A stretch of 40,389 nt of DNA from Spirochaetaceae bacterium (GTDB lineage: Bacteria; Spirochaetota; Spirochaetia; Treponematales; Breznakiellaceae), in contig JAISCO010000322.1 in the NCBI GenBank assembly GCA_031265535.1, positions 1 to 40,389 on the forward strand. Reading direction: 5' to 3'. The notes under the pieces are model-generated. The model did no database searches and was not told the DNA's origin. It worked only from the letters and a program-made list of their open reading frames with translations. A program made the translations under genes and the position numbers. Shown one piece after another: positions 1 to 40,389 of this stretch; positions within the stretch are counted from its first letter, which is position 1, and every line of letters starts with the position of its first letter.

Positions 1-519
1 GCCTCGTTTAATGCCGCGGTGGAAAGCGCCCGTAAGATTTTTTGCGTTCCGGTTCCCGCCTTGGCTGATATTGTCGTAGCGGCGGCGAAATTTCCGATGG
101 ACATTGATCTGTATCAGTCACAAAAAGCCATAGATAACGGCGGGATCGCGCTAAAAGACGGGGGAACTCTTATCCTGATTTCTTCCTGTAGGGACGGTAT
201 CGGGGATGAAACTTATGCCCGCTTATTGTCACAGGCCGCAAGCCCCGCGGACACCCTCCTGAAAATTGACGCGGAGTATAAACTTGGCTATCATAAAGCC
301 GCAAAGATGGCCGCGGTTTCGGAACGGGCGCTGATAAAAGCGGTGACGGAACTGCCGGAGCGGCAACTAAAAAGCCTGTTTATAGAAAAGGCTCCGTCCC
401 CCCAGCAAGCGTTGGACGAGGCGCTGGAACGGGCGCGTAAGCGTGGAACGGCGGAGCCAAAGATACTTATCCTGCCCGACGCCTGCGTTACGGTTCCCGT
501 TCCTGTTTTACCGGTATAG
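1..519 (+). CDS. LarA-family (nickel-dependent lactate racemase / DUF2088-type) protein, C-terminal ~170 aa; the 5' end lies outside the window
   Basis: Frame 1 is open from base 1 to TAG at 517-519. 'GGTLILISSCRDGIGDETYARLL...LGYHKAAKMAAV' matches my memory of the C-terminal half of LarA/DUF2088 proteins. Not verified by search. Confidence 0.55.
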   Translation, partial: ASFNAAVESARKIFCVPVPALADIVVAAAKFPMDIDLYQSQKAIDNGGIALKDGGTLILISSCRDGIGDETYARLLSQAASPADTLLKIDAEYKLGYHKAAKMAAVSERALIKAVTELPERQLKSLFIEKAPSPQQALDEALERARKRGTAEPKILILPDACVTVPVPVLPV

Positions 520-537
520 GCAGAGCGACTCACGGGC

Positions 538-960
538 TCATTTTGGCGGCGCTGCGGTTTTGTTGTACGCTATCCGGTACGTGCCGCTGTCGCCGAAATC
601 CGGGCGTACCCTGATGCGGTATGATCCGATTTCTGGCAGTTCCTGGGAGAAATACCAGTCGCCGTGTTCCCACCGATGTACCTCGTTGCCAATGGGAGAA
701 CCGTTGCGGTTAAATACCCGCACATTCATGTATTCCAAGGTGTTGAAAATGACGTGAATGTAATACGTCCCGGCGGAAGTAACGGTAAAGCTGAACCACT
801 GTTCACTGTCCTTTGCCACATTACCGTCTTTGAAGGCGCCTTCAAAGAGATGAATTGCGTTGTCCCTGTCGCCGCCTGAGCCGTCATCCGGCGTAAGCTC
901 GCAGCCCGCGAAGATGAGCGCCGCCGCGAATACGCACACGATATTTTTTATAATCATCAT
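538..960 (-). CDS. small secreted lipoprotein with a beta-rich C-terminal domain
   Basis: 140 aa. Signal peptide MMIIKNIVCVFAAALIFAGC with lipobox FAG|C. Convergent with the LarA-like gene. Confidence 0.6.
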   Translation of the reverse strand: MMIIKNIVCVFAAALIFAGCELTPDDGSGGDRDNAIHLFEGAFKDGNVAKDSEQWFSFTVTSAGTYYIHVIFNTLEYMNVRVFNRNGSPIGNEVHRWEHGDWYFSQELPEIGSYRIRVRPDFGDSGTYRIAYNKTAAPPK

Positions 961-1035
961 TACGCCTCCAATTTTTGCGCGCTTAAAGTTTAAATTCCCT
1001 GTCGCGGCAGCCGCCCGCGCAGAGAAGCCGGCCTG

Positions 1036-1746
1036 CTAATCTGGATTAACAAGCCTGATATTTGTTATAAACAAATCCGGACTGGGTTCTGTTTCACAAT
1101 ACGAGAACTGGGTAGAAGCAACATTTTGAAATGTTATGATATAAGCGCCGGTTTTTTCATCCCATACCGGAGCCTTTGCGGCCTTGTAGTTTTCACTACC
1201 CGTATCAAGTATCAGGGTTGAAGGAGGGCCAAATGACAATCCGGACCTTGCGCCCTTTCCCGCGGAACTGCTCGTCAAATATAAATCCAAATTTCCGTTT
1301 TGCGCCACAATTTTTGCTAACCATTGTTCAATGTCACTATCCCCTTTGCGAGTTTTAAGCCGGGGTTCAAAGGTGTATGTTCCATCTTTCGGCCATGCGC
1401 TCAAATTGATATATTTTGCGTTCACCCAGCCTCTGTCGCCATTGTGTTCCACCGGAAGCCAGCCGTCCCGGGATTCTCCGGTAATGGAGAGAATGTTGCC
1501 CCGCCTGATTGTCTTTACGATGCTTGAGCCGGCGGATGGCTGGGTACGGATATTCAGGCCGTTAGTGGTAACTCTGGCGGTATTCTGAGTGACGGTCTGT
1601 ATTGGCGCTGTGACAGGCACTGGGTTTTCTGCTCCGATCGCACTCTCGATAAGAGGCGCAAACAGCACTAAACTTGCGATTATCACAACGCCAACGATGA
1701 TCCACGCCGACACTTTTGCTATCGATTCCGCTTTCGCAAATGTCAT
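1036..1746 (-). CDS. membrane-anchored SH3b-domain protein
   Basis: 236 aa. N-terminal TM helix (VSAWIIVGVVIIASLVLFAPLI), then the bacterial SH3 pattern 'ARVTTNGLNIRTQPSAGSSIVKTIRRGNILSITGESRDGWLPVEHNGDRGWVNAKYI'. SD-like GGAAGG sits just upstream of the ATG. Confidence 0.7.
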   Translation of the reverse strand: MTFAKAESIAKVSAWIIVGVVIIASLVLFAPLIESAIGAENPVPVTAPIQTVTQNTARVTTNGLNIRTQPSAGSSIVKTIRRGNILSITGESRDGWLPVEHNGDRGWVNAKYINLSAWPKDGTYTFEPRLKTRKGDSDIEQWLAKIVAQNGNLDLYLTSSSAGKGARSGLSFGPPSTLILDTGSENYKAAKAPVWDEKTGAYIITFQNVASTQFSYCETEPSPDLFITNIRLVNPD

Positions 1747-1752
1747 ATAAAA

Positions 1753-1783
1753 CCTTCCTTTCCGCCGTTATGCCGCGGAACAC
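1753..1783 (-). promoter_or_regulatory. conserved 5' leader cassette, class 1 (copy 1 of 4)
   Basis: Minus-strand reading is GTGTTCCGCGGCATAACGGCGGAAAGGAAGG followed by ATG. Near-identical cassettes lie at 28232-28260, 34385-34415 and 39465-39490. This copy fills the 46-nt gap between the ParB-like gene and the SH3b gene. Confidence 0.55.
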
Positions 1784-1792
1784 TCTTAGAAC

Positions 1793-2215
1793 TTACATCT
1801 CTTGCTCGATTTCTTCCGATTCGTCCGGTTCATTGCCGGGTTTCTCATTGGCACGGGAGTTATCCGCGTCCTGTGACTGTTTATTTTCGATGTACTTGCC
1901 GGTAACATTGACTTTTATAGGTCGGTTCAGTTCTTTTGATGCGGCGATACGATGATTCCCGTCTTTCTCCAGCACATACTGATCGCTGCAACGGGATACT
2001 TCAGGAGGCGCAGCCTCATCCGCTCGTCCGGACTGAACAAAATCCATATATTCCTCTTTTGTACGTCCGTGATGATTCCAGAATTTAGGGTCATTGGCAT
2101 TCCATTCTTTATCCTCGATAATATCATGCGGATTGACGACCGCCTCATTTTCGGGGCAGTGTTCCCATTTTATTTCGCCGGACCGGCGCTTCTGTTCAAA
2201 TTGCTCTCTGTTCAT
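1793..2215 (-). CDS. small ParB/sulfiredoxin-like protein (DGNHR motif), last gene of the long operon
   Basis: 140 aa. SD AGGAGG before the ATG, 12 nt downstream of the preceding gene. 'YVLEKDGNHRIAASKEL' resembles the ParB N-terminal-domain DGxHR motif. Acidic C-terminal tail. Confidence 0.45.
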   Translation of the reverse strand: MNREQFEQKRRSGEIKWEHCPENEAVVNPHDIIEDKEWNANDPKFWNHHGRTKEEYMDFVQSGRADEAAPPEVSRCSDQYVLEKDGNHRIAASKELNRPIKVNVTGKYIENKQSQDADNSRANEKPGNEPDESEEIEQEM

Positions 2216-2227
2216 GTAGAGCCTCCT

Positions 2228-3814
2228 TTATATTTTTAGTGATGACACGACATTTTGGAACAATGCGCTCTGCTGTAAAAACCATGTAATCGGTTCCAAC
2301 ACGCCCCAGGGCTCATACTTCTGGCCATAAGCCGCAGGATGTCCCATAGCGCTGACGGGGTAATACTGAACTTTGTTAAACTTAGCGTCTATGAGATTCA
2401 CCGCGTTGCTAAAACCGCGGTTATCCAGGAAAGCGCGGCATACTCCGTTTCTGACGAGATCCCTGCTTGTGCCGCCTTTTGTATCGGCGTACTTTTGAGC
2501 GTTGGAACTAAAAGTAGCCGCTATCTTAGGCAGACCGATTTCCTGCCTGTACAAATCGGCTTTTGTAATCAAAACGGCAATCGGCACATCGGAGGTTTTC
2601 ATGGAACGGAGTCCTTTCAAGCCCTCGAATTCACGGATAAAACCGGATACCGCATCTGATATATGCGTAGGGGAAGCGGTCGGGTCTATAATAAAAGCTA
2701 TCCCCTCGCAGTATTGAAATTGCTCCTGCTGAGTATCACTTGCAAAATCCGAAAACGCCTCTCCCGCAATATCATAGATAGTCATCTGAACGGGCGTTTT
2801 TTTCCCCTCCCTATGGATTACGCTGTACATATTTGCGTTGCGTTCCGCTGTAGTTGAGCTATTGCCGTTCTGAAACCATTCTTCCAAAACGGCAAACGCA
2901 TCTTCGGGCGCTGCGGTGATCGAAATGCCGCGCATACTTTTTAGCCGCTCCAAATACTCATGCCAAAACGCGGCAAGAAAACTAGTCTTTCCCGATTCTT
3001 TGGCGCCGACAAGCTGAATTCCGAATTGCCGCGCGTCGCTTGCCGCCAGCCCGGAAGCGCATTTTGGGCACTCAGCCTTTAACCTGGAGCGGCCATTGAA
3101 GCAGGCAGTGGGCAGGCGCTTTCCGCAAGAACATTTTTGCGTCAATATTCCGTATGGCCCGGGGGTTAGTTTCTCGTGACGCATACCGCATTTAGGGCAG
3201 ATGAAAACCGGCACTATCGAAATCCGCTTACAAGCGGGGCACCGGCTCTGAATTGCCTTGAACATCAGGATTAGTCTGTCTATCCCCCAAAAGGGCGCAA
3301 AAAAAACATAAAATACGCACATCACCGGAACGAGGAGTATAGGCATTAGCAGCGAAAAAACGGCTATCCACGCGAAACCAAATACAGAGGCGCAGAAGGC
3401 CGCAATCCCATAGAATATATAAATCCACATATCCAAAAACCATACGCCGGGCGCCTTATCGTCTCGCCAGTCTCCAAGGTCTTCCAGGCGATCTTTTTGA
3501 AAAGATAAGGCGTCTTTTACCGTAATTGATATTTGGTGGTAGCCCGGCCCAAAGAAGTAATTTTTCTTTACCCCGGAATGAGCGGACGGCGATTTGTCAA
3601 CATAGGTCGTGTAGGGGTTTATGTGTACCAGCAGCGAAGTGATAAAGCTCACAAGCGATGTATAAAAGCCATATACGACACCCGCTACCAAAGCTATAGC
3701 TAATATGGTTCCCAACAATACTCCCGCTGCCGGCAAAACAAATGGTATAATAACCTTAGTTACCAACAGGTAAAGCAGGTAGATAACTATCACGCCCGCT
3801 ATTACATAACCCAT
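2228..3814 (-). CDS. polytopic membrane protein fused to Zn-ribbons and a P-loop GTPase; third paralogue of the locus GTPase family
   Basis: 528 aa with about 5-6 N-terminal TM helices. Cys pairs CPAC...CPKC and CSC...CPKC. G1 GAKESGKT, G3 YDIAGE, G4 ITKADL. The C-terminal 'YYPVSAMG...WGVLEPITWFLQQS' parallels 'FFGVSSFG...HRVLDPILWLFKKS' of the two soluble GTPases. Confidence 0.8.
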   Translation of the reverse strand: MGYVIAGVIVIYLLYLLVTKVIIPFVLPAAGVLLGTILAIALVAGVVYGFYTSLVSFITSLLVHINPYTTYVDKSPSAHSGVKKNYFFGPGYHQISITVKDALSFQKDRLEDLGDWRDDKAPGVWFLDMWIYIFYGIAAFCASVFGFAWIAVFSLLMPILLVPVMCVFYVFFAPFWGIDRLILMFKAIQSRCPACKRISIVPVFICPKCGMRHEKLTPGPYGILTQKCSCGKRLPTACFNGRSRLKAECPKCASGLAASDARQFGIQLVGAKESGKTSFLAAFWHEYLERLKSMRGISITAAPEDAFAVLEEWFQNGNSSTTAERNANMYSVIHREGKKTPVQMTIYDIAGEAFSDFASDTQQEQFQYCEGIAFIIDPTASPTHISDAVSGFIREFEGLKGLRSMKTSDVPIAVLITKADLYRQEIGLPKIAATFSSNAQKYADTKGGTSRDLVRNGVCRAFLDNRGFSNAVNLIDAKFNKVQYYPVSAMGHPAAYGQKYEPWGVLEPITWFLQQSALFQNVVSSLKI

Positions 3815-3844
3815 ATAGAATACCTCCTTTGTAGAGTTATAGAA

Positions 3845-6373
3845 TTATTCATCATCGCGCTCGTCTCCTGAGAACATTCTGAAAAATTTGCCAAAACCGG
3901 ACCGTGGTCTCTGTGCCCGGATTTTTTCTTTTGCCTCACCCGCAACGCGCACGAAATAATCACGCGCCTCTTTCGATACCGGCATAGAGCTCAGTTTAGC
4001 CAGTGCCTTATCTCCGAGCTTAAGCTTTACGCAGACGTCAATAATGGCATCGTCGACGGCGCGGCTGCCCATCTTTGCGGCAACGGCTGTCAAGATACAC
4101 CATTCCTCGTTTCGTTTTGGCTTTGTCATGCCAAGAATGGTATCTACAAGTTCCGCCATATACGAAGGGGCGCGGGCAAACAACCGGATGATATACTCCA
4201 GTTCCTTTTGGTTCATCTGAGCCTTAAACAGTATCTTTGTTAAAGCCTGAATATAGTCCGGGTCGTCTATGGACGGAAAGCGCTGTGGTTTCAATTCATC
4301 GAAAATACTTGTGAACCGCGGTCTAGTGAGCCTGTCGTTAAGCAACTCCAGCGCATAGAGATGGGCCGAGTTTGGGCATACCGCTTCCTTGGGTTTCGTT
4401 TTCTGTATGGCGAGCGCCGCGCTCGCGCCGCCTTTTTCGGTGATAACGAGTCTGTAGTCAAGATACTGAAAAAGCTCCGCCGTATCGCGTCCGCCGGGGG
4501 GCTGAAATTTCATGACCAGATTGATGAACTGTTCGATGCCGGCGGGCCCTGACAAATCGCGGATACGGTACTTCAAAACAGATACAAAAAGATTTTCTAT
4601 CCCTTCCTGTTTAAGTTTTTTTAGGAAAGCCAGCGTGGATGCATCCGAAGCGATAATCGATTCATCGGCTTCAACAAGGAATTTAACGATGAATTCCGCA
4701 TAATCCTTTTCCGCTTTCTTTGCAATGGAAAGCAGTATATTTTGGGTGGAGATCTGCCTGTTCTGGGACAGAGCCTTAATGATCTTGCGGGCTGAGTTTG
4801 TGTCGTTCCCGCGCAGGCATAATCGCAGTCCATAGTCAACTATGTTTTTTAGGTTTTGCGCACCGACATTGCCCAGGAACGCCGCGCATTCAAGATAAAT
4901 GAGGACAAATGTAATACCCTCAGGGGCCGTAAACTGCTTAACCTGTGTACCATAATTCTGTAATGTCGATGGTTCCACAAGGAAGCCGGCCACGGCGGAC
5001 GCAAATTCGCTGCCGCGAATGTTTTCCCAAAAGCTAGAGATTCTCCGGGCATCCGGTTTGCTAAAGACTAGTCCGGCAAACTCTCCGCACACGATGCCGG
5101 TTAACTGCAGCGAAGCGTCCTTGTCTCCAAGCGTCTTTGAAACCGTTTGCAGCCATTTGATTATCCGCAGCGCACTGTTCAGGTTATCACGCAAAAAGCG
5201 CTTTAGCTCCGTCCTGATACGATTATACAGATTTTTAAGCATTTGACTGTTAAACATTCTGTATTTGTCCAGGACGGAGAGGTTTTTTTCAAGCGTCTCC
5301 GCGTTCGGAAGAGAAACGGTATCCACCAGGGCTGTAAAACACTCAAACAAGCTGTAGATGTCGTAATGCGGCGAGTCAATATCCAGCATTTGCAGGAATT
5401 CGCGGCAGAAAATCTGGTGCTTATGGTCGAAGGCGCTTATAAGACGATAGTAACGATGCGAAGTATCCGCTTCAAAAGCCGCGCGTTTTTCCTTGCCGTC
5501 AAGCAGCACGAACGGTGAATTGGCAAGGGGGCGGGCCGCCGCCGTATTTGTCCGGTCCCGTTCATCAACGCCGACAATCATGGCGCGGTAACGTTGTTTT
5601 TGCTTGGGGTCTTGAAGATTTATTTGTGTTTGATAGACGCCCGCCTGGTTAACGGTGTAGCGATTGGCGGCAGCAAACCCATCCATCCTCGTTGCAAACG
5701 GGACGGCGGACGCTATGCGGGGCGAAAAAGCGAGTTCAATCGCCGCGATCCACAATTCAACCTTTTCGGACGACTCGTCTCGAATCACAAGGAACTTTCG
5801 GCTTTCGGGAGGTTGTTCATACTGGAAAATCAAAAACGAGACAGCCGACATGAGCGCTTCTTTGCGCCCGTCCGAAATGAACGCGGTGATCTTGTCAATA
5901 TTGATTTGCCCGGCGGGGGCGTTCACTTCACGGGCAGGCAGCGGGGCGGACGGCTTCTCATAGTAGTACGCCTCGCCGCGTCCCTTCGCGTTCCAGACGG
6001 CGCTATCCCTAAACAATTCGAATGGATAGAAGCCGGAAAAGTCGCCGGCAATAATTTGGTTCACGAAATTACCGGGGCGATGGGAATAATCACCCTTGGC
6101 ATCCGGGTCATAAGGACGCGGATGAAAGTCAAGCATGAAGCTGTTACCCTTATCCGGGACAAAATACAAATATGCGTCATCCATAAATGCGGGATCGTTG
6201 TAGGGCTGTTTTTTCTGCGCGGCGTCGAACAGGAACGGAAGGTCGGCGCTGCCGTCCTCCATCAGAGCGGGCGTGCAGGAATAGACCTTAAACCCGTCCC
6301 CCGGAATGCTTCTCCCCGTCTTTAGTATGTCGATGCCGTTTCGGCAGTGAGTGTAAATCAGTTCGGAATACAT
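3845..6373 (-). CDS. 842-aa mostly helical cytoplasmic protein, possibly GAP1-like (GTPase-associated protein)
   Basis: Long ORF with SD GGAGG, 14 nt downstream of the GTPase pair. The N-terminus 'MYSELIYTHCRNGIDIL...GDGFKVYSCTP' resembles the LxYTSC...G..GFQ pattern I remember for GAP1 N-terminal domains. I saw no catalytic motif. Confidence 0.55.
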   Translation of the reverse strand: MYSELIYTHCRNGIDILKTGRSIPGDGFKVYSCTPALMEDGSADLPFLFDAAQKKQPYNDPAFMDDAYLYFVPDKGNSFMLDFHPRPYDPDAKGDYSHRPGNFVNQIIAGDFSGFYPFELFRDSAVWNAKGRGEAYYYEKPSAPLPAREVNAPAGQINIDKITAFISDGRKEALMSAVSFLIFQYEQPPESRKFLVIRDESSEKVELWIAAIELAFSPRIASAVPFATRMDGFAAANRYTVNQAGVYQTQINLQDPKQKQRYRAMIVGVDERDRTNTAAARPLANSPFVLLDGKEKRAAFEADTSHRYYRLISAFDHKHQIFCREFLQMLDIDSPHYDIYSLFECFTALVDTVSLPNAETLEKNLSVLDKYRMFNSQMLKNLYNRIRTELKRFLRDNLNSALRIIKWLQTVSKTLGDKDASLQLTGIVCGEFAGLVFSKPDARRISSFWENIRGSEFASAVAGFLVEPSTLQNYGTQVKQFTAPEGITFVLIYLECAAFLGNVGAQNLKNIVDYGLRLCLRGNDTNSARKIIKALSQNRQISTQNILLSIAKKAEKDYAEFIVKFLVEADESIIASDASTLAFLKKLKQEGIENLFVSVLKYRIRDLSGPAGIEQFINLVMKFQPPGGRDTAELFQYLDYRLVITEKGGASAALAIQKTKPKEAVCPNSAHLYALELLNDRLTRPRFTSIFDELKPQRFPSIDDPDYIQALTKILFKAQMNQKELEYIIRLFARAPSYMAELVDTILGMTKPKRNEEWCILTAVAAKMGSRAVDDAIIDVCVKLKLGDKALAKLSSMPVSKEARDYFVRVAGEAKEKIRAQRPRSGFGKFFRMFSGDERDDE

Positions 6374-6387
6374 GTTAATTCCTCCTT

Positions 6388-7488
6388 TTAATCAATGAAC
6401 TTTGACTTCTTAAAGAGCCACAGTATAGGGTCCAATACGCGGTGCGGCTGAATGTCGTTCACCAGGGTATCTCTGGTTACCGGGGGCTTGCCAAAACTTG
6501 AAACGCCGAAAAAATAAAATTCCTTAAAGTGCGACTCCAGCATAGTGATGAACGCGTCTTCCCTGATTTCACAGAGCCAGTTGCGGATTTCGCCGTCTAC
6601 CTGCTCAATTTCGGTTGTATCAAGCTTACCGTTTCGAATGTTAAGGCTTTTGCTCTTTATAAGTGCGCGAGGCCCGAATGATCTGTGATTGATGATAGTG
6701 TCGAACTTTGTCAAAACGACGGCAACGGGGATTTCCAGCAACTGAGAGGCTCTTATCCCTCTTGCCGACTTGATATACGAAACCACGTTGTTGATGACGT
6801 CGGCGGCATTTTTCGTTTTGCCTGAAAATCCAGCGAGTGAATTCGTCATGACATCCGGGTCAACGACACCGCCCCTCCGTATGCCGGACAGCACGAGAGG
6901 GTCAATGACGAGGATGATTGCTTTCGAGGCTTCTATATACCGGCATACGGTCGATGAAGTATCGAGGTTTTCGTGATCTTCACCGGCGCCGTCAAAGATG
7001 GTAAATGTATAAACAGGTGTTTCATTCTTAGTCTTTCTCGCCAAATTGCTAATTTGCCATATCTGCGGCATATTTGCTCCTGATTGCGTACCTTCAGCAC
7101 GTGTATGGTCCTCATAGATACGCCTGTAGTTTCCATCCTGGTGGTCATGCGTCTCTTTGGTCTGGTCCGCTAAAGACAGCTTTAAGCCCGGTACCCCCCT
7201 TCCTAATTCATGCAGCATGACCGTGATGTAATTCGTCTTGCCGGAGTTAGACACGCCGACAATGCTGAAAGGCAGGTTTGGCGTTTCAAGAGATGTTTTG
7301 GGAATATCATTGAGGCAGCTTGGGCATCTGCGTACTTTAGCAATACGGCCGCACTTCCGGCATTTAATCGGCTCTCTCTCAAAAGCCTTTGGGGTCACTA
7401 TTCCTCCGCATCCATCTTCAGTACAGACATAAAGCACTTTGCTTTTGTCGTACTCCCGAATGCAGAATGGGCATGTAAATTTCGCCAT
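6388..7488 (-). CDS. double Zn-ribbon + P-loop GTPase (tandem paralogue 2)
   Basis: 366 aa. Cys pairs CPFC, C..GC, CRKC, CPSC. G1 GVSNSGKT, G3 FDGAGED, G4 LTKFD. First 22 aa and last ~40 aa are identical or near-identical to the neighbour at 7506-8594. Confidence 0.85.
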   Translation of the reverse strand: MAKFTCPFCIREYDKSKVLYVCTEDGCGGIVTPKAFEREPIKCRKCGRIAKVRRCPSCLNDIPKTSLETPNLPFSIVGVSNSGKTNYITVMLHELGRGVPGLKLSLADQTKETHDHQDGNYRRIYEDHTRAEGTQSGANMPQIWQISNLARKTKNETPVYTFTIFDGAGEDHENLDTSSTVCRYIEASKAIILVIDPLVLSGIRRGGVVDPDVMTNSLAGFSGKTKNAADVINNVVSYIKSARGIRASQLLEIPVAVVLTKFDTIINHRSFGPRALIKSKSLNIRNGKLDTTEIEQVDGEIRNWLCEIREDAFITMLESHFKEFYFFGVSSFGKPPVTRDTLVNDIQPHRVLDPILWLFKKSKFID

Positions 7489-7505
7489 TTTTTTCTCCTA
7501 TATTT

Positions 7506-8594
7506 TTAATCAATGAACTTTGACTTCTTAAAGAGCCATAGTATCGGGTCCAATACGCGGTGCGGACGAATGTCGTTCACCAGGGTATCTTTAGTTACCG
7601 GGGGCTTGCCAAAACTTGAAACGGCAAAGAAATAAAATTCTTTAAAATGTGATTCCAGTACGTTGATGAACGCGCTTTCCCCAATTTCACGGAGCCAGGT
7701 GCGAATTTCGCCGTCTACCTGCTCAATTTCGGTTGTATCCAGCTTGCCATTTCGAATAACACGGCTTTCTCTCTTTATAGTGGCCTGAGGCCCGAACGAC
7801 TTGTGATTGATGATAGTGTCGAACTTTGTCAAAACGACAGCAACGGGAATTTCCAGCAACTGAGAGACTCTTATCTCTCTCTCCGACTTGATATACGAAA
7901 CCACGTTGTTGATGACATCAGCGGTATTTTTCACTCCGTTTAAGCATCCGCTGCTTGAGTTCGCCATGACATCCGGGTCGACTACACCGCCCCTCCGTAT
8001 GCCGGACAGCACGAGAGGGTCAATGACTAGGATGATTGCTTTCGAAGCTTTGATATACCGACATTCAGTCGATGAAGTATCAAGGTTTTCATGATCCACG
8101 CCGGCGCCGTCAAAGATGGTAACTGTATAAGCAGATGCCATGCCTCTATGCTTTTTATTTAGATTCGTGACGCACCATATCTGCGGCATATTTGCTCCTG
8201 ATTGTGTACTTTCAGCACGGGTATGTTTCTCATAGATACGCTCGTAGTTTTCCCTCTGATGTTTATGTGTCTCAATGGTCAGGGGCTTCAAAAACAGGCC
8301 CAAGTCCGATGCCCTCCCCAATTCATGCAGCATAGCCGTGATATAACTCGTCTTGCCGGAGTTATCCACACCAACAATGCTGAAAGGCAGGTTGGGCGTT
8401 TCAAGAACCGCTTGGGGAACATAATTGCAGCAGAATGGGCATTCGCTAACAGCAACACGGCCGCACTTCCGGCACTTAATCGGCTCTCTCTCAAAAATTT
8501 TTGGAGTCGCTGTTTCTTTGCATTCAAGGCAGACATAAAGCACTTTGCTTTTGTCGTACTCCCGAATGCAGAATGGACATGTAAATTTCGCCAT
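7506..8594 (-). CDS. double Zn-ribbon + P-loop GTPase (tandem paralogue 1)
   Basis: 362 aa. Cys pairs CPFC, CLEC, CRKC, CPFCC. G1 GVDNSGKT, G3 FDGAGVD, G4 LTKFD. SD AGGAGA. Starts 9 nt after the stop of the upstream gene. Confidence 0.85.
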   Translation of the reverse strand: MAKFTCPFCIREYDKSKVLYVCLECKETATPKIFEREPIKCRKCGRVAVSECPFCCNYVPQAVLETPNLPFSIVGVDNSGKTSYITAMLHELGRASDLGLFLKPLTIETHKHQRENYERIYEKHTRAESTQSGANMPQIWCVTNLNKKHRGMASAYTVTIFDGAGVDHENLDTSSTECRYIKASKAIILVIDPLVLSGIRRGGVVDPDVMANSSSGCLNGVKNTADVINNVVSYIKSEREIRVSQLLEIPVAVVLTKFDTIINHKSFGPQATIKRESRVIRNGKLDTTEIEQVDGEIRTWLREIGESAFINVLESHFKEFYFFAVSSFGKPPVTKDTLVNDIRPHRVLDPILWLFKKSKFID

Positions 8595-8603
8595 TTTTCT
8601 CTC

Positions 8604-11600
8604 CTATATCTTTCCTGTAAATCCTTTTGCCCAGCGAAGGATAAATTCCTCGCCGGGAACGGGAGCGGTTTCAAACAAAAAGAATTTTGTGTTTTTTAAC
8701 TGCCTGAGGGATAAATCCGTCCGCACATCATAGCTGCTGTTGCAGGTTTTTCGCGGCGTTTCCAGTTCGCCGCCCTGTATAGCCAGCACTTGTACCGCTT
8801 TAGGGTCATTATGGGATATCAAATGCTGGTCGTCCGCGCAAGCGCATAACACGAACCGGGGCGCTTGCGAGAAAGGACGGTTTCCGGCGGCCTCTATCGA
8901 CAACTTTATATCGCCCAAAAGGCTTTTACTGAGCTTCCAGAATACGTCTACCCTTAATGGACGGTCAAAGCGGCATGGTTTCGGGTCGGATACTATCTCT
9001 TTGCCGCCAAAATTGTAAATTGTGAAAAGGGATACATAATATGACGCTTCCGCGCGGGCGGTTTCCCTGTACAGTATCTCGCCGTTTTCCCGGTACGCCG
9101 CCAGCCCAATCCGGTGAATATCCTGCGCCGTGCCAATATCCTGCGCGGTCGGCCAGTGGTTTTGGGAAGCGCTGGTCCTGACCGAATAATAGAAACCGGT
9201 AACATTCGGAGGGATGACGCCGATTTTAAGGTGTAGTTCTATTGTGTATGCGGCTTCCCGCAAACCCGCGATAGCATCCTCGTGTAAGCTGGATGACGCC
9301 TTGTCAATCAAACAGGGTGAGTATGTATTGACCTCCTGACTGTTCTTGCTCGGCAGCCAGTTGCCGCCCGAATAGGCCAGAACCGTGATAGTATGGAAGT
9401 TGTTCGCGGGCAATTCAATGTCGCAGCTTCCGGCATCGGATTTCAATTCACGGACTTGCTTTCCGCCAACCAGTATACGCAGGTCAATTCCGCGCCGGTT
9501 TATATCCCATGAAACATTGTAGGTGTTTTCCTTAAGTTTTTTTACGGCAATTGCAAACGATTCGATTTTGAGCATCGGGGTAATAACAATATCTACCCCA
9601 CGACTGTGGGGTAGATTGGCATAATTGGCGCAGAGTTTATATGCATACGCAAGGCCGTACTGAACATTCGTATCCTCAAAGCTGCCGTGCGCCTCGCTGC
9701 TTAGCAGGGTTTCCTTCCCGCCCTGAGTCCGGCGGATAGTAACGCCCGCGCTGTTTTTCGGCGCGTTCCATGTAAGCCGAACAGTCATGTTCACCTGCTC
9801 GGCGCGCGCGTCGGTAACATCAGCAAGAAGGACATCGGTTTTTCCCGCGGCGGAAGAGAATACCCCGTACCTGACGGCAAAAACAGCATAGCTGTACCAC
9901 TGACCCGGCAAAATAGTTTTGTCGCGGTATGTGGTATCTTTGGTATTGTCAAGCAGAATTTCTCCGTCCATTTTGCTGACCGGTATTTCTTTACCCTGTT
10001 TCCTGACAAGCCGGCAGCTTACCCCCTGCTCCGGCGATGGCGTCCAGCCGATATTCGCGGCGCCGGCTAAACTGTCCATGCCGACTGAAAGGTTTTTGCA
10101 GCTTTCCGGCGGCGTTGATTGCAGAAAACTGACGGCGGGTTCAAAATCAACGCAATCCCGCAAAATCGCAACGCACTCGTCCGCCTTACCGGAGGATGAG
10201 AGTTTTCCGACATTCGCAAACCTTGTACGGGCCTGTGAAAGAGCGGTATTAATCTGCGCTTCAAAGACGGATACATTGAGCCCGGGGAAGCTGCCGGTAA
10301 TGACGGCAAGCGTTTCGGATGCTTTTTGGAACATTTTATCGGCAAGCAGCTTTCGCAGGTCGTTTACCGGCTTTTCATACCTCTTTTCTTCCGCGGAAAT
10401 ACGCGCCGCCAGTTCATCGGTCCTGCTCTTTTCTCCCGGATCGGCAGCCTGCGCCTGGTACAAGGAACTGCGCGCCAATTCAAAATCGCTCTTGCGAAGG
10501 GCCTGTTCCGCGGCGGCAAAGTATTTTGCAAACATTGCGGCGCTCGCGAACACAAACCCGCACTCAGGGCATCTATCCAGGGAAACAAGCGCCATCTTTT
10601 GGCACTTCCCGCACCGCTTATAGAGCGGTTTGCCGCAATTCGAACATTTATTTATGTTTTGCGCTTCCGCCGCGTCTGTAAATTCAATCGGGGCCTGACA
10701 GTGCGGGCATTTGACATGAAACATGGGCGTTACAGGAATATAAGGGTCATCCAGCAATTTGAGTTCATTGTTGTAAACCGCGACGGCTATTGTATTATCA
10801 CCGAATATATCAAATATTTGTTTGACGTATTTTTCAGCATATCTGGGATTTAACAGGTGTGACTTGTCAAATCCCTTCAGTGAATCAATAAGTTCCGCTA
10901 AATCCGTAGATTTATATTTTAGTAAAATCCCGTATGCGCTGCGTTTTTTTTCAGAGTCGAAGACATTGAATCTGCCATAAGTAGCCAGAGAACCGCACAA
11001 GTGCCTCCATTCATTCGCTTTGGGGTCGCCAAAATCCGCCGCGTATTTTTCACACAGGCTTTTTAACTCGGTGGTGGATTTATTACGATATTCATACACA
11101 TTTTCCGGCTCATCAGCCATGTATGCGAGAAAAGCATATAAATCCGTTACTTGTGATGTATCAGCAACATTCTTTTTATAATTACGCAGGTTTTCAAGAT
11201 CCTTGATGTGGTTTTTCCAATTCGTTGGAAGCAATGATTCTATTATTTTATAATAATTGAACTCTAACATCTCAAGTCCAAGCGCGGAAAAAACCTCTTC
11301 TATATGCGACTCGGATAACTTTGTTATTTGCTTATAGGTTCTTACCGTACCCTTTGTTATCCTGCTAGTCCCGCCTGCTTTTAAGGCCGCCGCTGTTTTT
11401 CTGAATTTTTTAATCTCCCTATCGGTATGAGCATTGGCCAGCCTTTCCAATTCATCAAAAAGCGGTTCTTTATTGGCGTCAAGCACAGAAGCAAGGCATT
11501 TCTTCTGCTCAGAAAATAAGACCTCCTCTTTATCACCCCTCGGCCCATTATTGAAAGATCCATCTAATTCCTTTTTTGCCTTTTCGATAGCGTCGAGAAT

Positions 11601-11669
11601 CTTCTGCGCCGCCTTTTCCGGCGGGTCAAAGGGCAAGTGTGTCAAATCAAAGAAATCATAGTCAGTCAT
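8604..11669 (-). CDS. shared N-terminal module (~316 aa) + double Zn-ribbon + TPR-like hairpin + helical region + Fn3/Ig-like beta domains
   Basis: 1021 aa. N-terminus MTDYDFFDLTHLPFDPPEKAAQK. 'KCPHCQ...CSNCG...CGKCQ...CPECG' gives four CxxC pairs. Fn3-like stretches include 'VRLTWNAPKNSAGVTIRR...YAYKLCA' and 'YNVSWDINRRG...ITVLAYSG'. Confidence 0.85.
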   Translation of the reverse strand: MTDYDFFDLTHLPFDPPEKAAQKILDAIEKAKKELDGSFNNGPRGDKEEVLFSEQKKCLASVLDANKEPLFDELERLANAHTDREIKKFRKTAAALKAGGTSRITKGTVRTYKQITKLSESHIEEVFSALGLEMLEFNYYKIIESLLPTNWKNHIKDLENLRNYKKNVADTSQVTDLYAFLAYMADEPENVYEYRNKSTTELKSLCEKYAADFGDPKANEWRHLCGSLATYGRFNVFDSEKKRSAYGILLKYKSTDLAELIDSLKGFDKSHLLNPRYAEKYVKQIFDIFGDNTIAVAVYNNELKLLDDPYIPVTPMFHVKCPHCQAPIEFTDAAEAQNINKCSNCGKPLYKRCGKCQKMALVSLDRCPECGFVFASAAMFAKYFAAAEQALRKSDFELARSSLYQAQAADPGEKSRTDELAARISAEEKRYEKPVNDLRKLLADKMFQKASETLAVITGSFPGLNVSVFEAQINTALSQARTRFANVGKLSSSGKADECVAILRDCVDFEPAVSFLQSTPPESCKNLSVGMDSLAGAANIGWTPSPEQGVSCRLVRKQGKEIPVSKMDGEILLDNTKDTTYRDKTILPGQWYSYAVFAVRYGVFSSAAGKTDVLLADVTDARAEQVNMTVRLTWNAPKNSAGVTIRRTQGGKETLLSSEAHGSFEDTNVQYGLAYAYKLCANYANLPHSRGVDIVITPMLKIESFAIAVKKLKENTYNVSWDINRRGIDLRILVGGKQVRELKSDAGSCDIELPANNFHTITVLAYSGGNWLPSKNSQEVNTYSPCLIDKASSSLHEDAIAGLREAAYTIELHLKIGVIPPNVTGFYYSVRTSASQNHWPTAQDIGTAQDIHRIGLAAYRENGEILYRETARAEASYYVSLFTIYNFGGKEIVSDPKPCRFDRPLRVDVFWKLSKSLLGDIKLSIEAAGNRPFSQAPRFVLCACADDQHLISHNDPKAVQVLAIQGGELETPRKTCNSSYDVRTDLSLRQLKNTKFFLFETAPVPGEEFILRWAKGFTGKI

Positions 11670-11713
11670 GATTTATCATCCTTTTAATTGTCGCGGATTT
11701 CGGGGCTGCCATC

Positions 11714-12829
11714 TCACTCCACGCCCCATATCCTGACGGTGTTATCCAATGACCCGGAGGCAATCCTGCGCCCATCGGGACTCCACGACACGGAAGCTAC
11801 AAAGCTGGTATGCCCCGTGAGCGCAAACAGTTCGCTCCCGCTCTCCGCGTCCCAGATCTTTATGGTTCTATCAGATGACCTGGAAGCTATCCTGCGCCCA
11901 TCGGGGCTCCATGCCACGGAAGAGTTTCCCTTATTGAGGGTTAGCAGTTCACGCCCATTCTCTGCGTCCCATATTTTGAAGGGGTCATTCTTATTATAAT
12001 ATGAACCGGAAGCTATTCTGCGCCCATCGGGGCTCCACGCCACGTAATCTACATAGCTGTTATGCCCCGTGAGTGTGCGCAGTTCACGCCAATTCTCCGC
12101 GTCCCATATCCTGACGGTGTTATCTCCTGAGCCGGAAGCTATCCTGCGCCCATCGGGGCTCCACCCCACGGAATATACCTTGTCGGTATGCCCCTTGAGG
12201 GTTAGCAGTTCACGCCAATTCTCCGCGTCCCATATTTTGATGGTGTTGTCCTCTGACCCGGAAGCTATCCTGCGCCCATCGGGACTCCACGCCACGGAAT
12301 CTACCTCCTTGAGTGTGCGCAGTTCACGCCCGCTTTCCGCATCCCATATCTTGACGGTCTTATCACGTGACTTGGAAGCTATCCTGCGCCCATCGGGGCT
12401 CCATGTCATGTAATATACAAAGCTGTGATGCCCCTTGAGTGTGCGTAGTTTACGCCCGCTCTCCGCGTCCCATATCTTGATGGGTTCTTTATACCTTGAC
12501 CCGGCGGAGGCAATCCTGCGCCTATCGGGAGTCCACGCCACGGAATCTACCTCCTTGGGGGTGCGCAGTTCACGCCCGCTCTCCGCGTCCCATATTTTGA
12601 TAGTCATATATGACTCGGAAGCTATCCTGCGCCCATCGGGGCTCCACACCACGTGATATACAAATCTGTTATGCCCCGTGAGTGTGCGCAGTTCACGCCC
12701 GCTCTCTGCATCCCATATCCTGACGGTGTTATCTCCTGAGCCGGAAGCTATCCTGCGCCCATCGGGGCTCCATGACATGGAACATACCTTGTCGGTATGC
12801 CCCTTGAGTACGCACAGTTCACGCCACCC
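11714..12829 (-). repeat. intragenic tandem array of ~126-bp WD40-coding repeats (9 units)
   Basis: The string 'gcgcccatcggggctccacgccacgga...cagttcacgcc(c/a)...tccgcgtcccatat' recurs with ~126-bp period. The same units recur in 14237-14866. Confidence 0.9.
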
Positions 12830-14140
12830 CTCCTTCCGCTTCCTGCTGGTTTCATCCTCCTCCCGCTTCCGCCTCTCTTTTGCGGAAATACGCGCCGCCA
12901 GTTCATCGGTTTTGCTCTTTTTGCCCGGATCGGCAGCCTGCGCATCGGACAAATAAAGGCGTGCCAATTCAAAATGCCCTTCGAGAAATGCCCGTTCTGC
13001 GGTAGCGAAGTATTTTTCAAACGCTACGGCGCTCTCCTCCCGCTTGGCTTCATCCTCCTCCCGCTTCCGTCTGGCATCCTCCTCCCGCTTCTGTCTGGGT
13101 TCCTCCTCGAAGATCGGCTCGGGTATACGAAGCTCCGGTTCCGGCATTGTGTGGCTCGGCTCCTTTTTTGCCGGGATATAAAACTCGTCTTTAAACCCTG
13201 CTTCCTTGTTATAGATAGCGAGCGAGACCTCATAATCCCCAAAGACGGCCGCGATTTCTTTTATACATCCCTCGGCAAATTTGGGTTCCAACAAATGGTG
13301 CATGGAAAAGGATTTCATGGTAGAGAACAACTCCGTCAGAGACGGAGTTTTATATTTCAGGTATGCTTCATAGGCTTGGCGGTGATCTTCCGAGTCGAAT
13401 ACATAAAGCTTGCCGTACGTAGCCAGTGAAGAGCAGAGATGTCCAAATTTATCGGTTCGAGCAGAGTACTTTACGGCAAAACCATCAAACAGGCTTTTCA
13501 GTGCGGATCTTGATTTACTTCTATACACCGCCGCGTTTTCCGGTTCGCCGGCCATGTATGCGGCAAGGTCATACAAATTTTTCACCTGCTTAAGGGCAGC
13601 CTCATTCACGTTTGATTTTTGGTCTTTAAAATTCTGAAAAGCCTCGAGAGGTTTCGCATACGCTTTATCCGCGTTGGTTGGAAACCTGGGATATTTTTTA
13701 ATCAGATCATCGGTGGAGCTTACTGTAAATCCGGCGGCACGGAAAACATCTTCCACATTTTTCTTTGATAATCCCCTCTCTTTTTGATGACCACGAATAG
13801 CCCTATCGGTAATTACATGGGAACCTGACTGTTTGAGCCGCGAAACGAACGCCCTTAGTTTCTCGATTTCTTTTTTTACTTTATCTTTTGCCAGTTCATC
13901 ATAAGCGGGAGTGAGTTTATCATCATTACTAATGATAGAGTCTTTTGATCCCTTTTTTATGATTTTGTCCAAAAAAGACTGTTTTCCCGTGATTTTATCG
14001 TACTCCCATTGCGGCATATCATTGGTAGGATGACCAATCTCTTTTTTTGCCTTTTCGATAGCGCCGGTAACCTTCTGCGCCGCCTTTTCCGGCGGGTCAA
14101 AAGGCAGGCGTGTCAAATCAAAGAAATCATAGTCAGTCAT
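11714..14140 (-). CDS. shared N-terminal module + charged linker + TPR-like hairpin + 9 WD40 repeats
   Basis: 808 aa. N-terminus MTDYDFFDLTRLPFDPPEKAAQK. Nine units of the form GHxxxVxxVxWSPDGRRIASGSxDxT(V/I)(R/K)IWDAE(S/N)GRELRTL(K/T). Confidence 0.9.
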   Translation of the reverse strand: MTDYDFFDLTRLPFDPPEKAAQKVTGAIEKAKKEIGHPTNDMPQWEYDKITGKQSFLDKIIKKGSKDSIISNDDKLTPAYDELAKDKVKKEIEKLRAFVSRLKQSGSHVITDRAIRGHQKERGLSKKNVEDVFRAAGFTVSSTDDLIKKYPRFPTNADKAYAKPLEAFQNFKDQKSNVNEAALKQVKNLYDLAAYMAGEPENAAVYRSKSRSALKSLFDGFAVKYSARTDKFGHLCSSLATYGKLYVFDSEDHRQAYEAYLKYKTPSLTELFSTMKSFSMHHLLEPKFAEGCIKEIAAVFGDYEVSLAIYNKEAGFKDEFYIPAKKEPSHTMPEPELRIPEPIFEEEPRQKREEDARRKREEDEAKREESAVAFEKYFATAERAFLEGHFELARLYLSDAQAADPGKKSKTDELAARISAKERRKREEDETSRKRKEGWRELCVLKGHTDKVCSMSWSPDGRRIASGSGDNTVRIWDAESGRELRTLTGHNRFVYHVVWSPDGRRIASESYMTIKIWDAESGRELRTPKEVDSVAWTPDRRRIASAGSRYKEPIKIWDAESGRKLRTLKGHHSFVYYMTWSPDGRRIASKSRDKTVKIWDAESGRELRTLKEVDSVAWSPDGRRIASGSEDNTIKIWDAENWRELLTLKGHTDKVYSVGWSPDGRRIASGSGDNTVRIWDAENWRELRTLTGHNSYVDYVAWSPDGRRIASGSYYNKNDPFKIWDAENGRELLTLNKGNSSVAWSPDGRRIASRSSDRTIKIWDAESGSELFALTGHTSFVASVSWSPDGRRIASGSLDNTVRIWGVE

Positions 14141-14236
14141 GAAATGTCCTCCATATCAATTATCCCAGGTTTTGGGGCTGTATTGGGAGACGTCTGTTTG
14201 AGGACATTAAGCATGGTGGTGTTCATGGTTGCCATT

Positions 14237-14866
14237 TTACTCCGCGCCCCATATCCTGACGGTTTTATCATTTGACCCGGAAGCTATCCTGCGCCCATCG
14301 GGGCTCCACGCCACGGACAGTACATCGTAGGTATGCCCCTTGAGCGTGTGCAGTTCACGCCCGCTCTCCGCGTCCCATATTTTGATGGTTTTATCCGATG
14401 ACCCGGAAGCTATCCTGCACCCGTCGGGGCTCCACGCCACGGAGTATATGTAGTCGGAATCCTTGAGCGTGTGTAGTTCACGCCCACTCTCCACATCCCA
14501 TATCCTGACGGTCATATCATTTGACCCGGAAGCTATCCTGCGCCCATCGGGGCTCCACGCCACGGACAGTACATCGTAGGTATGCCCCTTGAGCGTGTGC
14601 AGTTCACGCCCGCTCTCCGCGTCCCATATCCTGACGGTTTCATCCCGTGACCCGGAAGCTATCCTGTGCCCGTCGGGACTCCACGCCACGGATTCTACAA
14701 TGTGATGCCCCGTGAGCGTGTGCAGTTCACGCCCGTTCTCCGCATCCCATATCCTGACGGTGTCATCCCCTGCCCCTGAGGCAATCTTGAGCCCATCGGG
14801 GCTCCACGCCACGGAATATACATAGAAGAAATGCCCCTTGAGCGCACGCAGTTCACGCCAAAGCTC
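14237..14866 (-). repeat. intragenic tandem array of ~126-bp WD40-coding repeats (5 units)
   Basis: Same repeat family as 11714-12829. Units 3 and 5 are almost identical at the DNA level. Confidence 0.9.
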
Positions 14867-15844
14867 TTCCTTTTTCGCCGGGATATAAAGCTCACCTTGT
14901 AATCCCGCTTCCTTGTTATAGATATTTACCGATACCATATAATAGCAGCCAAAGATGGCCGATATTTTATTTATAAACGCTTCGGCCAATCCGGGGTCTA
15001 ACAAATCCTGCTTGTTGGAGGAAAAGGACTTCATCTGAGCGAATAACTGTGTCAGCAACGGATTTTTATATTTCAGGTATGCTTCATAGGCTTGGCGGTG
15101 ATCTTCTGTGTCGAATATATATGTCTTGCCGTAAGTAGCCAGAGAAGAGCATAGATGCCCTGCCGGATCATTGTCATGCTGCCCGGATAACTTACCGGCG
15201 AATCCGTCAAATAGGGCTTTTAGTTCGGGAGTTGTTTTCTTTTTATACTCCGCGGTTTTTTCCGGCTCACCGGCCATACACGCGGCAAAGGCATATAAAT
15301 CTTCCGCCGGCGTAAAGTCAGTCCATTTTTTATTCTCAGGTTTTCGCAAAGCCTCAAGTTCCTTATACGCTATATCCGCGTTTTTTGGAAACTTTGGGTA
15401 GTGCTTGTTGAACAGTTCATCTCTGGGGATTTCTGTAAATCCGGCATTACGAAAAACCTCTTTCACATGGCCTTCGGACAGCAATGTCCTTTTGCTATGG
15501 CGGCGAATCGTACCATCAGTAAACTTAGGGGAAGGCAGCAGCAAAACGACCTCCCTTAGTTTCTCGATTTCTTTTTTTACTTTATCTTCCGCCAGCTTGC
15601 TATAAGCGGGAGTGAGTTTATCATCATTACTAATGATAGAGTCTTTTGATCCCTTTTTTATAATGGTGTCCAAAAAAGACTGTTTTCCCGTGATTTCATC
15701 GCGTTCCAATTGCTGCGTGGCAGAGGAAAGAGCAGCAACAAGTTCTTTTTTTGACTTTTCGACAGCGCCGGTAACCTTCTGCGCCGCCTTTTCCGGCGGG
15801 TCAAAGGGCAAGTGTGTCAAATCAAAGAAATCATAGTCAGTCAT
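14237..15844 (-). CDS. shared N-terminal module + 5 WD40 repeats
   Basis: 535 aa. The N-terminal ~322 aa are almost identical to those of the next gene upstream (15874-17973). They are followed by five near-identical WD40 units. Confidence 0.9.
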   Translation of the reverse strand: MTDYDFFDLTHLPFDPPEKAAQKVTGAVEKSKKELVAALSSATQQLERDEITGKQSFLDTIIKKGSKDSIISNDDKLTPAYSKLAEDKVKKEIEKLREVVLLLPSPKFTDGTIRRHSKRTLLSEGHVKEVFRNAGFTEIPRDELFNKHYPKFPKNADIAYKELEALRKPENKKWTDFTPAEDLYAFAACMAGEPEKTAEYKKKTTPELKALFDGFAGKLSGQHDNDPAGHLCSSLATYGKTYIFDTEDHRQAYEAYLKYKNPLLTQLFAQMKSFSSNKQDLLDPGLAEAFINKISAIFGCYYMVSVNIYNKEAGLQGELYIPAKKEELWRELRALKGHFFYVYSVAWSPDGLKIASGAGDDTVRIWDAENGRELHTLTGHHIVESVAWSPDGHRIASGSRDETVRIWDAESGRELHTLKGHTYDVLSVAWSPDGRRIASGSNDMTVRIWDVESGRELHTLKDSDYIYSVAWSPDGCRIASGSSDKTIKIWDAESGRELHTLKGHTYDVLSVAWSPDGRRIASGSNDKTVRIWGAE

Positions 15845-15873
15845 GAAATGTCTCCCTATTAATTATCCCAAGT

Positions 15874-17973
15874 TTATGTGTCGTCTGCGGTTAGATACAT
15901 CCATCTACTAACAAAGTAAACAAAGATACCAATGCTCCAACCAATCAAGGCATCAATGATAGCACCGCCGATACCACCGAAGAAGAAACCCCTGGATCCG
16001 CGAAGAGAGCCGATAAAGCTGCTTATAACCATACAAGCGCAGAACCCTAATTCGCCACCAAAGAGTTCCATTGCGAAATTATTAATGATGTAGTAGATGA
16101 GAACAGAAATAGCGCCGATGATGGTACCGATAATTGCGCAGACGACAACACCATTGCTGCCTTGAAAGATGGCACTACCGATGGCATCGACAATAATACT
16201 GGCGATGGCAATGACAAGTATTATTTTCTTTTTTCGTTCTCTTTTGAATTCCTCACTCAGCTTCCACCAGACTTCCTCCTCCTGTTCCCGCCTCTCTTCT
16301 TCTTCCCGCTTCCGTCTGGGTTCCTCCTCTTGTTTCCGTCTCTCTTCCGCAGAAATACGCGCCGCCAGTTCATCGGTTTTGCTCTTTTCACCCGGATCGG
16401 CGTCCAGTGCTTCGAACAAATAATTGCGTGCCAATTCAAAATACTCTTCGAGAAGTGCCTGTTCTGCGGCAGCAAAGTATTTTGCAAACGCTGCGGCGCT
16501 CTCTTCCTGCTTCCGTCTAGCGTCCTCTTCCTGCTTACGTATAGCGTCCTCTTCCTGCTTACGTCTAGCGTCCTCTTCCTGTTTCCGCCTCTCTTCTGCG
16601 GAAATACGCGCCGCCAGTTCATCGATCTTGATCTTTTTGCCCGGATCGGCAGCCTGCGCATCGGACAAAGAACGGCGCGCCAATTCAAAATCGCTCTTGC
16701 TAAGGGCCTGTTCCGCGGCAGCGAAGTATTTTTCAAACGTTGCGGCGCTCTCCTCTCGCTTTCTGTCATCCTCCCGCTTCCGTCTCTCTTCCGCAGAAAT
16801 ACGCGCTGCCAGTTCATCAGTCTTGATCTTTTTGCCCGGATCGGCAGCCTGCGCCTGGGACAAATAAATGCGTGCCAATTCAAAATCGCTCTTGCGAAGG
16901 GCCTGTTCCGCGGCAGCGAAGTATTTTTCAAACGCGGCGGTACTCTCCTCCTGCTTCCGTCTCGTCTCTTCTTCCCGCTTCCGCCTCTCCTCCTCCTCAA
17001 ATCTCGCCGGGATATAAAGCTCACCTTGTAATCCCGCTTCCTTGTTATAGATATTTACCGATACCATATAATCGCAGCCAAAGATGGCCGAGATTTTATT
17101 TATATACACTTCGGCCAATTCGCGGTCTAACAAATCCTGCTTGCTGGAGGAATAGGATTTCATCTGAGCGAATAACTCTGTCAGCGACGGATTTTTATAT
17201 TTCAGGTGTGCTTCATAGCCCCGGCGGTGATCTTCTGTGTCGAATACATAGGTCTTGCCGTAAGTAGCCAGAGAAGAGCAGAGATGCCCTGCCGGATCCT
17301 TATCATGCGGCCCGGATAACTTACCGGCGAATCCGTCAAACAGGCTTTTTAGTGCGGATGTTGATTTACCGCGATACTCCGCGGCTTTTTCCGGCTCACC
17401 GGCCATGCACGCGGCAAAGGCATATAAATCTTCCGCCGCCGTAAAGTCAGTCCATTTTTTATTTTCAGGATTCCGTAACGCCTCAAGTTCCTTATACGCT
17501 ATATCCGCGTTTTTTGGAAACTTTGGGTAGTGCTTGTTGAACAGTTCATCTCTGGGGATTTCTGTAAATCCGGCATTGCGAAAAACCTCTTTTACATGGC
17601 CTTCGGACAGCATTGTCCTTTTGCTATGGCGGCGAATCGTACCATCAGTAAACTTATGGGAAGGCAGCAGCAAAACGACCGCCCTTAGTTTCTCGATTTC
17701 TTTTTTTACTTTATCTTCCGCCAGCTTGCTATAAGCGGGAGTGAGTTTATCATCATTACCAATGATAGAGTCTTTTGATCCCTTTTTTATGATGGTATCC
17801 AAAAAAGACTGTTTTCCCGTGATTTCATCATGCTCCAATTGCTGCGTGGCAGAGGAAAGAGCAGCAACAAGTTCTTTTTTTGACTTTTCGATAGCGCCGG
17901 TAACCTTCTGCGCCGCCTGTTCCGGCGGGTCAAAAGGCAAGTGTGTCAAATCAAAGAAATCGTAGTCAGTCAT
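15874..17973 (-). CDS. shared N-terminal module + 3 TPR-like hairpin cassettes in E/R/K-rich linkers + C-terminal glycine-zipper multi-TM domain
   Basis: 699 aa. Three copies of 'FEKYFAAAEQAL.KSDFELAR..L..AQAADPGKK.K.DELAARISAEERRK.EE'. The last ~119 aa are hydrophobic and Gly-rich (IIGTIIGAISVLIYY...FFFGGIGGAIIDALIGWSIGIFVYF). Confidence 0.9.
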   Translation of the reverse strand: MTDYDFFDLTHLPFDPPEQAAQKVTGAIEKSKKELVAALSSATQQLEHDEITGKQSFLDTIIKKGSKDSIIGNDDKLTPAYSKLAEDKVKKEIEKLRAVVLLLPSHKFTDGTIRRHSKRTMLSEGHVKEVFRNAGFTEIPRDELFNKHYPKFPKNADIAYKELEALRNPENKKWTDFTAAEDLYAFAACMAGEPEKAAEYRGKSTSALKSLFDGFAGKLSGPHDKDPAGHLCSSLATYGKTYVFDTEDHRRGYEAHLKYKNPSLTELFAQMKSYSSSKQDLLDRELAEVYINKISAIFGCDYMVSVNIYNKEAGLQGELYIPARFEEEERRKREEETRRKQEESTAAFEKYFAAAEQALRKSDFELARIYLSQAQAADPGKKIKTDELAARISAEERRKREDDRKREESAATFEKYFAAAEQALSKSDFELARRSLSDAQAADPGKKIKIDELAARISAEERRKQEEDARRKQEEDAIRKQEEDARRKQEESAAAFAKYFAAAEQALLEEYFELARNYLFEALDADPGEKSKTDELAARISAEERRKQEEEPRRKREEEERREQEEEVWWKLSEEFKRERKKKIILVIAIASIIVDAIGSAIFQGSNGVVVCAIIGTIIGAISVLIYYIINNFAMELFGGELGFCACMVISSFIGSLRGSRGFFFGGIGGAIIDALIGWSIGIFVYFVSRWMYLTADDT
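16349..16945 (-). repeat. three ~150-bp copies of a TPR-like-hairpin coding cassette
   Basis: Copies lie at about 16349-16500, 16598-16749 and 16792-16945. Single copies of the same cassette lie at about 10390-10550 and 12880-13033 in two other genes. Confidence 0.85.
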
Positions 17974-17988
17974 GATTTATCATCCTTT

Positions 17989-20172
17989 TCAATCATCCCA
18001 GGTTTCCGTGTCCGCGGCGCTTCGATCAAGGCCGCTTTGCGCGGCAGCGCCTAAACTTTGCGCAATCGTTCCAAAGGCGCTCGTCAGTTCCGACTGCGAA
18101 ACAAGCAGCGCATTGGCGTCTTTGGATGATATATCCTGTAAAAACTTCTTGTCGGCTTTTCCAAAGCCGATGGCCGCCGTTTCGATCTCCGCGTGGTTGC
18201 ACTGTTTTGCCGCCGCGATTGCCGCTTCCTGGCAGCGCCAAACGCCGTCTGCCAGGATAACGGCAAAACGCCGCCCGTCCTCGTCCGCAAGCATGTTCCT
18301 GATGTCGGTAAACGGGTGTGCGCTGTTGCAATACCCGGTCTGCCCGCTGGTAATGGACTGAATGGCCCGTATGCAGGCATCCTCATTGTCGGTGAGTCCC
18401 GTTATCTCGGCTGTCCTGTCGGATACGGCAAGTATGCCGACCCGGGTGAATGAAAAATCCATATTGCGAATAAAATCGCACATCGCGTTCTGGGCGGCTC
18501 TTAGCGGGTCTCCATCCATACTGCCCGAAACATCAACAGCCATGACGACATTCAACGGTTCGGGTTTAAGGAACTCCGCCGGGTCAATGGGCAGCGCGTA
18601 TTTCGACATATCCTCCGGCACCGGTTCTTTGCGAATGGGCAAGTCGCCGCAACCGCTTTCCTGCCGCGCCTGCACCTGGATAATCCCGTTGTTGTCGTAA
18701 CTGTACTGGACCTTGATTATAGTTTTCCCTTTTTGTCCTTTTACGTGCTGAATGCCGGAGACAAGGTATTTGTACGGGATCTGGTTGTCGAGCGGGTTTT
18801 CCTTGTCGCCCTGTAAAACATAAACCTCCATCTCGTTAGCGCCGCGAGCGGAAGTGTAAAACGCAAATGCTTTGGCAACGCGAACCGGGCGCGGGTGGTT
18901 GGCGGGGATTATAATATCGTTAATATACCCGGCGCCGTCCGTACTGACGGCTATAATGCCCATCGCGTGAGCGGTCGTCTCCCTTAGTTTCAGAAGGCCG
19001 ACGCTAGAGAGCTTTTGCGAAGGTTTAACGCTCACCTGAGAACTTAAGCCGCTGTGGGCCGTAACTTTTTTCCCGTCGCTCATCACCTGTATAGCGAGCG
19101 CGGCATAAGGTTCGTTTTCTTTGGTGGACTGTATCGCGGCGCCCAAAGCGACAGCTTCATCGGGATTTACATGGGTTATGGGCTTTTTACCGAACATATC
19201 CAGAATGTACCGTGAAACCTGCGGCATACGGGTAGAACCCCCGACCAGCAGCACATCCGTTACGTCACGAATGTTTAATCCGGCGTCGGAGAGGACGGTG
19301 TTGCAAAGCGATACCGTCCTGTCAAGCAGGTCCCTTGTGTTTTCTTCAAACTCGCCGCGATTGACCATAACGCTCGCGGAACCAAAATCAGGGATGGAAG
19401 CGCTGACCTTTACGGACTGCATGGCGCTTAATTGCTTTTTTACGCCTTCAGCCATGCCGCGGAACATGGCTTTTATACCGGCGCCGGAGTGTGTATCAAT
19501 ACCTGTTTCCGCCGCAAATTTATCCATCAGCAGTTGTTCTATGCGGTCGTCCCAATCACGGCCGCCAAGTAAATGATTGCCCCGCGTTGTGATAGTCGAT
19601 AAATCGCCGTTAGGCCCCATCCGGGTTAAGGTTACGTCAAAGGTTCCGCCGCCTAGGTCGTAAACAAGAATATTCGCGTTCTCGCGCCAGTTGTTCAAGC
19701 CGTATGCCATCGCCGCCGCGTTAGGCTCGTCAATAATTTTCCTCACCTTTATACCCGCGGCATTTGCGGCCCGGACGGTCGCTTCGCGCTCGGCCGAGTA
19801 GAAGTAAGCGGGAACAGTAATTACCGCGTCCTTTATGGTATCGCCCAGTTCGGCTTCCGCGTCTTCCTTTAAGCGCCTAAGCAGCAGAGCGGATAAGTCC
19901 TCGGCGGTATAGGATTTGTCATCTATAAAGCAGTACGCCCCGGACTTTCCCATACCGCGTTTGAAGGTGGCCGCGCAGCCGGATTGTCCCGCGTTAAAGG
20001 CGCTCTCCGCCTCGGAACCGAAAATGGCCCGTCCGTTTACAAACTGGATAACGGACGGGGTTATGTTTTTGCCTTCGCGGTTGGGGATGATTTTCGGCAG
20101 CTTTGTTTGAGGGTCAATGTACGCCACCGCCGAAAAGGTCGTCCCCAGATCAATACCTACTGAAACAGCCAA
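17989..20172 (-). CDS. Hsp70 (NBD + SBD-beta) fused to a C-terminal vWA domain
   Basis: 727 aa. TTG start 8 nt after GGAGG. Hsp70 motifs GIDLGTTFS, IDEPNAAAMAYG, YDLGGGTFDVTL, LLVGGSTRMPQV. C-terminal MIDAS-type 'VVMAVDVSGSMDG' (DVSGS at 18520-18534). Confidence 0.85.
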   Translation of the reverse strand: MAVSVGIDLGTTFSAVAYIDPQTKLPKIIPNREGKNITPSVIQFVNGRAIFGSEAESAFNAGQSGCAATFKRGMGKSGAYCFIDDKSYTAEDLSALLLRRLKEDAEAELGDTIKDAVITVPAYFYSAEREATVRAANAAGIKVRKIIDEPNAAAMAYGLNNWRENANILVYDLGGGTFDVTLTRMGPNGDLSTITTRGNHLLGGRDWDDRIEQLLMDKFAAETGIDTHSGAGIKAMFRGMAEGVKKQLSAMQSVKVSASIPDFGSASVMVNRGEFEENTRDLLDRTVSLCNTVLSDAGLNIRDVTDVLLVGGSTRMPQVSRYILDMFGKKPITHVNPDEAVALGAAIQSTKENEPYAALAIQVMSDGKKVTAHSGLSSQVSVKPSQKLSSVGLLKLRETTAHAMGIIAVSTDGAGYINDIIIPANHPRPVRVAKAFAFYTSARGANEMEVYVLQGDKENPLDNQIPYKYLVSGIQHVKGQKGKTIIKVQYSYDNNGIIQVQARQESGCGDLPIRKEPVPEDMSKYALPIDPAEFLKPEPLNVVMAVDVSGSMDGDPLRAAQNAMCDFIRNMDFSFTRVGILAVSDRTAEITGLTDNEDACIRAIQSITSGQTGYCNSAHPFTDIRNMLADEDGRRFAVILADGVWRCQEAAIAAAKQCNHAEIETAAIGFGKADKKFLQDISSKDANALLVSQSELTSAFGTIAQSLGAAAQSGLDRSAADTETWDD

Positions 20173-20189
20173 AACTTGTACCTCCTCTT

Positions 20190-21869
20190 CTATTTGTGAT
20201 CAAAACCGCTCTCAATTTGTCCGCGGGGGTTTATCGAAGCAAGAAATTTTTTTGCTTCGTCCATTTCTTCCTCTGTTTTGGGATTTCCTCTTTCTATGAC
20301 GGCGCTGACCGATTCGCCGGTTAAAGTATTGGTTGCCGAGACTTCAAGCCCGATTTCGCTGGCACGGAAGACTACCTCAATTGGCGAACTATTTGGGGTG
20401 TTGGGGGGCAGCTTTAAACTGAGCTCGCCGATCTTATTGACCATAAGAGCCGGGTCGGTGGGCTGATCATTGCCGTTCATATCTTCGGAGGGAGTAACGT
20501 GCGTGTTCACCCGGTCCCTCGAAGCATTTTGGAACACGACAAGGTTAACCACGCGCTGATTATCGCAGCGCGTGTAATAGGTAGAGGTCGCCTCTGCCGG
20601 TATCTCATCATTGACAAAGAGCAGATTGTCAATCACATACAAGTCATTTTTATCCAGAATACCCGGCCCCAGGGAGCGGTTGAGTTTGTCTTTGACAGTG
20701 ATATGCCGCGGTACGTTTTGCAGCAGCTTTTCTTCTTCTTTTTTGGTAATGGGAGTCGGTTCTTCTTTAATACGCTCTTGGATCTGCTCGTTATATTTTA
20801 TAGCGGCAGTTAAAGCCGCGCCTTTTGCGACAGCCAAGTGGGGCTGTTCAACACGCACCTTGCCGGGGAACAATCCCTCAACAGCGGCCTTAACCATAGG
20901 CATCAATGTAGACCCCCCAACGAGCAGTACAAGATCAACATCGTCCGCCTGAAGTTTTGCCTTCCCCAGCAATTGACGCACAAAGTCCATAGTCCGCTCG
21001 ACCAGGTCCCTGGTCCGCTCTTCGAACTTCTCGCGGCTTACCTCCAGGCGAGTGCCTTCACCGCCATAGCTGATTATAAAACTCTTGTTCGACATCGTAG
21101 AGAGATTTTTTTTAACAGTTTCCACCTGTGAACGGATCTTCTGGCGAAGTTCGCCTTCCATATCGTCCTGGGAAACTCCGGTTTGAGCGGTGTAAAGTTC
21201 GCATATATAGTCATACAGACTGGCGTCCCAGTTAATGCCGCCCAGGCGGTCGTTGCCGCCGGTTTCAATGACGTCAATAGTCGCCTTGTCGTTGTCGTCA
21301 ACACTAAAATCAAACAGTGTAATATCAAAGGTACCGCCGCCCAGGTCATAAACCATGATTTTACGGTTCTCACTGAACTCGTGGCAGCAATAGTTAAGCG
21401 CGGCGGCGGTCGGCTCATTGACAATCTTCAGGACTTCCAAGCCCGCAATGTCGCCCGCCCTTTTTGTCTCGGTGCGTTCATTATCACCAAAATACGCGGG
21501 GCATGTGATAACGACGTTTTTCACCTGATGGCCCTGCGCTTCGGCATATACTTTCATACGCTTCAGAATGAGAGCAGAGATTTCTGCGGGGTCATACTTT
21601 TTCCCGTTAAATTCACGAATCTGAGCGTCTTTCTTGCCGATTTCTCTTTTGACAAACTGAACGACTCTGTCAGGTTCAAGTTCCGCCTGACTCTTAGCCG
21701 CTTCTCCGATCACCGGATCGCCTTCACTTGGGAAGTAAACGGCGGACGCAAGCAAATCGCCGCCGTCATCATAGTTTTGAATAACCTCCGGCATTCCGTT
21801 TTCATTCAGAGTCGTGATGACCGAGTAAGTAGTACCCAGGTCAATACCATAAACTTTTTCCTTTTCCAT
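20190..21869 (-). CDS. Hsp70-family ATPase with SBD-beta but little or no helical lid
   Basis: 559 aa. Motifs GIDLGTTYS, VNEPTAAALNY, YDLGGGTFDITL, LLVGGSTLMPMV. SBD-beta-like '...IEVVFRASEIGLEVSATN'. SD AAGGAG. Confidence 0.85.
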   Translation of the reverse strand: MEKEKVYGIDLGTTYSVITTLNENGMPEVIQNYDDGGDLLASAVYFPSEGDPVIGEAAKSQAELEPDRVVQFVKREIGKKDAQIREFNGKKYDPAEISALILKRMKVYAEAQGHQVKNVVITCPAYFGDNERTETKRAGDIAGLEVLKIVNEPTAAALNYCCHEFSENRKIMVYDLGGGTFDITLFDFSVDDNDKATIDVIETGGNDRLGGINWDASLYDYICELYTAQTGVSQDDMEGELRQKIRSQVETVKKNLSTMSNKSFIISYGGEGTRLEVSREKFEERTRDLVERTMDFVRQLLGKAKLQADDVDLVLLVGGSTLMPMVKAAVEGLFPGKVRVEQPHLAVAKGAALTAAIKYNEQIQERIKEEPTPITKKEEEKLLQNVPRHITVKDKLNRSLGPGILDKNDLYVIDNLLFVNDEIPAEATSTYYTRCDNQRVVNLVVFQNASRDRVNTHVTPSEDMNGNDQPTDPALMVNKIGELSLKLPPNTPNSSPIEVVFRASEIGLEVSATNTLTGESVSAVIERGNPKTEEEMDEAKKFLASINPRGQIESGFDHK

Positions 21870-21887
21870 AATAATAATTCTCCTTAC

Positions 21888-24437
21888 TTATTTTTTTACC
21901 GGATTACCGGCGTTTGACTCATCAATTGGCGCTGTACAGCCCGGCAGACTCGCCGGGATATAAGGCTCATCTTTTAACCCCGCTTCCTTGTTATAGATAG
22001 CGAGCGATACTTCATAGTCCTCAAAGACGGTCGAGATTTCTTTTATACACGCTTCGGCAAATTTTGGCTCCAAGAAATACTGACTGGGAACAGACCTTAT
22101 GGTAGAAAAAAACTGCGTCAGGGACGGACTTGTATATTTCAGGTATGCTTCATAGTCCCGGCGGTGATCTTCCGAGTCGAATACATAGATCTTGCCGTGC
22201 ACAGCAAGAGAAGAGCAGAGCCACCCAAAGTTATCGAATTGAATACAGTATGCCTTGGCGAAACCATCAAACAGGCTTTTCAGTTCGGGTGTTGATTTAC
22301 CTCTATACTCCGCCGCTTTCTCCGGCTCGCCGGCCATGTATGCGGCAAAGTCATACAAATCTTTTACCTGCCTAAGGGCAGCCTCATTCGTGTTTGGCCT
22401 TGGGTTTGGAGATTTTCGCAAAGCCTCAAGTTCCGCATACATTTTATACACGTTGGTTGGAAACCGAGGATATTTTTTAAACAGATCAGCGGTGGAAATT
22501 ATTGTAAATCCGGCGGCGCGGAAAAGATCCTCCAAATGTTCCCTGGATAGCATCGTCTTTTTTTGATGACCGCGAATCGCCCCCTCTGTAATTACATGGA
22601 AACCCGATTGTTTGAGCAGCGAAGCGACCGCCCTTAATTTTTCAATTTCTTTTTTTACTTTATCTTTTGCCAGATCATCATAGGCAGGAGTGAGCTTGCC
22701 TTCATTATTAAAGATGCTTTTGGATATGGAGTCCAAAAAAGACGTTTTCCCCGCGGTTTCATCGCGCTCAAACTGCTGTACGGATAAGAAAATTGTCGTG
22801 TCAAGTTCTTTTTTTGCCTTGTTGATAGCGTCGATAAGCTTTTGCGCCGCCTTTTCGGGCGGGTCAAAAGGCAAGTGTGTCAAATCAAAGAAGTCGTAGT
22901 CAAGGCGATTTTGAACGGGCTCATTTTTGGTGTTTTCGCTTGTTATGACGGTGTTGACCTTTTCGCCGGTTTGAACATTGGCTGCCGAGACTTCCAGCCC
23001 GGTTTCGCCGGCACAGAAAAGCACCCGGATTGGCGAAGCCTTATGGGTGCCGGGTGGCAGCTTCAAGCTGAGCACTCCGATTTTCTTGACCATCAGAGCC
23101 GGATCAGTGGGCTGCGTATTACCATTTATGTCTTCGGAAGGAGTAACATGCTTGTCCCTGTCCTTTGAAGTATTTTCAAACAAGACAAGTTTAATTTCGC
23201 TCTGATTATCAATGCGTGTGTAACAGGTAAAAGCCGCCTTAGCCGGCAGTTCATCACCTACAAAGAGTAGATTGTCAATAACATACCGGCCATCACCATC
23301 TATGATACCCGGCCCCATGGAACGGTTGAGTTTGTCTTTGACCTTACCTGCTTTCTTGTTTTCTTTATATCCTACAAAGGCAGCCAAAGCCGCGCCTTTT
23401 GCGACAGCCAGGTCGGGCTGCTCAATACGAACCTTGCCGGGGAACATACCCTCAACAGCGGCCTTGACCATAGGCATCCTCGTAGAACCCCCAACGAGCA
23501 GTACAAGATCGATATCGTCCGCCTGAAGTTTTGCCGTCCCCAGAAGCTGACGCACAAAGTCCATAGTCCGCTCAACCAGGTCCCTGGTCAGCTCTTCAAA
23601 CTTCTCGCGTCTTGGCTCCAGGCGAGTACCTTCACCAGCATAGCTGATTATGAAACTCTTGCTCGACATATGGGAGAGATTTTTTTTAACATTCTCCACC
23701 TGTGAACGGATCTTCTGGCGAAGTTCGCCGTCCATCTCGCTCTGGCGAACCCCGGTTTGAGCGGTGTAAAGTTCGCATATATAGTCATACAGGCGCTCGT
23801 CCCAGTCAACGCCGCCCAACCGGGCGCTGCCGCCGGTTTCAATGACGTCAATATTTGTTTTGCCGCCGGCATCAACACTAAAATCAAACAGTGTAATATC
23901 AAAGGTACAGCCGCCCAGGTCATAAACCATGATTTTGCGGTTCTCAGTGAACTCGCTGCAGCAATAGTTAAGCGCGGCGGCAGTCGGCTCATTGACAATG
24001 TTTAGGACATTCATGCCCGCAATAATGCCCGCCTGTTCTGTCGCGGCGCGTTCCCCTCTGCCAAAATACGCGGGGCAGGTGATAACGACATTTTTCACCT
24101 GATGTCCCTGAGTTTCGGCGTACTCTTTCATTCGCTTCAGAATGAGGGCAGAGATTTCTATGGGGCCATACTTGACTCCGTTAAATTCACGAATCTGCGC
24201 GTCATCCTTGCCGATTTCTCTTTTGACAAACTGAAAGACCCTGTCGGGGTCAAGTTCCGCGTGACTCTTCGCCGCTTCACCGACCACCGGATCGCCTTCA
24301 CTTGGGAAGTAAACGGCGGACGCAAGCAAATCGCTGCTGTCATCATAGTTTTGAATTACCTCCGGCATTCCGTTTTCATTCAGAGTCGCGATGACCGAGT
24401 AGGTAGTACCCAGGTCAATACCATAAACTTTTACCAT
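21888..24437 (-). CDS. Hsp70-family ATPase fused C-terminally to the shared ~335-aa module
   Basis: 849 aa. Residues 1-~505 are paralogous to 20190-21869. From residue 513 (nt 22901 downward) the sequence 'DYDFFDLTHLPFDPPEKAAQK...' repeats the module found at the N-termini of four downstream genes. The phosphate-2 motif reads DLGGCTFD (Cys codon at 23907-23909). Confidence 0.85.
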   Translation of the reverse strand: MVKVYGIDLGTTYSVIATLNENGMPEVIQNYDDSSDLLASAVYFPSEGDPVVGEAAKSHAELDPDRVFQFVKREIGKDDAQIREFNGVKYGPIEISALILKRMKEYAETQGHQVKNVVITCPAYFGRGERAATEQAGIIAGMNVLNIVNEPTAAALNYCCSEFTENRKIMVYDLGGCTFDITLFDFSVDAGGKTNIDVIETGGSARLGGVDWDERLYDYICELYTAQTGVRQSEMDGELRQKIRSQVENVKKNLSHMSSKSFIISYAGEGTRLEPRREKFEELTRDLVERTMDFVRQLLGTAKLQADDIDLVLLVGGSTRMPMVKAAVEGMFPGKVRIEQPDLAVAKGAALAAFVGYKENKKAGKVKDKLNRSMGPGIIDGDGRYVIDNLLFVGDELPAKAAFTCYTRIDNQSEIKLVLFENTSKDRDKHVTPSEDINGNTQPTDPALMVKKIGVLSLKLPPGTHKASPIRVLFCAGETGLEVSAANVQTGEKVNTVITSENTKNEPVQNRLDYDFFDLTHLPFDPPEKAAQKLIDAINKAKKELDTTIFLSVQQFERDETAGKTSFLDSISKSIFNNEGKLTPAYDDLAKDKVKKEIEKLRAVASLLKQSGFHVITEGAIRGHQKKTMLSREHLEDLFRAAGFTIISTADLFKKYPRFPTNVYKMYAELEALRKSPNPRPNTNEAALRQVKDLYDFAAYMAGEPEKAAEYRGKSTPELKSLFDGFAKAYCIQFDNFGWLCSSLAVHGKIYVFDSEDHRRDYEAYLKYTSPSLTQFFSTIRSVPSQYFLEPKFAEACIKEISTVFEDYEVSLAIYNKEAGLKDEPYIPASLPGCTAPIDESNAGNPVKK

Positions 24438-24455
24438 AATAATGTTTCTCCTTGC

Positions 24456-25235
24456 TTATTTTTCCGCCGGATTACCGGCGCTGGTACCCTCGAAACGATA
24501 AATCTCTACGCGTTCTTTTACCAGCGAACGGTTTTCAATATAGAAGCCCGCGCTGCGGCTTGATGCGACCGTATCATGCAAATCGGGATTCTCCACCGGG
24601 ATTAGCTTAACGATCTGGCTATGCCTTGTATTGCGCTTGTCCCCCGGTTTGCTTTTCAGTTTATGAACACCGTTAGCCTCAAGGATCTGAAGAATTCCAA
24701 AAAATATACCGCTAATCCACTTTTTCCCCTTGTTGTCCGCAATCTTCTCAATAAAGGGCTCGTTGTCGCTGTACAGTCCGGCAAGCTCGCGGAGTATTTC
24801 GTCGAATACAAGCCCCCTGTCCCTCTCGTGGTACTTATCCAACTCTCCCTGCATGAACCTCAAGCGTTTGTCGAATTCATTTTGGTAGAGCTTATGCACC
24901 TCCCGGATTTCGCCCGTTGTCTTTACAGAGGCTTCGGCGATGATTTTAAGCTCCCGTTCAAGACGCTCTATGCCTGTCTGCACGGTCTGTAATCCATCCG
25001 ATAAGTTTTCTTGATTTGCGTCCGGGGATTTCTCTTCCGCGCTTTTCACGGCGATTTCCGGCGCGTCAGAGCATTGCCCGCATGCAGCCGCCCCCGTGGC
25101 GCTTTCCGGCACGTACGGGGATTTCTCCTCCGCGCTTTCCACGGCGATTTCCGGTGCGTCAGGGCATTGCCCGCATGCAGCCGCCTCCGTGGCGGTTTCC
25201 TCAAGTTCATTTTCCGTAATTTTTGATTCTTCCAT
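24456..25235 (-). CDS. GrpE-like nucleotide-exchange factor with a repeated Cys-containing acidic N-terminus
   Basis: A coiled-coil segment is followed by 'GIFFGILQILEANGVHKLKSKPGDKRNTRHSQIV...VASSRSAGFYIENRSLVKERVEIY', which follows the GrpE C-terminal pattern (GV..i...G..f....H.av......V.....GY...R.lr.a.V.V). Start chosen at MEESK (GGAGG 8 nt upstream). ATG at 25250 or the track start at 25307 are alternatives; 25307 would overlap the upstream gene. Confidence 0.65.
   Translation of the reverse strand: MEESKITENELEETATEAAACGQCPDAPEIAVESAEEKSPYVPESATGAAACGQCSDAPEIAVKSAEEKSPDANQENLSDGLQTVQTGIERLERELKIIAEASVKTTGEIREVHKLYQNEFDKRLRFMQGELDKYHERDRGLVFDEILRELAGLYSDNEPFIEKIADNKGKKWISGIFFGILQILEANGVHKLKSKPGDKRNTRHSQIVKLIPVENPDLHDTVASSRSAGFYIENRSLVKERVEIYRFEGTSAGNPAEK
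25024..25194 (-). repeat. 2 x 93-bp tandem repeat inside the GrpE-like gene
   Basis: Units start at 25024 and 25117. They encode AT(E/G)AAACGQC(P/S)DAPEIAV(E/K)SAEEKSP twice. Confidence 0.85.
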
Positions 25236-25264
25236 AACAAATGCCTCCATAAAAATATTTCCCA

Positions 25265-26650
25265 CTAAACTTCGGCGAAAAGAGTTCCGCCGGGCTTGTG
25301 AATACAAGCAAAAGTACCGGGCAGCTTTGCAAGAGTTTCTGCCCTTACACGGGGTTCGTCTGTTTCATCAACCCATAAGCCCCGTGAATCGCCGGGGTTC
25401 ATGAAACCGCTGGTCTGAGAAATATTGTGCTTAATTCGTATCTTATGATACTTCCCTAAATGATCCGACCACTTTTGGCACGAGGTCCCCGATGTGTGCC
25501 GAAAAAGAACGATGGCGCCGATATTTCCCGTTATTTCAGAGAACAGATCCTCGCCCCGCAGTCCGCCGCCAAATAACGAAGACACGAAGTCGTTGTGGCT
25601 AATCGCGTATACCCGCCCGCGCAGCAAGTCGTTCACTTTCGGAAAGCGTGATACGGGTATGCCGTCTAAAAGAATAGAAAAACTTCGCCCCTGCGACTGG
25701 AGGAGCATAAGATGATTTACTACCAAAGAGAAAAATAAATCATTATTTACATTCCCGACATCAACAGCGATTGCGCCTTTGCAGTTGAGCATCTTTTTTA
25801 TATTGCAGACCTTGGAAGCCGGCCTGCCGTATATGCCTTCGGCTTGCCGGTTTAGCTTGTTTAAGAAAATACGAACAGAATCAATCTCCGGCGATCCGGA
25901 CATATAATAACGATTGATTTCGCGGTACTCATCAGAAGTGAGTTCACCGGCTTTCTGCATGGCATCCAGCTTGTTATTCAGGTCGGGCAGCGGAAAGGCG
26001 GCAAGGTTTTGGAATGTTACCGTCCCTTCCACGCGCAGCAGCACCTCCAGCAGAGAGTGGAGTAATGCCTCCGCGGCAGGGCTTGCATTATCATCCGGCA
26101 TGGTTTCGTACAATAAATGCGCCATATCCTCCACCGGCATACCGCGAAAGGCATCATAATAAAAGCTGCCCCGTGAAATAAGCTCGCAGGCGCTGCTATT
26201 TCCGTTAATCATGGTTTCCAATTCATGGTTGCCGCTATGCAGCGCGATAAGAGGAGTATCTTCTTGCTGAGATTTATTCACAAATGGCATGAGGGCGCGG
26301 ACACGCTCGTTATTTTGACCCCCTGACACTACCGATGACTCCGGCCCGTCTGTTTCTCCCCATATATAATCAATGGCGGGAGTGGAACTCGCGGGCTCAT
26401 AATCGTAAATATCGTTATCGCTGGGATCGCCTGATATCAGGAGTAACTGCTGCTTGTCGGCGCCCGACAAGACGCCTACCGAACGATTCTGAAAATTTGT
26501 ATCATGCGCGTTATTGTAGATTTCCTGAATTTCTTTCTTTGTTCTGGCTCTCTGGAGCGCAGTAAAAATTATCCTGCCGGGCTGTGAGGAAGCGGCAATT
26601 GAGCCGCCTATCACTTGGCCAAAAGAACTAATCACGTTACCGAATCCCAT
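25265..26650 (-). CDS. unknown 461-aa protein, probably a degenerate (Walker-A-less) paralogue of the adjacent VirD4-like ATPase
   Basis: SD AAGGAG, 3 nt after the upstream stop. By-eye alignment to the neighbour: 'QQLLLISGDPSDNDIY' vs 'KHILLVGGTGSGKTNLF', 'FSILLDGIPVS' vs 'VYLIADELKLL', 'IGAIVLFRHTSG' vs 'FSSVFAFQSNDF'. Confidence 0.6.
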   Translation of the reverse strand: MGFGNVISSFGQVIGGSIAASSQPGRIIFTALQRARTKKEIQEIYNNAHDTNFQNRSVGVLSGADKQQLLLISGDPSDNDIYDYEPASSTPAIDYIWGETDGPESSVVSGGQNNERVRALMPFVNKSQQEDTPLIALHSGNHELETMINGNSSACELISRGSFYYDAFRGMPVEDMAHLLYETMPDDNASPAAEALLHSLLEVLLRVEGTVTFQNLAAFPLPDLNNKLDAMQKAGELTSDEYREINRYYMSGSPEIDSVRIFLNKLNRQAEGIYGRPASKVCNIKKMLNCKGAIAVDVGNVNNDLFFSLVVNHLMLLQSQGRSFSILLDGIPVSRFPKVNDLLRGRVYAISHNDFVSSLFGGGLRGEDLFSEITGNIGAIVLFRHTSGTSCQKWSDHLGKYHKIRIKHNISQTSGFMNPGDSRGLWVDETDEPRVRAETLAKLPGTFACIHKPGGTLFAEV

Positions 26651-26653
26651 AAT

Positions 26654-27964
26654 TTAAAGCTCCTTCCCGGTGAACAAATCAAACTTATAGCGAAACGGAG
26701 GAACCGAAGGGATCCCCGCGATGGCTTCGCCTACCGAGAGCGAAACCAGATCCCAGTCCTCGACCATATAGCCTTCGCGCTTCTCGTAATGACGGCTTCC
26801 GTTTGCCTCCGCGAAACTTTCCAGTATCATGTTGCGGCCAAATAGCTTGCTGACATACTCTCTTGTATTGAAATCGTTTGACTGGAAAGCAAAAACGGAT
26901 GAAAATCCCGCTACCGCGTTTCTTGCTTTTGCCTCGTTTTGATAATTGGCGTTTAGCTGATCAATACTCTGGAGGCCGGCCAGTATCTTTACGCCGAGGC
27001 TGCGTCCAAAGTTTATACCATCTTCCAGGTGCCTCAGGTTCGGAAGCAGCTTTAACTCATCCGCGATAAGATAGACGTTACCTTGTGTTGCCGTTCTGCC
27101 GAGCGCCTCCTTGAGGGCAAGGTCAAATAGCAGCGTATAAATGGGCGAGAGTATATCTCCGATTGCCATGTCATATTCAAGGAAGGCTGTCCGAGCGCCT
27201 TTCTGCCGGATGAAATTTCTTATAGAAAATTCTCCAACATCCGCAAAAACGCCTGTCAAGACATCCCGCATTACCGAATACATCTCCGAAAGAACCCCTT
27301 GCGACTGCGAACCGGACTTGCCTCCAATATACGAGGCGACCGCCGCAAGGTCGCGGTGTTCCGCAAGCAATGCCCTTAAATCATCAACAGAAGCGGAATC
27401 TATGTAATTCTTAATATCTTTATTGTTGGGCGTAACACCGTTACGAACCAAAGCCGTGATAATAGAAGCGAGCAGATCGCGGGCAGCGTTGGGAAAGAAT
27501 GGATTGTTGCTGTTTTTCTCTATACGCTCGGCAAAAAGTGATTTGCAAATCTCCTGCGTGTTTTGAGCGACCGATACGCCGTCCTTACCGTCCGCGATTA
27601 TCTCCTGGTAAATGCTCCATTTATCAGGCCATTTGCGATACTGAATCGAATTCCCTATTACGATGTCTTTACCGGTAAAAAATTTCTTGTGGAAATCGCC
27701 TTTGCTGTCGAAAATAAGCATCACATCATCTTTGCTAAGATTTGACTTAAGCTGCTTAACGATATGATAGAACAGATTCGTTTTACCGCTCCCGGTGCCG
27801 CCAACGAGTAAAATATGCTTACTGAGCATCTCTTCCGTTATCCCAAACGGCCGTTTGGCGCCGTTGAACTCACCGGGAATCCGAACAATAGCGTGAGGTG
27901 TGTCCGGCGGCGGAGTATTGTTCTCGACCAGTCTGCCATACACTACTTCATGGTTTATTGGCAT
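26654..27964 (-). CDS. soluble FtsK/HerA-superfamily P-loop ATPase of the VirD4/TraG/TraD coupling-protein type
   Basis: 436 aa. Walker A LLVGGTGSGKTN, Walker B VYLIADELKLL, then 'FGRSLGVKILAGLQSIDQL', typical of T4CP-like ATPases. No N-terminal TM segment. Confidence 0.7.
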   Translation of the reverse strand: MPINHEVVYGRLVENNTPPPDTPHAIVRIPGEFNGAKRPFGITEEMLSKHILLVGGTGSGKTNLFYHIVKQLKSNLSKDDVMLIFDSKGDFHKKFFTGKDIVIGNSIQYRKWPDKWSIYQEIIADGKDGVSVAQNTQEICKSLFAERIEKNSNNPFFPNAARDLLASIITALVRNGVTPNNKDIKNYIDSASVDDLRALLAEHRDLAAVASYIGGKSGSQSQGVLSEMYSVMRDVLTGVFADVGEFSIRNFIRQKGARTAFLEYDMAIGDILSPIYTLLFDLALKEALGRTATQGNVYLIADELKLLPNLRHLEDGINFGRSLGVKILAGLQSIDQLNANYQNEAKARNAVAGFSSVFAFQSNDFNTREYVSKLFGRNMILESFAEANGSRHYEKREGYMVEDWDLVSLSVGEAIAGIPSVPPFRYKFDLFTGKEL

Positions 27965-28047
27965 GAAAACACCACTCCACCGGTGCCTGTCAACCCCGGA
28001 CCTGATTCTGTACTGCGAAGATTTTCTTTAAATCCCACCGCGCTCCC

Positions 28048-28224
28048 CTACTTGTTCGTGTAGTTTTTGCCGCTCACCCATGCTTCATAGTTGCCGCAGG
28101 TTTTGCAATTTTGATCCGACTTGCAGTTGTAGTCCCTGTGGCCTGATGACTGCTTTTGTTCCGACAGGCAGCATCTGTCGCTATGCGCGTCATAATGCTG
28201 ACACCAGCCGTATTGGTTTTGCAT
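28048..28224 (-). CDS. Cys-rich 58-aa protein (below the ORF-track cutoff), first gene of the long operon
   Basis: My translation is MQNQYGWCQHYDAHSDRCCLSEQKQSSGHRDYNCKSDQNCKTCGNYEAWVSGKNYTNK, ending at TAG. SD GGAGA 7 nt upstream, embedded in a class-1 leader cassette. Six Cys residues. Confidence 0.5.
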   Translation of the reverse strand: MQNQYGWCQHYDAHSDRCCLSEQKQSSGHRDYNCKSDQNCKTCGNYEAWVSGKNYTNK

Positions 28225-28231
28225 AAATTAT

Positions 28232-28260
28232 CTCCTTCCCGCTGTTACGCCGCGGAACAC
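28232..28260 (-). promoter_or_regulatory. conserved 5' leader cassette, class 1 (copy 2 of 4), at the head of the long operon
   Basis: Minus-strand reading is GTGTTCCGCGGCGTAACAGCGGGAAGGAG, then 8 nt and ATG. It is preceded by GGTTATTCATTAC, which resembles the TATACAT box upstream of the class-2 cassettes. Confidence 0.55.
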
Positions 28261-28354
28261 GTAATGAATAACCGTGCCTCCATAAATAAACCGGTGACGT
28301 ATAGATTTGGCGACCTATAATAATTTGGCATCTTACAAATAGTGAATGCCTGTA

Positions 28355-28783
28355 TTATTGCATTTGCACTCCATTTTCATTACACAAGGCTTGTAATTCC
28401 GCGAGCCATTCACCCATAAGCGTTTGTCCTTTCTCGATACGTTCATTAAAGTCTTCCGCTTTGCTTGCGTCTTGATTGTCAAGCATATTTTCAAGAAAGA
28501 CAAAAGCACTCATATTTGTTTTTACTGCTTCGATATATTTTTCATTTAATTTTCTGACTTCATCGGTTTTCAATCTAACAGAAAACTCACCAAGCCCTTC
28601 CGCAAGTTTCCGGTAATTGGGAATTATCACATCAGTTAGAGCCTTATACATATCTAAATCATTTGTATAATTCTCACCAGAAACACCACTGTAAGAAGCG
28701 ACAGCAGCGTTCTCATAATCAATAACAGCAGGCAGACAATCGTTAAGATATGTCAACAAATCAGAGTGCAAACTCAGTTTCAT
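28355..28783 (-). CDS. hypothetical helical protein
   Basis: 142 aa from MKLSLHSDLL. SD GGAGG before this ATG; the track's longer start lacks one. No motif recognised. Confidence 0.55.
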   Translation of the reverse strand: MKLSLHSDLLTYLNDCLPAVIDYENAAVASYSGVSGENYTNDLDMYKALTDVIIPNYRKLAEGLGEFSVRLKTDEVRKLNEKYIEAVKTNMSAFVFLENMLDNQDASKAEDFNERIEKGQTLMGEWLAELQALCNENGVQMQ

Positions 28784-28893
28784 AAAATCCTCCAAAAATA
28801 TATTCCAAAGCGGCGACACGGGTGCCGCCGTATCAGACCATTTCAGTTTTTTTGCGTTCGATCAAACTACGCAAATGCGTTAAACGAGCCGGG

Positions 28894-29310
28894 TCAAGAG
28901 CCCTGTTCAGGGGTATTGGTATCTGTTTTCACAGGTTTTATTATTGAGACTGCTAACTGGCGAATAAATCCAAGTACCCCGCAAATTGCAAAAATGAGCC
29001 ATATCACGTGCCCTCTTATATGCCAGATATAAAAAGTGAAAAAAACATACGGAGCCCCTAATATGACGCACCCTAAAATACTATTGATTTTTCTCAATAG
29101 CAATATAAACCCCAGAATACCAAAAGGAATACTAAAAATAATACCTGCTAAAATTGCCCACCAAAAACCTTTGGCAATCATATTCGTCAGAAATACCGGC
29201 ATAAAACCCAACGCTTTGTCGCCGACTTCGACGGAACCGCACCCCGCCACACCGATTGTGATTAGAGCCCCAATGACTATAATCCCAAAAAGTTTTGTAC
29301 ATCTCTTCAT
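28894..29310 (-). CDS. small multi-pass membrane protein / lipoprotein
   Basis: 138 aa. Signal sequence with 'VAGC' lipobox, followed by three hydrophobic helices. Confidence 0.6.
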   Translation of the reverse strand: MKRCTKLFGIIVIGALITIGVAGCGSVEVGDKALGFMPVFLTNMIAKGFWWAILAGIIFSIPFGILGFILLLRKINSILGCVILGAPYVFFTFYIWHIRGHVIWLIFAICGVLGFIRQLAVSIIKPVKTDTNTPEQGS

Positions 29311-29601
29311 AAAAAATACCCCTTAAATTAAAATTTGCGTTTATAGTCCGCCGGCTTTTTTATATAAAGCGATAAAAAAATACCGCCGCTTTACCCACAT
29401 TCCTGACGTTTACCGTTGATAGGTTCCTGACGTTTTTTGTGCGCGATGAAGGAATCGCGTAGCAATTCCAGCGCACAAAAAATGTGGCGGAGAAAAAACA
29501 CACAAAGAATGTAGCCCGACTGCGTTTTTTCGTAACCCGTAGCGCCCGTAAGGCGTGGAGCAGGAACCATGCGTTATGTGCCGTTTGTCTGCTACCATAT
29601 T

Positions 29602-30654
29602 CTAAGTTTTATTCCTTCTAAAACTTCCCATAATTCCTGACTCGTCACCTCTTGAAATTAACAATAACCAATCACCTTTTTTATAGGTGTAAACTTCACC
29701 TGTGGAAATAACTACCGGATATTTATTAAACTCATTATAGAGTGCTTCCGCATTATCCCCCCTCTCATCCACAAAATGATACCCATCTTTTTGTGTTTTC
29801 GCCAAGAATTCATTACAAAACTGTTTGGCATTATCTTTAGTAATATTTTTACTAACACGTTTTATAACCCAACTGGCTTTCCATACACCGGTATTTGAAC
29901 TATAGTCTTTTTTATTATTATCAACACCTTCTACAATATGTGTGGATAATATATTATTTCCATATAGATCATTTGAAAATGATTTTAGAAAGTAAGTTTT
30001 ACCAGCTTCAATGGTACATTTTGTGGTTGTATGATTACTTGCTATATGTTTTGTATTCCCGTCGCTCCATTCAAAATCAAGATTCAAGTAACATTCACAT
30101 GGAGGCAATAATATTGAGACCGCTTTGGCAAAAGTCGTAGACCATCTTACATTTTTACCATTAAATGCCTTTATAGTATAATGCCCGTCAAAAATCAAAT
30201 TTGCGGCATTATTGCTATTTAGATTAGAAGTAAATGGATCTAATGTTTTCACTTTTGGTTGAATCTTATTCCATATAATAACACCAAGTACCACGACCAT
30301 AATAATACCTATAAGCAATAATCTCCCACCCCATTCATCCCAAAATGGTAAATCCATATTAGACTGTAATGATATACCTACAGATTTTGCAATTTCATCT
30401 AACTTTGCCTTATCGGTTACCCAGTATGATGTTCCGTTAAAAAGACACCATTCTTTGTCATAGTTCCAAAGTTTGAAACCTTCAATGTCAACTTGCTTAT
30501 AGACAATCCCAATATCGACAAATTCCCCATCTATTGCATATTGAGAAGTGTCAGGCAATTTTGCTATAAGGGATATAGCATTCCCAGGAGCATTCGAATT
30601 GCAACTAGTCAAAAACAGCGACAAACCCAAAATTAAAAAAGCAAAATACTTCAT
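29602..30654 (-). CDS. lipoprotein with a central TM helix; paralogous beta domain shared with 31950-32591
   Basis: Start at MKYFAFLILGLSLFLTSC (lipobox LTSC), with GAGGAGG upstream. TM helix 'LLLIGIIMVVVLGVIIW'. The domain 'ILLPPCECYLNLDFEW...TIEAGKTYFLKSF' resembles 'ILVPEGICEIVWQY...NFVAGKMYILSF' in the paralogue. Confidence 0.65.
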   Translation of the reverse strand: MKYFAFLILGLSLFLTSCNSNAPGNAISLIAKLPDTSQYAIDGEFVDIGIVYKQVDIEGFKLWNYDKEWCLFNGTSYWVTDKAKLDEIAKSVGISLQSNMDLPFWDEWGGRLLLIGIIMVVVLGVIIWNKIQPKVKTLDPFTSNLNSNNAANLIFDGHYTIKAFNGKNVRWSTTFAKAVSILLPPCECYLNLDFEWSDGNTKHIASNHTTTKCTIEAGKTYFLKSFSNDLYGNNILSTHIVEGVDNNKKDYSSNTGVWKASWVIKRVSKNITKDNAKQFCNEFLAKTQKDGYHFVDERGDNAEALYNEFNKYPVVISTGEVYTYKKGDWLLLISRGDESGIMGSFRRNKT

Positions 30655-30808
30655 AGTCTTTCCTCCTCGTTTACTTTTACACAAATAGCCATATAATTTC
30701 AGAAAAATGGCACTTAATGTTCCGGCTGTTTTTGCAGCCTGAGCCGCCTACTGGCGGCGAAGCGTAAACAGTCCTGTTAGGCGAAGTGGGGGCATATCCC
30801 ACTTATGT

Positions 30809-31429
30809 TTAGTTGCGAATATTTTTTAACCTCTCAACCATCTGACGATCCGCCTCTGCTCGGACATTATCCCCTATAAGATCATACATCCTGCTACGCT
30901 TGAAATAAGTATCTGCGTCATTTGGAGTGATCCTAATTATCTCGGTGAAATCTGCGATAGCCGGATTGTAGTAATTCTTAATAAGATTCTCGCGATTATC
31001 CATAATAGGAGGTTTACTACTATATATATAAGCGCGTAAATTATATGCTTGGACAAAATTTGGATCTATACAGATCGCCTCAGTTAGGTCTGCGATTGCC
31101 TTGGTCTCATTCGCTTCTATATTTTTTTTAATATAAACAAAGGCACGTCGATAATAAGCTATAGCGTCGTTCGGTATAAGCCGTATTACCTCGGTGAAGT
31201 CTGAAATAGCCAGATCATATTCATAATTTTCTCTTTTAAGACACTCCAATCCTTGTAGAGATTTTACCGCAATTTTTTGCTTTTCAAGATACGACAAACC
31301 ACGGGTAATATAAGCGGCAGTGAAATTCGGGTCGAGCCGAATCGCTTCAGTGAAGTCCTTAATTGCCAAATCGAAGTCTTTTTCGCGGAAATACTTATCA
31401 CCGCGCTCAGAATACTCTTCTGCATTCAT
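30809..31429 (-). CDS. TPR-repeat protein
   Basis: 206 aa with repeated 'A(I/L)xDFTEAIRLDPN...AY..RG..Y' units. Confidence 0.8.
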   Translation of the reverse strand: MNAEEYSERGDKYFREKDFDLAIKDFTEAIRLDPNFTAAYITRGLSYLEKQKIAVKSLQGLECLKRENYEYDLAISDFTEVIRLIPNDAIAYYRRAFVYIKKNIEANETKAIADLTEAICIDPNFVQAYNLRAYIYSSKPPIMDNRENLIKNYYNPAIADFTEIIRITPNDADTYFKRSRMYDLIGDNVRAEADRQMVERLKNIRN

Positions 31430-31552
31430 AACATATCCTAGTGTTTAAAGTCCACCATGACTTTTAGTTTTTGCTGTCCAACGAACAATATTCCAAAACG
31501 CTGAAATATCAGCATAAAGAAACCCGTATAATTTAGTTTTAACAATAGCCGG
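31427..31552 (-). repeat. ~126-bp upstream-region repeat, copy A (partner at 32968-33093)
   Basis: 'cataacatatcctagtgtttaaagtccaccatgacttttagtttttgctgtccaacgaacaatattccaaaacgctgaaatatcagcataaagaaa...aacaatagccgg' is nearly identical in both copies. Each copy begins at the start codon of a minus-strand gene. Confidence 0.85.
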
Positions 31553-31891
31553 GGGAGCGCACTGTTTCTGCTTTTGTAACATTGTATGCGCTGTCCAATT
31601 TCCAGCCAAAAGACGCTAAAAGTTCTGTGGCGTCAGCCTGCTCAGAAGGTCCTATCCTGATGATTTTTGTTTCTTTCATAGTAATTTCTCCATCCATAAA
31701 AAACATTTGTCTTTTCGTTATACATACTCAATTCCTGCGGATTCACGATAAAAGCGTCAACAATGCTAATACCGCCGTCAAAAATGTTATGTATAACCGC
31801 TTTTTTATTCGCAGTCTGGTTTAATACCCCGCCGCAGAGCTTCTAACGTTTGTTATGCGACGTAAAAACCTATTCTACAATATTATTATCT

Positions 31892-31930
31892 GATGCTGTT
31901 CCAAAACCCGGTTAGTTTTGGAACAGCATC
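31892..31930 (-). terminator. perfect 16-bp hairpin just downstream of the 31950-32591 gene
   Basis: GATGCTGTTCCAAAAC (31892-31907), a 7-nt loop, then GTTTTGGAACAGCATC (31915-30). On the minus strand it is followed by an A/U-rich tail (AGAUAAUAAUAUU), not a clean U-run. Confidence 0.5.
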
Positions 31931-31933
31931 ATC

Positions 31934-31968
31934 AATTATGAATTATGAATTATGAATTATGAATTATA
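31934..31968. repeat. heptanucleotide microsatellite (AATTATG) x about 5
   Basis: aattatg is repeated at 31934, 31941, 31948 and 31955, with an imperfect copy at 31962. It spans the stop codon of 31950-32591. Confidence 0.9.
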
Positions 31969-32591
31969 AACATTATCACATCCCAATTTGGAACAAATTT
32001 TCCAATAATTACTGTGATTATCACAGCTACTAATAAATAAAGTGGTATTGAAAGGAATGGATGTTTTTCTAATGGTCCTTTAGCCCAAAGCATAAACAAC
32101 CCAAAAATACAACCACCCCATATAAGAAATAGAATGATAGTTTTTACAATATCTCTTCTTTTACCACCCTCAGTGCTCAGATATTCGTTTAAATCAATTT
32201 GAGTTATTTCTTTTACGGAGTATGATATATTTTTTTCAATATCATTGAGAGTGAATGATAAGATATACATTTTTCCAGCGACAAAATTAGTTGTAATCTC
32301 CATATTACTTGCACTAATTTCTTTTGTTTTACTGGAATATTGCCATACTATTTCACATATGCCTTCCGGAACAAGTATTGTCGCAACTTTTGAAACGCCT
32401 GGCTTCCACGAACCAGTTATATTGTTAATTTTTGTGACTTCAGCATTAGTTGGAATGATAAACAATGCGCATTCGTTCGTAAGCGAATTACTAGTAAGAG
32501 GTGGAAATTGTTTTATTTCAGCGCATCCGGATAAAATCACTGTAAATAAAGCAAGTGTAATAAAAACGGAAAATGGTTTTTCATGTCTCAT
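31950..32591 (-). CDS. lipoprotein with C-terminal TM helices; paralogue of 29602-30654
   Basis: ATG 6 nt after AGGAG (the track starts two codons earlier at TTG). Signal sequence 'FITLALFTVILSGC'. Two C-terminal TM helices. Confidence 0.65.
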   Translation of the reverse strand: MRHEKPFSVFITLALFTVILSGCAEIKQFPPLTSNSLTNECALFIIPTNAEVTKINNITGSWKPGVSKVATILVPEGICEIVWQYSSKTKEISASNMEITTNFVAGKMYILSFTLNDIEKNISYSVKEITQIDLNEYLSTEGGKRRDIVKTIILFLIWGGCIFGLFMLWAKGPLEKHPFLSIPLYLLVAVIITVIIGKFVPNWDVIMFIIHNS

Positions 32592-32745
32592 AAGCAACTC
32601 CTATTCATAAAATACAACATAAGATAGGCATATTAAATTAACATTTCCTATATGTTTTTTATGCCACACAATGTCCAGAGTGTTCGTACCCCACTACGCA
32701 AACAACTTGTTATGCGAAGCGGGGACGTTTTCAAAGCCTAGTCCA

Positions 32746-32970
32746 TTATTCGCGAGCGGATTTTACTTTACTTATGCAACTTGCACAACCTCCGTTATGT
32801 TCCAAATAATACTGTATGTCATAATTCATAAAAACAGGCCCTTCAGGTTTCTTATAGCCGACACTCTCTATAAAATCTCTTATTGAGGTAGGGGTGCTCC
32901 CATCATTCATCCTGGGACGAATTGCAAGGCAAGAACTGCACAAATCACTTGTCGAAAGTCTAGTACTCAT
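32746..32970 (-). CDS. hypothetical 74-aa Cys-containing protein
   Basis: ORF preceded by copy B of the 126-bp upstream repeat. No recognisable motif. Coding status is uncertain. Confidence 0.4.
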   Translation of the reverse strand: MSTRLSTSDLCSSCLAIRPRMNDGSTPTSIRDFIESVGYKKPEGPVFMNYDIQYYLEHNGGCASCISKVKSARE

Positions 32971-33093
32971 AACATATCCTAGTGTTTAAAGTCCACCATG
33001 ACTTTTAGTTTTTGCTGTCCAACGGACAATATTCCAAAACGCTGAAATATCAGCATAAAGAAATCTGTATCATTTAGTCTTAACAATAGCCGG
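32968..33093 (-). repeat. ~126-bp upstream-region repeat, copy B
   Basis: See 31427-31552; the two differ by a handful of substitutions. Confidence 0.85.
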
Positions 33094-33103
33094 TTTTATA
33101 GGG

Positions 33104-33802
33104 CTATTTTTTTCCTTTTGCTGCCGCCGCTTCCGACAGTTCAAGCATTTTACGTATATTGCCGTCATCGGGCGTGAACTCCAGAGCCTTCTTAAAATCA
33201 GGAATTGCGCGGACATCATCGCCTTTTATGCCGTACGACCTACCGCGCTCGGAATAAGCGCCGGCAAGCTTGCTTTTCACCCTGGGGTAATCCGGGTTGA
33301 GCCTAAACAGTTCCTCGAAATCCGCAATAGCCTCATCGAAGTTTCCATTCTTGGAATGTTCGCGGCCGCGTCTGTTAAGGGCAAAAAGGTGATCCGGATT
33401 ATGTTTGAGCGCTTCGGTAAAGGCGGCGATAGCCCGGACATGCTCTTCTTTGGATGCATGAGTCAAACCGCGTATGTAATATAGAGCGGCAAAAGTGATC
33501 TTTGCCGAAGAATCACTTGGGTCGCGTTTGAGCGCTTCGGTATATTCCACGATTGCCCGGTCAACATCGGTTATCCCATCTGTTAACTCCAAAATTTTTG
33601 CCCTCTCTTTGGCTTCGTCTGCCGTTGCGTTTGCCTCCTGAACTCTAGCTTCGATTGCCAACCCAATATTCCCAAGAAATCGGCGAAGATCAGCATTATC
33701 AGGCTGAATTTCCAGAGCCTTTTCCAAGTTTTCTTTTGCCAGATCGAATTTCCCTCTTTGGAAAAATTCAAAGCTTTGCCGAGCATAGTCATTAAAATTC
33801 AT
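33104..33802 (-). CDS. TPR-repeat protein
   Basis: 232 aa from MNFNDYARQ, with AGGAGG 7 nt upstream; the track's longer start lacks an SD. Repeated 'A(I/L).(D/E)(F/Y).(E/K)AL...P(D/N)' TPR units. Confidence 0.8.
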   Translation of the reverse strand: MNFNDYARQSFEFFQRGKFDLAKENLEKALEIQPDNADLRRFLGNIGLAIEARVQEANATADEAKERAKILELTDGITDVDRAIVEYTEALKRDPSDSSAKITFAALYYIRGLTHASKEEHVRAIAAFTEALKHNPDHLFALNRRGREHSKNGNFDEAIADFEELFRLNPDYPRVKSKLAGAYSERGRSYGIKGDDVRAIPDFKKALEFTPDDGNIRKMLELSEAAAAKGKK

Positions 33803-33860
33803 AAAAAACCTCCTGCGGTCTATTCCCGCCGTCAAAAATGTTATGTATAACCGCTTTTTA
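33803..33860 (-). promoter_or_regulatory. promoter/leader cassette, class 2 (best copy)
   Basis: Minus-strand reading is AAAAAGCGGTTATACATAACATTTTTGACGGCGGGAATAGACCGCAGGAGGTTTTTT followed by ATG. Related copies lie at 31771-31812, 38802-38850 and 36214-36250. Confidence 0.5.
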
Positions 33861-33901
33861 TCCAAAAACATCCAGCCATAATCCATGTGTTTGCCGGTAT
33901 C

Positions 33902-34378
33902 TTATCTTTTCACCAGGCAGCCATTCTCTATGCCACAAATTAAACTGCCATCTAAACCATAGACGGCATTTCCTTTGATGGCGCCAATCTGTCTGCCTCG
34001 TGAGTAAACACCTGAACCGGTTATAGAACCAAGTTTATGGTTACCGCTTGGCTCCATGATATAACCATCCACAATCGGAAGCCTGCCGCCTTTATTAAGC
34101 TCTATGAAGAGGTCATTTGCGCCTTCGTCGCTCGAGTAACCGCCGCCACCGCCGCCGATGATGCTATAATAGATAAAGTAGGCGATAACGCCGCCAATGA
34201 GTCCGCCGATAATGGTGCCTAAGATATGGTTTGCTCCTGAGCCGATGGCGCCTCCAATTACTAGTCCGGCGCCCATTAATATGGGGAACCCGCACCCCAT
34301 AAACAGCACGGCGACTACCAGCGCAAATGCCGTTACGCCCAATAGCCGGAAGAACCGGCTCCACTTTGCCGTTTTCAT
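33902..34378 (-). CDS. glycine-zipper membrane protein with a short beta-repeat C-terminal domain
   Basis: 158 aa. Three Gly-rich TM helices (GAGLVIGGAIGSGANHILGTIIGGLIGGVIAYFIYY), a poly-Gly stretch, then 'G..VY..G..IG.IKGNAVYGLDGSLI' repeats. Class-1 leader upstream. Confidence 0.7.
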   Translation of the reverse strand: MKTAKWSRFFRLLGVTAFALVVAVLFMGCGFPILMGAGLVIGGAIGSGANHILGTIIGGLIGGVIAYFIYYSIIGGGGGGYSSDEGANDLFIELNKGGRLPIVDGYIMEPSGNHKLGSITGSGVYSRGRQIGAIKGNAVYGLDGSLICGIENGCLVKR

Positions 34379-34384
34379 TTTAAA

Positions 34385-34415
34385 CCTTCCTTCCCGCCGT
34401 TACGCCGCGGAACAC
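34385..34415 (-). promoter_or_regulatory. conserved 5' leader cassette, class 1 (copy 3 of 4)
   Basis: Minus-strand reading is GTGTTCCGCGGCGTAACGGCGGGAAGGAAGG, then TTTAAA and ATG. Confidence 0.55.
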
Positions 34416-34491
34416 GATTTTTTATTCATGCACTACACCGTGCGCATTAAATACGGCACGTGAAAAACAGAGTATCGGAGTTAATAGCCGC

Positions 34492-35142
34492 TCATCCTTC
34501 CGTATTACCCGACACCGTGCCCCCTTTATTGATGAAGGTTCCGTCATCGACCCTCACCCCGCGGCCGGAATTGCCCGATACTGTGCCGCCCTCCATGATA
34601 AAGGTGCTGGCCTTACCGACATACACGCCGTCCTCGGTATTTCCCGATACCGACGCGTTGTCCTTCATAATGAACGTTCCGGGACTGCCGTAATCGACAA
34701 ACACGCCGGTATTGGAATTACCCTTCACGACAGCACGGTCCTTCATGATGAATTTTCCATCCGCTGAGACGGATACGCCGCCGCCAAAATTGCCGGTTAT
34801 CACGGCGCCGCCCTCCATGACGAATTCACCACCCCATGCCGCGACGACGGTCATCATACTGTCGCCCCGCCCGCGCAGTGTAAGATCCCTGACAATGACG
34901 GTTTGACCGTTTCCTATGCGCAGCAGGGTGCCGCCGTCAGATGGGGATAGGGATCCACGGCCTTCTAGAGTTACCGTTATATTGACCGCGCTGCCGAAGG
35001 TTTTTTCCGCAACCGGGGTAACGGGCACGAGGATATCGGCGTTTATCGCAATGCTATGGGTCATGCCATTGCCACCGTTTCTGATTCCGTTCACCGCCGC
35101 TTTCCATGTTTCCAGATCCCGTACATTCCAATTATTTGTCAT
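34492..35142 (-). CDS. right-handed beta-helix repeat protein with no signal peptide
   Basis: 216 aa with repeated 'G.F(I/V)M..G..V(S/T)GN...GV.V' units. Confidence 0.65.
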   Translation of the reverse strand: MTNNWNVRDLETWKAAVNGIRNGGNGMTHSIAINADILVPVTPVAEKTFGSAVNITVTLEGRGSLSPSDGGTLLRIGNGQTVIVRDLTLRGRGDSMMTVVAAWGGEFVMEGGAVITGNFGGGVSVSADGKFIMKDRAVVKGNSNTGVFVDYGSPGTFIMKDNASVSGNTEDGVYVGKASTFIMEGGTVSGNSGRGVRVDDGTFINKGGTVSGNTEG

Positions 35143-35153
35143 ATTTTCTCCCC

Positions 35154-35187
35154 TAATAAAAAATTTTGGCGTTAATACAGGAACGCC
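35154..35187 (-). terminator. hairpin + T-run cassette (class 3), copy 1
   Basis: Minus-strand reading is GGCGTT-CCTGTATT-AACGCC followed by AAAATTTTTTATT. It lies 44 nt downstream of the stop of 35231-35458 and directly upstream of the SD of 34492-35142. Confidence 0.45.
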
Positions 35188-35230
35188 GCCTGCCGTATTC
35201 CATGCGTCAACCCATTTTTCAGAGTACTAT

Positions 35231-35458
35231 CTAAGTTTCATCAATGAATTGTATGGCTGCAAGCCAAGACTGCCCTCGGAGTTGTGCAAAATTGTCTCTG
35301 GCTTCCTTTAAGCTGGACCAATAAGTAAAATCGCGAATGCAAGGGCCGTCGCTATGCCAGTGTTTTGGCTGCTCAATTTCACCCATATTAATAAGCCGAA
35401 CCGATCCCTGAGTTGGTGGATATCCTGGTCCTATGTCCATAATAACTGCGTATACCAT
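35231..35458 (-). CDS. hypothetical 75-aa protein
   Basis: ATG (MVYAVIMD...) lies 9 nt after GGAGG; the track starts at TTG two codons earlier. Confidence 0.5.
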   Translation of the reverse strand: MVYAVIMDIGPGYPPTQGSVRLINMGEIEQPKHWHSDGPCIRDFTYWSSLKEARDNFAQLRGQSWLAAIQFIDET

Positions 35459-35549
35459 TTTCAATTTCCTCCGTAATCATTGATACGATAAATACGATTG
35501 CCATATTGATATTTAATGTCCATTGTTACATCCAGTTGTTTAAATGGAA

Positions 35550-35714
35550 TCAATATTTATCAAACATATTGTGGTCATTTTCAAACCCGCCAATCCCAAA
35601 GTCTCTTGGCCTGATACTGTCATACATGCGGTCTACGGTTTTTTCGACCGCGTCTGCCAAATCTTTATGTGCTTCAAGCCACTCTTTCTGTCTTTCCCAC
35701 TCGTGATAATCCAT
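35550..35714 (-). CDS. hypothetical 54-aa protein (below the ORF-track cutoff)
   Basis: My translation is MDYHEWERQKEWLEAHKDLADAVEKTVDRMYDSIRPRDFGIGGFENDHNMFDKY, ending at TGA. SD AAGGAG 7 nt upstream. Confidence 0.4.
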   Translation of the reverse strand: MDYHEWERQKEWLEAHKDLADAVEKTVDRMYDSIRPRDFGIGGFENDHNMFDKY

Positions 35715-35840
35715 AATACACTCCTTACGTAGTTTTATGAGGCGACATCACTAATGCCGGTATTCCTCTTTATTAATGGCGATAGCGTAAAACCAGAAGG
35801 CTTTACGTTCCAAAATGATTATACTTTCATGCGCCCCTCC

Positions 35841-35879
35841 TATAAAAAATAGTTTTGCGGCGTTACTACAGGAACGCCG
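35841..35879 (-). terminator. hairpin + T-run cassette (class 3), copy 2
   Basis: Minus-strand reading is CGGCGTT-CCTGTAGT-AACGCCG followed by CAAAACTATTTTTTATAGGAGGGG. It lies ~80 nt downstream of the Zn-ribbon ORF at 35961-36116. The SD and ATG that follow open only a 3-codon ORF. Confidence 0.45.
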
Positions 35880-35960
35880 TCTGATCCGGAGTTTCACAAC
35901 CTGATTCAGCGTCGAGAACAGTTTCAGATTGTGAAACCCGCCTGATTACCGCCGTAACAA

Positions 35961-36116
35961 TCAGCGTCCTAATGCCATCTCTATCTCTTTTTCAAGCACT
36001 TTTTGGCATTTTGGACAACGTTTGTCTTTCAATAACGCAGGGCTCCATTCATATTTGCACTTAGAGCATGTTATCTTTTTGCCCATCTCGGTCAACTTAC
36101 GAAGTTTTTCGTCCAT
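35961..36116 (-). CDS. 51-aa Zn-ribbon protein (below the ORF-track cutoff)
   Basis: My translation is MDEKLRKLTEMGKKITCSKCKYEWSPALLKDKRCPKCQKVLEKEIEMALGR. SD AAGGAGG. The protein and its leader are paralogous to 37310-37495. Confidence 0.55.
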   Translation of the reverse strand: MDEKLRKLTEMGKKITCSKCKYEWSPALLKDKRCPKCQKVLEKEIEMALGR

Positions 36117-36290
36117 TTCTTTTACCTCCTTTTATTTTTATACACGCCCCACACAGGGCGCGTTTTTCTATTTCAAACTTCCCTTCGCGCTTAATATAAT
36201 CTTGAAAATTCATAAAAACATCCTTTGCGGACTATGCCCTGCTATCATGCGTACAGCTTTCATGCTATACTTACCTTTACGGAGGCTCCC

Positions 36291-36590
36291 ATGACTTTTG
36301 AACAAACCGTTGAAATTCCAGAAAACCGATGCTTGGCCATTGAGATTCCCCGGGAATTCCCAACGGGTGCGGCGATATTTACCTTTACTCCGAAACCCGC
36401 ATATCCGGCAGACAAGACCGCCCGGACAAGCCTGAACGAAGCTGCGCTGAAAGAAGCTATAGAAAAATGCAAGGGTATAGCAAAGGGTATCCTTTCAAGC
36501 GATGAAATCATTGCGATGCGGCGCAAGGATAAAGAACTCGAAGACGCGCAGTTCAGGCGGCTGTTTTCCCTTGACGAGGATAAGGTTTGA
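36291..36590 (+). CDS. VapB-type antitoxin-like protein (inferred from context)
   Basis: 99 aa from MTFEQTVEIPENR, with GGAGG upstream. Its stop overlaps (TTGA) the start of a PIN-like remnant. Its small size and C-terminal charged helix are compatible with an antitoxin. Confidence 0.45.
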   Translation: MTFEQTVEIPENRCLAIEIPREFPTGAAIFTFTPKPAYPADKTARTSLNEAALKEAIEKCKGIAKGILSSDEIIAMRRKDKELEDAQFRRLFSLDEDKV

Positions 36591-36721
36591 TATACCTCCT
36601 GGATGCCTGTGCCTTGATAGCTTTTCTTGACGACCTCTCTGCCGTCATTGTTACCAAAGATGACGAGATAAAGGCCGCTGAACAGGCGGACGCGCCGGCC
36701 GTTTTTTGGCTTGCGAAATAG
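36587..36721 (+). pseudogene. truncated PIN-domain (VapC-like) toxin remnant
   Basis: The frame gives (L)IYLLDACALIAFLDDLSAVIVTKDDEIKAAEQADAPAVFWLAK followed by stop, 44 aa in all. The N-terminal 'YLLDxxALIAFL' is the classic first PIN strand and acidic residue. It is joined directly to a 'IVTKDDE' C-terminal-like segment, so the middle ~90 aa are missing. Confidence 0.45.
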
Positions 36722-36775
36722 TTTCATCATAAAATACTCCTCCATTTCCTACCAATGCGGACTAGGCGCTCAGAT

Positions 36776-36877
36776 TCACCTTGAATCTGTAAACGATAAG
36801 AGAAAATCCTCGATGGCCTTGTCCCAATCTTTTTTTGCGGAATACGCAAAGCCGCGCCTCGAATACGCGCTAATAAA
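36776..36877 (-). pseudogene. TPR gene fragment
   Basis: The minus-strand frame between two stops reads FISAYSRRGFAYSAKKDWDKAIEDFLLSFTDSR. There is no start codon. It matches the TPR consensus of the intact TPR genes in this window. Confidence 0.35.
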
Positions 36878-36914
36878 TTAGCGGGAATTTATGCCGGCCC
36901 GCTTCATGCTTCCC

Positions 36915-37208
36915 CTAAAGCCCACGCAGCATATCAAGATTGCGCTGAGCTTCTTCATGTCCTTGGTTTGCGGCCTTTTGAAGCCATTCCGCGGCTTTGG
37001 TCAAATCCCGAACAAGCTCTTGTCCGTTGAAATACATCACGCCAAGACTGTTTTGAGCAGCGGCAAGTCCTTGGTTTGCAGCTTTTTCGACCCATTCGGC
37101 GCCGCCCGTTCGCCCGTCCAGTATCAACGACAGACCAAGTTCGAGTTGAGATTCGGCATCTCCCCGATAAGCCCCGTTGATTACTTCGGCAGCAGTTTTA
37201 TTTCCCAT
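36915..37208 (-). CDS. Sel1-like repeat protein
   Basis: 97 aa. 'GDAESQLELGLSLILDG...AEWVEKAANQGLAAAQNSLGVMYFNGQ...KAAEWLQKAANQGHEEAQRNL'. SD GAGGAGG. Confidence 0.75.
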   Translation of the reverse strand: MGNKTAAEVINGAYRGDAESQLELGLSLILDGRTGGAEWVEKAANQGLAAAQNSLGVMYFNGQELVRDLTKAAEWLQKAANQGHEEAQRNLDMLRGL

Positions 37209-37309
37209 TTTCTTCCTCCTCTGTACTTACTGGTCTACATGACTTTTTGTTTGATCCTTAATAACAGGCTGTCCGGAAACCCGGTTCCCGAACAGCCGCC
37301 TGACTGCTA

Positions 37310-37495
37310 TTAAATTGAGCGCTGGTCTACGTCACACCCTTGATATCTGGTGTCTTGGGTGTTTATTTTCTGAACCGCCTCGTTACAAAACGGACAACGT
37401 TTTAGTTCAACCCTGAACACCTTGTCACATTGAGGACAATGTTTGGCTTCACCACCACTAAAAAAGCTACGCGGCATTTCACGAAGTTTTGCCAT
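37310..37495 (-). CDS. 61-aa Zn-ribbon protein
   Basis: Start at MAKLREM (GGGAGG upstream; the track starts 3 codons earlier). Cys pairs CPQC...CPFC. Paralogue of 35961-36116, including the upstream leader. Confidence 0.6.
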   Translation of the reverse strand: MAKLREMPRSFFSGGEAKHCPQCDKVFRVELKRCPFCNEAVQKINTQDTRYQGCDVDQRSI

Positions 37496-37574
37496 TTTTC
37501 TCACCTCCCTTTATTTTTTTACTAAACACCGCCCAACGGACGGAACTTGCCCCTGCGCGGCGCGTAATCGGACA

Positions 37575-38096
37575 TTATTTTTGTAGTATTATCTGTGTGA
37601 GGGTATCCCGCAAAAACTCCGCGATAAGATCAGGGGAAAACTGCGCGGTTTTCTCCCGGAATCCTTCAACTTGGAGGGGATCATGCGTCATCTCCATGGT
37701 CTTCCAAAAATCCGCGTTTGCCATGTTGTTGTCGCCCAATAAATAGTACGCCATTCCGCGGTGGTAATGAGCTTTTTCGTTATCAGGGTCGAGCCGGAGC
37801 GCCTCGGTGAAGTCCGTGATAGCGTGGGCAAAGTCTTTCCTGCCCATCTGATACGCGAGGCCGCGGTAGTAATACGCCTCGGCGTCATTCCGGTCAAGTT
37901 TTATTGCCCGGTCAAAATCCGCGATAGCCTTGTCGTGGTCATTCTTGTTCAAGAAATACATGTTGCCGCGCATATAATAGACACCGGCATCATTCGGGTC
38001 GAGACATATCGCCTCTGAGAAATCCGCGATTGCCAGGTCAACCTCACCGCTCTGATAATGCTCCGCCCCGCGTCGGCAATAGTTCTCTTTGGTCAT
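37575..38096 (-). CDS. TPR-repeat protein
   Basis: 173 aa with 'AIADFSEAICLDPNDAGVYYMRGNMY', 'AIADFDRAIKLDRNDAEAYYYRGLAY' and 'AITDFTEALRLDPDNEKAHYHRGMAY'. SD AAGGAGG. Confidence 0.85.
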   Translation of the reverse strand: MTKENYCRRGAEHYQSGEVDLAIADFSEAICLDPNDAGVYYMRGNMYFLNKNDHDKAIADFDRAIKLDRNDAEAYYYRGLAYQMGRKDFAHAITDFTEALRLDPDNEKAHYHRGMAYYLLGDNNMANADFWKTMEMTHDPLQVEGFREKTAQFSPDLIAEFLRDTLTQIILQK

Positions 38097-38135
38097 AATT
38101 TGCCTCCTTTACCGATAGGAAAAATGCTTTACTCA

Positions 38136-38327
38136 TCAGGTCCGATAGATAGTGTTGCCGTAGATATCCTTAATTTCGTTACCGGATACGCGGTATACCG
38201 TGTTACCGTAGATGTCCTTAATCTCGTTGCCGGATACGCGGTATATCGTGTTGCCGTAGAGATCTTTAATCTCGTTGCCGGATAACCGGCCTATTGTGTC
38301 GCCGTACTTGTCCTTAATATCTGTCAT
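38136..38327 (-). CDS. 63-aa protein made of 16-residue tandem repeats (SGNEIKDxYGNTxYRx)
   Basis: MTDIKDKYGDTIGRL followed by three SGNEIKD(L/I)YGNT(I/V)YR(V/T) units, visible as 48-bp DNA repeats. SD GAAGGAG. Confidence 0.65.
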   Translation of the reverse strand: MTDIKDKYGDTIGRLSGNEIKDLYGNTIYRVSGNEIKDIYGNTVYRVSGNEIKDIYGNTIYRT

Positions 38328-38409
38328 CGTTTAGTCTCCTTCCATACTTATACGGTACGATTGCCGTATCGGCTGACGTCCTTCGTCCATGGGGGAATGT
38401 TCAGCCCAA

Positions 38410-38697
38410 TTACCGGCGCGGCGCTCTAATTATATCCATCTGAAGCTGCCTTGCTTGGCTGTCGAGCGGGTCATAAGAAAGAGCTGTGCATATTTCTCCA
38501 TGCGCACCGCTGACGTCGCCCCTTCTAATCGCTTCCGCTGCAAGATTGTAATACGAAACACAGAGATTATGTTTTATATGTCCATCACCCGGATTGATTT
38601 GCAGGGCTTTTTTCCAGTTGTCTATGGCGCCCCTGATGTCCCCCGCCTGTGCGCAACTCATTGCCTGCCCGTTCAGGGCATTGACAGTGTCACTCAT
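38410..38697 (-). CDS. small TPR-like protein
   Basis: 95 aa with 'GDIRGAIDNWKKALQINPGDGHIKHNLCVSYYNLA...GDVSGAHGEICTALSYDP'. Confidence 0.65.
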   Translation of the reverse strand: MSDTVNALNGQAMSCAQAGDIRGAIDNWKKALQINPGDGHIKHNLCVSYYNLAAEAIRRGDVSGAHGEICTALSYDPLDSQARQLQMDIIRAPRR

Positions 38698-38887
38698 TGT
38701 TTTACCTCTCTCCTCTCATTTCCCCGCATAACCGGCGCGTTTAACGCCAATCCCTGTTTCAGAAAGGCTAACTCGTCATCCCCTAAATTAAAAAGCTTCA
38801 TACTTTTCTCCTTGCGGTCTTTCCCGCCGTCTAAATTTTATGTTTAAGCCGTATACGCATATACGGAAAAACTAATATTTTACCGGC

Positions 38888-39457
38888 CTACTGCTGACTC
38901 TTGGCGGTCTCCCCAGCATCCTTGTCATCGGTTTCCACTTTTTCTTCCGTCCCCAATGATTTCCAGCCCAATGGAAGCAGCGGGCGGCCATATCTATCCC
39001 GCCAGAAACGACGTTCTAGAATCCAGACGGTATTACTTGATGCGTTGTCCATAAAGCTATCGCTAAACGCGCCCGCAATGTCTCCTACCAGAGAGTATTT
39101 CCGCTCCTTATAGTTTACTGTCGAGAAAAACAGGATGCGAATGACATCTATCGCCCAGCCAACCCCAAACAGGCCAAGTGTGCACATGTAGATTACGCCG
39201 GTAACATAAAACTTCATGTAGAATCTATGCACACCCAGCCAGCCAAGGAGCACTGCCAGTAATAACACAGTACTTTTTTTCTTTGGCGGGTCTCCGACGC
39301 AAAGACGGCAATATGCTCCGTCATGGCACTCATCACAAACCGGTGCTCCACAAAAAGTACAGTAGCCAACAACCGCTTTATGCTGGGGACAACCACATTT
39401 GTCGCCATCATATCCATACTTTTCTTGTAATAAATTTACCTGTTGTTCAAGGTACAT
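38888..39457 (-). CDS. Cys-rich (B-box/Zn-ribbon-like) N-terminus + TM2-domain membrane protein
   Basis: 189 aa. 'CGCPQH...CTFCGAPVCDECHDGAYCRLC', then the TM2 signature 'LLAVLLGWLGVHRFYMKFYVTGVIYMCTLGLFGVGWAIDVI'. Class-1 leader upstream. Confidence 0.75.
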   Translation of the reverse strand: MYLEQQVNLLQEKYGYDGDKCGCPQHKAVVGYCTFCGAPVCDECHDGAYCRLCVGDPPKKKSTVLLLAVLLGWLGVHRFYMKFYVTGVIYMCTLGLFGVGWAIDVIRILFFSTVNYKERKYSLVGDIAGAFSDSFMDNASSNTVWILERRFWRDRYGRPLLPLGWKSLGTEEKVETDDKDAGETAKSQQ

Positions 39458-39464
39458 ACTAAAG

Positions 39465-39490
39465 CTTCCTTCCCGCCGTTACGCCGCGGA
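39465..39490 (-). promoter_or_regulatory. conserved 5' leader cassette, class 1 (copy 4 of 4)
   Basis: Minus-strand reading is TCCGCGGCGTAACGGCGGGAAGGAAG, then CTTTAGT and ATG. A TAAAAT box lies ~15 nt further upstream (GTGGATAAAATCAAACACGCGA). Confidence 0.5.
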
Positions 39491-39704
39491 TCGCGTGTTT
39501 GATTTTATCCACGCCCACATACAGTGGGGATGCTTGTTTACCGGCCGCGGTCTATTCCCGCCCGCAATGACCGGTTTGCCGGACATTTTCGCAATCCTCT
39601 CCTAAAAATCGGAAGGAAGCAAGATAAGAGCCGTAAAGATAATTATATTATACTTTATGATACTGGTCAATATCTTAGAAGCATTTATTATTTCTTTATA
39701 GAAT

Positions 39705-40109
39705 ATGGAAAGAATAGACGCAAATATTCGGGACATACTGGCAAGCAATATAAAGAAAAACCGCCGGAAGTGCGGTTTTTCGCAGGAAAAACTGGCCGAA
39801 AAAGCTGGGATTTCCACGCCATTTGTCGCCATGATAGAGGTTTCCCGTAAATTTCCAACCCCGGTCGTGCTGGATAGAATCGCCGGAGCCTTGAACATCA
39901 AAACCTATCAGCTTTTTGCTGTGCCGGTTTCCCCGGAAGAAGAAATGGAACAGCTACGCCGGGACATTGTAAGCGAAATTAAACAGACCGTTGGCGAGTC
40001 TGTCGCCGAGGCCGTGAAAAAAGCCTTTGCGGATAACTGCAAAGGCTGCCAAGACAGCCAAGACAGCCAAGACAGCCAAGACAGTTCAGGGACTACAGGC
40101 GCCGAATAA
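39705..40109 (+). CDS. XRE-family helix-turn-helix transcriptional regulator with a C-terminal QDS repeat
   Basis: 134 aa. 'IKKNRRKCGFSQEKLAEKAGISTPFVAMIEVSRKFPTPVVLDRIAGALNIKTYQLF' is a canonical Cro/C1-type HTH. Divergent from the TM2 gene. No clear SD. Confidence 0.8.
   Translation: MERIDANIRDILASNIKKNRRKCGFSQEKLAEKAGISTPFVAMIEVSRKFPTPVVLDRIAGALNIKTYQLFAVPVSPEEEMEQLRRDIVSEIKQTVGESVAEAVKKAFADNCKGCQDSQDSQDSQDSSGTTGAE
40048..40083 (+). repeat. 9-bp in-frame repeat (GCCAAGACA) x 4
   Basis: It encodes the QDSQDSQDSQDS tail of the XRE regulator. Confidence 0.9.
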
Positions 40110-40161
40110 AAAGGAAGGAAGAAAGGAAGGAAGAAGTAAAAGGGAAAAAGGAAGAATTAAC

Positions 40162-40193
40162 AATGAGGAATGAGGAATGAGGAATGAGGAATG
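40162..40193. repeat. heptanucleotide microsatellite (AATGAGG) x about 4.5 in a purine-rich tract
   Basis: aatgagg occurs at 40162, 40169, 40176 and 40183, then aatg. It is flanked by GGAAGGAAG-type low-complexity sequence (40110-40215). Confidence 0.9.
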
Positions 40194-40389
40194 TAAAAAG
40201 GAAAAGGTAAAAGGTAAAAGATTGCGCTATAAATTGCAACGCGGATTATCGAAGTGAACGCCGCTCCGCCCACAACGGCGCAAACAAGTTTGCGCGCAAA
40301 TTTGCGACTCAACTGCGTTGAGCTTGGGAAGAAAGCGCGATGAATCGCGGCAAAGCAAAACTCCATTTCTGGATGCTAACGCGGAGCGT

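Follow-up and report, generated by a model that had tools for sequence, protein, structure and literature searches.

GTPase-centric conflict systems were predicted by computation by Kaur, Burroughs, Iyer and Aravind (eLife 2020; PMC7159879), and their paper outlines a GAP1-N2 theme in which HSP70, GrpE and a second HSP70 devoid of its peptide-binding part are accompanied by an FNIII protein that carries a DnaJ or TPR fusion. It also describes a sister theme of the GAP1 systems with tubulin homologues, in which the authors speak of assemblies 'akin to cytoskeletal structures'. Two further sets of operons invite comparison: the extended Type III-A CoCoNuT operons, described computationally by Bell et al. 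(eLife 2024; PMC11090510), and a related Kaur-type class (MoxR-vWA 'Esr') for which control of Esx secretion was recently reported (PMC13622651). No experimental work on any DO-GTPase/GAP1 system was found in the literature.

[quoted passage not shown] An earlier note on this DNA had proposed kinship to the double-GTPase plus GAP1 systems, and this is supported, the GTPases being DO-GTPases and the 842-aa protein GAP1-like; its view that the combination of three Hsp70s with GrpE could not be placed is contradicted by the HSP70-GrpE theme set out by Kaur et al. As for a match to an already named and characterized system, which that note had considered, the name and the prediction date from 2020, but experimental characterization does not accompany them. 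NCBIfam provides no system name for the locus, and no system model in PADLOC-DB v2 was matched by its component set, the only matches being weak and confined to single domains (the Hsp70 NBD to PDC-M61B/Drt5; g02 to the defence-associated HerA/mad8/DndH models). The proposal of one dedicated multi-NTPase system, as opposed to a housekeeping DnaK operon, is upheld.

Layout and spread of the cassette

The ORF listing contains 16 credible and consecutive minus-strand ORFs running from 28224 to 1793. The one-strand train of the earlier note therefore stands, with a count of 16 instead of 17, since the 44-aa ORF at 14271-14137 overlaps both of its neighbours and is doubtful as a seventeenth gene. 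Gaps of 3-96 nt between genes were also borne out, as were Shine-Dalgarno sequences, with AGGAG/GGAGG-like sites before nearly all starts; g04 most likely starts at 25250, and not at the TTG at 25307. The features of the locus are as follows.

28233..28260, minus strand: leader cassette GTGTTCCGCGGCGTAACAGCGGGAAGGA, which contains a Shine-Dalgarno sequence and lies 8 nt ahead of the g01 ATG
28048..28224, minus strand: g01, 58-aa Cys-rich small protein
26654..27964, minus strand: g02, predicted soluble TrwB/VirD4/TraD-like P-loop ATPase
25265..26650, minus strand: g03, TrwB-fold partner without Walker A (predicted structure)
24456..25250, minus strand: g04, GrpE-like nucleotide exchange factor, acidic N-terminus with a repeated CxxC motif
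21888..24437, minus strand: g05, Hsp70 NBD and beta-subdomain, a ~325-aa module replacing the lid (residues ~513-840)
20190..21869, minus strand: g06, lidless Hsp70 (NBD and beta-subdomain)
17989..20172, minus strand: g07, Hsp70 NBD and beta-subdomain fused to vWA, MIDAS motif DVSGS
15874..17973, minus strand: g08, module followed by charged and TPR-like repeats and, at the C-terminus, a glycine-zipper TM bundle
14237..15844, minus strand: g09, module and WD40 propeller (Pfam WD40, 2e-65)
11714..14140, minus strand: g11, module, TPR-like repeat and long WD40 array (Pfam WD40, 4e-90)
8604..11669, minus strand: g12, module, double Zn ribbon, TPR-like hairpin, helical region and FN3-type repeats
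7506..8594, minus strand: g13, duplicate ZnR DO-GTPase (DO-GTPase2, 26.9 bits)
6388..7488, minus strand: g14, 2xZnR DO-GTPase with G1 GVSNSGKT, Walker B DGAGE and G4 TKFD
3845..6373, minus strand: g15, GAP1-like 842-aa protein
2228..3814, minus strand: g16, four TM helices, then 2xZnR, then DO-GTPase with Walker B DIAGE and G4 TKAD
1793..2215, minus strand: g17, 140-aa acidic protein in a variable 3' slot, with a DGNHR motif only
1036..1746, minus strand: g18, TM and SH3_3 protein (Pfam SH3_3, 4e-14), with the leader cassette copy 1756-1783 ahead of it

The domains that the earlier note had read were largely confirmed by Pfam (HSP70 three times, VWA, WD40, TrwB_AAD_bind and, weakly, GrpE). Its leader cassette is real, but occurs in four copies in the window, with none expected, instead of two (1756-1783, 28233-28260, 34388-34415 and 39467-39494), and was not found in 39 related loci nor in the metagenome collection. 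The small g01 protein has no family match; in L039, the closest relative, it is 74% conserved and immediately precedes the g02 orthologue. The second leader cassette and the 96-nt gap inside or beside the array, together with the resemblance of g02 to conjugative coupling proteins, could suggest a chance arrangement, on one strand, of unrelated units: a remnant of a conjugation system, a chaperone operon and a GTPase operon. We regard this as highly improbable, for it is contradicted by some 40 loci in different phyla in which the genes from g02 to g16 follow one another in the same order; promoter-like (28 vs 21.9+/-4.3) and terminator-like sites (23 vs 25.6+/-5.2) within the array are not in excess of those in shuffles, and no T4SS or relaxase genes were found in the window or in related loci.

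The syntenic order (g02-g03-GrpE-Hsp70-Hsp70(vWA)-module/ZnR/FN3-GTPase-GAP1-like-4TM GTPase) spans at least eight lineages, including Spirochaetes, Firmicutes, Actinobacteria, Planctomycetes and Acidobacteria, and the co-occurrence and synteny of homologues that the earlier note had made decisive is hence observed across phyla. Like the GAP1-N2 systems, the cassette occurs in Firmicutes, Actinobacteria and Planctomycetes, whereas the present host, a termite-gut-type spirochaete, departs from their description. Identities of 60-79% between spirochaete and Coriobacteriia orthologues speak for horizontal transfer, and the patchy spread with near-identical gene order in unrelated phyla points to an accessory, horizontally transferred cassette. 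The locus is an expanded version of this conserved cassette, which has spread horizontally and comprises about nine genes: g02, g03, g04, g06, g07 (with or without vWA), g12 (a protein of ~1000 aa), g14, g15 and g16 (with or without SH3). Recent, lineage-specific duplications in the present genome added g05, g08, g09, g11 and g13, so that the module now also occurs at the C-terminus of an Hsp70, beside two WD40 propellers and in a glycine-zipper membrane protein; these five extra paralogous genes, with their reuse of the module, set the locus apart from the GAP1-N2 description.

Median identity to relatives is 38-40% for g12, g15 and g16, as against 60-75% for g02, g03, g06 and g07, and the sensor-like parts evolve fastest. 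The core proteins are better conserved than is usual for defence genes, an observation that counts against a conflict role. So do the results of two other surveys: no enzymatic toxin and no recognizable defence neighbours were found in the window, and the system was not found in phage, plasmid or IMG/VR collections. Conservation at 60-75% identity across phyla (g02, g03, g07) would also suit a non-conflict cellular machine, in which Hsp70 polymers, GTPases and FN3/vWA scaffolds order a membrane-proximal structure akin to those of the envelope, of division or of a cytoskeleton. The tubulin-bearing sister theme of Kaur et al. and the lack of a toxin enzyme in the window can be invoked in its favour. 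Such a machine nevertheless seems quite improbable in view of the patchy distribution with near-identical gene order in unrelated phyla, of the fast divergence of the FN3, GAP1 and TM-GTPase components beside a variable 3' slot, and of the lineage-specific expansion of variable heads in the present genome; moreover, a g15 homologue also occurs as an orphan, and the Hsp70 part can be replaced by a kinase.

The GTPases, the GAP1-like protein and the 3' genes

As in the GAP1-N2 systems, the DO-GTPases of the locus bear two N-terminal Zn ribbons, CxxC pairs being present in g13, g14 and g16, and the second GTPase, g16, has four N-terminal TM helices (residues 1-63 and 124-185 by hydropathy) with an SH3 domain fused or adjoining. 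The g16 orthologue in L003 is fused to SH3_3, and g18, whose homologues follow g16 orthologues in L005/L006 and L011, is probably associated with the system. Pfam DO-GTPase2 is matched above its cut-off of 27 by both g14 (30.1 bits) and g16 (33.0 bits, with DO-GTPase1 at 32.2 bits), and DO-GTPase annotation is common to the GTPase orthologues in relatives. The conserved Walker B glutamate of the family is kept in g14 and g16 and lost in g13 (DGAGV), which is 78% identical to g14.

The GAP1-like gene lies directly downstream of a GTPase gene, again as in the GAP1-N2 systems, and this arrangement holds for the g15 orthologue at 34 of 38 loci. No family in Pfam, GAP1 models included, is matched directly by g15. 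Its own family comprises 280 representative clusters, and GAP1-M is matched by 40 of 49 distant members (best 8e-7, residues ~195-240), among which no other family recurs, as well as by syntenic orthologues. Neither g15 nor the 49 distant relatives nor five syntenic orthologues matched, at E<=1, any GAP1-N model in the Pfam copy searched, and GAP1-C was not detected in any family member tested. By way of the GAP1-M matches of its distant relatives, g15 is thus indirectly identified as a putative divergent GAP1. Matches to GAP1-M only, and to no GAP1-N or GAP1-C model, differ from the GAP1-N2 systems; the context features of the locus nonetheless fit that type. The slot 3' of g16 is variable, and is occupied in relatives by Imm33 with GH-E, by SMI1_KNR4 with Tox-GHH, or by g17 (L004, L008 and L011). 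The suggestion that g17 might be a ParB-like effector is not supported: it has no profile match to ParB or to any other family.

Lidless Hsp70s and a reused helical module

Pfam HSP70 is matched by g05 (3e-88), by g06 (2e-88, profile positions 1-377 only) and by g07 (5e-102, with VWA at 1.5e-16), and g05 and g06 are 74% identical. Read from sequence, all three proteins keep the beta-subdomain and lack the lid, whose position is taken by the module in g05 and by the vWA domain in g07. Matches over at least 60% of length occur in 27 related loci for g06 and in 26 for g07, with the vWA part missing in some, while an Hsp70-module fusion of the g05 type occurs in none. The match of g04 to Pfam GrpE is weak (23.6 bits, 4.7e-5, under the cut-off of 25.8), that to NCBIfam GrpE covers nearly the full length (6e-4, profile positions 19-185 of 194), and its orthologues at syntenic loci are likewise flagged as GrpE. 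The HSP70, the GrpE and the second, truncated HSP70 of the GAP1-N2 theme are hence all present, although 'sans peptide-binding domain' is only partly true here, given that the beta-subdomain is retained. Intact Hsp70 ATPase motifs and a GrpE-type factor in the same operon are shared with the housekeeping DnaK-DnaJ-GrpE set, from which the locus differs in having three lidless Hsp70s, in having no HPD J-protein and in the placement of these genes inside a GTPase/vWA/FN3 cassette. The CoCoNuT operons, for their part, likewise bring together a GTPase core, Hsp70-like NBD/SBD units, vWA proteins, glycine-zipper proteins and soluble, partly inactivated FtsK/HerA-superfamily ATPases. The ATPase motifs of their Hsp70-like units are degenerate, however, in contrast to the intact motifs and the GrpE of the present locus, and their GTPase, of the McrB type, is accompanied by McrC, coiled-coil nucleases, CSD and CARF, all of which are missing here.

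The helical module of ~325 aa is found in five proteins (g05, g08, g09, g11 and g12; alignment A1), and its copies are also visible as DNA repeat families (D3, D5-D7 and D16). A five-fold adaptor module had been claimed in the earlier note, and five copies are indeed present here, but this is not general, relatives carrying a single copy on the FN3 protein. The ancestral carrier is g12, which matches over at least 60% of its length in 31 loci. As in the GAP1-N2 systems, the g12 family provides a fast-evolving FNIII-repeat protein with a TPR-like element. The Fn3-like domains that had been read in this protein obtained no direct Pfam match in g12, which does match DZR weakly, but fn3 is matched at 39 bits (cut-off 25) by the full-length orthologue in L022 (35% identity, residues 1-1021), with TPR_19 at 0.0015, and more weakly by those in L017 and L033. 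The modules of g08 and g09 are 89% identical. With TM segments at residues 581-689 (hydropathy), g08 is a candidate membrane effector, and its head was not found among relatives.

No DnaJ domain is recognizable by Pfam in the proteins of the locus, nor in five g12 orthologues, and the module takes its place, in contrast to the GAP1-N2 HSP70-GrpE theme. The N-terminal 34 residues of the module weakly resemble J-domain helices I-II, without the HPD motif; both comparisons are weak (hhalign: 31 columns, P ~8e-4, probability 25%; Foldseek against DnaJ 4j80: probability 0.47, E 7). The weakness of this J-like reading, together with the failure of g15 to match a GAP1 model, counts against the explanation favoured below. 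Module and Hsp70 co-occur without exception: where 9 kb or more of upstream sequence is available (26 loci), both are present in 24 loci and both are absent from two, and in one of these two (L001) a protein kinase stands in place of the module and neither Hsp70 nor GrpE is present, which provides a kinase-theme sibling like that of the GAP1-N2 systems. In the manner of the effector-associated domains (EADs) of Kaur et al. 2020, the module is borne once by a core component (Hsp70 g05) and again by the variable heads that adjacent genes encode (TM bundle, WD40, ZnR-FN3). On the other hand, the module is helical and of ~325 aa, it matches no named EAD nor any Pfam family, and the EAD-like pattern is confined to the present locus.

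The TrwB-like pair and the proposed function

The VirD4-like pair of an active and an inactive ATPase proposed in the earlier note is supported, by a Pfam match for g02 and by structure for g03. The former has Walker A (GGTGSGKT) and Walker B (LIADE) motifs and matches Pfam TrwB_AAD_bind (3e-41) and, far below model cut-offs, NCBIfam TraD (9e-26); hydropathy analysis revealed no TM segment in it, and hence no N-terminal anchor. The latter has no match in Pfam, NCBIfam or PADLOC and no sequence similarity to g02, but the core of its AF2 model (residues 110-350, pLDDT ~90) retrieves the DndH C-domain (8e-5) and TrwB (7e-4) in Foldseek, both with probability 1.0. Few proteins of the cassette are as well conserved as g03, with 191 homologues and an identity of at least 58% among the 120 matches listed; it has no match in PLSDB plasmids. 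In L037, L038, L039 and L041 the g03 orthologue is preceded by that of g02. The two proteins thus resemble the T4SS coupling proteins TrwB/VirD4/TraD and the DndH C-terminal motor, g02 by sequence and g03 by fold, in a P-loop domain with an inserted all-alpha domain. They depart from the coupling proteins in their lack of a TM anchor, of accompanying relaxase/T4SS genes and of a plasmid location, and in the missing Walker A of g03.

This family membership lends some weight to a chaperone-assisted translocation or secretion apparatus, in which the motor pair would export proteins or move DNA across the membrane, the Hsp70s and GrpE would keep substrates (toxins or surface proteins) unfolded, and the TM GTPase/SH3 and FN3/vWA proteins would form an envelope-proximal scaffold, with GTPase and GAP1 gating export and not cell death. 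In three relatives the genes directly downstream form polymorphic-toxin/immunity cassettes (Imm33 with GH-E, SMI1_KNR4 with Tox-GHH), the TM GTPase has SH3 peptidoglycan-binding domains fused to it or encoded beside it, Esr is linked to Esx secretion, and the soluble FtsK/EssC-like ATPases of CoCoNuT operons have been read as possibly secretory (PMC11090510). Yet g02 is not anchored, neither a channel nor a relaxase, a WXG100/LXG substrate or any further secretion component belongs to the basal cassette, the toxin cassettes occur in only 3 of ~40 loci and comprise small domains of orphan type, and the system was not found on plasmids. We therefore deem secretion unlikely.

The explanation that we favour, with moderate confidence, is that of an expanded GAP1-N2-type HSP70-GrpE cassette acting as a conflict system, and we infer a conflict, defence or cell-death function for the locus. 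In such a system, the fast-evolving FN3/WD40 surfaces and GAP1 would sense a cue derived from an invader or from the envelope at the membrane, and the two DO-GTPases, one soluble and one membrane-anchored, would together operate as a threshold switch whose nucleotide state is set by GAP1. Lidless Hsp70s cycled by GrpE would act on the module and, through it, assemble or release the module-bearing proteins, while the vWA domain and a TrwB-like hexameric motor might engage a peptide or nucleic-acid target. The output would be membrane damage or growth arrest brought about by the TM components g08 and g16, or by the occupant of the variable 3' slot.

Set against the text of Kaur et al. 2020, figures aside, three features of the locus are new: the conserved TrwB-like ATPase with its Walker-A-less TrwB-fold partner, the Hsp70-vWA fusion, and the lineage-specific expansion of the module onto Hsp70, WD40 and glycine-zipper proteins. 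A bolder and distinctly tentative proposal is that the cassette constitutes an Hsp70-powered, GTPase-gated immune machine, in which the TrwB-like heteromer engages invader DNA or protein and the module serves as a new, HPD-less adaptor for Hsp70 recruitment. If this were true, the adaptor would make sensors and effectors plug-and-play, as its copies here on an Hsp70, on WD40 sensors and on a membrane effector of pore type would directly show.

Gene content and placement of the minus-strand train

There is good support for assigning the gene train at positions 28224-1793 of the window to the predicted DO-GTPase/GAP1 HSP70-GrpE systems, of which it is an expanded member. According to Kaur et al. 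2020 (PMC7159879), DO-GTPases have Zn ribbons at the N-terminus and conserve a glutamate in Walker B, with GAP1 encoded downstream. The GAP1-N2 systems contain a GTPase with two Zn ribbons, a second GTPase with four N-terminal TM helices, sometimes fused to SH3, and a rapidly evolving FNIII protein. About 14% of GAP1-N2 neighbourhoods encode HSP70, GrpE and a second, truncated HSP70, and in HSP70-GrpE neighbourhoods the FNIII protein is fused to DnaJ or TPR. The likeness to these systems proposed in the earlier note is borne out by the DO-GTPases, the GAP1-like g15, the Hsp70/GrpE set and the gene order, and its statement that the Hsp70/GrpE combination could not be placed falls, since the very paper it cited describes that combination. 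We found no experimental work on DO-GTPase/GAP1 systems in the literature, where DO-GTPase/GAP1-N2 is rarely mentioned at all.

The minus-strand run of open reading frames is unbroken, as the earlier note had described, and the ORF listing gives 16 credible genes (g01-g09 and g11-g17) in place of the 17 it had counted, the 44-aa frame g10 (14271-14137) overlapping both neighbours and being probably spurious. Intergenic gaps span 3-96 nt, provided that g04 starts at the ATG at 25250, and the Shine-Dalgarno-like sites that it had noted are indeed present, as AGGAG/GGAGG-like sequences, ahead of nearly all starts. Promoter-like and terminator-like matches within the array show no excess over shuffled sequence, a comparison compatible with transcription as a single unit. 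Rfam and tRNA scans of the whole window returned no matches. A leader cassette had been reported in two copies; both are present, in a total of four. The 28-nt element, GTGTTCCGCGGCRTAACRGCGGRAAGGA, holds a small hairpin and a Shine-Dalgarno sequence, and each copy lies about 9 nt ahead of the ATG of a gene for a small Cys-rich or membrane protein.

Copies of the 28-nt leader element
1756-1783, minus strand, ahead of g18 (TM-SH3 protein)
28233-28260, minus strand, ahead of g01
34388-34415, minus strand, ahead of a glycine-zipper lipoprotein-like ORF (34378-33902)
39467-39494, minus strand, ahead of a Cys-rich TM2-like ORF (39457-38888)

The hairpin does not exceed shuffled sequence in stability, and the element has zero matches in the related loci and the metagenome collection; it is a genome-specific 5' element and no feature of the system. 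Directly upstream of the operon, at 28000-33000, G+C is 0.36-0.40, compared with 0.47-0.54 inside the operon and 0.45-0.50 past 33 kb. This low-G+C stretch codes for TPR proteins and unannotated ORFs, and DNA of differing origin may meet there. On the far flank, beyond the train, lies a 48-nt tandem repeat (38143-38321) of at least 3 copies, 78-84% identical.

The TrwB/VirD4-like ATPase, the three Hsp70s, the vWA domain with its DVSGS motif and the WD40 arrays that had been read from motifs are all matched in Pfam.

Pfam domain matches of the train proteins
g02: TrwB/VirD4-type ATPase, 3e-41
g05, g06, g07: Hsp70, 1e-88 to 5e-102
g07: vWA, 1.5e-16, MIDAS motif DVSGS
g09, g11: WD40 arrays
g14, g16: DO-GTPase, above the gathering score
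g13: DO-GTPase, just under the gathering score

The HSP70 match of g06 is restricted to the nucleotide-binding half of the profile, and the GrpE match of g04 is weak, yet near full-length, in both Pfam and NCBIfam. At the N-terminus of g04 (24950-25200) stand two acidic repeats of about 30 aa with CGQC in each (AAACGQC[PS]DAPEIAV.SAEEKSP), a pattern that could represent a small metal-binding element missing from canonical GrpE. By hydropathy, g16 has four TM helices at its N-terminus, and g08 ends in a glycine-zipper TM bundle. The Walker B of g13 (7506-8594) reads DGAGV, that of g14 DGAGE and that of g16 DIAGE; having lost the defining glutamate of the DO-GTPase Walker B, g13 may be a paralogue with impaired hydrolysis and a regulatory role. 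For the train proteins, no system or family name came from PADLOC or NCBIfam. At a Pfam threshold of E<=10, no useful match was obtained with g15, g03, g17 or the helical module discussed below, and PDB profile searches with these four and with the module N-terminus gave no significant match. The ParB-like character ascribed to g17, a 140-aa acidic protein, was a motif without profile support and is rejected.

The case of g15 rests on its family. Pfam annotation is absent from g15 and from 292 close homologues, and an exhaustive profile search delimits a family of 280 representative clusters. When 49 distant members (18-29% identical to g15) were tested, 40 matched the Pfam GAP1-M model at the equivalent of residues ~195-240 (best 8e-7), no other family recurring among them, and the syntenic orthologues of g15 match GAP1-M likewise. 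Hence we treat g15 as a divergent GAP1, homology of its M domain being supported by transitivity at the sequence level. The GAP1-N and GAP1-C models are matched by neither g15 nor the distant members nor the syntenic orthologues, and the N2 subtype is suggested by context rather than by sequence. In a Clostridia MAG (L002/L010, 10001-12523), a full-length g15 homologue, 48% identical, is flanked by a DEAD-box helicase gene and an Opp transporter, with no GTPase or other cassette gene within 10 kb upstream or 5 kb downstream.

A recurrent cassette with a variable 3' slot

Anchoring on g15, g03 and the module gathered 44 related loci, about 40 of them non-redundant, from sources that include Spirochaetaceae, Holophagales, Balneolaceae, Cryptobacterium, Gardnerella, Ruminococcus, Oscillospiraceae, Lachnospiraceae, Aerococcaceae, Planctomycetaceae and Synergistales. 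The conserved neighbourhood that had been set as a check is found: tblastn with all window proteins recovers a single recurring order, g02-g03-g04-g06-g07-g12-g14-g15-g16, and in 34 of 38 loci the gene immediately preceding the g15 orthologue codes for a GTPase. Cultured carriers are Lachnospiraceae bacterium 10-1, Ruminococcaceae bacterium YRB3002, Gardnerella vaginalis and Aerococcaceae NML190073. Spirochaete and Coriobacteriia orthologues are 60-79% identical, which indicates horizontal spread. Median identity to relatives is 60-75% for g02, g03, g06 and g07, and 38-40% for g12, g15 and g16. The closest relative (L039, with a g03 89% identical) carries the basal cassette only, with a g01 homologue ahead of it, and g05, g08, g09, g11 and g13 are therefore a lineage-specific expansion. 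Since the paralogues share 58-89% identity and are not identical, this expansion is no artefact of assembly.

Within this core, g02 and g03 are supported, in part through a structural model, as a conserved component. BLASTP detects no significant similarity between them, g03 has no family match, and searches for g03 in plasmid, phage and IMG/VR collections were empty; their kinship is visible only through the AF2 model and Foldseek. The model is confident over the core (residues 110-350, pLDDT about 90), and Foldseek pairs this core, at probability 1.0, with TrwB and with the DndH C-domain. No Walker A motif was found in g03, and the proposed active/inactive VirD4-like pair is supported. No such ATPase is mentioned for these systems in the text of Kaur et al. 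2020 (PMC7159879).

The slot downstream of g16 is variable; it holds g17 in the window and in L004, L008 and L011, and the same slot holds toxin/immunity pairs (Imm33 with GH-E, or SMI1_KNR4 with Tox-GHH) in three loci.

Small polymorphic-toxin-type cassettes immediately 3' of the TM GTPase gene
L003, 14861-15501
L004, 14588-15494
L005, 7771-8407

These data suggest that the slot is a variable one for effectors or immunity proteins; a second GTPase, g16-like but divergent, often follows it. Just beyond the coordinates of the earlier note, g18 probably belongs to the system as well: its homologues adjoin g16 orthologues, and the L003 version forms a fusion with the GTPase. The main rival to a conflict system, a role for the cassette in secretion or translocation, draws on the coupling-protein fold of g02/g03, on the toxin cassettes adjoining the TM GTPase gene in relatives and on the recently reported control of Esx secretion by another Kaur-type system (PMC13622651).

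A sibling system is found in Treponema sp. R8-4-B8 (L001, 1-14983), where two protein kinases, one of them fused to a g12-type C-terminal domain, precede a GTPase and a GAP1-like gene, and Hsp70, GrpE and module are all absent. It resembles the kinase theme of Kaur et al. 2020, which that paper describes as restricted to actinobacteria (PMC7159879).

The reused module and the Hsp70 chaperones

The five-fold reuse of a module claimed from the window is confirmed by alignment and by DNA repeat families. This helical unit of ~325 aa, with a conserved YIP at its end, forms the C-terminal part of the Hsp70 g05 and the N-terminal part of g08, g09, g11 and g12. Four copies are mutually 57-89% identical, the g12 copy being only about 39% identical to them. 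A word-indexed search with the module, which recovered only 3 proteins from outside the window, had made it seem rare; tblastn on syntenic loci showed that all g12 orthologues carry it as their conserved N-terminus, with an invariant FDPPE motif.

A J-domain-like origin, tested three ways, is at present a weak hypothesis. The module starts with NYFEILGL in the Lachnospiraceae and Aerococcaceae versions, recalling J-domain helix I; hhalign pairs columns 1-31 of the module with helices I and II of the J-domain (P 8e-4, probability 25%, no HPD); and DnaJ is the sole low-rmsd local match of the mediocre module model in Foldseek (probability 0.47, E 7). The whole-module AF2 model (pLDDT 68.8) gave no Foldseek match with E<1, and Pfam DnaJ is never matched by the module or its orthologues. 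Residues 183-260, once considered the J-like part, were dropped for want of hhalign support. The stronger argument for the module as an Hsp70 interface is its strict co-occurrence with Hsp70 and GrpE: upstream sequence of 9 kb or more is available for 26 loci, of which 24 encode Hsp70s together with a module-bearing orthologue of g12, and the remaining two, L001 being one, have neither.

Outside the window, a JGI metagenome protein (P0123) carries the module joined to a domain of the biotinyl/lipoyl type and to a TM region with a glycine zipper, a further variable head bearing the module; extended CoCoNuT operons are reported to contain a biotin-carrier-like domain as well as glycine-zipper proteins (PMC11090510). 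At 12828-13132 and 16250-16998, 24-nt periodic repeats code for charged EERRKREE-type tracts flanking a unit of ~50 aa (YFAAAEQAL.KSDFELAR...DPGKK.KTDELAARI). This unit is common to g08 (three copies), g11, g12 and the protein P0122, and an orthologue weakly matches TPR_19 there.

Proposed mechanism and significance

From this architecture we propose, with modest confidence, that variable FN3/WD40 sensors and GAP1 would set a GTPase switch at the membrane, that lidless Hsp70s, cycled by GrpE, would act on the module, that the TrwB-like motor and the vWA domain would engage the target, and that the output would be TM proteins or toxins encoded in the 3' slot. Extended CoCoNuT operons also join GTPase, Hsp70-like, vWA and soluble FtsK-family ATPase components, an independent and equally computational parallel (PMC11090510).

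The cassette core was already described computationally in 2020; new here are the TrwB-like pair as a conserved component, the fusion of Hsp70 to vWA, the tight coupling of module and Hsp70, the occurrence in a spirochaete and the expansion that reuses the module. DO-GTPase/GAP1 systems rank with the largest conflict systems predicted in prokaryotes; the present analysis delimits a core of nine genes, TrwB-like ATPase pair included, that is sharply conserved. The expanded locus provides a natural experiment, suggesting that the module is a handle by which dedicated Hsp70s control interchangeable sensor or effector heads. If this is confirmed, bacterial immunity or regulated cell death would employ Hsp70 chaperones in a new way.

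Follow-up and report, generated by a model that had tools for sequence, protein, structure and literature searches.

The window, by which we mean the whole 40,389-nucleotide stretch analysed here (contig JAISCO010000322.1, Spirochaetaceae bacterium), carries three paralogous GTPase genes, located as the first-pass annotation had described, all on the minus strand. Two encode soluble proteins with double Zn ribbons and lie in tandem: copy A (7506..8594, 362 aa), the upstream, diverging duplicate, and copy B (6388..7488, 366 aa), which is orthologue-like. The third encodes a membrane-anchored DO-GTPase of 528 aa (TM-GTPase, 2228..3814), with four N-terminal TM helices, Zn ribbons and a G domain containing the motif DIAGE. 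Between copy B and the TM-GTPase lies the gene for an 842-aa protein (3845..6373, minus strand).

Family placement of the three GTPases

The TRAFAC-type motifs G1 (GxxxxGKT), G3 (DxxG) and G4 (T/NKxD), already noted at first pass, were confirmed in all three copies, at 8349-8372, 8097-8111 and 7818-7829 in A, at 7234-7257, 6979-6993 and 6700-6711 in B, and at 2984-3007, 2759-2773 and 2555-2566 in the TM-GTPase. Their family-wide forms among 120 homologues are GVSNSGKT, DGAGE and LTKFD. Each of A and B has two CxxC...CxxC Zn ribbons, and Cys pairs are also present in the TM-GTPase. The Pfam gathering score for the DO-GTPase families (PF19993/PF19975) is 27 bits, which was exceeded by copy B (DO-GTPase2, 30.1 bits) and by the TM-GTPase (DO-GTPase2, 33.0 bits; DO-GTPase1, 32.2 bits), while copy A fell just below it (DO-GTPase2, 26.9 bits, E 4.7e-6). 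These were the sole GTPase families matched in Pfam and, together with the precomputed PF19993/PF19975 annotation on many orthologues, they agree with the 'double-GTPase' family named by the first-pass annotation. Membership of a housekeeping GTPase family (Era, Der or dynamin, for instance) is extremely improbable: the HMM searches proposed as a check gave no such match in Pfam or NCBIfam, Foldseek on the GTPase model returned only generic TRAFAC folds, with identities of 8-16% and no closely related solved structure, and the genes sit in a mobile accessory cassette. The AF2 model of copy B (pLDDT 81) likewise has a TRAFAC fold. The identity of copy B to its homologues across phyla is 60-83%, which is unusually high for an arms-race protein and counts against a conflict reading.

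Copies A and B are indeed tandem duplicates, with a protein identity of 78% and a DNA identity of 82.6%, and both genes are intact with one RBS apiece, that of copy A being ATATAGGAGAG. Their termini are identical, as first observed, but this is not peculiar to the pair, since the same termini are conserved throughout the family (e.g. in the orthologue in the related locus L003). The differences between them do cluster in the G1-G3 interval (codons 91-180), with a further peak at codons 211-240, whereas the divergence of the Zn ribbons, whose loops had also been singled out, is only moderate. As for the TM-GTPase, the description of the same Zn-ribbon GTPase behind TM helices holds, as it aligns with copy B at 23% identity (E 1e-15), in an alignment that takes in the G domain and the C-terminal motif as well as both Zn ribbons. 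However, instead of the ~5-6 helices estimated at first, we found four (residues 5-23, 29-47, 129-147 and 150-168), the same number as in the orthologues.

The GAP1-like protein and the other genes of the operon

The 842-aa protein begins with an alpha/beta region and continues as an alpha-solenoid of ~520 residues, as delineated from Pfam matches in homologues, AF2 and Foldseek. The window protein itself has no Pfam match, and none to GAP1-N2 at E <= 5. Among 17 close homologues, 14 have weak GAP1-N2 matches below threshold (best E 2.7e-4) and seven match GAP1-M. The family profile retrieves distant relatives at E 1e-45 to 1e-77, and GAP1-M is matched by 27 of 35 distant relatives (best E 8.4e-7), with P0381 reaching 28.2 bits against a cutoff of 24. 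GAP1-C was found in none of the Pfam scans of the window protein, the close homologues and the distant relatives. Since the window protein has no direct match, its GAP1-M membership goes by transitive homology only. By this homology, the 842-aa protein is a divergent GAP1, and the Pfam check suggested at first pass identifies the partner of the GTPases as a GAP1 relative, through the GAP1-N2 and GAP1-M matches of its homologues. Its C-terminal 520 residues are modelled by AF2 as a generic alpha-solenoid, and Foldseek on the model returned generic alpha-solenoid proteins only (TM-scores <= 0.27), with no indication of function. In L002 and L007 (Clostridia MAG), a GAP1-like gene occurs without an adjoining GTPase gene.

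TM-GTPase orthologues come after GAP1 in nearly every related locus, and the slot that follows them is variable. In 13 loci it holds a pair of genes for Imm33 and a GH-E nuclease, and in L056 a pair for SMI1_KNR4 and Tox-GHH. This toxin/immunity pair is missing from the window, where the slot used by Imm33 and the GH-E nuclease in relatives is occupied by p140 (1793..2215, minus strand), a small protein whose fold is not assigned and which was placed by DNA comparison with L003 and by the similarity of its tail. In the DNA comparison, the replaced segment spans from the end of the TM-GTPase gene to the acidic C-terminal tail (...EEIEQEM), which is retained. Only 10 homologues of p140 were found, none with any Pfam domain, and the same arrangement occurs in L054. 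Two candidate identities were rejected: a divergent GH-E nuclease, for which hhalign pairs the acidic tail only (5.9% probability), and a ParB/Srx-like protein, proposed from its 'DGNHR' motif, for which the PDB search gave matches at chance level only. PADLOC and NCBIfam scans of the GTPases, the GAP1-like protein and p140 yielded nothing useful. Further downstream lies the gene for a single-TM protein with a bacterial SH3 domain (1036..1746, minus strand; Pfam SH3_3, 52.9 bits; TM at about residues 5-40). In L008 and L020 the TM-GTPase itself extends into a C-terminal TM and an SH3-like region, and the 1036-1746 protein looks like this TM and SH3 module of the membrane GTPase in a gene of its own.

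Upstream of copy A, the minus strand encodes an FNIII-type component of 1021 aa (8604..11669), which consists of a 310-aa N-domain, a double Zn ribbon (DZR, 21.4 bits) and beta-rich FNIII-like repeats. Five of its 11 orthologues match fn3 (best E 1.8e-5), PDB matches to fibronectin and titin are weak, and the gene is invariably upstream of the soluble GTPase in related loci. A DnaJ domain within the 310-aa N-domain was considered, from a resemblance of its N-terminus (DYDFFDL...) to J-domain helix I, and was rejected in the absence of an HPD motif and of Pfam or PDB-profile support; neither DnaJ nor TPR was found in the 11 orthologues at E <= 1 or by PDB profile search. The 310-aa domain, whose fold is not assigned, is present five times in the window. 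Three extra genes at 11714..17973 (11714-14140, 14237-15844 and 15874-17973, minus strand), characterised by N-domain alignment, WD40 Pfam matches and TM segments, all encode it, fused to WD40 repeats in two cases and to coiled repeats with TM helices in one; related cassettes do not have these genes at this position.

Next come three Hsp70 paralogues (17989..24437, minus strand; Pfam HSP70 scores of 342, 297 and 297 bits), namely an Hsp70-vWA protein (17989-20172; VWA 61.6 bits), in which only the nucleotide-binding part of HSP70 is matched, an Hsp70 (20190-21869) and an Hsp70 with the N-domain at its C-terminus (21888-24437). Upstream of them, on the same strand, lies the gene for a GrpE-like protein (24456..25307; Pfam GrpE 23.6 bits, cutoff 25.8), whose counterpart at this position in L052 carries a precomputed PF01025 annotation. 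The cassette has a conserved head, made up of p461 (25265-26650), to which no function is assigned, and, upstream of it, a TrwB/TraD/HerA-like P-loop ATPase (26654-27964; TrwB_AAD_bind 142 bits). p461 is conserved next to the TrwB-like ATPase, and the two precede the GrpE-like gene in ~20 metagenome loci and in L052.

Distribution of the cassette and divergence of copy A

The shared order of the cassette is TrwB-like ATPase, p461, GrpE-like protein, Hsp70, Hsp70-vWA, FNIII protein, soluble GTPase, GAP1 and TM-GTPase, and the segment from GTPase through GAP1-like protein to TM-GTPase is kept in the window as in almost every related locus. Across at least six phyla, ~40 related loci carry the cassette, with one soluble GTPase; its hosts belong to Spirochaetota, Holophagales, Balneolaceae, Clostridia, Actinomycetota, Planctomycetota and Synergistota. 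Integrases, ArdA or D5 primase adjoin it in some loci, and a tblastn search with GTPase B gave no match in plasmid or phage collections. The operon spans ~26 kb and is probably horizontally mobile. As nearly all cassettes encode one soluble and one membrane GTPase, the conserved GTPase pair is, judged by gene content, that of the soluble and the membrane-anchored protein, and not that of A and B.

The Walker-B glutamate is considered a defining feature of the DO-GTPase family (PMC7159879). It is kept in copy B (DGAGE) and in the TM-GTPase (DIAGE), and 119 of 120 homologues have DGAGE; the G3 motif reads DGAGV in copy A alone, where the codon at the glutamate position (8097..8099, minus strand) is GTG (Val166), which differs by two nucleotides from the GAA of copy B (6979-6981). 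The earlier view that all three GTPases look catalytically competent is therefore not supported in the case of copy A. In Ras (Gln61) and G-alpha-s (Gln227), the residue after the G3 glycine is catalytic, and Q61 substitutions block hydrolysis. The DxxG-E glutamate of DO-GTPases sits at this position, although DO-GTPases have no sequence-level membership of the Ras/G-alpha families and a catalytic role of their glutamate is putative. The valine of copy A would thus resemble both the Ras Q61 substitutions and the HAS-GTPases, which have a hydrophobic residue at the Gln61 position and can nevertheless hydrolyse GTP, so that copy A need not be inactive. The most likely outcome for copy A, from its sequence, is slow GTP hydrolysis or none.

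Both copies align with the one soluble GTPase encoded in L003, from which A differs by a dN of 0.147 and B by a dN of 0.121. Copy A is, from these comparisons, a lineage-specific tandem duplicate and a recent add-on. It is possible, though we consider it improbable, that copy A is simply a redundant duplicate under relaxed selection, without a function of its own and heading for loss. It departs from conserved columns at 18 positions, compared to four in B, including the Walker-B glutamate and the invariant F158, G240 and G324, and dN/dS is raised, at 0.37-0.42 (0.42 between A and B), versus 0.23-0.30 in orthologue pairs of similar dS. However, these ratios are well under 1, the frame of 362 codons is open at a dS of ~0.35, and copy A has lost neither G1 nor G4 nor any of the eight Zn-ribbon cysteines. 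Moreover, its substitutions run parallel to those in L036, where an independent tandem duplication has again produced a divergent upstream copy, with seven deviating columns in common with A (p ~7e-4).

The asymmetric divergence with common substituted positions in L036 and the loss of the glutamate in A are the basis for a further proposal, which we regard as tentative and rather unlikely, that the upstream tandem copy is a repeatable innovation, a slow-hydrolysing or GTP-locked 'pseudo-GTPase' that would set the threshold of the DO-GTPase/GAP1 switch. The duplication of A might then go with a wider expansion of the cassette into a multi-input system, which is a similarly doubtful suggestion; in the window this expansion comprises the third Hsp70, which bears the 310-aa adaptor domain, another three proteins that combine this domain with WD40 or TM modules, and the swapped effector slot.

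The first-pass annotation had proposed that the two soluble GTPases, A and B, act together as a heterodimeric switch and relay to the membrane-tethered GTPase. The intactness of both genes, each with its own RBS, and a dN/dS below 1 are compatible with such a switch, the shared deviating columns in L036 hint at a repeatable specialisation of the second copy, and a dimer function of DO-GTPases has been argued for (PMC7159879). Nonetheless, tandem soluble copies occur in only two of ~30 cassettes covering the region, L003 and L054, both close relatives, each encode just one soluble GTPase, and A is without the conserved glutamate. Given the rarity of tandem copies, the A-B pair cannot be the conserved mechanism, and we consider the proposed switch unlikely.

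Proposed mechanism and relation to known systems

DO-GTPase/GAP1 conflict systems were predicted computationally by Kaur, Burroughs, Iyer and Aravind (eLife 2020, PMC7159879), the only paper found when the literature was searched for experiments on DO-GTPase or GAP1. The system in the window belongs to the kind predicted there, and what is added here is an extra, diverging GTPase without the conserved glutamate. The window probably contains the core of a GAP1-N2-type DO-GTPase system with the HSP70/GrpE theme, operating as follows. The 'double' pair would consist of the soluble GTPase (here B) and the membrane GTPase, bridged by GAP1, whose N-terminal alpha/beta domains may contact the G domains while the alpha-solenoid serves as a scaffold. 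Pairing would depend on GTP and recruit the complex to the membrane, and hydrolysis, through the glutamate that follows the G3 glycine (at the Ras Gln61 position), would reset the switch. Sensing and remodelling may fall to an arm made up of the FNIII protein and the Hsp70 pair, and the likely output in relatives would be the nuclease toxin with its immunity protein. Copy A would be a modulatory or GTP-locked partner rather than half of the core switch.

Alternatively, the cassette could be a membrane-associated chaperone, transport or envelope machine whose assembly is controlled by the GTPases, and not an immune or conflict system at all. The TrwB/VirD4-like coupling-type ATPase at the head of the operon, the Hsp70s and GrpE-like protein, the membrane GTPase, the peptidoglycan-type SH3 domain, the fixed gene order and the high conservation of the GTPase would all suit such a machine, and PADLOC, whose models cover neither the GTPases nor GAP1, gave no match for them. 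Against this stand the patchy distribution across phyla, the integrase, ArdA and primase genes beside some copies, the nuclease toxin and immunity pairs embedded in the cassette, the swappable slot after the TM-GTPase and the variation of the sensor-like WD40 and FNIII modules, and we consider this alternative quite improbable.

The published GAP1-N2 systems of the HSP70/GrpE theme (PF19993, PF19975, PF20013, PF20014) resemble the window in several respects. As described (PMC7159879), they have a GTPase with one or two N-terminal Zn ribbons, corresponding to the soluble GTPase here with its two, and a second GTPase that starts with about four TM helices, as the membrane copy does here; the GAP1 gene directly follows a GTPase gene; and an FNIII component accompanies an HSP70, a GrpE and a second HSP70, the latter without the peptide-binding domain. 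The published second GTPase copy also has an SH3 domain beyond one C-terminal TM helix (PMC7159879), which is fused to the membrane copy in L008 and L020 and a separate gene in the window. In contrast, the window has three GTPases because the soluble one is duplicated, with A devoid of the Walker-B glutamate, and its GAP1 is too divergent for a direct Pfam match. Furthermore, fusion of FNIII to a DnaJ domain or TPR repeats is called typical (PMC7159879), whereas the FNIII protein of the window has the 310-aa domain instead, and the host is of a spirochaete-like lineage, a phylum not listed for GAP1-N2 in that paper, whose main text does not mention the TrwB-like ATPase, p461 or the Imm33/GH-E pair of the relatives.

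By analogy, the pair may also be compared with SRP54 (Ffh) and FtsY/SR-alpha, where a soluble GTPase functions by pairing with a membrane-associated paralogue; however, these are SIMIBI-class and not TRAFAC GTPases and have neither Zn ribbons nor a GAP1-like third partner. Finally, polymorphic-toxin modules (GH-E PF14410 with Imm33 PF09951; Tox-GHH PF15636 with SMI1_KNR4 PF09346) fill the slot after the TM-GTPase in relatives, but in the window p140 stands there, and of the GH-E gene just the acidic tail is kept.

DO-GTPase/GAP1 systems occur widely, and a role as regulated systems of immunity or conflict has been predicted for them. Although no new kind of system is revealed here, the HSP70-type cassette is now delimited to a run of about nine conserved genes that begins with the TrwB-like ATPase and ends with the membrane GTPase, and in relatives it also carries a nuclease toxin and an immunity protein. 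The definition of the cassette and of its conserved GTPase pair should make reconstitution easier, and the change from glutamate to valine in copy A is a natural variant that may serve as a ready-made probe for the role of the signature glutamate.

Three related GTPases of the DO-GTPase families

All genes named in the first-pass annotation are present on the minus strand, and they lie tightly packed, each preceded by a ribosome-binding site. The two soluble GTPases, A (362 aa, 7506-8594, minus strand) and B (366 aa, 6388-7488, minus strand), are tandem paralogues, as had been proposed, with 78% identity in protein and 82.6% in DNA. The membrane copy (TM-GTPase, 2228-3814, minus strand) carries the same GTPase: B aligns with its residues 204-520 (of 528 aa) at 23% identity (E 1e-15), across both Zn ribbons, G1, G3, G4 and the C-terminal VS(A/S)xG...VL(D/E)PIxW motif, a similarity that, judging by this alignment, is far above chance. 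Its membrane anchor consists of four hydrophobic helices rather than the five to six first counted. The termini shared by A and B, noted earlier, are conserved in the whole family and so hold no special information on this pair. The differences between A and B do concentrate in the G1-G3 interval (peak at codons 91-180), as claimed, with a second peak at codons 211-240, but are only moderate in the Zn ribbons.

DO-GTPase2 (PF19993) and DO-GTPase1 (PF19975) scored 26.9 and 17.6 bits in A, 30.1 and 23.8 bits in B, and 33.0 and 32.2 bits in the membrane copy (cutoff 27), and the Pfam scan of the three proteins matched no further GTPase family. Pfam places all three copies in the 'double-GTPase' families that had been proposed for them, and many homologues of B across phyla (60-83% identity) have precomputed PF19993/PF19975 labels. 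The AlphaFold2 model of B (pLDDT 81, pTM 0.84) resembles TRAFAC GTPases generally (eEFSec, G-alpha, Arl, MglA, atlastin and YcjX) at 8-16% identity. Since this likeness is generic and of low identity, the modelled fold fits a separate TRAFAC family; membership in Era, Der or dynamin, for which Pfam gave no match, was excluded.

The conserved cassette and the GAP1-N2 systems

The window proteins were used to annotate 19 genome and 30 metagenome loci, plus further loci from look-ups. The shared order begins with a TrwB/HerA-like ATPase, p461, a GrpE-like protein, Hsp70 and Hsp70-vWA, and continues with the FNIII protein, one soluble GTPase, the GAP1-like protein and the TM-GTPase, often with a second, more distant TM-GTPase 3' of the first. 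The hosts include Spirochaetaceae, Holophagales, Balneolaceae, Clostridia/Oscillospiraceae, Cryptobacterium, Gardnerella, Planctomycetaceae and Synergistota. In some loci the cassette is flanked by integrases, an ArdA polyvalent protein or a D5-type primase; it was not found in the plasmid and phage collections searched.

GAP1-N2-type systems have been described as containing a GTPase with two N-terminal Zn ribbons, an FNIII-repeat protein and, in 14% of cases, HSP70 with GrpE and a second HSP70 (Kaur et al., eLife 2020, PMC7159879). Every one of these features is present in the window, which encodes three Hsp70 proteins (one a vWA fusion), a GrpE-like protein and a 1021-aa protein (8604-11669, minus strand) in whose orthologues fn3 was detected. 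It also encodes a single-TM SH3 protein (1036-1746), a module that the membrane GTPase of loci L008 and L020 carries as a C-terminal fusion. The head of the cassette is always a TrwB/TraD/HerA-like P-loop ATPase with p461 (~450 aa; window 25265-27964; loci L022-L051 and L052), directly 5' of the GrpE-like gene; in their main text, Kaur and colleagues (PMC7159879) mention neither this ATPase nor p461 for GAP1-N2 systems. A spirochaete variant of the core, in Treponema sp. R8-4-B8 (L001, 1-14983), consists of a soluble GTPase, a GAP1-like protein and a 600-aa TM-GTPase, with protein kinases in place of the Hsp70 arm, one of them fused to an FNIII-type C-terminal region. According to the same paper, the kinase theme is confined to actinobacteria. 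Within the literature searched, we found no experimental test of a DO-GTPase/GAP1 system.

The 842-aa partner (3845-6373, minus strand) had no Pfam match itself. Among its close homologues, 14 of 17 weakly matched GAP1-N2 (best E 2.7e-4) and 7 of 17 matched GAP1-M, and the family profile retrieved relatives of ~900 aa (E 1e-45 to 1e-77), 27 of 35 of which matched GAP1-M (best E 8.4e-7); the distant relative P0381 scored 28.2 bits (cutoff 24). From these matches we concluded that the protein is probably a divergent GAP1, with GAP1-M reached via relatives, GAP1-N2 matched weakly in close homologues and GAP1-C matched in none of the scans. In its model, an N-terminal alpha/beta region, poorly predicted ahead of residue 160, is followed by an alpha-solenoid of high confidence (~300-820) with only generic structural matches. 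In a Clostridia MAG (L002/L007, 10001-12523), a full-length GAP1-like gene has no GTPase or cassette gene nearby.

Variable modules and the effector slot

[quoted passage not shown] It matched nothing in Pfam or the PDB, and DnaJ specifically was not found. Such sharing of one domain between a core component and variable modules looks like an adaptor-domain logic. The WD40 proteins (11714-14140 and 14237-15844) have near-alike repeats (IWDAESGRELRTL.GH...V.WSPDGRRIASGS), some apparently shortened, a pattern that resembles fast-evolving sensor arrays built of WD40 repeats. A ~50-aa motif (FEKYFAAAEQALRKSDFELAR...AQAADPGKK.KTDELAARISAEERRK) is present in single copy in the FNIII protein (8604-11669, after the Zn ribbons) and in the 808-aa WD40 protein (11714-14140), and in four copies in the 699-aa TM protein (15874-17973). 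The region 28000-33000 has a G+C of 0.35-0.42 against ~0.49 in the cassette and may have been acquired separately; its products are small TM, lipoprotein-like and TPR proteins.

Directly 3' of the TM-GTPase, 13 loci carry an Imm33 and GH-E nuclease pair (among them L003, 7732-8404; L017, 14090-14841; L052, 16080-16726), and L056 carries SMI1_KNR4 with Tox-GHH (10397-11312). These toxin/immunity pairs, which likewise go unmentioned in the main text of that paper (PMC7159879), are the best evidence for the cassette as a conflict system. The pair shows strong conservation between phyla (E 1e-40 to 1e-58). When window 1793-2249 is compared with L003 7709-8404, the body (N-terminal part) of p140, a small protein (1793-2215, minus strand), stands where the Imm33/GH-E segment was, while the GH-E acidic tail (...EEIEQEM; last ~15 codons, ...GNEPDESEEIEQEM) and the downstream SH3 gene are retained. 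By this comparison, the effector slot is swapped in the window. The p140 family holds ten proteins only, without a known domain; GH-E proteins of many phyla have conserved the tail ending EQEM, which may serve as a docking signal.

Duplication of the soluble GTPase and the proposed switch

In the close relatives L003 (83% identical in DNA over the core) and L054 the soluble GTPase is single, and A and B both align to it. A departs 18 times and B 4 times from columns that at least 90% of orthologues conserve, which puts A among the three most deviant of 121 sequences (median 3); dN to L003 is 0.147 for A and 0.121 for B, and A versus B gives a dN/dS of 0.42 at a dS of 0.35. By these sequence measures, B is the conservative and A the diverging copy. 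The Walker-B glutamate, present in 119 of 120 homologues and in the membrane copy, is a valine in A alone (G3 DGAGV, family DGAGE); as two positions of the codon are changed, the valine is unlikely to stem from a single base error. The glutamate, right after the G3 glycine, occupies the position of Ras Gln61, and its loss suggests impaired hydrolysis in A, although a hydrophobic residue there is tolerated in HAS-GTPases.

Tandem soluble GTPases also occur in L036 (18278-20446). Each upstream copy (A and L036 copy 1) is closest to its own tandem neighbour, which indicates two separate duplication events. In L036 the upstream copy is again divergent (17 deviations versus 3), and it shares seven deviating columns with A, where ~2 are expected by chance (hypergeometric p ~7e-4), three of them with identical changes (A to V, N to S and Q to L); it retains DGAGE.

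The first-pass annotation had suggested that A and B may form the switch. Nearly all cassettes lack a second soluble GTPase, so this cannot be the conserved mechanism; an A-B switch may, with lower probability, be a lineage-specific addition. We favour a soluble GTPase and the membrane GTPase as the conserved pair, which GAP1 would bridge. The switch would be their GTP-dependent pairing at the membrane, reset by the conserved glutamate, with sensing and remodelling provided by the FNIII protein and the Hsp70s and with nuclease toxins as the probable output in relatives; A would be a modulator of this switch, not one half of it. The window system is of a known kind, computationally predicted in 2020 and represented in Pfam, to which the window adds a member with variant features.

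Follow-up and report, generated by a model that had tools for sequence, protein, structure and literature searches.

DO-GTPase conflict systems with an HSP70/GrpE theme were described by Kaur, Burroughs, Iyer & Aravind (eLife 2020; PMC7159879, section 29). The DO-GTPase/Hsp70 systems are a computational prediction of that year, and no experimental test of them was found in the searchable literature. In the available text of the paper, such systems combine a zinc-ribbon DO-GTPase and a transmembrane (TM) DO-GTPase, a GAP1 protein (N2, M and C domains) whose gene lies downstream of the GTPase gene, HSP70 and GrpE with an additional HSP70 paralogue, and a fast-evolving FnIII-repeat protein with variable N-terminal fusions, which may be to DnaJ or TPR repeats. 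The supplementary text contains no occurrence of DnaJ, GrpE or HSP70.

The window analysed here is the whole stretch of 40,389 nucleotides from a Spirochaetaceae bacterium. Judged from its sequence, the locus in it is a GAP1-N2-type DO-GTPase system with the HSP70/GrpE theme, a kind already known (Table 1). Across the locus, Pfam finds DO-GTPase1/2, HSP70 three times, vWA, DZR and a weak GrpE. The DO-GTPases are of the zinc-ribbon type and the TM type (PF19993/PF19975, TRAFAC clade), and their zinc-ribbon and TM segments are visible in the sequences. The three HSP70 genes match with E values of 1e-88 to 1e-102, the GrpE match is weak, and the order of these genes is kept in related loci. The locus thus shares with the published systems both types of DO-GTPase, a large protein downstream at the GAP1 position, the FnIII-repeat protein with an N-terminal fusion, and HSP70 and GrpE with a further HSP70 paralogue.

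There are also differences. The head of the FnIII protein here is a module of about 320 residues without a Pfam DnaJ match and without the HPD motif. The available text of Kaur et al. does not describe this module as a unit, its spread to WD40 and TM proteins, or its fusions to Hsp70 in several orders. Absent from it, too, is the pair of a TrwB/VirD4-like ATPase and a 461-aa protein, a frequent accessory upstream of the system (at least 12 related loci). Finally, the 842-aa protein has no match in Pfam, GAP1 models included, and none in NCBIfam.

Table 1. Features of the locus by position in the window
Positions	Strand	Feature	Basis or remark
2228..3814	-	DO-GTPase, N-terminal TM segments and zinc ribbon	DO-GTPase2 33.0 bits, DO-GTPase1 32.2 bits
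3845..6373	-	842-aa protein at GAP1 position	downstream of GTPase in ~18 related loci reaching that far
6388..7488	-	Zinc-ribbon DO-GTPase, tandem duplicate 2	Pfam DO-GTPase2 30.1 bits
7506..8594	-	Zinc-ribbon DO-GTPase, tandem duplicate 1	DO-GTPase2 26.9 bits (cutoff 27); 83% nt to 6388-7488
8604..10721	-	Tail of ORF 8604-11669: double zinc ribbon, 54-aa TPR-like hairpin (10377-10538), helical middle, Fn3-like repeats	Pfam DZR; fn3 in orthologues
10722..11669	-	Module copy A, aa 1-316 of ORF 8604-11669	most diverged; canonical position, head of zinc-ribbon/FnIII protein
11714..13171	-	Tail of ORF 11714-14140: hairpin (12866-13027) and 9 WD40 repeats	Pfam
13172..14140	-	Module copy B, aa 1-323 of ORF 11714-14140	nearest to Hsp70-borne copy, 79.5% nt
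14237..14878	-	Tail of ORF 14237-15844: 5 WD40 repeats, kin to 11714 tail	Pfam, nt comparison
14879..15844	-	Module copy C, aa 1-322 of ORF 14237-15844	93.7% nt to copy D
15874..17007	-	Tail of ORF 15874-17973: three hairpins (16777-16938, 16582-16743, 16333-16494) in charged coiled region, then ~four TM segments	
17008..17973	-	Module copy D, aa 1-322 of ORF 15874-17973	alignment, nt identity
17989..20172	-	Hsp70 NBD and C-terminal vWA	Pfam; kept in all related loci
20190..21869	-	Canonical "SBD-class" Hsp70, without lid or module	Pfam, related loci, residue alignment
21942..22901	-	Module copy H, aa 513 to ~832 of Hsp70 ORF 21888-24437	local HMM; follows NBD and divergent SBD-like domain
22902..24437	-	NBD and SBD-like part of module-bearing Hsp70	duplicate of 20190-21869, NBD 88% nt
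24456..25307	-	GrpE-like nucleotide exchange factor (weak match)	Pfam GrpE E=4.7e-5, 23.6 bits (cutoff 25.8); NCBIfam E 8e-4; position conserved
25265..26650	-	461-aa protein of unassigned family	partner of TrwB/VirD4-like ATPase
26654..27964	-	TrwB/VirD4-like ATPase	Pfam; paired with 461-aa protein

Module copies and tails in the window

The original prediction was that five regions of the locus, at the heads of four proteins and the end of an Hsp70, align end to end. The alignment bears this out. The module is all-helical, its five copies are 41-90% identical, and every landmark motif is found. Identity to copy D is 90% for copy C, 66% for copy B, 61% for the Hsp70-borne copy H and 42% for copy A. 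The proposed sub-lineages hold at the DNA level as well, where C pairs with D and B with H, and copy A stands at about 54% to the rest. Copying of the ribosome-binding junctions had also been claimed, and indeed GATTTATCATCCTTTT, a 16-mer expected 0.05 times, is present at two sites and no others, 11670 and 17974. A second common junction is located upstream of 14140 and 15844.

One feature missed by the earlier reader is that the first 35 or so codons have been homogenised in all five copies, including the copy inside the Hsp70 gene. Over these codons dS is 0.11-0.51; for the 8604 copy against the others over the whole module it is at least 1.8.

The tails are of the types first described. 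Two carry WD40 repeats, nine in one and five in the other; a third has about four hydrophobic TM segments with many small-xxx-small motifs, and the fourth combines a double zinc ribbon with Fn3-like repeats. The protein with the TM segments is a candidate membrane effector. The 8604-11669 product has no fn3 match of its own at E<=1; it aligns over its full length with orthologues that do match fn3 (12 of 31, best E 2.6e-7; L005 also matches). The further claim that the tails diverge completely was wrong. Identity between the 11714 and 14237 WD40 tails is 75-81%, and a TPR-like hairpin of 54 aa (F.KYFAAAEQAL...DPG.K.K.DELAARI) comes after the module once in 8604, once in 11714 and three times in 15874, at 82-90% nucleotide identity. 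TPR families match 3-4 of 31 full-length members. The 14237-15844 ORF joins a D-like head to a B-like tail. Such mosaics, together with the gene conversion, show the shuffling that had been proposed as continuing duplication with head swapping.

Tandem duplicates occur all through the locus (GTPases 83% nt, Hsp70 NBDs 88% nt). They allow the explanation that the extra module copies are decaying by-products of tandem duplication, without a separate function. This is very improbable. The module-bearing ORFs of the window are all intact (535-1021 aa), each copy has its own Shine-Dalgarno junction, and dN/dS lies between 0.27 and 0.48, which places all copies under purifying selection. Likewise, WD40-, TM- and Hsp70-tailed relatives are present in other samples (P0028, P0003/P0006 and P0005), and P0005 has the same C-terminal tail as the module-bearing Hsp70.

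The module family and related loci

Among 1.84 billion representatives, an exhaustive profile search found the module in only 172 clusters, and all loci examined were of this system. The specific tie to Hsp70/GTPase loci is thus supported. The module is discrete and portable, as predicted; across the family its tails are FnIII, WD40, TM, MORN, lipoyl-like or none. The commonest architecture is module-DZR-hairpin-Fn, of about 1000-1045 aa, and orthologues of the 8604-11669 ORF, of about 1025 aa, are found in some 30 loci. From these architectures the module is recognised as the N-terminal domain, so far unannotated, of this zinc-ribbon/FnIII protein. Public records label its carriers "hypothetical protein"; cultured carriers are Gardnerella vaginalis and Solibaculum mannosilyticum. 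The module has zero matches in Pfam, NCBIfam and PADLOC, and the best E value of a PDB sequence profile search is 0.16. PF25833, annotated on some relatives, was rejected as the module family: it is absent from the window's module proteins that lack an Fn tail.

The roughly 30 related loci, in Acidobacteriota, Actinomycetota, Balneolaceae, Spirochaetaceae/Treponema and Firmicutes, have one gene order: GrpE-like, Hsp70, Hsp70-vWA, module-FnIII, GTPase, GAP1-like, TM-GTPase. In about 24 of them the module occurs once, at the head of the FnIII protein, and the Hsp70 lacks it. The five copies of the window are thus a lineage-specific expansion. Besides the window, L002, L003, L007/8, L032, L033 and L034 are multi-copy, each with the module on at least two proteins. 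In the window, L007/8, L032 and L033 it is on an Hsp70-derived protein as well as on the FnIII protein. L002, L003 and L034 have two copies, neither on a core component; L003 and L034 have a stand-alone copy of about 320 aa immediately upstream of the canonical gene.

This distribution bears on the possibility that the module binds itself. As a homotypic adaptor or oligomerisation domain it would multimerise the FnIII protein in single-copy systems and co-assemble the WD40, TM and Hsp70 carriers in expanded loci. The model for such adaptors is the effector-associated domains (EADs), which are small domains, and the death fold. The module resembles the adaptors discussed by Kaur et al. (2020, 2021) in that the same helical domain is found on at least two proteins in the window and six other loci, and in that four of these loci have it on a core component as well as on variable partners, which is the adaptors' operational signature. 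The fusion of NBD and SBD-like parts, each to the module but in different loci, fits as well, and homogenisation of the N-terminal codons would keep a self-interface compatible. On the other hand, a lone copy cannot link the FnIII protein to a core whose Hsp70 lacks the module, as in the 24 or so single-copy loci, so pairing of like domains between core and output cannot be ancestral. The module differs further by its size of about 320 aa, and no death-fold structure is among its Foldseek PDB matches. Homotypic pairing is a possible but less likely explanation. The original prediction of an adaptor to Hsp70 is partly supported: the coupling to Hsp70 has good support from fusions and locus tie, and homotypic pairing as the ancestral mode has not.

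Fusions to Hsp70 and the J-like N-terminus

Fusions between the module and Hsp70 occur in four arrangements, three of them outside the window. The orders are NBD-SBD-module (window), NBD-module (P0013/L033), module-NBD (P0031/L007/L008 and P0042) and module-SBD-like (P0014/L032). In these fusions the NBDs belong to the SBD-class paralogue, to which they are 42-59% identical, as against 28-38% to the vWA class, and the SBD-like part of P0014 matches the SBD-like domain of that paralogue. None of the 172 clusters has the module fused to the GTPase, GAP1 or vWA. Coupling of the module to Hsp70 is well supported by such comparisons, and the module may bind Hsp70 physically. The Pfam HSP70 alignment of the 21888-24437 product extended into the module, which prompted the idea of a displaced Hsp70 lid (SBD-alpha). 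This was rejected: hhalign against lid sequences gives a Prob of 1.9%, and the module alone has no HSP70 match. Residues 347-849 of this Hsp70 have zero phmmer matches in the PDB.

Another proposal is that the module is a regulatory or sensing domain. It would act on the DO-GTPase, the GAP1-like protein or the vWA, or bind a ligand; the Hsp70 link would be operonic only, and extra copies would be decoys or dominant-negative regulators. The stand-alone copies upstream of the canonical gene fit this, as does the fact that residues 105-325 or so, most of the domain, have no recognisable relatives by PDB profile search or Foldseek. Decoy-type effectors are proposed for these systems in the available text of Kaur et al. 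(PMC7159879). Against the proposal stand the four arrangements of fusion to Hsp70 parts, with none to its supposed partners, and the low dN/dS and intact, diverse tails argue for working proteins over mere decoys. It is improbable.

The first 27 or so residues of the module resemble the start of a J domain. When residues 1-110 (93 sequences) were compared by hhalign with a hand-entered alignment of J-domain sequences, the result was Prob 54%, P=1.3e-4 and a score of 25.8, confident over about 25 columns only. Controls scored lower (200 column-shuffled, mean 8.3, sd 1.6, maximum 12.7; reversed, 10.8). AF2 models reached pLDDT 80 from 7 sequences and 91.3 from 23 diverse sequences, with predicted helices at 6-10, 21-35 and 44-61. 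Foldseek searches of the PDB (run twice) and of BFVD yielded no structural match below E 0.7. DnaJ proteins recur in the sub-threshold list at E 1.6-9.6, at BFVD ranks 2, 37 and 44 and, for the Sis1 J-domain, PDB rank 27.

The HPD motif is the defining mark of functional J domains. It is absent here, and residues 36-43 are an unconserved loop in the 93-sequence alignment. PF00226 has no match to the module at E<=5 and none to 31 full-length members at E<=1. No canonical J protein is encoded among the 1839 open frames of 33 loci and the window (local J HMM, best E 1.5; positive control 2e-34). Canonical DnaJ heads were sought on family members with divergent N-termini, and none was found. None was found on relatives of the FnIII protein either, by a shared-word search that may miss distant DnaJ-headed forms. 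In this family the fusions of the FnIII protein include the TPR-like hairpin, Pfam DnaJ has no match, and J-like similarity appears by hhalign only. The positional equivalence of module and DnaJ is accordingly taken from one sentence in the available text of Kaur et al.

J-domain proteins (DnaJ/Hsp40, PF00226) nevertheless offer a close parallel, in which one small Hsp70-recruiting head, N-terminal in position, is found on many client- or site-specific tails. Profile similarity covers helix I and the start of helix II, helix II is basic, and Hsp70 and GrpE are encoded alongside. The module differs in lacking the HPD and a Pfam match and in being four times the size of a J domain. Its partner Hsp70s differ too. 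They keep all ATPase residues; the residue aligned with DnaK R167, the partner of the HPD aspartate in the J-domain/DnaK literature, is N in 20 of 22 SBD-class and K in 28 of 29 vWA-class proteins. The SBD class has also lost the VLLLD linker. Both losses fit a partner without HPD; activation, if it occurs, would be non-canonical.

HPD-less J-like domains are known from Pam16/Tim16, a J-like helical hairpin that is a regulator or tether in an Hsp70 machine and pairs with the J domain of Pam18. Such pairing could be counted in favour of homotypic binding. Pam16 differs in acting with a true J domain, which these loci do not encode. Repeated fusion to a single Hsp70 paralogue, like the J-like N-terminus, points rather to a heterotypic partner, and a J-protein-like contact with Hsp70 is at least as likely as homotypic pairing.

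The best explanation, held with slightly better than even confidence, is that this conserved N-terminal domain, normally that of the zinc-ribbon/FnIII protein, couples its carrier to the system's own SBD-class Hsp70. In its favour, the J-like first 35 or so codons are nearly identical in the five copies even at synonymous sites. Against it, the HPD is missing, Pfam DnaJ does not match, the hhalign signal is short, the Foldseek matches are non-significant, and the multi-copy loci, four of them with Hsp70-derived and FnIII carriers, look equally like a homotypic adaptor. The first 60-70 residues would be a degenerate J domain (short helix I, basic helix II, a loop without HPD, helix III) and the remaining 250 or so a helical body without detectable structural relatives. 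In the usual system, one copy would hand a single putative sensor to an Hsp70, with the GrpE-like factor driving its cycle and the GTPase/GAP1 pair acting as its gate. In the window, tandem duplication and recombination have placed the head on a multi-TM glycine-zipper protein and on two WD40 propellers, and it has also become fused to a duplicated Hsp70. One chaperone hub would then serve several alternative putative sensors as well as a putative membrane effector.

More tentatively, the module may represent a new class of Hsp70 co-chaperone, with a J-derived head minus the HPD and a helical body of about 250 aa. It would have co-evolved with dedicated Hsp70s without a counterpart of R167 and, for the SBD class, without the hydrophobic linker. 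As a portable plug it would let the conflict system pass interchangeable sensors, and a membrane effector, to an ATP-driven chaperone that assembles or activates them.

The locus and the Hsp70 fusions elsewhere single out one unannotated domain as a likely Hsp70 connector. They offer concrete residues for mutation (F14-D15-P16 and Y310-N311...Y321-x-P323) and a natural set of alternative cargoes for comparison, namely FnIII, two WD40 propellers and a TM protein. A J-like mode without HPD would, if true, widen the known ways of Hsp70 recruitment.

The DO-GTPase/Hsp70 locus

The locus is a DO-GTPase/Hsp70 system, a known kind predicted computationally. The DO-GTPase families are treated by Kaur, Burroughs, Iyer and Aravind (eLife 2020, PMC7159879), whose accessible text sets out a theme of HSP70 with GrpE among GAP1-N2-type systems. 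Since no mention of these systems was found in the searched literature beyond that paper, the whole system is, so far as could be seen, known from computation.

Every large ORF between 2.2 and 28 kb of the window lies on the minus strand. The tandem zinc-ribbon GTPases (6388-8594) share 83% nucleotide identity. The two Hsp70s with an SBD-like domain (SBD class; 20190-24437) are also tandem duplicates, with identities of 88% over the NBD and 77% over the SBD-like part. GC falls to 37-40% immediately upstream of the system (28000-34000), where several TPR-repeat proteins are encoded alongside ORFs that match nothing. The window also encodes a TM2-domain protein (38888-39457) and an SH3-domain protein (1036-1746).

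Features of the locus and of the module-headed genes
Feature	Position	Strand	Basis or remark
DO-GTPase with TM segments and zinc ribbon	2228-3814	-	Pfam
Two zinc-ribbon DO-GTPases	6388-7488, 7506-8594	-	Pfam
Hsp70 NBD with vWA	17989-20172	-	Pfam
Two further Hsp70s	20190-21869, 21888-24437	-	Pfam
GrpE, weak match	24456-25307	-	Pfam
TrwB/VirD4-like ATPase	26654-27964	-	Pfam
Pair of this coupling ATPase and a ~460-aa protein	25265-27964	-	directly upstream of GrpE-like gene
TPR-like hairpin F.KYFAAAEQAL..DPG.K.K.DELAARI	10377-10538, 12866-13027, 16333-16494, 16582-16743, 16777-16938	-	3 of 4 module-headed proteins
Homogenised ~35-codon module starts	11565-11669, 14036-14140, 15740-15844, 17869-17973, 22803-22901	-	near-identical, including synonymous sites

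Spread of the module across proteins and loci

The ~320-aa module has no match among Pfam, NCBIfam, PADLOC or PDB sequences, and its carriers are labelled "hypothetical protein" in public records. Only six relatives came up in a word-based search. An exhaustive search with a profile, run over 1.84 billion representatives, yielded 172 clusters, and sorting them by segments of the window proteins and by Pfam recovered both varied tails and Hsp70 fusions. Named carriers include Gardnerella vaginalis, Solibaculum mannosilyticum and [Clostridium] leptum.

The commonest architecture (~1000-1045 aa) consists of the module, a double zinc ribbon, a hairpin, a helical middle and Fn3-like repeats. Its window orthologue is ORF 8604-11669 (minus strand), the FnIII protein, which Kaur et al. 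(PMC7159879) regard as a putative sensor. Its closest relatives are P0226 (83% over 64% of the query) and P0227 (77%; a Spirochaetaceae MAG), and others come from Treponema, Holophagales, Cryptobacterium, Balneolaceae, Gardnerella vaginalis and Solibaculum. The window may stem from a spirochaete. About ten relatives, including P0176, P0179 and P0191, carry PF25833.1 in precomputed annotation. Window proteins that have only the module lack this family, which thus sits in the tail.

Rarer forms are the module alone (~320 aa), module-WD40, module-DZR-MORN, and the module with a lipoyl-like domain and TM segments. Fusions to parts of Hsp70 take four arrangements: NBD-SBD-module (window), NBD-module (P0013), module-NBD (P0031, P0042, P0039) and module-SBD-like (P0014). 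With 42-59% identity to the SBD-class paralogue against 28-38% to the vWA class (Hsp70 NBD with vWA), the NBDs in these fusions belong to the SBD class. The SBD-like part of P0014 matches the SBD-like domain of that paralogue.

HMMs built from the window were used to annotate 34 related loci, drawn from both genomes and metagenomes. Gene order is nearly constant: [TrwB-like, ~460-aa protein] - GrpE-like - Hsp70 - Hsp70-vWA - module-FnIII - zinc-ribbon GTPase - ~850-aa GAP1-position protein - TM GTPase. The bracketed pair directly precedes the GrpE-like gene not only in the window but also in at least 12 related loci (L003, L004, L007, L008, L013, L016, L021, L022, L024, L026, L029, L034). It appears to be a conserved accessory pair, of which the accessible text of PMC7159879 makes no mention.

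A single module, on the FnIII protein and beside module-free Hsp70s, is found in about 24 of some 30 informative loci. The canonical FnIII gene is accompanied by a module-NBD protein in L007/L008, a module-SBD-like protein in L032 and an NBD-module protein in L033. A stand-alone copy precedes it in L034 and, in L003, precedes a second module gene cut by the contig end; L002 has two tandem module genes. The window, with five copies, is the extreme case among the loci seen. Additional copies are found in only two places, immediately before the canonical gene or on a duplicated Hsp70, and head duplication in tandem is therefore recurrent.

In the related metagenome contig L001 (46-3453 and 5046-5294), four genes around a module gene start with a common zinc-ribbon head, MAxCSKCGAELKPxxxFCTQCG, and differ in the tail that follows it (TPR, TPR, WD40 or TM), which makes them a second case of "one head, many tails". 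L034 encodes a second vWA-class-like Hsp70 (5287-7749; 817 aa) with a different C-terminal domain, and L011 and L025 an extra Hsp70 of 823-832 aa.

Exchange among the five copies

The five regions noted as aligning end to end do so, and a codon-level comparison recovers the proposed sub-lineages. Relative to the copy in ORF 15874-17973, identity is 90% for 14237-15844, 66% for 11714-14140, 61% for the Hsp70-borne copy and 42% for 8604-11669. At the nucleotide level the 15874 and 14237 copies are 93.7% identical and the 11714 and Hsp70-borne copies 79.5%, while the 8604 copy is about 54% identical to all others. dN/dS between copies is 0.27-0.48. That the extra copies are non-functional duplicates is very improbable.

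The tails are of the types first described: 9 and 5 WD40 repeats, a multi-TM glycine-zipper-like region, and a double zinc ribbon with an Fn3-like region. Their supposed complete divergence is not borne out. Behind the module stands a 54-aa TPR-like hairpin, once each in 8604 and 11714 and as three copies in 15874 (82-90% nucleotide identity); this hairpin also belongs to the canonical FnIII protein at other loci. The WD40 tails of 11714 and 14237 are related (75-81% nucleotide identity). Two ORFs overlie the hairpin and charged-repeat region of 15874-17973, one antisense (16162-17031, plus strand, 289 aa) and one out of frame (16257-17024, minus strand, 255 aa); both are most likely artefacts of repetitive, low-complexity coding sequence.

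The copied upstream junctions are real. Moreover, the first ~35 codons are homogenised across all five copies (dS 0.11-0.51), although whole-module dS is at least 1.8 between the 8604 copy and the others. Translation-start constraints cannot account for this, since the Hsp70-internal copy shares it. Gene conversion is the most economical interpretation. In ORF 14237 a head like that of 15874 is joined to a tail like that of 11714; this mosaic, together with the homogenised starts, supports the claim of ongoing head swapping.

A candidate link to Hsp70

A confident AF2 model of the module from 23 diverse sequences is nearly all helical (pLDDT 91.3, pTM 0.73). Foldseek gave no significant match (best E 3.3 in PDB, 0.74 in BFVD), and the predicted fold as a whole has no detectable relatives there. 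A displaced Hsp70 lid was tested as its identity and rejected.

The N-terminus, M..yDfFdLtgL.FDPPE..kKv..AI.k.kk.L, resembles the J-domain start DyYeiLGv....eIkkAYrkla. Aligned by hhalign with eleven J domains entered by hand, residues 1-110 (93 sequences) gave Prob 54%, P=1.3e-4 and a score of 25.8; 200 column-shuffled controls had a mean of 8.3 (sd 1.6, maximum 12.7) and the reversed control 10.8. The confident stretch is limited to helix I and the first part of helix II. DnaJ proteins are among the non-significant Foldseek matches (BFVD ranks 2, 37 and 44; PDB rank 27). However, the module has no HPD, its helix II-III loop is unconserved, and Pfam DnaJ never matches it or its family members.

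No canonical J domain occurs in 1839 open frames of the system loci. Aligned with a DnaK sequence entered by hand, every system Hsp70 retains the catalytic residues D8, K70, E171, D194, T199 and D201. The R167 position is N in 20 of 22 SBD-class and K in 28 of 29 vWA-class proteins; the latter also have N170D and T173N, and the SBD class has lost the VLLLD linker. DnaK uses R167 to contact the aspartate of HPD, and its linker is involved in how J domains act. That both are lost beside an HPD-less head would fit a partnership of a non-canonical type.

The best-supported reading is that the module would couple its carrier to the SBD-class Hsp70, and a heterotypic or general coupler is somewhat favoured. 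A heterotypic, J-like contact of module with NBD is favoured by the loci with one copy, by the resemblance of the head to a J domain and by the finding that fusions repeatedly involve one Hsp70 paralogue. A purely homotypic contact of module with module, the less likely alternative, would fit the presence of two or more module carriers in every expanded locus (in four of them both an Hsp70-derived protein and the FnIII protein), as well as the concerted evolution of the N-terminal segment. Action on another partner is improbable. As a coupler, the module would usually link the single FnIII protein to Hsp70; in the window it would also link two WD40 proteins and a membrane protein, with one copy fused to the duplicated Hsp70.

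No description was found in the accessible literature of the module as a unit, its lack of annotation and apparently novel fold, its several Hsp70 fusion arrangements and spread onto new tails, or gene conversion among its copies. The finding overturns nothing established. It turns an abstract prediction, Hsp70 in a conflict system, into a specific, testable connector hypothesis.

Follow-up and report, generated by a model that had tools for sequence, protein, structure and literature searches.

Two WD40 repeat arrays with a diversified predicted binding face in an Hsp70-linked operon of a Spirochaetaceae bacterium

Two genes of a Spirochaetaceae bacterium, here called A and B, end in arrays of nine and five WD40 units that differ from each other almost only at three positions of the predicted binding face, so the arrays are most likely swappable target-recognition modules. 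The genes belong to a family of paralogues within an Hsp70/GTPase operon, of which relatives have one copy, and they therefore look like accessory sensor paralogues. Our preferred reading, which we hold to be reasonably probable, is that A and B are accessory target-recognition (sensor or adaptor) subunits of an expanded Hsp70-GrpE-vWA/DO-GTPase conflict operon. The whole stretch of DNA analysed, 40,389 bp, is referred to below as the window.

Genes, repeat units and shared domains

Gene A (11714-14140, on the minus strand like every feature given below) encodes 808 aa comprising an N-domain, an acidic and proline linker, one helical module of about 60 aa and nine WD40 units (ORF; Pfam WD40, E=4e-90; N-domain HMM score 486). 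In gene B (14237-15844, 535 aa) five units are joined straight to the N-domain (ORF; Pfam WD40, E=2e-65; AF2 model). The nine and five units counted in the initial annotation are thus present. The array of A (11717-12829, aa 438-808) consists of units of 38-45 aa each, A1 (12704-12829), A2 (12581-12703), A3 (12461-12580), A4 (12335-12460), A5 (12221-12334), A6 (12095-12220), A7 (11960-12094), A8 (11843-11959) and A9 (11717-11842), and that of B (14240-14863, aa 328-535) of B1 (14738-14863), B2 (14615-14737), B3 (14489-14614), B4 (14366-14488) and B5 (14240-14365). TRF found periods of 126/252 and 123/249 in the arrays, with scores of 797-914. Array A opens with the strand-d "velcro" segment WRELCVL and closes with RIWGVE and the stop codon; array B opens with WRELRAL and closes with RIWGAE and the stop. 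The motifs TDKVCSM, NRFVYHV, HSFVYYM, TYDVLSV and FFYVYSV, quoted earlier, all occur in the arrays, and the irregular units that had been pointed out are real: EVDSVAW without GH is found in A3 and A5, ESYMTIKIW in A2 and GSYYNKNDPFKIW in A7. Five units (A2, A3, A5, A8 and B4) are degenerate, lacking GH or the b-c Asp; A2 lacks the Asp, and A3 lacks GH and has a proline in strand d.

The N-domain is a rare all-α domain of about 320 aa with five copies in the window, one of them fused to an Hsp70. In A it covers aa 1-325 (13166-14140), with YIP at its end (alignment; family profile search), and in B aa 1-322 (14879-15844), modelled as 17 helices with pLDDT 88-98 and having zero Pfam and PDB sequence matches. 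Its start is J-like only weakly and the HPD motif is absent. The fifth copy is aa 511-828 of a Pfam-recognised Hsp70 (21888-24437), 57% identical to the N-domain of B by BLASTP (E=9e-111), and this type of fusion is also found in 3 of 32 non-canonical relatives. Paralogue P4 (15874-17973, 699 aa) carries the N-domain, three helical modules and a Gly/Ile-rich hydrophobic C-terminus; its N-domain shares 93% DNA identity with that of B, 5' flank included. Paralogue P1 (8604-11669, 1021 aa) has the N-domain, a double zinc ribbon (Pfam DZR), one helical module and a β-rich region, and is the syntenically conserved canonical form, with orthologues of about 1025 aa in related loci L001-L003 and L005-L017. 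The helical module of A (12866-13045, AFEKYFATAERAF...ELAARISAKERRK) recurs in P4, in three copies, and in P1, in one, with blastn identities of 80-90% to 16298-16998 and 10387-10545. Modules are shuffled among the paralogues.

Nearly all of the 17 related loci have a single N-domain gene of about 1025 aa, so A, B and P4, each with its C-terminus exchanged, are additional paralogues from a lineage-specific expansion. The only other organism with an N-domain-WD40 fusion is that of locus L004, with arrays of 2 and at least 3 units; other relatives carry MORN, biotinyl/lipoyl, zinc-ribbon or transmembrane modules in place of WD40.

Operon context

The operon contains three Hsp70s, a GrpE-like gene, a vWA domain and three DO-GTPase-like genes. 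Besides the N-domain fusion, there is an Hsp70 paralogue with a Pfam match to the nucleotide-binding domain only (20190-21869, aa 6-360) and, directly upstream of the paralogue array, an Hsp70-vWA fusion (17989-20172; Pfam HSP70 5e-102, VWA 1.5e-16). The GrpE-like protein (24456-25307) scores 4.7e-5 and 23.6 bits with Pfam GrpE, under the 25.8-bit cutoff, and is syntenic in L001-L003. It is followed in the coordinates by a conserved 461-aa protein and a TraD/TrwB/HerA-like ATPase (25265-27964, the ATPase at 26654-27964). The downstream switch genes (2228-8594) are the three DO-GTPase-like genes (7506-8594, 6388-7488 and 2228-3814; Pfam DO-GTPase2 26.9-33 bits against a 27-bit cutoff) and a gene for an 842-aa protein (3845-6373), which by synteny occupies the position of GAP1 and has zero Pfam matches.

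By gene content this matches the HSP70/GrpE theme of the GAP1-N2-type DO-GTPase conflict systems described by Kaur, Burroughs, Iyer and Aravind (eLife 2020). HSP70, a second HSP70 lacking the substrate-binding domain, GrpE, vWA and DO-GTPase-like genes recur in both, as do highly variable modules joined to constant ones and a long protein whose β-rich region evolves rapidly. That canonical long protein is predicted there to be the sensor of invaders, and in A and B the WD40 arrays hold the place of its zinc ribbon and β-rich region. The systems differ in that FNIII proteins are fused to DnaJ or TPR in the described ones whereas the window has the helical domain of about 320 aa, and in that GAP1 is undetected by Pfam in the window. 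In the text of that paper WD40 is named once, with reference to APAF-1, and the sections consulted do not describe WD40-bearing paralogues, tandem expansion of the N-domain or Hsp70-N-domain fusions. PADLOC holds no model for this operon type, the defence role of which is a prediction.

Fold of the arrays and blade number

The AF2 model of array A (pLDDT 89, pTM 0.84) has 32 β-strands, that is eight blades, and its best Foldseek TM-scores were to eight-bladed WD40s (ODA16 0.78-0.79; Tako8 TMt 0.86). The degenerate stretch at 12482-12610 (aa 511-553), made up of strand c of A2 and strands d, a and b of A3, is extruded from the model at low confidence (query residues 86-128, pLDDT 50-73, zero β-strands). 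The nine-unit array thus most likely closes into a propeller of eight blades and leaves one degenerate unit as a loop outside it, as in Tako9, which by experiment folds as eight blades and one unfolded blade (PMC6805158). Array B was modelled with moderate confidence (pLDDT 62-89), its first d strand not being β, and is not confidently closed by itself. It probably pairs up or is completed within a complex. The statement that the counts are atypical for a seven-bladed propeller is therefore softened for the nine units.

Structural matches of array B include 2ymu, 5yzv and 7bid, at 45-48% identity, and 6r60, which consists of two five-bladed WRAP fragments (TMt 0.72, 48% identity). When natural-sequence WD40 fragments have 2, 3, 4 or 5 identical blades, they assemble as tetramers, trimers or dimers that reach 8-9 blades in total (PMC6805158). 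The five-unit array of B and the two-unit array of L004 resemble such fragments that fold only as oligomers; A, B and the L004 proteins differ from these and from Tako8 and Tako9 in that they occur naturally at full length, have diversified their top faces and carry a further domain. Sub-propeller fragments such as these two might then be gathered, through oligomerisation driven by the N-domain and Hsp70, into homo- or hetero-oligomers of 8-10 blades with combinatorial top faces. All paralogues have the same N-domain and so could have one hub in common. We regard this as possible but rather less than likely: hetero-oligomers never formed in the fragment experiments (PMC6805158), the helix at aa 327-338 of B was modelled with pLDDT <50, and array A is predicted to close unaided.

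Position of the variability and selection

The 14 units were aligned in 45 columns. Entropy was highest in columns 32 (2.70), 14 (2.51) and 16 (2.50), followed by 37, 13, 12 and 6. According to the primary-sequence rule of Wu et al. 2012 (PMC3419727), columns 14, 16 and 32 are R1-2, R1 and D-1, the published top-face hotspots, and the chance of exactly these three leading 42 columns, over which the estimate was taken, is 1/11480. Variability is much higher in the top-side loops (d-a and b-c, mean entropy 1.61) than in the bottom-side loops (a-b and c-d, 0.49; Mann-Whitney p=0.004). Columns 13, 14, 32 and 37 are also variable among the five units of the independent locus L004. This confirms the earlier observation that the differences cluster at the predicted top face.

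High entropy at the top face would be expected alone, since these positions are the least constrained in every WD40; R1-2, R1 and D-1 are the least conserved repeat positions generally (PMC3419727; PMC5587647). The arrays could accordingly be structural platforms for assembly or oligomerisation of the Hsp70/GTPase complex, whose top loops drift neutrally, with neither specific ligands nor selection for diversity; the several degenerate units would suit this, and a ligand of the arrays is still only a proposal. Neutral drift, however, predicts hotspot replacement close to synonymous divergence. In the closest pairs of units pN at the six variable codons was 0.6-0.9, which is saturated, against a scaffold pS of 0.04-0.17, an excess of 4-10 times (Fisher p 3e-6 to 4e-3) exemplified by B2-B5 (pN 0.79, pS 0.07, p=2e-5) and B2-B3 (p=3e-6). 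The pooled dN/dS was 1.9 at the six hot columns and 0.44 elsewhere. These are pairwise counts on few, non-independent and partly saturated sites. In addition, the hot positions are rich in Y, D, N and S (12 Tyr and 5 Phe among 76 residues), as is typical for binding surfaces, and the arrays stand where the canonical paralogue has its predicted sensor region. We thus find neutral drift unlikely, and the comparison of units supports a diversification that appears focused on the ligand-binding face beyond neutral expectation. Scaffold codons are uniform among units, the Ile codon ATA included, and the uniformity could be partly due to gene conversion instead of recent origin.

Similarity between units and the assembly

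Units share 47-93% of their residues (mean 67%) and 70-96% of their nucleotides (mean 79%), and only the pair B3/B5 reaches 96%. "Near-identical", as they had been called, is too strong, and highly repetitive is the better description. Their similarities are intermixed across the two genes. This, the modules shuffled among the paralogues and the unit counts of L004 (2, and 3 or more) support a rapid reshuffling of repeats only indirectly; no alleles or close strains of A and B were found among 5.8 billion proteins. Of the earlier view of the arrays as rapidly reshuffling sensors, the diversified top face is supported, and a function as sensors is compatible with the operon.

The counts of nine and five, and of two in L004, could also be artefacts of short-read metagenome assembly by collapse, expansion or chimerism, the true genes having 7 or 14 blades. 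The window is a complete metagenomic contig, B3 and B5 have an exact tract of 115 nt in common, the two units on the L004 contig of 2.3 kb hardly differ, nine and five add up to 14, and the repeats of fungal HNWD genes defeat Illumina assemblies (PMC11761791). Against this, the units are 4-30% apart in DNA and exact matches extend to no more than 62 nt within A and 37 nt across the two genes, so ordinary reads or k-mers can resolve them. Moreover, both ORFs are intact and in frame although unit lengths vary, A and B have homologous 3' flanks, and both arrays open with the velcro strand and close with the distinctive terminal unit IWG[AV][ED] before the stop, as do both complete C-termini of L004. 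An artefact is consequently improbable, and the warning of a likely mis-assembly is weakened, with the units individually distinct and no exact shared tract above 115 nt.

Relation to known repetitive WD40 proteins

Arrays recently amplified from one blade are known in bacteria from the WRAP or Npun_R6612-type propellers of cyanobacterial STAND proteins and from the "Highly-Repetitive WD40" class (Hu et al. 2017, PMC5587647). [quoted passage not shown] A and B differ in their N-domain and in having 5 and 9 units (2 in L004) instead of 7 or 14. Their scaffold dS is about 0.33, against zero synonymous changes in WRAP, and their units fall slightly below the 0.7 identity cutoff of the class.

The fungal HNWD NLRs (HET-E, HET-D and the NWD family of Podospora) likewise end in a WD40 array whose scaffold is unusually uniform. 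They also have hypervariable residues under diversifying selection on the predicted interaction face, repeat numbers unfit for one seven-bladed propeller and unit exchange between paralogous arrays (PMC11761791). Fungal HNWD repeats are, however, 80-100% identical (PMC11761791), and concerted evolution in A and B is weaker or older because their repeat identity is lower. Where HNWD proteins have a NACHT NTPase and a HET or other death domain, A and B have the Hsp70-associated all-α domain, and they sit in a bacterial operon. That they are bona fide bacterial NLR/STAND receptors of HET-E/NWD type, the arrays being the sensor of an NTPase-driven oligomerising receptor, is scarcely credible, although the conserved scaffold and variable top face behave the same and the closest database WD arrays carry TIR, nSTAND or kinase modules (Pfam lists), since Pfam and a motif search detected no NACHT, NB-ARC, other P-loop domain or Walker A motif in either protein, the N-domain is unmatched in Pfam and PDB and the repeats are too dissimilar. 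The missing STAND NTPase rules out membership of that family, and the analogy with HET-E/NWD drawn initially holds for function only.

Proposed function

If A and B are accessory recognition subunits, the constant N-domain would plug into the Hsp70 machinery of the operon, through a putative contact for which the gene fusions are the evidence. The C-terminal propeller or fragment would present a Tyr/Asp/Asn-rich top face varying blade by blade at the d-a loop, the start of strand a and the b-c turn, and this face would recognise a cue, protein or peptide, that most plausibly derives from an invader. Binding may be relayed via the N-domain to the ATP cycle of Hsp70/GrpE and the GTPase switch, and from there to the output of the system. 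For A and B, ligand binding, signal transfer, a part in immunity and the oligomeric state are inferred. The arrays would have arisen by recent amplification and exchange of one unit of about 42 aa, with homogenisation or purifying selection keeping the scaffold uniform and selection favouring diversity where residues make contact. Repetitive bacterial WD40s with a variable top face have already been published; the Hsp70-linked architecture of these arrays appears to be new.

The N-domain paralogues and their WD40 arrays

Four adjacent open reading frames on the minus strand share the start MTDYDFFDLT(H/R)LPFDPPE(K/Q)AAQK, namely P1 (8604-11669, 1021 aa), A (11714-14140, 808 aa), B (14237-15844, 535 aa) and P4 (15874-17973, 699 aa). 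All four begin with a common domain of about 320 aa (the N-domain), which has YIP at its end. A and B end in WD40 arrays on the same strand, of nine units in A (A1-A9; nt 11717-12829, aa 438-808) and five in B (B1-B5; nt 14240-14863, aa 328-535), with units of 38-45 aa. Pfam WD40 (PF00400) matched A in 8 stretches (E=4.2e-90) and B in 5 (E=1.8e-65), and Tandem Repeats Finder gave periods of 126/252 and 123/249 for the arrays. The DH(S/T)W tetrad and the GH...WD landmarks are present in 10 of the 14 units. GH is absent or substituted in A3, A5, A8 and B4, and the Asp of the b-c turn is absent in A2 and substituted in A3 and A7. The sequence strings quoted in the initial annotation were all found, including ESYMTIKIW (in A2) and GSYYNKNDPFKIW (in A7), and the EVDSVAW units described there as lacking GH are A3 and A5.

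Blade number and fold

The unit counts of nine and five had been described initially as atypical of a closed seven-bladed propeller. The counts hold, and the structural models refine the rest of the statement. The AF2 model of A (aa 426-808, built on a 78-sequence alignment; pLDDT 89, pTM 0.84) contains 32 β-strands instead of 36, that is eight blades with the N-terminal d strand included. The four missing strands (c of A2 and d, a and b of A3) belong to the sole low-confidence stretch of the model, at model residues 86-128 (nt 12482-12610). Foldseek matched the models of both A and B to solved WD40 propellers with a probability of 1.00. The best matches for A were eight-bladed, ODA16 (TMq 0.78-0.79), Rsa4/NLE1 (0.75-0.78) and Tako8 (TMt 0.86-0.87), and the seven-bladed WDR5 and PkwA gave poorer superpositions (TMq 0.57-0.63). 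Because of the 32 strands and the better superposition on eight-bladed propellers, the nine units of A most likely close into a propeller of eight blades, one degenerate unit being looped out. Tako9, a designed protein, has eight blades and leaves its surplus unit out (PMC6805158), and the same exclusion of one unit in nine is predicted for A.

In the AF2 model of full-length B the five units comprise 19 strands (pLDDT 62-89) and the N-terminal velcro strand is unformed; a closed five-bladed WD40 propeller is not supported by this prediction. The Foldseek matches of B include 6r60, in which two five-bladed WRAP fragments form an asymmetric dimer (TMt 0.72, 48% identity). WD40 fragments of 2, 3, 4 and 5 identical blades are reported to fold by assembling into tetramers, trimers and dimers that have 8-9 blades (PMC6805158), and we infer by analogy that oligomerisation would be a realistic route for the folding of B. 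Reading 9+5=14 as two seven-bladed propellers split between the genes was discarded as numerology; hetero-oligomers, moreover, were absent in those experiments (PMC6805158). Obligate composite propellers are considered rather unlikely; they would be compatible with a sensor function, and are held to be slightly more probable than the neutral scaffold considered below.

Variable positions and selection

In the 45-column alignment of the units entropy was highest at column 32 (2.70 bits), followed by columns 14 (2.51), 16 (2.50), 37 (2.47), 13, 12 and 6. According to the sequence rule of Wu et al. 2012, hotspots lie at (V/L/I)-R1-R2-(V/L/I) and at the residue preceding the tetrad Asp (PMC3419727), and its application to the A/B alignment makes column 14 R1-2, column 16 R1 and column 32 D-1. 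The three most variable columns are exactly these three positions (chance 1/11480), which are experimentally supported top-face hotspots of WD40 proteins (PMC3419727). The trait "conserved scaffold + diverse predicted hotspot sites" of Hu et al. 2017 is also present in A and B. Among the 76 residues at the hot positions Tyr (12), Asp (10), Asn (9), Ser (7) and Phe (5) are frequent. Moreover, the five units of L004, a metagenomic contig from another organism with N-domain-WD40 genes, vary at columns 13, 14, 32 and 37, as in A and B. The topology of WD40 repeats puts the d-a loop and the b-c turn on one face of the propeller and the a-b and c-d loops on the opposite one. With strand boundaries taken from DSSP of the structural model, and faces assigned by topology and the published rule rather than by measured geometry, the mean entropy was 1.61 bits in the d-a/b-c loops and 0.49 bits in the a-b/c-d loops (Mann-Whitney p=0.004). 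Per-position entropy and propeller mapping therefore agree with the original proposal that the differences cluster at predicted top-face positions.

Top-face hotspot positions are variable in WD40 proteins generally (PMC3419727, PMC5587647), so that entropy alone is weak proof and synonymous change in the scaffold provides the informative comparison. In the closest unit pairs 4-17% of the scaffold synonymous sites differ, and nonsynonymous differences at the six hot codons reach 60-90% (B2-B5, pS 0.07 vs pN 0.79; A2-A5, 0.08 vs 0.72; B2-B3, 0.11 vs 0.89). Fisher tests of hotspot pN against scaffold pS in these pairs gave p values from 3e-6 to 4e-3, the counts being small, the pairs non-independent, the hot sites near-saturated and the statistics pairwise rather than tree-based. 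The dN/dS comparison suggested in the initial annotation points the same way, with a pooled Nei-Gojobori ratio of 1.9 in the hot columns and 0.44 elsewhere, again from pairwise counts and not from a tree. Scaffold codon usage is the same in all 14 units (for example ATA for Ile and CCC for Pro). The pattern in A and B appears to be that of a homogenised or recently amplified scaffold in which diversity of the contact residues has been retained or favoured, as reported for HET-E/NWD. Arrays serving as a neutral structural scaffold would be consistent with the hotspot variability found in WD40 proteins at large; considered together with the hot-codon counts, such a role is regarded as unlikely.

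Scaffold pS between the genes A and B (mean 0.26, closest pairs 0.12-0.13) is somewhat below that of their N-domains (0.37) and unit similarities intermix across the two arrays, which is modest evidence that units may have been exchanged between them. Mutagenesis of the DGR type was rejected, since no reverse transcriptase was found by Pfam in the 25 scanned window ORFs of at least 150 aa and the codons of the hot columns have no adenine-specific pattern.

Similarity of the units and reliability of the assembly

Pairwise identity among the 14 units is 47-93% for protein (mean 67%) and 70-96% for DNA (mean 79%), with mean DNA identities of 78% within A and 81% within B; B3/B5 is the only pair at 96%. 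The strong repetition described initially is thus real, and "near-identical" was an overstatement. Hu et al. 2017 define proteins as "highly repetitive" at an internal identity of at least 0.7 and as "moderately repetitive" at 0.4-0.7 (PMC5587647). Judged by mean pairwise unit identity (0.67) rather than by their contiguous-repeat criterion, the arrays lie below the first cutoff and at the top of the second band.

Exact tracts common to different units reach at most 62 nt in A, 115 nt in B and 37 nt between A and B. The initial annotation considered the arrays likely to be mis-assembled from short reads; the divergence of the units and the shortness of the exact tracts lower this risk, and the arrays are probably divergent enough for short-read assembly, in contrast to the fungal HNWD repeats. 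That the repeat counts are artefacts of assembly is given a lower weight than the sensor interpretation set out below. Exact-protein look-ups for A and B returned no record, so a second assembly of the arrays is lacking. When the N-domains of B and P0144 (a metagenomic family member) served as queries, word-indexed searches returned 4 and 2 proteins, respectively, and no alleles, and a search with the WD array gave thousands of generic WD40 proteins (best identity 55-63%), useless for allele comparison. As no identical or close protein or contig is on record for A or B, the arrays available for comparison are paralogues and orthologues of 2, at least 3, 5 and 9 units.

Operon context

Upstream of the four paralogues, on the minus strand, there are a Hsp70-vWA fusion (17989-20172), a Hsp70 of 559 aa (20190-21869) whose Pfam match is restricted to the nucleotide-binding domain (aa 6-360), and a third Hsp70 (21888-24437) with a complete fifth N-domain at its C-terminus (aa 511-828). 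A GrpE-like gene (Pfam 23.6 bits vs a cutoff of 25.8 bits), a 461-aa conserved protein and a TraD/HerA-like ATPase are also found upstream. Within its coding region the GrpE-like gene has a tandem repeat of 93 nt (2 copies, 92% match) at 25019-25200. The TraD/TrwB/HerA-like ATPase (26654-27964, minus) is 72-80% identical in related loci, as a conserved operon member and not a chance conjugation neighbour.

Downstream there are three DO-GTPase-like genes on the minus strand (7506-8594, 6388-7488 and 2228-3814), with Pfam DO-GTPase2 scores of 26.9, 30.1 and 33.0 bits; against a cutoff of 27 bits these matches are marginal yet consistent and syntenic. The first two are adjacent and both match one gene in related loci (63-71% identity), and represent a further local duplication beside those of the Hsp70 and N-domain genes. 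An 842-aa protein (3845-6373, minus) at the position of GAP1 is syntenically conserved, with 38-61% identity in related loci. Neither this protein nor the 461-aa one (25265-26650) had a match in Pfam (E up to 10), NCBIfam or PADLOC. GAP1 (GAP1-N2, -M, -C) was thus not recognised beside the GTPase by Pfam, and the 842-aa protein may be a divergent GAP1.

Kaur et al. 2020 predicted GAP1-N2 DO-GTPase conflict systems with a HSP70/GrpE theme and proposed that invaders are sensed by a protein whose FNIII repeats evolve rapidly (PMC7159879). That theme has one or two DO-GTPase genes, and HSP70 and GrpE often accompanied by a second HSP70 without the peptide-binding domain; in the present operon there are three DO-GTPase-like genes and three HSP70. 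The FNIII protein of that theme is fused to DnaJ or TPR. P1 has a β-rich C-terminal region, and a double zinc ribbon is the only domain that Pfam reports for the protein. The gene content matches the HSP70/GrpE theme, though incompletely: GAP1 is not recognised by Pfam, the DO-GTPase and GrpE scores are at or below the curated cutoffs, and PADLOC has no model for this type of operon. A connection with the CoCoNuT systems, which contain Hsp70, was rejected as their architecture is unrelated.

Elsewhere in the window, GC content drops to 0.35-0.42 at 28000-33000, and the genes between about 30.8 kb and the window end (including 33104-39457) encode several TPR proteins of small size, together with a β-helix and a TM2-domain protein. 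A tandem repeat of 48 nt is located at 38152-38318. Perfect short tandem repeats occur in intergenic-looking sequence, AATTATG x4.9 (31934-31967), GCCAAGACA x4.1 (40048-40084), a 12-mer x2.2 (40110-40135) and AATGAGG x4.6 (40162-40193), and might be slippage-prone tracts.

The N-domain family and the shuffling of modules

AF2 predicts the N-domain as all-α, with about 17 helices and pLDDT 88-98. No meaningful match was obtained in Pfam (E up to 10), NCBIfam, PADLOC or a PDB profile search, and WD40 matches dominate the Foldseek list of the full B model. Comparison by hhalign with a hand-made J-domain alignment matched its first 30 residues to the start of the J-domain, at a probability of 38% and over these 30 residues only, and the HPD motif, searched as HP[DE] in the first 120 aa, occurs in just 1 of 98 family members. 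Its identification as a J-domain was rejected on these grounds, "J-like" being a lead only.

A profile search found the N-domain in 171 clusters among 1.84 billion representatives, mostly of 1000-1050 aa like P1. Sources of the 17 related loci are a Ruminococcaceae isolate, MAGs of Oscillospiraceae and Holophagales, and metagenomes from the gut and elsewhere. In nearly all of them a single P1-type N-domain gene lies between Hsp70-vWA and DO-GTPase, so that A, B and P4 are additional, lineage-specific paralogues whose zinc-ribbon/β-rich region has given way to other C-termini. Genome and metagenome scans detected no WD units in these 17 loci. Among 152 family representatives scanned, only A, B and P0144 have WD40 partners. 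P0144 is encoded on L004 (1-2267, JGI sample 3300042593), a 2.3-kb contig with three tandem N-domain-WD40 paralogues, one with at least three units, a complete middle gene with just 2 and one truncated by the contig end. Complete arrays of L004 end in IWG(A/V)(E/D) and a stop codon, as do A and B, the ending in L004 being RIWGAD and stop.

Fusions of Hsp70 to the N-domain were found in 3 of 32 non-canonical relatives and fn3 in 1 of the 32. Other relatives carry MORN repeats, a biotinyl/lipoyl domain, additional zinc ribbons or TM segments. These fusions tie the N-domain to Hsp70, and the varied partners demonstrate that its C-terminal partner can be exchanged. The N-domains of B and P4 share 93% DNA identity, 5' flanks included. 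In addition, a helical module of about 60 aa (AAFEKYFAAAEQAL...ELAR...AQAADPGKK.KTDELAARISAEERRK) is present on the minus strand three times in P4 (16298-16998) and once each in A (12830-13090) and P1 (10387-10545), with 80-90% DNA identity, and modules are apparently being shuffled among the paralogues. The ATPase domain of the third Hsp70 is 88% identical in DNA to that of its neighbour (20805-21912 vs 23379-24480), which points to a recent duplication, combined with fusion to an N-domain; this N-domain copy is 57% identical to that of B. The C-terminus of P4 (15874-16200, minus) is Gly/Ile/Ala-rich and hydrophobic and resembles glycine-zipper TM segments, and the metagenomic relative P0003 has a similar tail. 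The tail of P4 could be a membrane-acting output of the system.

Comparison with NLRs and significance

The initial annotation likened the arrays to those of the fungal HET-E/NWD family. The likeness holds for the diversification of the top face; it does not extend to NLR identity or to the degree of repeat identity. No NACHT/NB-ARC STAND NTPase was found in A or B: scans of Pfam, NCBIfam and PADLOC returned no P-loop family, a Walker A motif is absent, and the N-domain is predicted as all-α. Since the STAND NTPase is a defining feature, A and B are not NLRs. Fungal HNWD repeats are 80-100% identical within a gene (PMC11761791), whereas the units of A and B show 70-96% identity in DNA and a mean of 67% in protein. 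Diversifying selection on the interaction face of HNWD is matched in A and B by pairwise counts, not tree-based ones. A and B behave like the WD40 sensor of an NLR without being one, and the best-supported interpretation is that they are accessory recognition subunits. The constant N-domain would dock onto Hsp70 and carry the WD40 propeller or fragment, the top face, diversified blade by blade, would bind one or more protein cues, and the signal would then go to Hsp70/GrpE and the GTPase switch.

A more far-reaching proposal, to which we attach little probability, is that the N-domain defines a hitherto unrecognised, STAND-independent class of bacterial immune receptors. The Hsp70 ATPase cycle would replace the NLR NTPase as the switch, sensor cartridges (FNIII-like, WD40, MORN and others) would be swappable on a single adaptor, and in the WD40 versions natural fragments of 2 and 5 blades would come together on an Hsp70 hub, forming composite propellers of 8-10 blades whose recognition faces are combinatorial. 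If true, such composite propellers would be the natural counterpart of oligomeric propellers hitherto only made in vitro.

Repetitive bacterial WD40 proteins with variable top faces and a link to immunity have been published (PMC5587647, PMC6805158, PMC9218822), and arrays of this kind are already known to act as sensors, in fungi within NLRs and in bacteria within STAND, TIR and kinase proteins, so the behaviour of the A and B repeats is not new. The new element appears to be their partner, a rare and unnamed helical domain, confidently folded in the models, which bears the arrays. Gene neighbourhoods place this domain in the Hsp70/GrpE/vWA/DO-GTPase operon, and in some cases it is itself fused to Hsp70. 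The Hsp70-associated adaptor, its tandem cartridge-swapping paralogues and the 2-, 5- and 9-unit arrays appear to be undescribed; Kaur et al. 2020 mention WD40 once, concerning APAF-1 (PMC7159879). If A and B are indeed sensors, the locus would be a natural experiment in which one adaptor has four adjacent C-terminal cartridges, usable for testing target recognition by the predicted Hsp70/GTPase conflict systems, and the arrays of 2, 5 and 9 units would be natural tests of sub-propeller oligomers or surplus blades.

Follow-up and report, generated by a model that had tools for sequence, protein, structure and literature searches.

Organization of the locus

The window, by which we mean the whole stretch of DNA that was analysed (40,389 nucleotides, contig JAISCO010000322.1 of a Spirochaetaceae bacterium), contains an operon around a gene for an Hsp70 fused to a vWA domain. 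All features described here are encoded on the (-) strand. The Hsp70-vWA gene (17989..20172) encodes 727 amino acids and ends with a TGA stop codon. Its TTG start codon at 20172-20170 lies shortly past the TAG stop codon of the upstream Hsp70 gene and 8 nt behind a GGAGG ribosome-binding site (20181..20185), and homologues share this start position, with the N-terminal sequence 'MxVSVGIDLGTT'.

The gene always directly upstream of the Hsp70-vWA gene encodes a short partner Hsp70 of 559 amino acids (20190..21869). Further upstream is an extra Hsp70 of the same short-partner lineage (849 amino acids, 21888..24437), which has a C-terminal module of about 320 amino acids and is particular to the window operon; Pfam thus finds three HSP70 genes here. 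A GrpE-like nucleotide exchange factor follows (24456..25307). Its GrpE match of 23.6 bits is just below the 25.8-bit cut-off, and the orthologue at the related locus L040 is above it at 29.7 bits. A TraD/VirD4-like P-loop ATPase (436 amino acids) and its 461-amino-acid partner (together 25265..27964) occur in some of the related operons but not in all.

On the downstream side, three extra proteins particular to the window operon occupy 11714..17973, namely a 699-amino-acid protein (15874-17973) and two WD40 proteins (14237-15844 and 11714-14140). Beyond them is a Zn-ribbon protein of 1021 amino acids (8604..11669), whose orthologue directly follows the Hsp70-vWA gene in most related operons; the orthologue at L002 has an fn3 match of 28 bits (cut-off 25 bits). 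Neither any version of the Zn-ribbon protein nor the partner proteins checked gave a Pfam match to DnaJ. Two DO-GTPases of 366 and 362 amino acids are encoded at 6388..8594 and a third, of 528 amino acids, at 2228..3814. DO-GTPase2 matches three window proteins at 33.0, 30.1 and 26.9 bits (cut-off 27 bits), and orthologues are found at conserved positions.

Between the GTPase genes lies a gene for an 842-amino-acid protein (3845..6373) that appears to be a divergent GAP1-N2 protein. This assignment rests on transitive homology and position, because Pfam finds no GAP1 match on the window protein or on four close orthologues at E<=1; likewise, when 25 orthologues are compared by hhalign with a single bona fide GAP1-N2 protein, the result is insignificant (probability 0.3). 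The link runs through more distant orthologues. The orthologue at L040, which shares 29% identity with the window protein across residues 4-231, matches PF20013 at 27 bits (cut-off 24 bits), and the positional equivalents in L038, L044 and L046 match GAP1-N2 at 70-109 bits, those in L044 and L046 also matching GAP1-M.

Across related operons the order is fixed: GrpE-like factor, short Hsp70, Hsp70-vWA, Zn-ribbon/FN3 protein of about 1000 amino acids, DO-GTPase, GAP1-N2 protein and membrane DO-GTPase. Orthologues in these operons include an SH3-fused GTPase and proteins with FN3 repeats. Judged from this gene content, Hsp70-vWA is the second of two dedicated Hsp70s with their own GrpE-like factor, at the core of the HSP70/GrpE theme of the GAP1-N2-type DO-GTPase conflict systems that were predicted by Kaur, Burroughs, Iyer and Aravind (eLife 2020, PMC7159879, section 29). 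The conflict-module context proposed in the initial annotation, which was made from the sequence alone, is in agreement with this placement; the conflict role of the whole GAP1-N2 DO-GTPase system is itself a computational prediction of 2020.

The resemblance to the theme, as described in that section, extends to several components within a single operon: DO-GTPases, of which some bear Zn ribbons; HSP70 in a full and a shorter version; GrpE; a probable GAP1-type protein encoded after a GTPase; and, judged by the L002 orthologue, a large FN3-containing protein. There are also differences. The described theme includes an FNIII-repeat protein fused to DnaJ or TPR; here fn3 is matched in the L002 orthologue, and Pfam gives no DnaJ match on any version; the GAP1 protein of the window is too divergent for the Pfam model; and the theme was reported mainly from Actinobacteria and Firmicutes, whereas here it also occurs in further phyla, as labelled by metagenome-assembled genomes (MAGs). 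In the main text of PMC7159879, HSP70 and vWA are never linked on one protein, nor is there mention of exchangeable heads or a conserved tail (see below), and the one supplementary file covered contains no HSP70 or GrpE term. Literature searches on Hsp70 with vWA and on DO-GTPase returned only this paper and passing mentions, and found no experiments.

Domain architecture of the Hsp70-vWA protein

The N-terminal part is a Hsp70 nucleotide-binding domain (NBD; residues 1-350, 19123..20172). Pfam HSP70 (PF00012) matches the protein at 5.2e-102, and the GIDLGTT, DLGGGTFD and GGSTRMP motifs as well as K71, E149, T177 and D179 are invariant in all 40 homologues compared. The domain is followed by an extended and variable interdomain linker (residues 351-394, 18991..19122), which ends in 'GLLKLRETTAHAMG', and then by the beta substrate-binding domain (SBD-beta; residues 395-504, 18661..18990). 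Eight strands lie between residues 395 and 504 in the full-length AlphaFold model, and a profile of residues 395-727 searched against PDB sequences finds the substrate-binding domains of HscA and DnaK at 3e-10 to 5e-9.

The helical lid (SBD-alpha) is absent. Past residue 504 there is only a conserved 35-residue segment, 'DLPIRKEPVPxDMSKYG' (residues 505-539, 18556..18660), which is retained in relatives without a vWA domain and includes a strand at residues 513-516 in the full-length model, and then the vWA domain itself. The full-length model (pLDDT 87.9) superposes on ATP-state DnaK and BiP with an rmsd of about 5 A over about 555 columns, and the Foldseek alignment to these structures contains no counterpart of the lid. 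The protein does not reach the DnaK equivalog cut-offs of NCBIfam (NF001413 / TIGR02350; 347.5 against 648 bits and 337.7 against 822.55); the canonical DnaK of the same genome sits elsewhere, on contig C173, and scores 907 bits. By these comparisons, Hsp70-vWA is an atypical Hsp70, predicted to be catalytically competent, that consists of an ATPase domain, a long linker and SBD-beta without a lid.

The vWA domain (residues 540-708, 18049..18555) occupies the position of the lid, as indicated by Pfam, the AlphaFold model and structural superposition. Pfam VWA (PF00092) matches residues 541-693 at 1.5e-16, with 61.6 bits against a 23.8-bit cut-off. In a model of residues 536-727 the pLDDT is 95-98 across the domain, which superposes on collagen VI N5, TRAP, CMG2 and the integrin alpha1 and alpha2 I domains with TM scores of 0.75-0.80. 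The MIDAS motif DxSxS (DVSGS; D547, S549 and S551) is located at 18520..18534 and is completed by T612 and D642. All 40 homologues compared have D547, S549, S551 and D642, and 35 of the 40 have T612; entropy at the MIDAS positions is near zero across 126 sequences, in which N616, H619-P620-F621 and W645 around the site are also invariant. We conclude that this is a vWA domain with a complete MIDAS and a predicted metal site. A conserved ligand, which could be a core subunit, would account for the invariance around the site as well as an external one would.

The initial annotation had read this architecture in much the same way: complete NBD motifs, an SBD-beta-like region, a vWA domain with its MIDAS in place of the lid, and a TTG start behind GGAGG. 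The domain searches, the invariant catalytic residues, the models and the shared start position of homologues bear out all four readings. It had also allowed that residues ~540-727 might lack a vWA fold, against which both the Pfam score and the superpositions speak.

Exchangeable head and conserved tail

About 52 of the top 120 matches are relatives that are 60-67% identical in the linker and SBD but do not contain a vWA domain; in the three alternative-head operons inspected, they occupy the same operon slot. A comparison of L084 with L086 is instructive: the Hsp70 chassis is 75% identical and the tail is kept, the head is unrelated, and the other operon proteins are 56-82% identical. The adjacent Zn-ribbon protein is 64% identical between the two without a local break, so that no co-variation with head type is seen in this pair. 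The operon of L085 contains no vWA domain anywhere. The head of the class of about 750 amino acids also exists as a stand-alone protein in AAA+-based operons. None of three alternative heads tried gave a Pfam match, and the heads of the ~750- and ~820-amino-acid classes gave no match to PDB sequences. From these alignments, the vWA domain is one of at least four interchangeable heads placed between two conserved segments of a lidless chassis. The exchangeable head is new here with respect to the text of PMC7159879 that was covered. The initial annotation, which described the vWA domain as wired to the Hsp70, was therefore right about the fusion but not about a fixed partnership.

A separate candidate explanation, that the vWA head derives from the separate vWA proteins of sister DO-GTPase themes, found no support. 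The vWA of a Paenibacillus tubulin theme is only 24% identical to the head, and the genes of the other near matches (27-33%) lack a DO-GTPase or GAP1 neighbour within 10 kb.

C-terminal to the head is a variable spacer rich in Gly, Ala and Ser with low pLDDT (residues 709-718, 18019..18048), and then a conserved acidic tail, 'AADTETWDD' (residues 719-727, 17992..18018), in which T724 and W725 are nearly invariant. This tail had not been mentioned in the initial annotation. It is retained in relatives with other heads and is absent from the stand-alone head proteins. In the full-length model the tail includes a strand and has a pLDDT of 83, whereas with the vWA domain alone it is modelled as disordered, at about 42; the two models were built from different alignments. 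The modelling suggests that the tail may dock on the Hsp70 chassis and not on the vWA domain. Two other roles were considered and are unsupported. The tail cannot be a vWA-specific ligand because relatives without a vWA domain keep it, and this retention, together with its disorder when modelled with the vWA domain alone, does not favour a MIDAS ligand or a vWA-docked strand. In the data, the TW tail and the N-terminal module of the Zn-ribbon protein do occur together, but this association was dropped since it is confounded by phylogenetic distance; in the distant clade the N-terminal region of the Zn-ribbon protein is equally long and has no DnaJ match.

Distribution

The architecture is common to more than 380 proteins of 720-750 amino acids from many assemblies, which form at least 119 clusters at 50% identity and span at least 8 phyla. 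About 45 species genomes, drawn from many phyla, contain the gene in its conserved neighbourhood order. The architecture occurs, for example, in Leadbettera azotonutricia, whose genome is complete, and in an isolate of Lachnospiraceae, and MAG labels of carriers include Holophagales, Spirochaetes, Synergistota, Planctomycetes, Chloroflexota and, in one MAG, Bacteroides. Cultured source organisms include L. azotonutricia, with a compact operon at L001 6090-19083, and Lachnospiraceae bacterium 10-1 (L007).

The initial annotation had called for a search for further Hsp70-vWA proteins and their neighbourhoods, and had raised the possibility that the fusion is a frameshift or an assembly artefact joining an Hsp70 gene to a vWA gene. 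Because the fusion recurs in so many proteins of the same length from independent assemblies and in the ~45 species genomes, it is not such an artefact; the open frame is moreover continuous and the junction segment conserved, and we give this explanation a practically negligible probability.

Distribution within close relatives is patchy: the protein is present in 2 of 61 related genomes and in none of 10 of the same genus, and its closest homologues belong to other phyla. Integrases or a toxin-immunity pair adjoin the system in L001, L002 and L085, and prophage genes are also nearby. These features suggest that the system is accessory and mobile in character.

Interpretation and alternative explanations

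In our view, the best explanation is a lidless Hsp70 with a swappable vWA head in a predicted conflict operon, which would work as an ATP-driven clamp with the head selecting the ligand (probability roughly 0.55). The Hsp70 engine would act as an ATP-driven clamp or switch, and the head would provide a second, nucleotide-independent binding site that decides what the engine is tethered to. In the vWA version the head would bind an acidic protein residue through its metal, and the tail would fold back on the Hsp70 chassis, where it may serve as a latch. The initial annotation suggested that a vWA ligand is captured or released under the control of the Hsp70 ATP cycle, which is plausible as a hypothesis. 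Since whole heads differ between operons while the other proteins show no corresponding change, the ligand more likely lies outside the conserved core, as an invader, a cellular target or a signal, than among the core subunits.

The opposite arrangement, in which the vWA domain binds a constant component of the system (the Zn-ribbon/FN3 protein, GAP1 or the GTPase) or links Hsp70s into a higher-order assembly, deserves attention, although we consider it rather unlikely. In that case the fusion would serve as an adaptor within the system and would not recognise an external ligand, like the vWA co-chaperones of MoxR, CbbQ-CbbO or BchD of Mg-chelatase. It is consistent with the invariant surroundings of the MIDAS across the 126 sequences, with the tubulin and kinase themes of GAP1-N2 systems, in which a separate vWA protein is a constant part (PMC7159879 and L076), and with the multimeric assemblies of tubulin and HSP70 components proposed in the same text. 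Such a scaffold sits poorly, however, with the replacement of the head by unrelated domains while the core proteins keep their similarity and the neighbouring Zn-ribbon protein does not diverge locally, with the absence of any vWA from the L085 operon, and with the retention of the acidic tail in relatives without the domain. A different alternative is that the system does not serve conflict at all, the two Hsp70s, the GrpE-like factor and the GTPases being a machine that assembles or maintains an envelope-associated or cytoskeleton-like structure, with the vWA domain holding the client. The conserved minimal core indeed contains no recognisable toxic enzyme, PADLOC gives no match for Hsp70-vWA, SH3 and FN3 domains occur in orthologues, and GTPases of this type are described in PMC7159879 with transmembrane segments and cell-wall-binding domains. 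We nevertheless regard this alternative as improbable, given the patchy occurrence with closest homologues in other phyla, the adjoining integrases, prophage genes and toxin-immunity pairs, and the cassette-like head swaps and variable accessory genes, traits that characterise conflict systems and would be unusual in a housekeeping machine.

The swappable-head clamp can be extended speculatively, with lower confidence and as an unlikely scheme, to a modular family of Hsp70-based switches analogous to STAND/NLR-type receptors. An exchangeable recognition head (vWA or one of several other domains, of which one or more also occur in AAA+-based operons) would stand between two stalk segments, with the tail latched on the chassis until the head is engaged. 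Occupancy would then be relayed by the ATP cycle, together with the GrpE-like factor and J-like partners, so as to activate the DO-GTPase/GAP1 proteins and their outputs.

Comparison with known chaperones and ATPase-vWA pairs

The closest functional parallels are the MoxR-vWA ternary systems and the AAA+/vWA pairs RavA-ViaA, CbbQ-CbbO, BchI-BchD and Rea1/Midasin, in which an ATP-driven engine is coupled to a MIDAS vWA domain that holds a partner; this is a functional resemblance only. BchD and Rea1 carry a vWA/MIDAS domain and ATPase modules on the same polypeptide. In contrast to these systems, the engine here is an actin-fold Hsp70 with no AAA+ ring, and the vWA domain takes the place of the Hsp70 lid; no operon protein in the window matches MoxR or AAA+. 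The analogy to ATPase-plus-vWA pairs that the initial annotation drew is apt nonetheless, given the separate vWA components of the sister themes and the stand-alone head in AAA+-based operons noted above.

With DnaK, HscA and lid-poor Hsp70s (HscC and the experimentally lid-truncated DnaK and BiP), Hsp70-vWA shares the ATPase motifs, the catalytic residues and SBD-beta. It differs in a linker 45 residues longer, in having a vWA domain and a tail instead of SBD-alpha, and in its dedicated GrpE-like factor. To our knowledge, the helical lid governs client dwell time in every well-studied Hsp70. If the proposed reading is true, a large natural family that swaps the lid for a metal-dependent adhesion domain or for other domains would represent a new route to Hsp70 client specificity, and the engine-plus-vWA logic of AAA+ ATPases would extend to actin-fold chaperones. 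The vaguely described HSP70 component of the predicted DO-GTPase systems would also become a testable part, with clear mutations available in the MIDAS residues and the catalytic lysine, by deletion of the tail and by head swaps.

The tail itself bears a likeness, by analogy only, to the EEVD of eukaryotic cytosolic Hsp70, in that both are short conserved acidic C-terminal motifs past a flexible Gly-rich spacer. In eukaryotes, EEVD is a docking site for TPR co-chaperones and for J-proteins of class B. The sequences are unrelated ('TW[DE][DE]' here), and for the tail of Hsp70-vWA the modelling suggests intramolecular docking.

Architecture and distribution of the Hsp70-vWA protein

The Hsp70-vWA gene lies at 17989-20172 on the minus strand of the window and encodes 727 residues. 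Its start codon is TTG, with a GGAGG 8 nt before it and the TAG stop of the upstream Hsp70 gene just 5', and the start position is the same in homologues. Pfam assigns HSP70 (5.2e-102) and VWA (1.5e-16, residues 541-693), and a profile of residues 395-727 matches the HscA and DnaK substrate-binding domains at about 3e-10 and the BatB vWA structure at 6e-6. The whole-protein AlphaFold model, calculated from an alignment of 40 homologues (mean pLDDT 87.9, pTM 0.79), consists of an ATPase domain (residues 1-350), a long linker (351-394), an eight-stranded beta domain (395-504), a short conserved segment (505-539), a vWA domain (540-708), a disordered spacer (709-718), and nine confidently placed final residues (719-727). 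Foldseek superposes ATP-state DnaK/BiP structures (4b9q, 5e84, 7ko2) on this model over about 555 columns at about 5 Å rmsd; their helical lid has no counterpart in it. When residues 536-727 are modelled separately, the vWA domain reaches pLDDT 95-98 and aligns with the collagen VI, TRAP, CMG2, and integrin I domains at TM 0.75-0.80. Of the MIDAS residues, D547, S549, S551, and D642 never vary and T612 is kept in 35 of 40 homologues; there is likewise no variation in the Hsp70 catalytic residues K71, E149, T177, and D179. The initial annotation had described a complete Hsp70 ATPase domain, an SBD-beta-like region, and a vWA domain in place of the lid, and it proves right in every point.

Searching with the C-terminal half of the protein brought up more than 380 proteins, each 720-750 aa long and combining HSP70 with VWA, from sources that include Holophagales, Synergistaceae, Defluviitaleaceae, and Spirochaetes, among the last the complete genome of Leadbettera azotonutricia. 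We therefore reject the possibility that the fusion is an artefact. When representatives at 50% identity were searched exhaustively, 119 clusters passed E<=1e-30 and 327 passed E<=1e-10. The protein is not DnaK: it scores far under the DnaK and HscA equivalog cut-offs, and a canonical DnaK is encoded on another contig of the same genome, which is assembled into 435 contigs (3.1 Mb).

Operon and conserved gene order

The gene belongs to an operon on the minus strand that spans about 26 kb (27964 down to 2228) and encodes, from its 5' end, a TraD/VirD4-like ATPase, a 461-aa protein, a GrpE-like protein, an 849-aa and a 559-aa Hsp70, Hsp70-vWA, a 699-aa protein, two WD40 proteins, a 1021-aa Zn-ribbon protein, two DO-GTPases, an 842-aa protein, and a third DO-GTPase. 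The 849-aa Hsp70 (21888-24437) is of the same lineage as the short partner Hsp70 and of a different one from Hsp70-vWA, with which it shares 39% identity in the ATPase domain only; its C-terminal module has no match within P0188, a relative of the ~820-aa class described below. At 17973-17991, the TGA of Hsp70-vWA and the ATG of the next gene share a frame, five codons apart, and the open frame there was read as 1441 aa in one genome search and 736 in another. The shared frame is probably due to chance, and the stop is real under table 11. The region upstream of the operon (30809-39457) encodes three small TPR-only proteins (30809-31429, 33104-33886, and 37575-38096), a beta-helix protein (34492-35142), and a TM2-domain protein (38888-39457), and neither an integrase nor a transposase was found in it.

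When the window proteins were compared against 83 loci from species genomes, about 45 loci in many phyla had a common core order, namely (DO-GTPase), GrpE-like, short Hsp70, Hsp70-vWA, ~1000-aa Zn-ribbon protein, DO-GTPase, ~850-aa protein, (DO-GTPase), and three contexts taken from called genes bear this order out. The TraD-like pair occurs in a subset of loci, and the 849-aa Hsp70, the 699-aa protein, and the WD40 proteins are additions particular to the window operon. Both the operon and the core order match the HSP70/GrpE theme of GAP1-N2-type DO-GTPase systems (PMC7159879, section 29), and assignment to this type of system is sound. Pfam GAP1 gave no direct match on the 842-aa protein of the window. 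Its orthologue in locus L040 clears the GAP1-N2 cut-off, and the proteins at the equivalent position in L038, L044, and L046 have scores of 70-109 bits, those in L044 and L046 also matching GAP1-M; the 842-aa protein is thus a putative GAP1 member by way of its orthologues.

Hsp70-vWA was found in 2 of 61 related genomes and in none of 10 species of the same genus; the system carrying it is therefore accessory. The homologues closest to it come from MAGs that carry the labels of other phyla. A phage integrase adjoins the system in L. azotonutricia (L001:1-5793) and in a metagenome contig (L085:710-2275), the former also having portal and terminase genes beside it, which suggests that the system is carried on or beside mobile elements. 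In two unrelated assemblies, the genes immediately after that of the last DO-GTPase encode an Imm33 immunity protein and a GH-E toxin-domain protein (L002:20726-21589 and L085:19226-19884).

Exchange of the C-terminal head

The vWA domain is an exchangeable head on an Hsp70 chassis. A search of 50%-identity representatives found vWA-less proteins with a 56-66% identical beta domain, and when the linker and beta domain alone were used as the query, about 52 of the best 120 matches lacked vWA (about 36 in a ~750-aa class and about 8 in a ~820-aa class). These relatives retain the segment after the beta domain ('DLPIRKE.VP.DMSKYG') and the C-terminal tail ('ETWD(D)'), and carry between them unrelated domains of 170-290 residues; the alternative heads that were tried gave no match to Pfam or to PDB sequences. 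The alternative forms stand at the same place in their operons: a 751-aa form takes exactly the slot of Hsp70-vWA in L085, 820-aa and 751-aa forms take it in L086, and an 822-aa form stands with a vWA form in L084. In a comparison of L084 with L086, the vWA form and the 751-aa form have a chassis that is 75% identical over 528 residues and retain the tail, whereas their head regions are unrelated. The remaining operon proteins are 56-82% identical, including the adjacent Zn-ribbon protein (64%, with no local break). In addition, a 726-aa relative (P0155) has a fourth type of head, a region of ~180 residues (about 535-715) that contains 'DDLDFHMVEP...LLDVDMNAG', has no Pfam match, and is followed by the 'ETWD' tail.

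The head of the 751-aa class also forms the C-terminal part of stand-alone proteins of ~305 aa (L087:10001-10909 and L088:10001-10930), which have a Cys-rich N-terminal region and no TW tail. In both loci this protein is the final gene of an AAA+ ATPase-based operon, which in L087 also encodes a small VWA_4 protein. Hsp70-based and AAA+-based operons may draw on a common pool of heads.

In the tail, T724 and W725 hardly vary among the close and Firmicutes clades; the distant members (Planctomycete, Actinobacterial, and Bacillales) have no TW tail. The final residues reach pLDDT 83 and form a short strand (719-722) when the full-length protein is modelled, versus pLDDT ~42 and no strand when the tail is modelled with the vWA alone, a comparison that rests on two models built from different alignments. 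Since the tail outlasts head exchange, it probably docks on the chassis and not on the vWA.

Possible mechanism and relation to known systems

The analysis shows that Hsp70-vWA belongs to a conserved operon together with a partner Hsp70 and an exchange factor dedicated to them, that its ATPase and its MIDAS site are intact, that it lacks a lid, and that its head is exchanged. We infer that the Hsp70 engine would act as an ATP-driven clamp or switch, and that the head would supply a second binding site selecting the target of the engine, in the case of vWA through a metal-mediated bond to an acidic residue. Because heads exchange without co-variation in the core, we favour a ligand that would lie outside the operon core. 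The same observation counts against a scaffolding role, in which the vWA head binds a constant core component or links Hsp70s into an assembly; such a role is the less likely reading. The residues around the MIDAS site are invariant, which argues for a conserved ligand and would fit a core subunit as well as an external partner. The coupling of nucleotide state to MIDAS occupancy, as proposed in the initial annotation, is taken here as a hypothesis.

The GAP1-N2-type DO-GTPase system is a known, purely computational prediction, for which the searchable literature contains no experiments. In the same literature, including the text of the 2020 paper, there is no mention of the Hsp70-vWA fusion, the head exchange, or the tail. 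Hsp70-vWA is not a member of the MoxR-vWA systems, to which it may be likened in its working by analogy only. A Thermoguttaceae MAG encodes a 983-aa protein (L063:7706-10657) in which a TIR domain (residues 536-626) stands between an Hsp70 ATPase domain and a vWA domain (816-961), with no DO-GTPase or GAP1 gene within 10 kb. Here Hsp70 and vWA are combined a second time, independently, and are separated by a domain of immune type.
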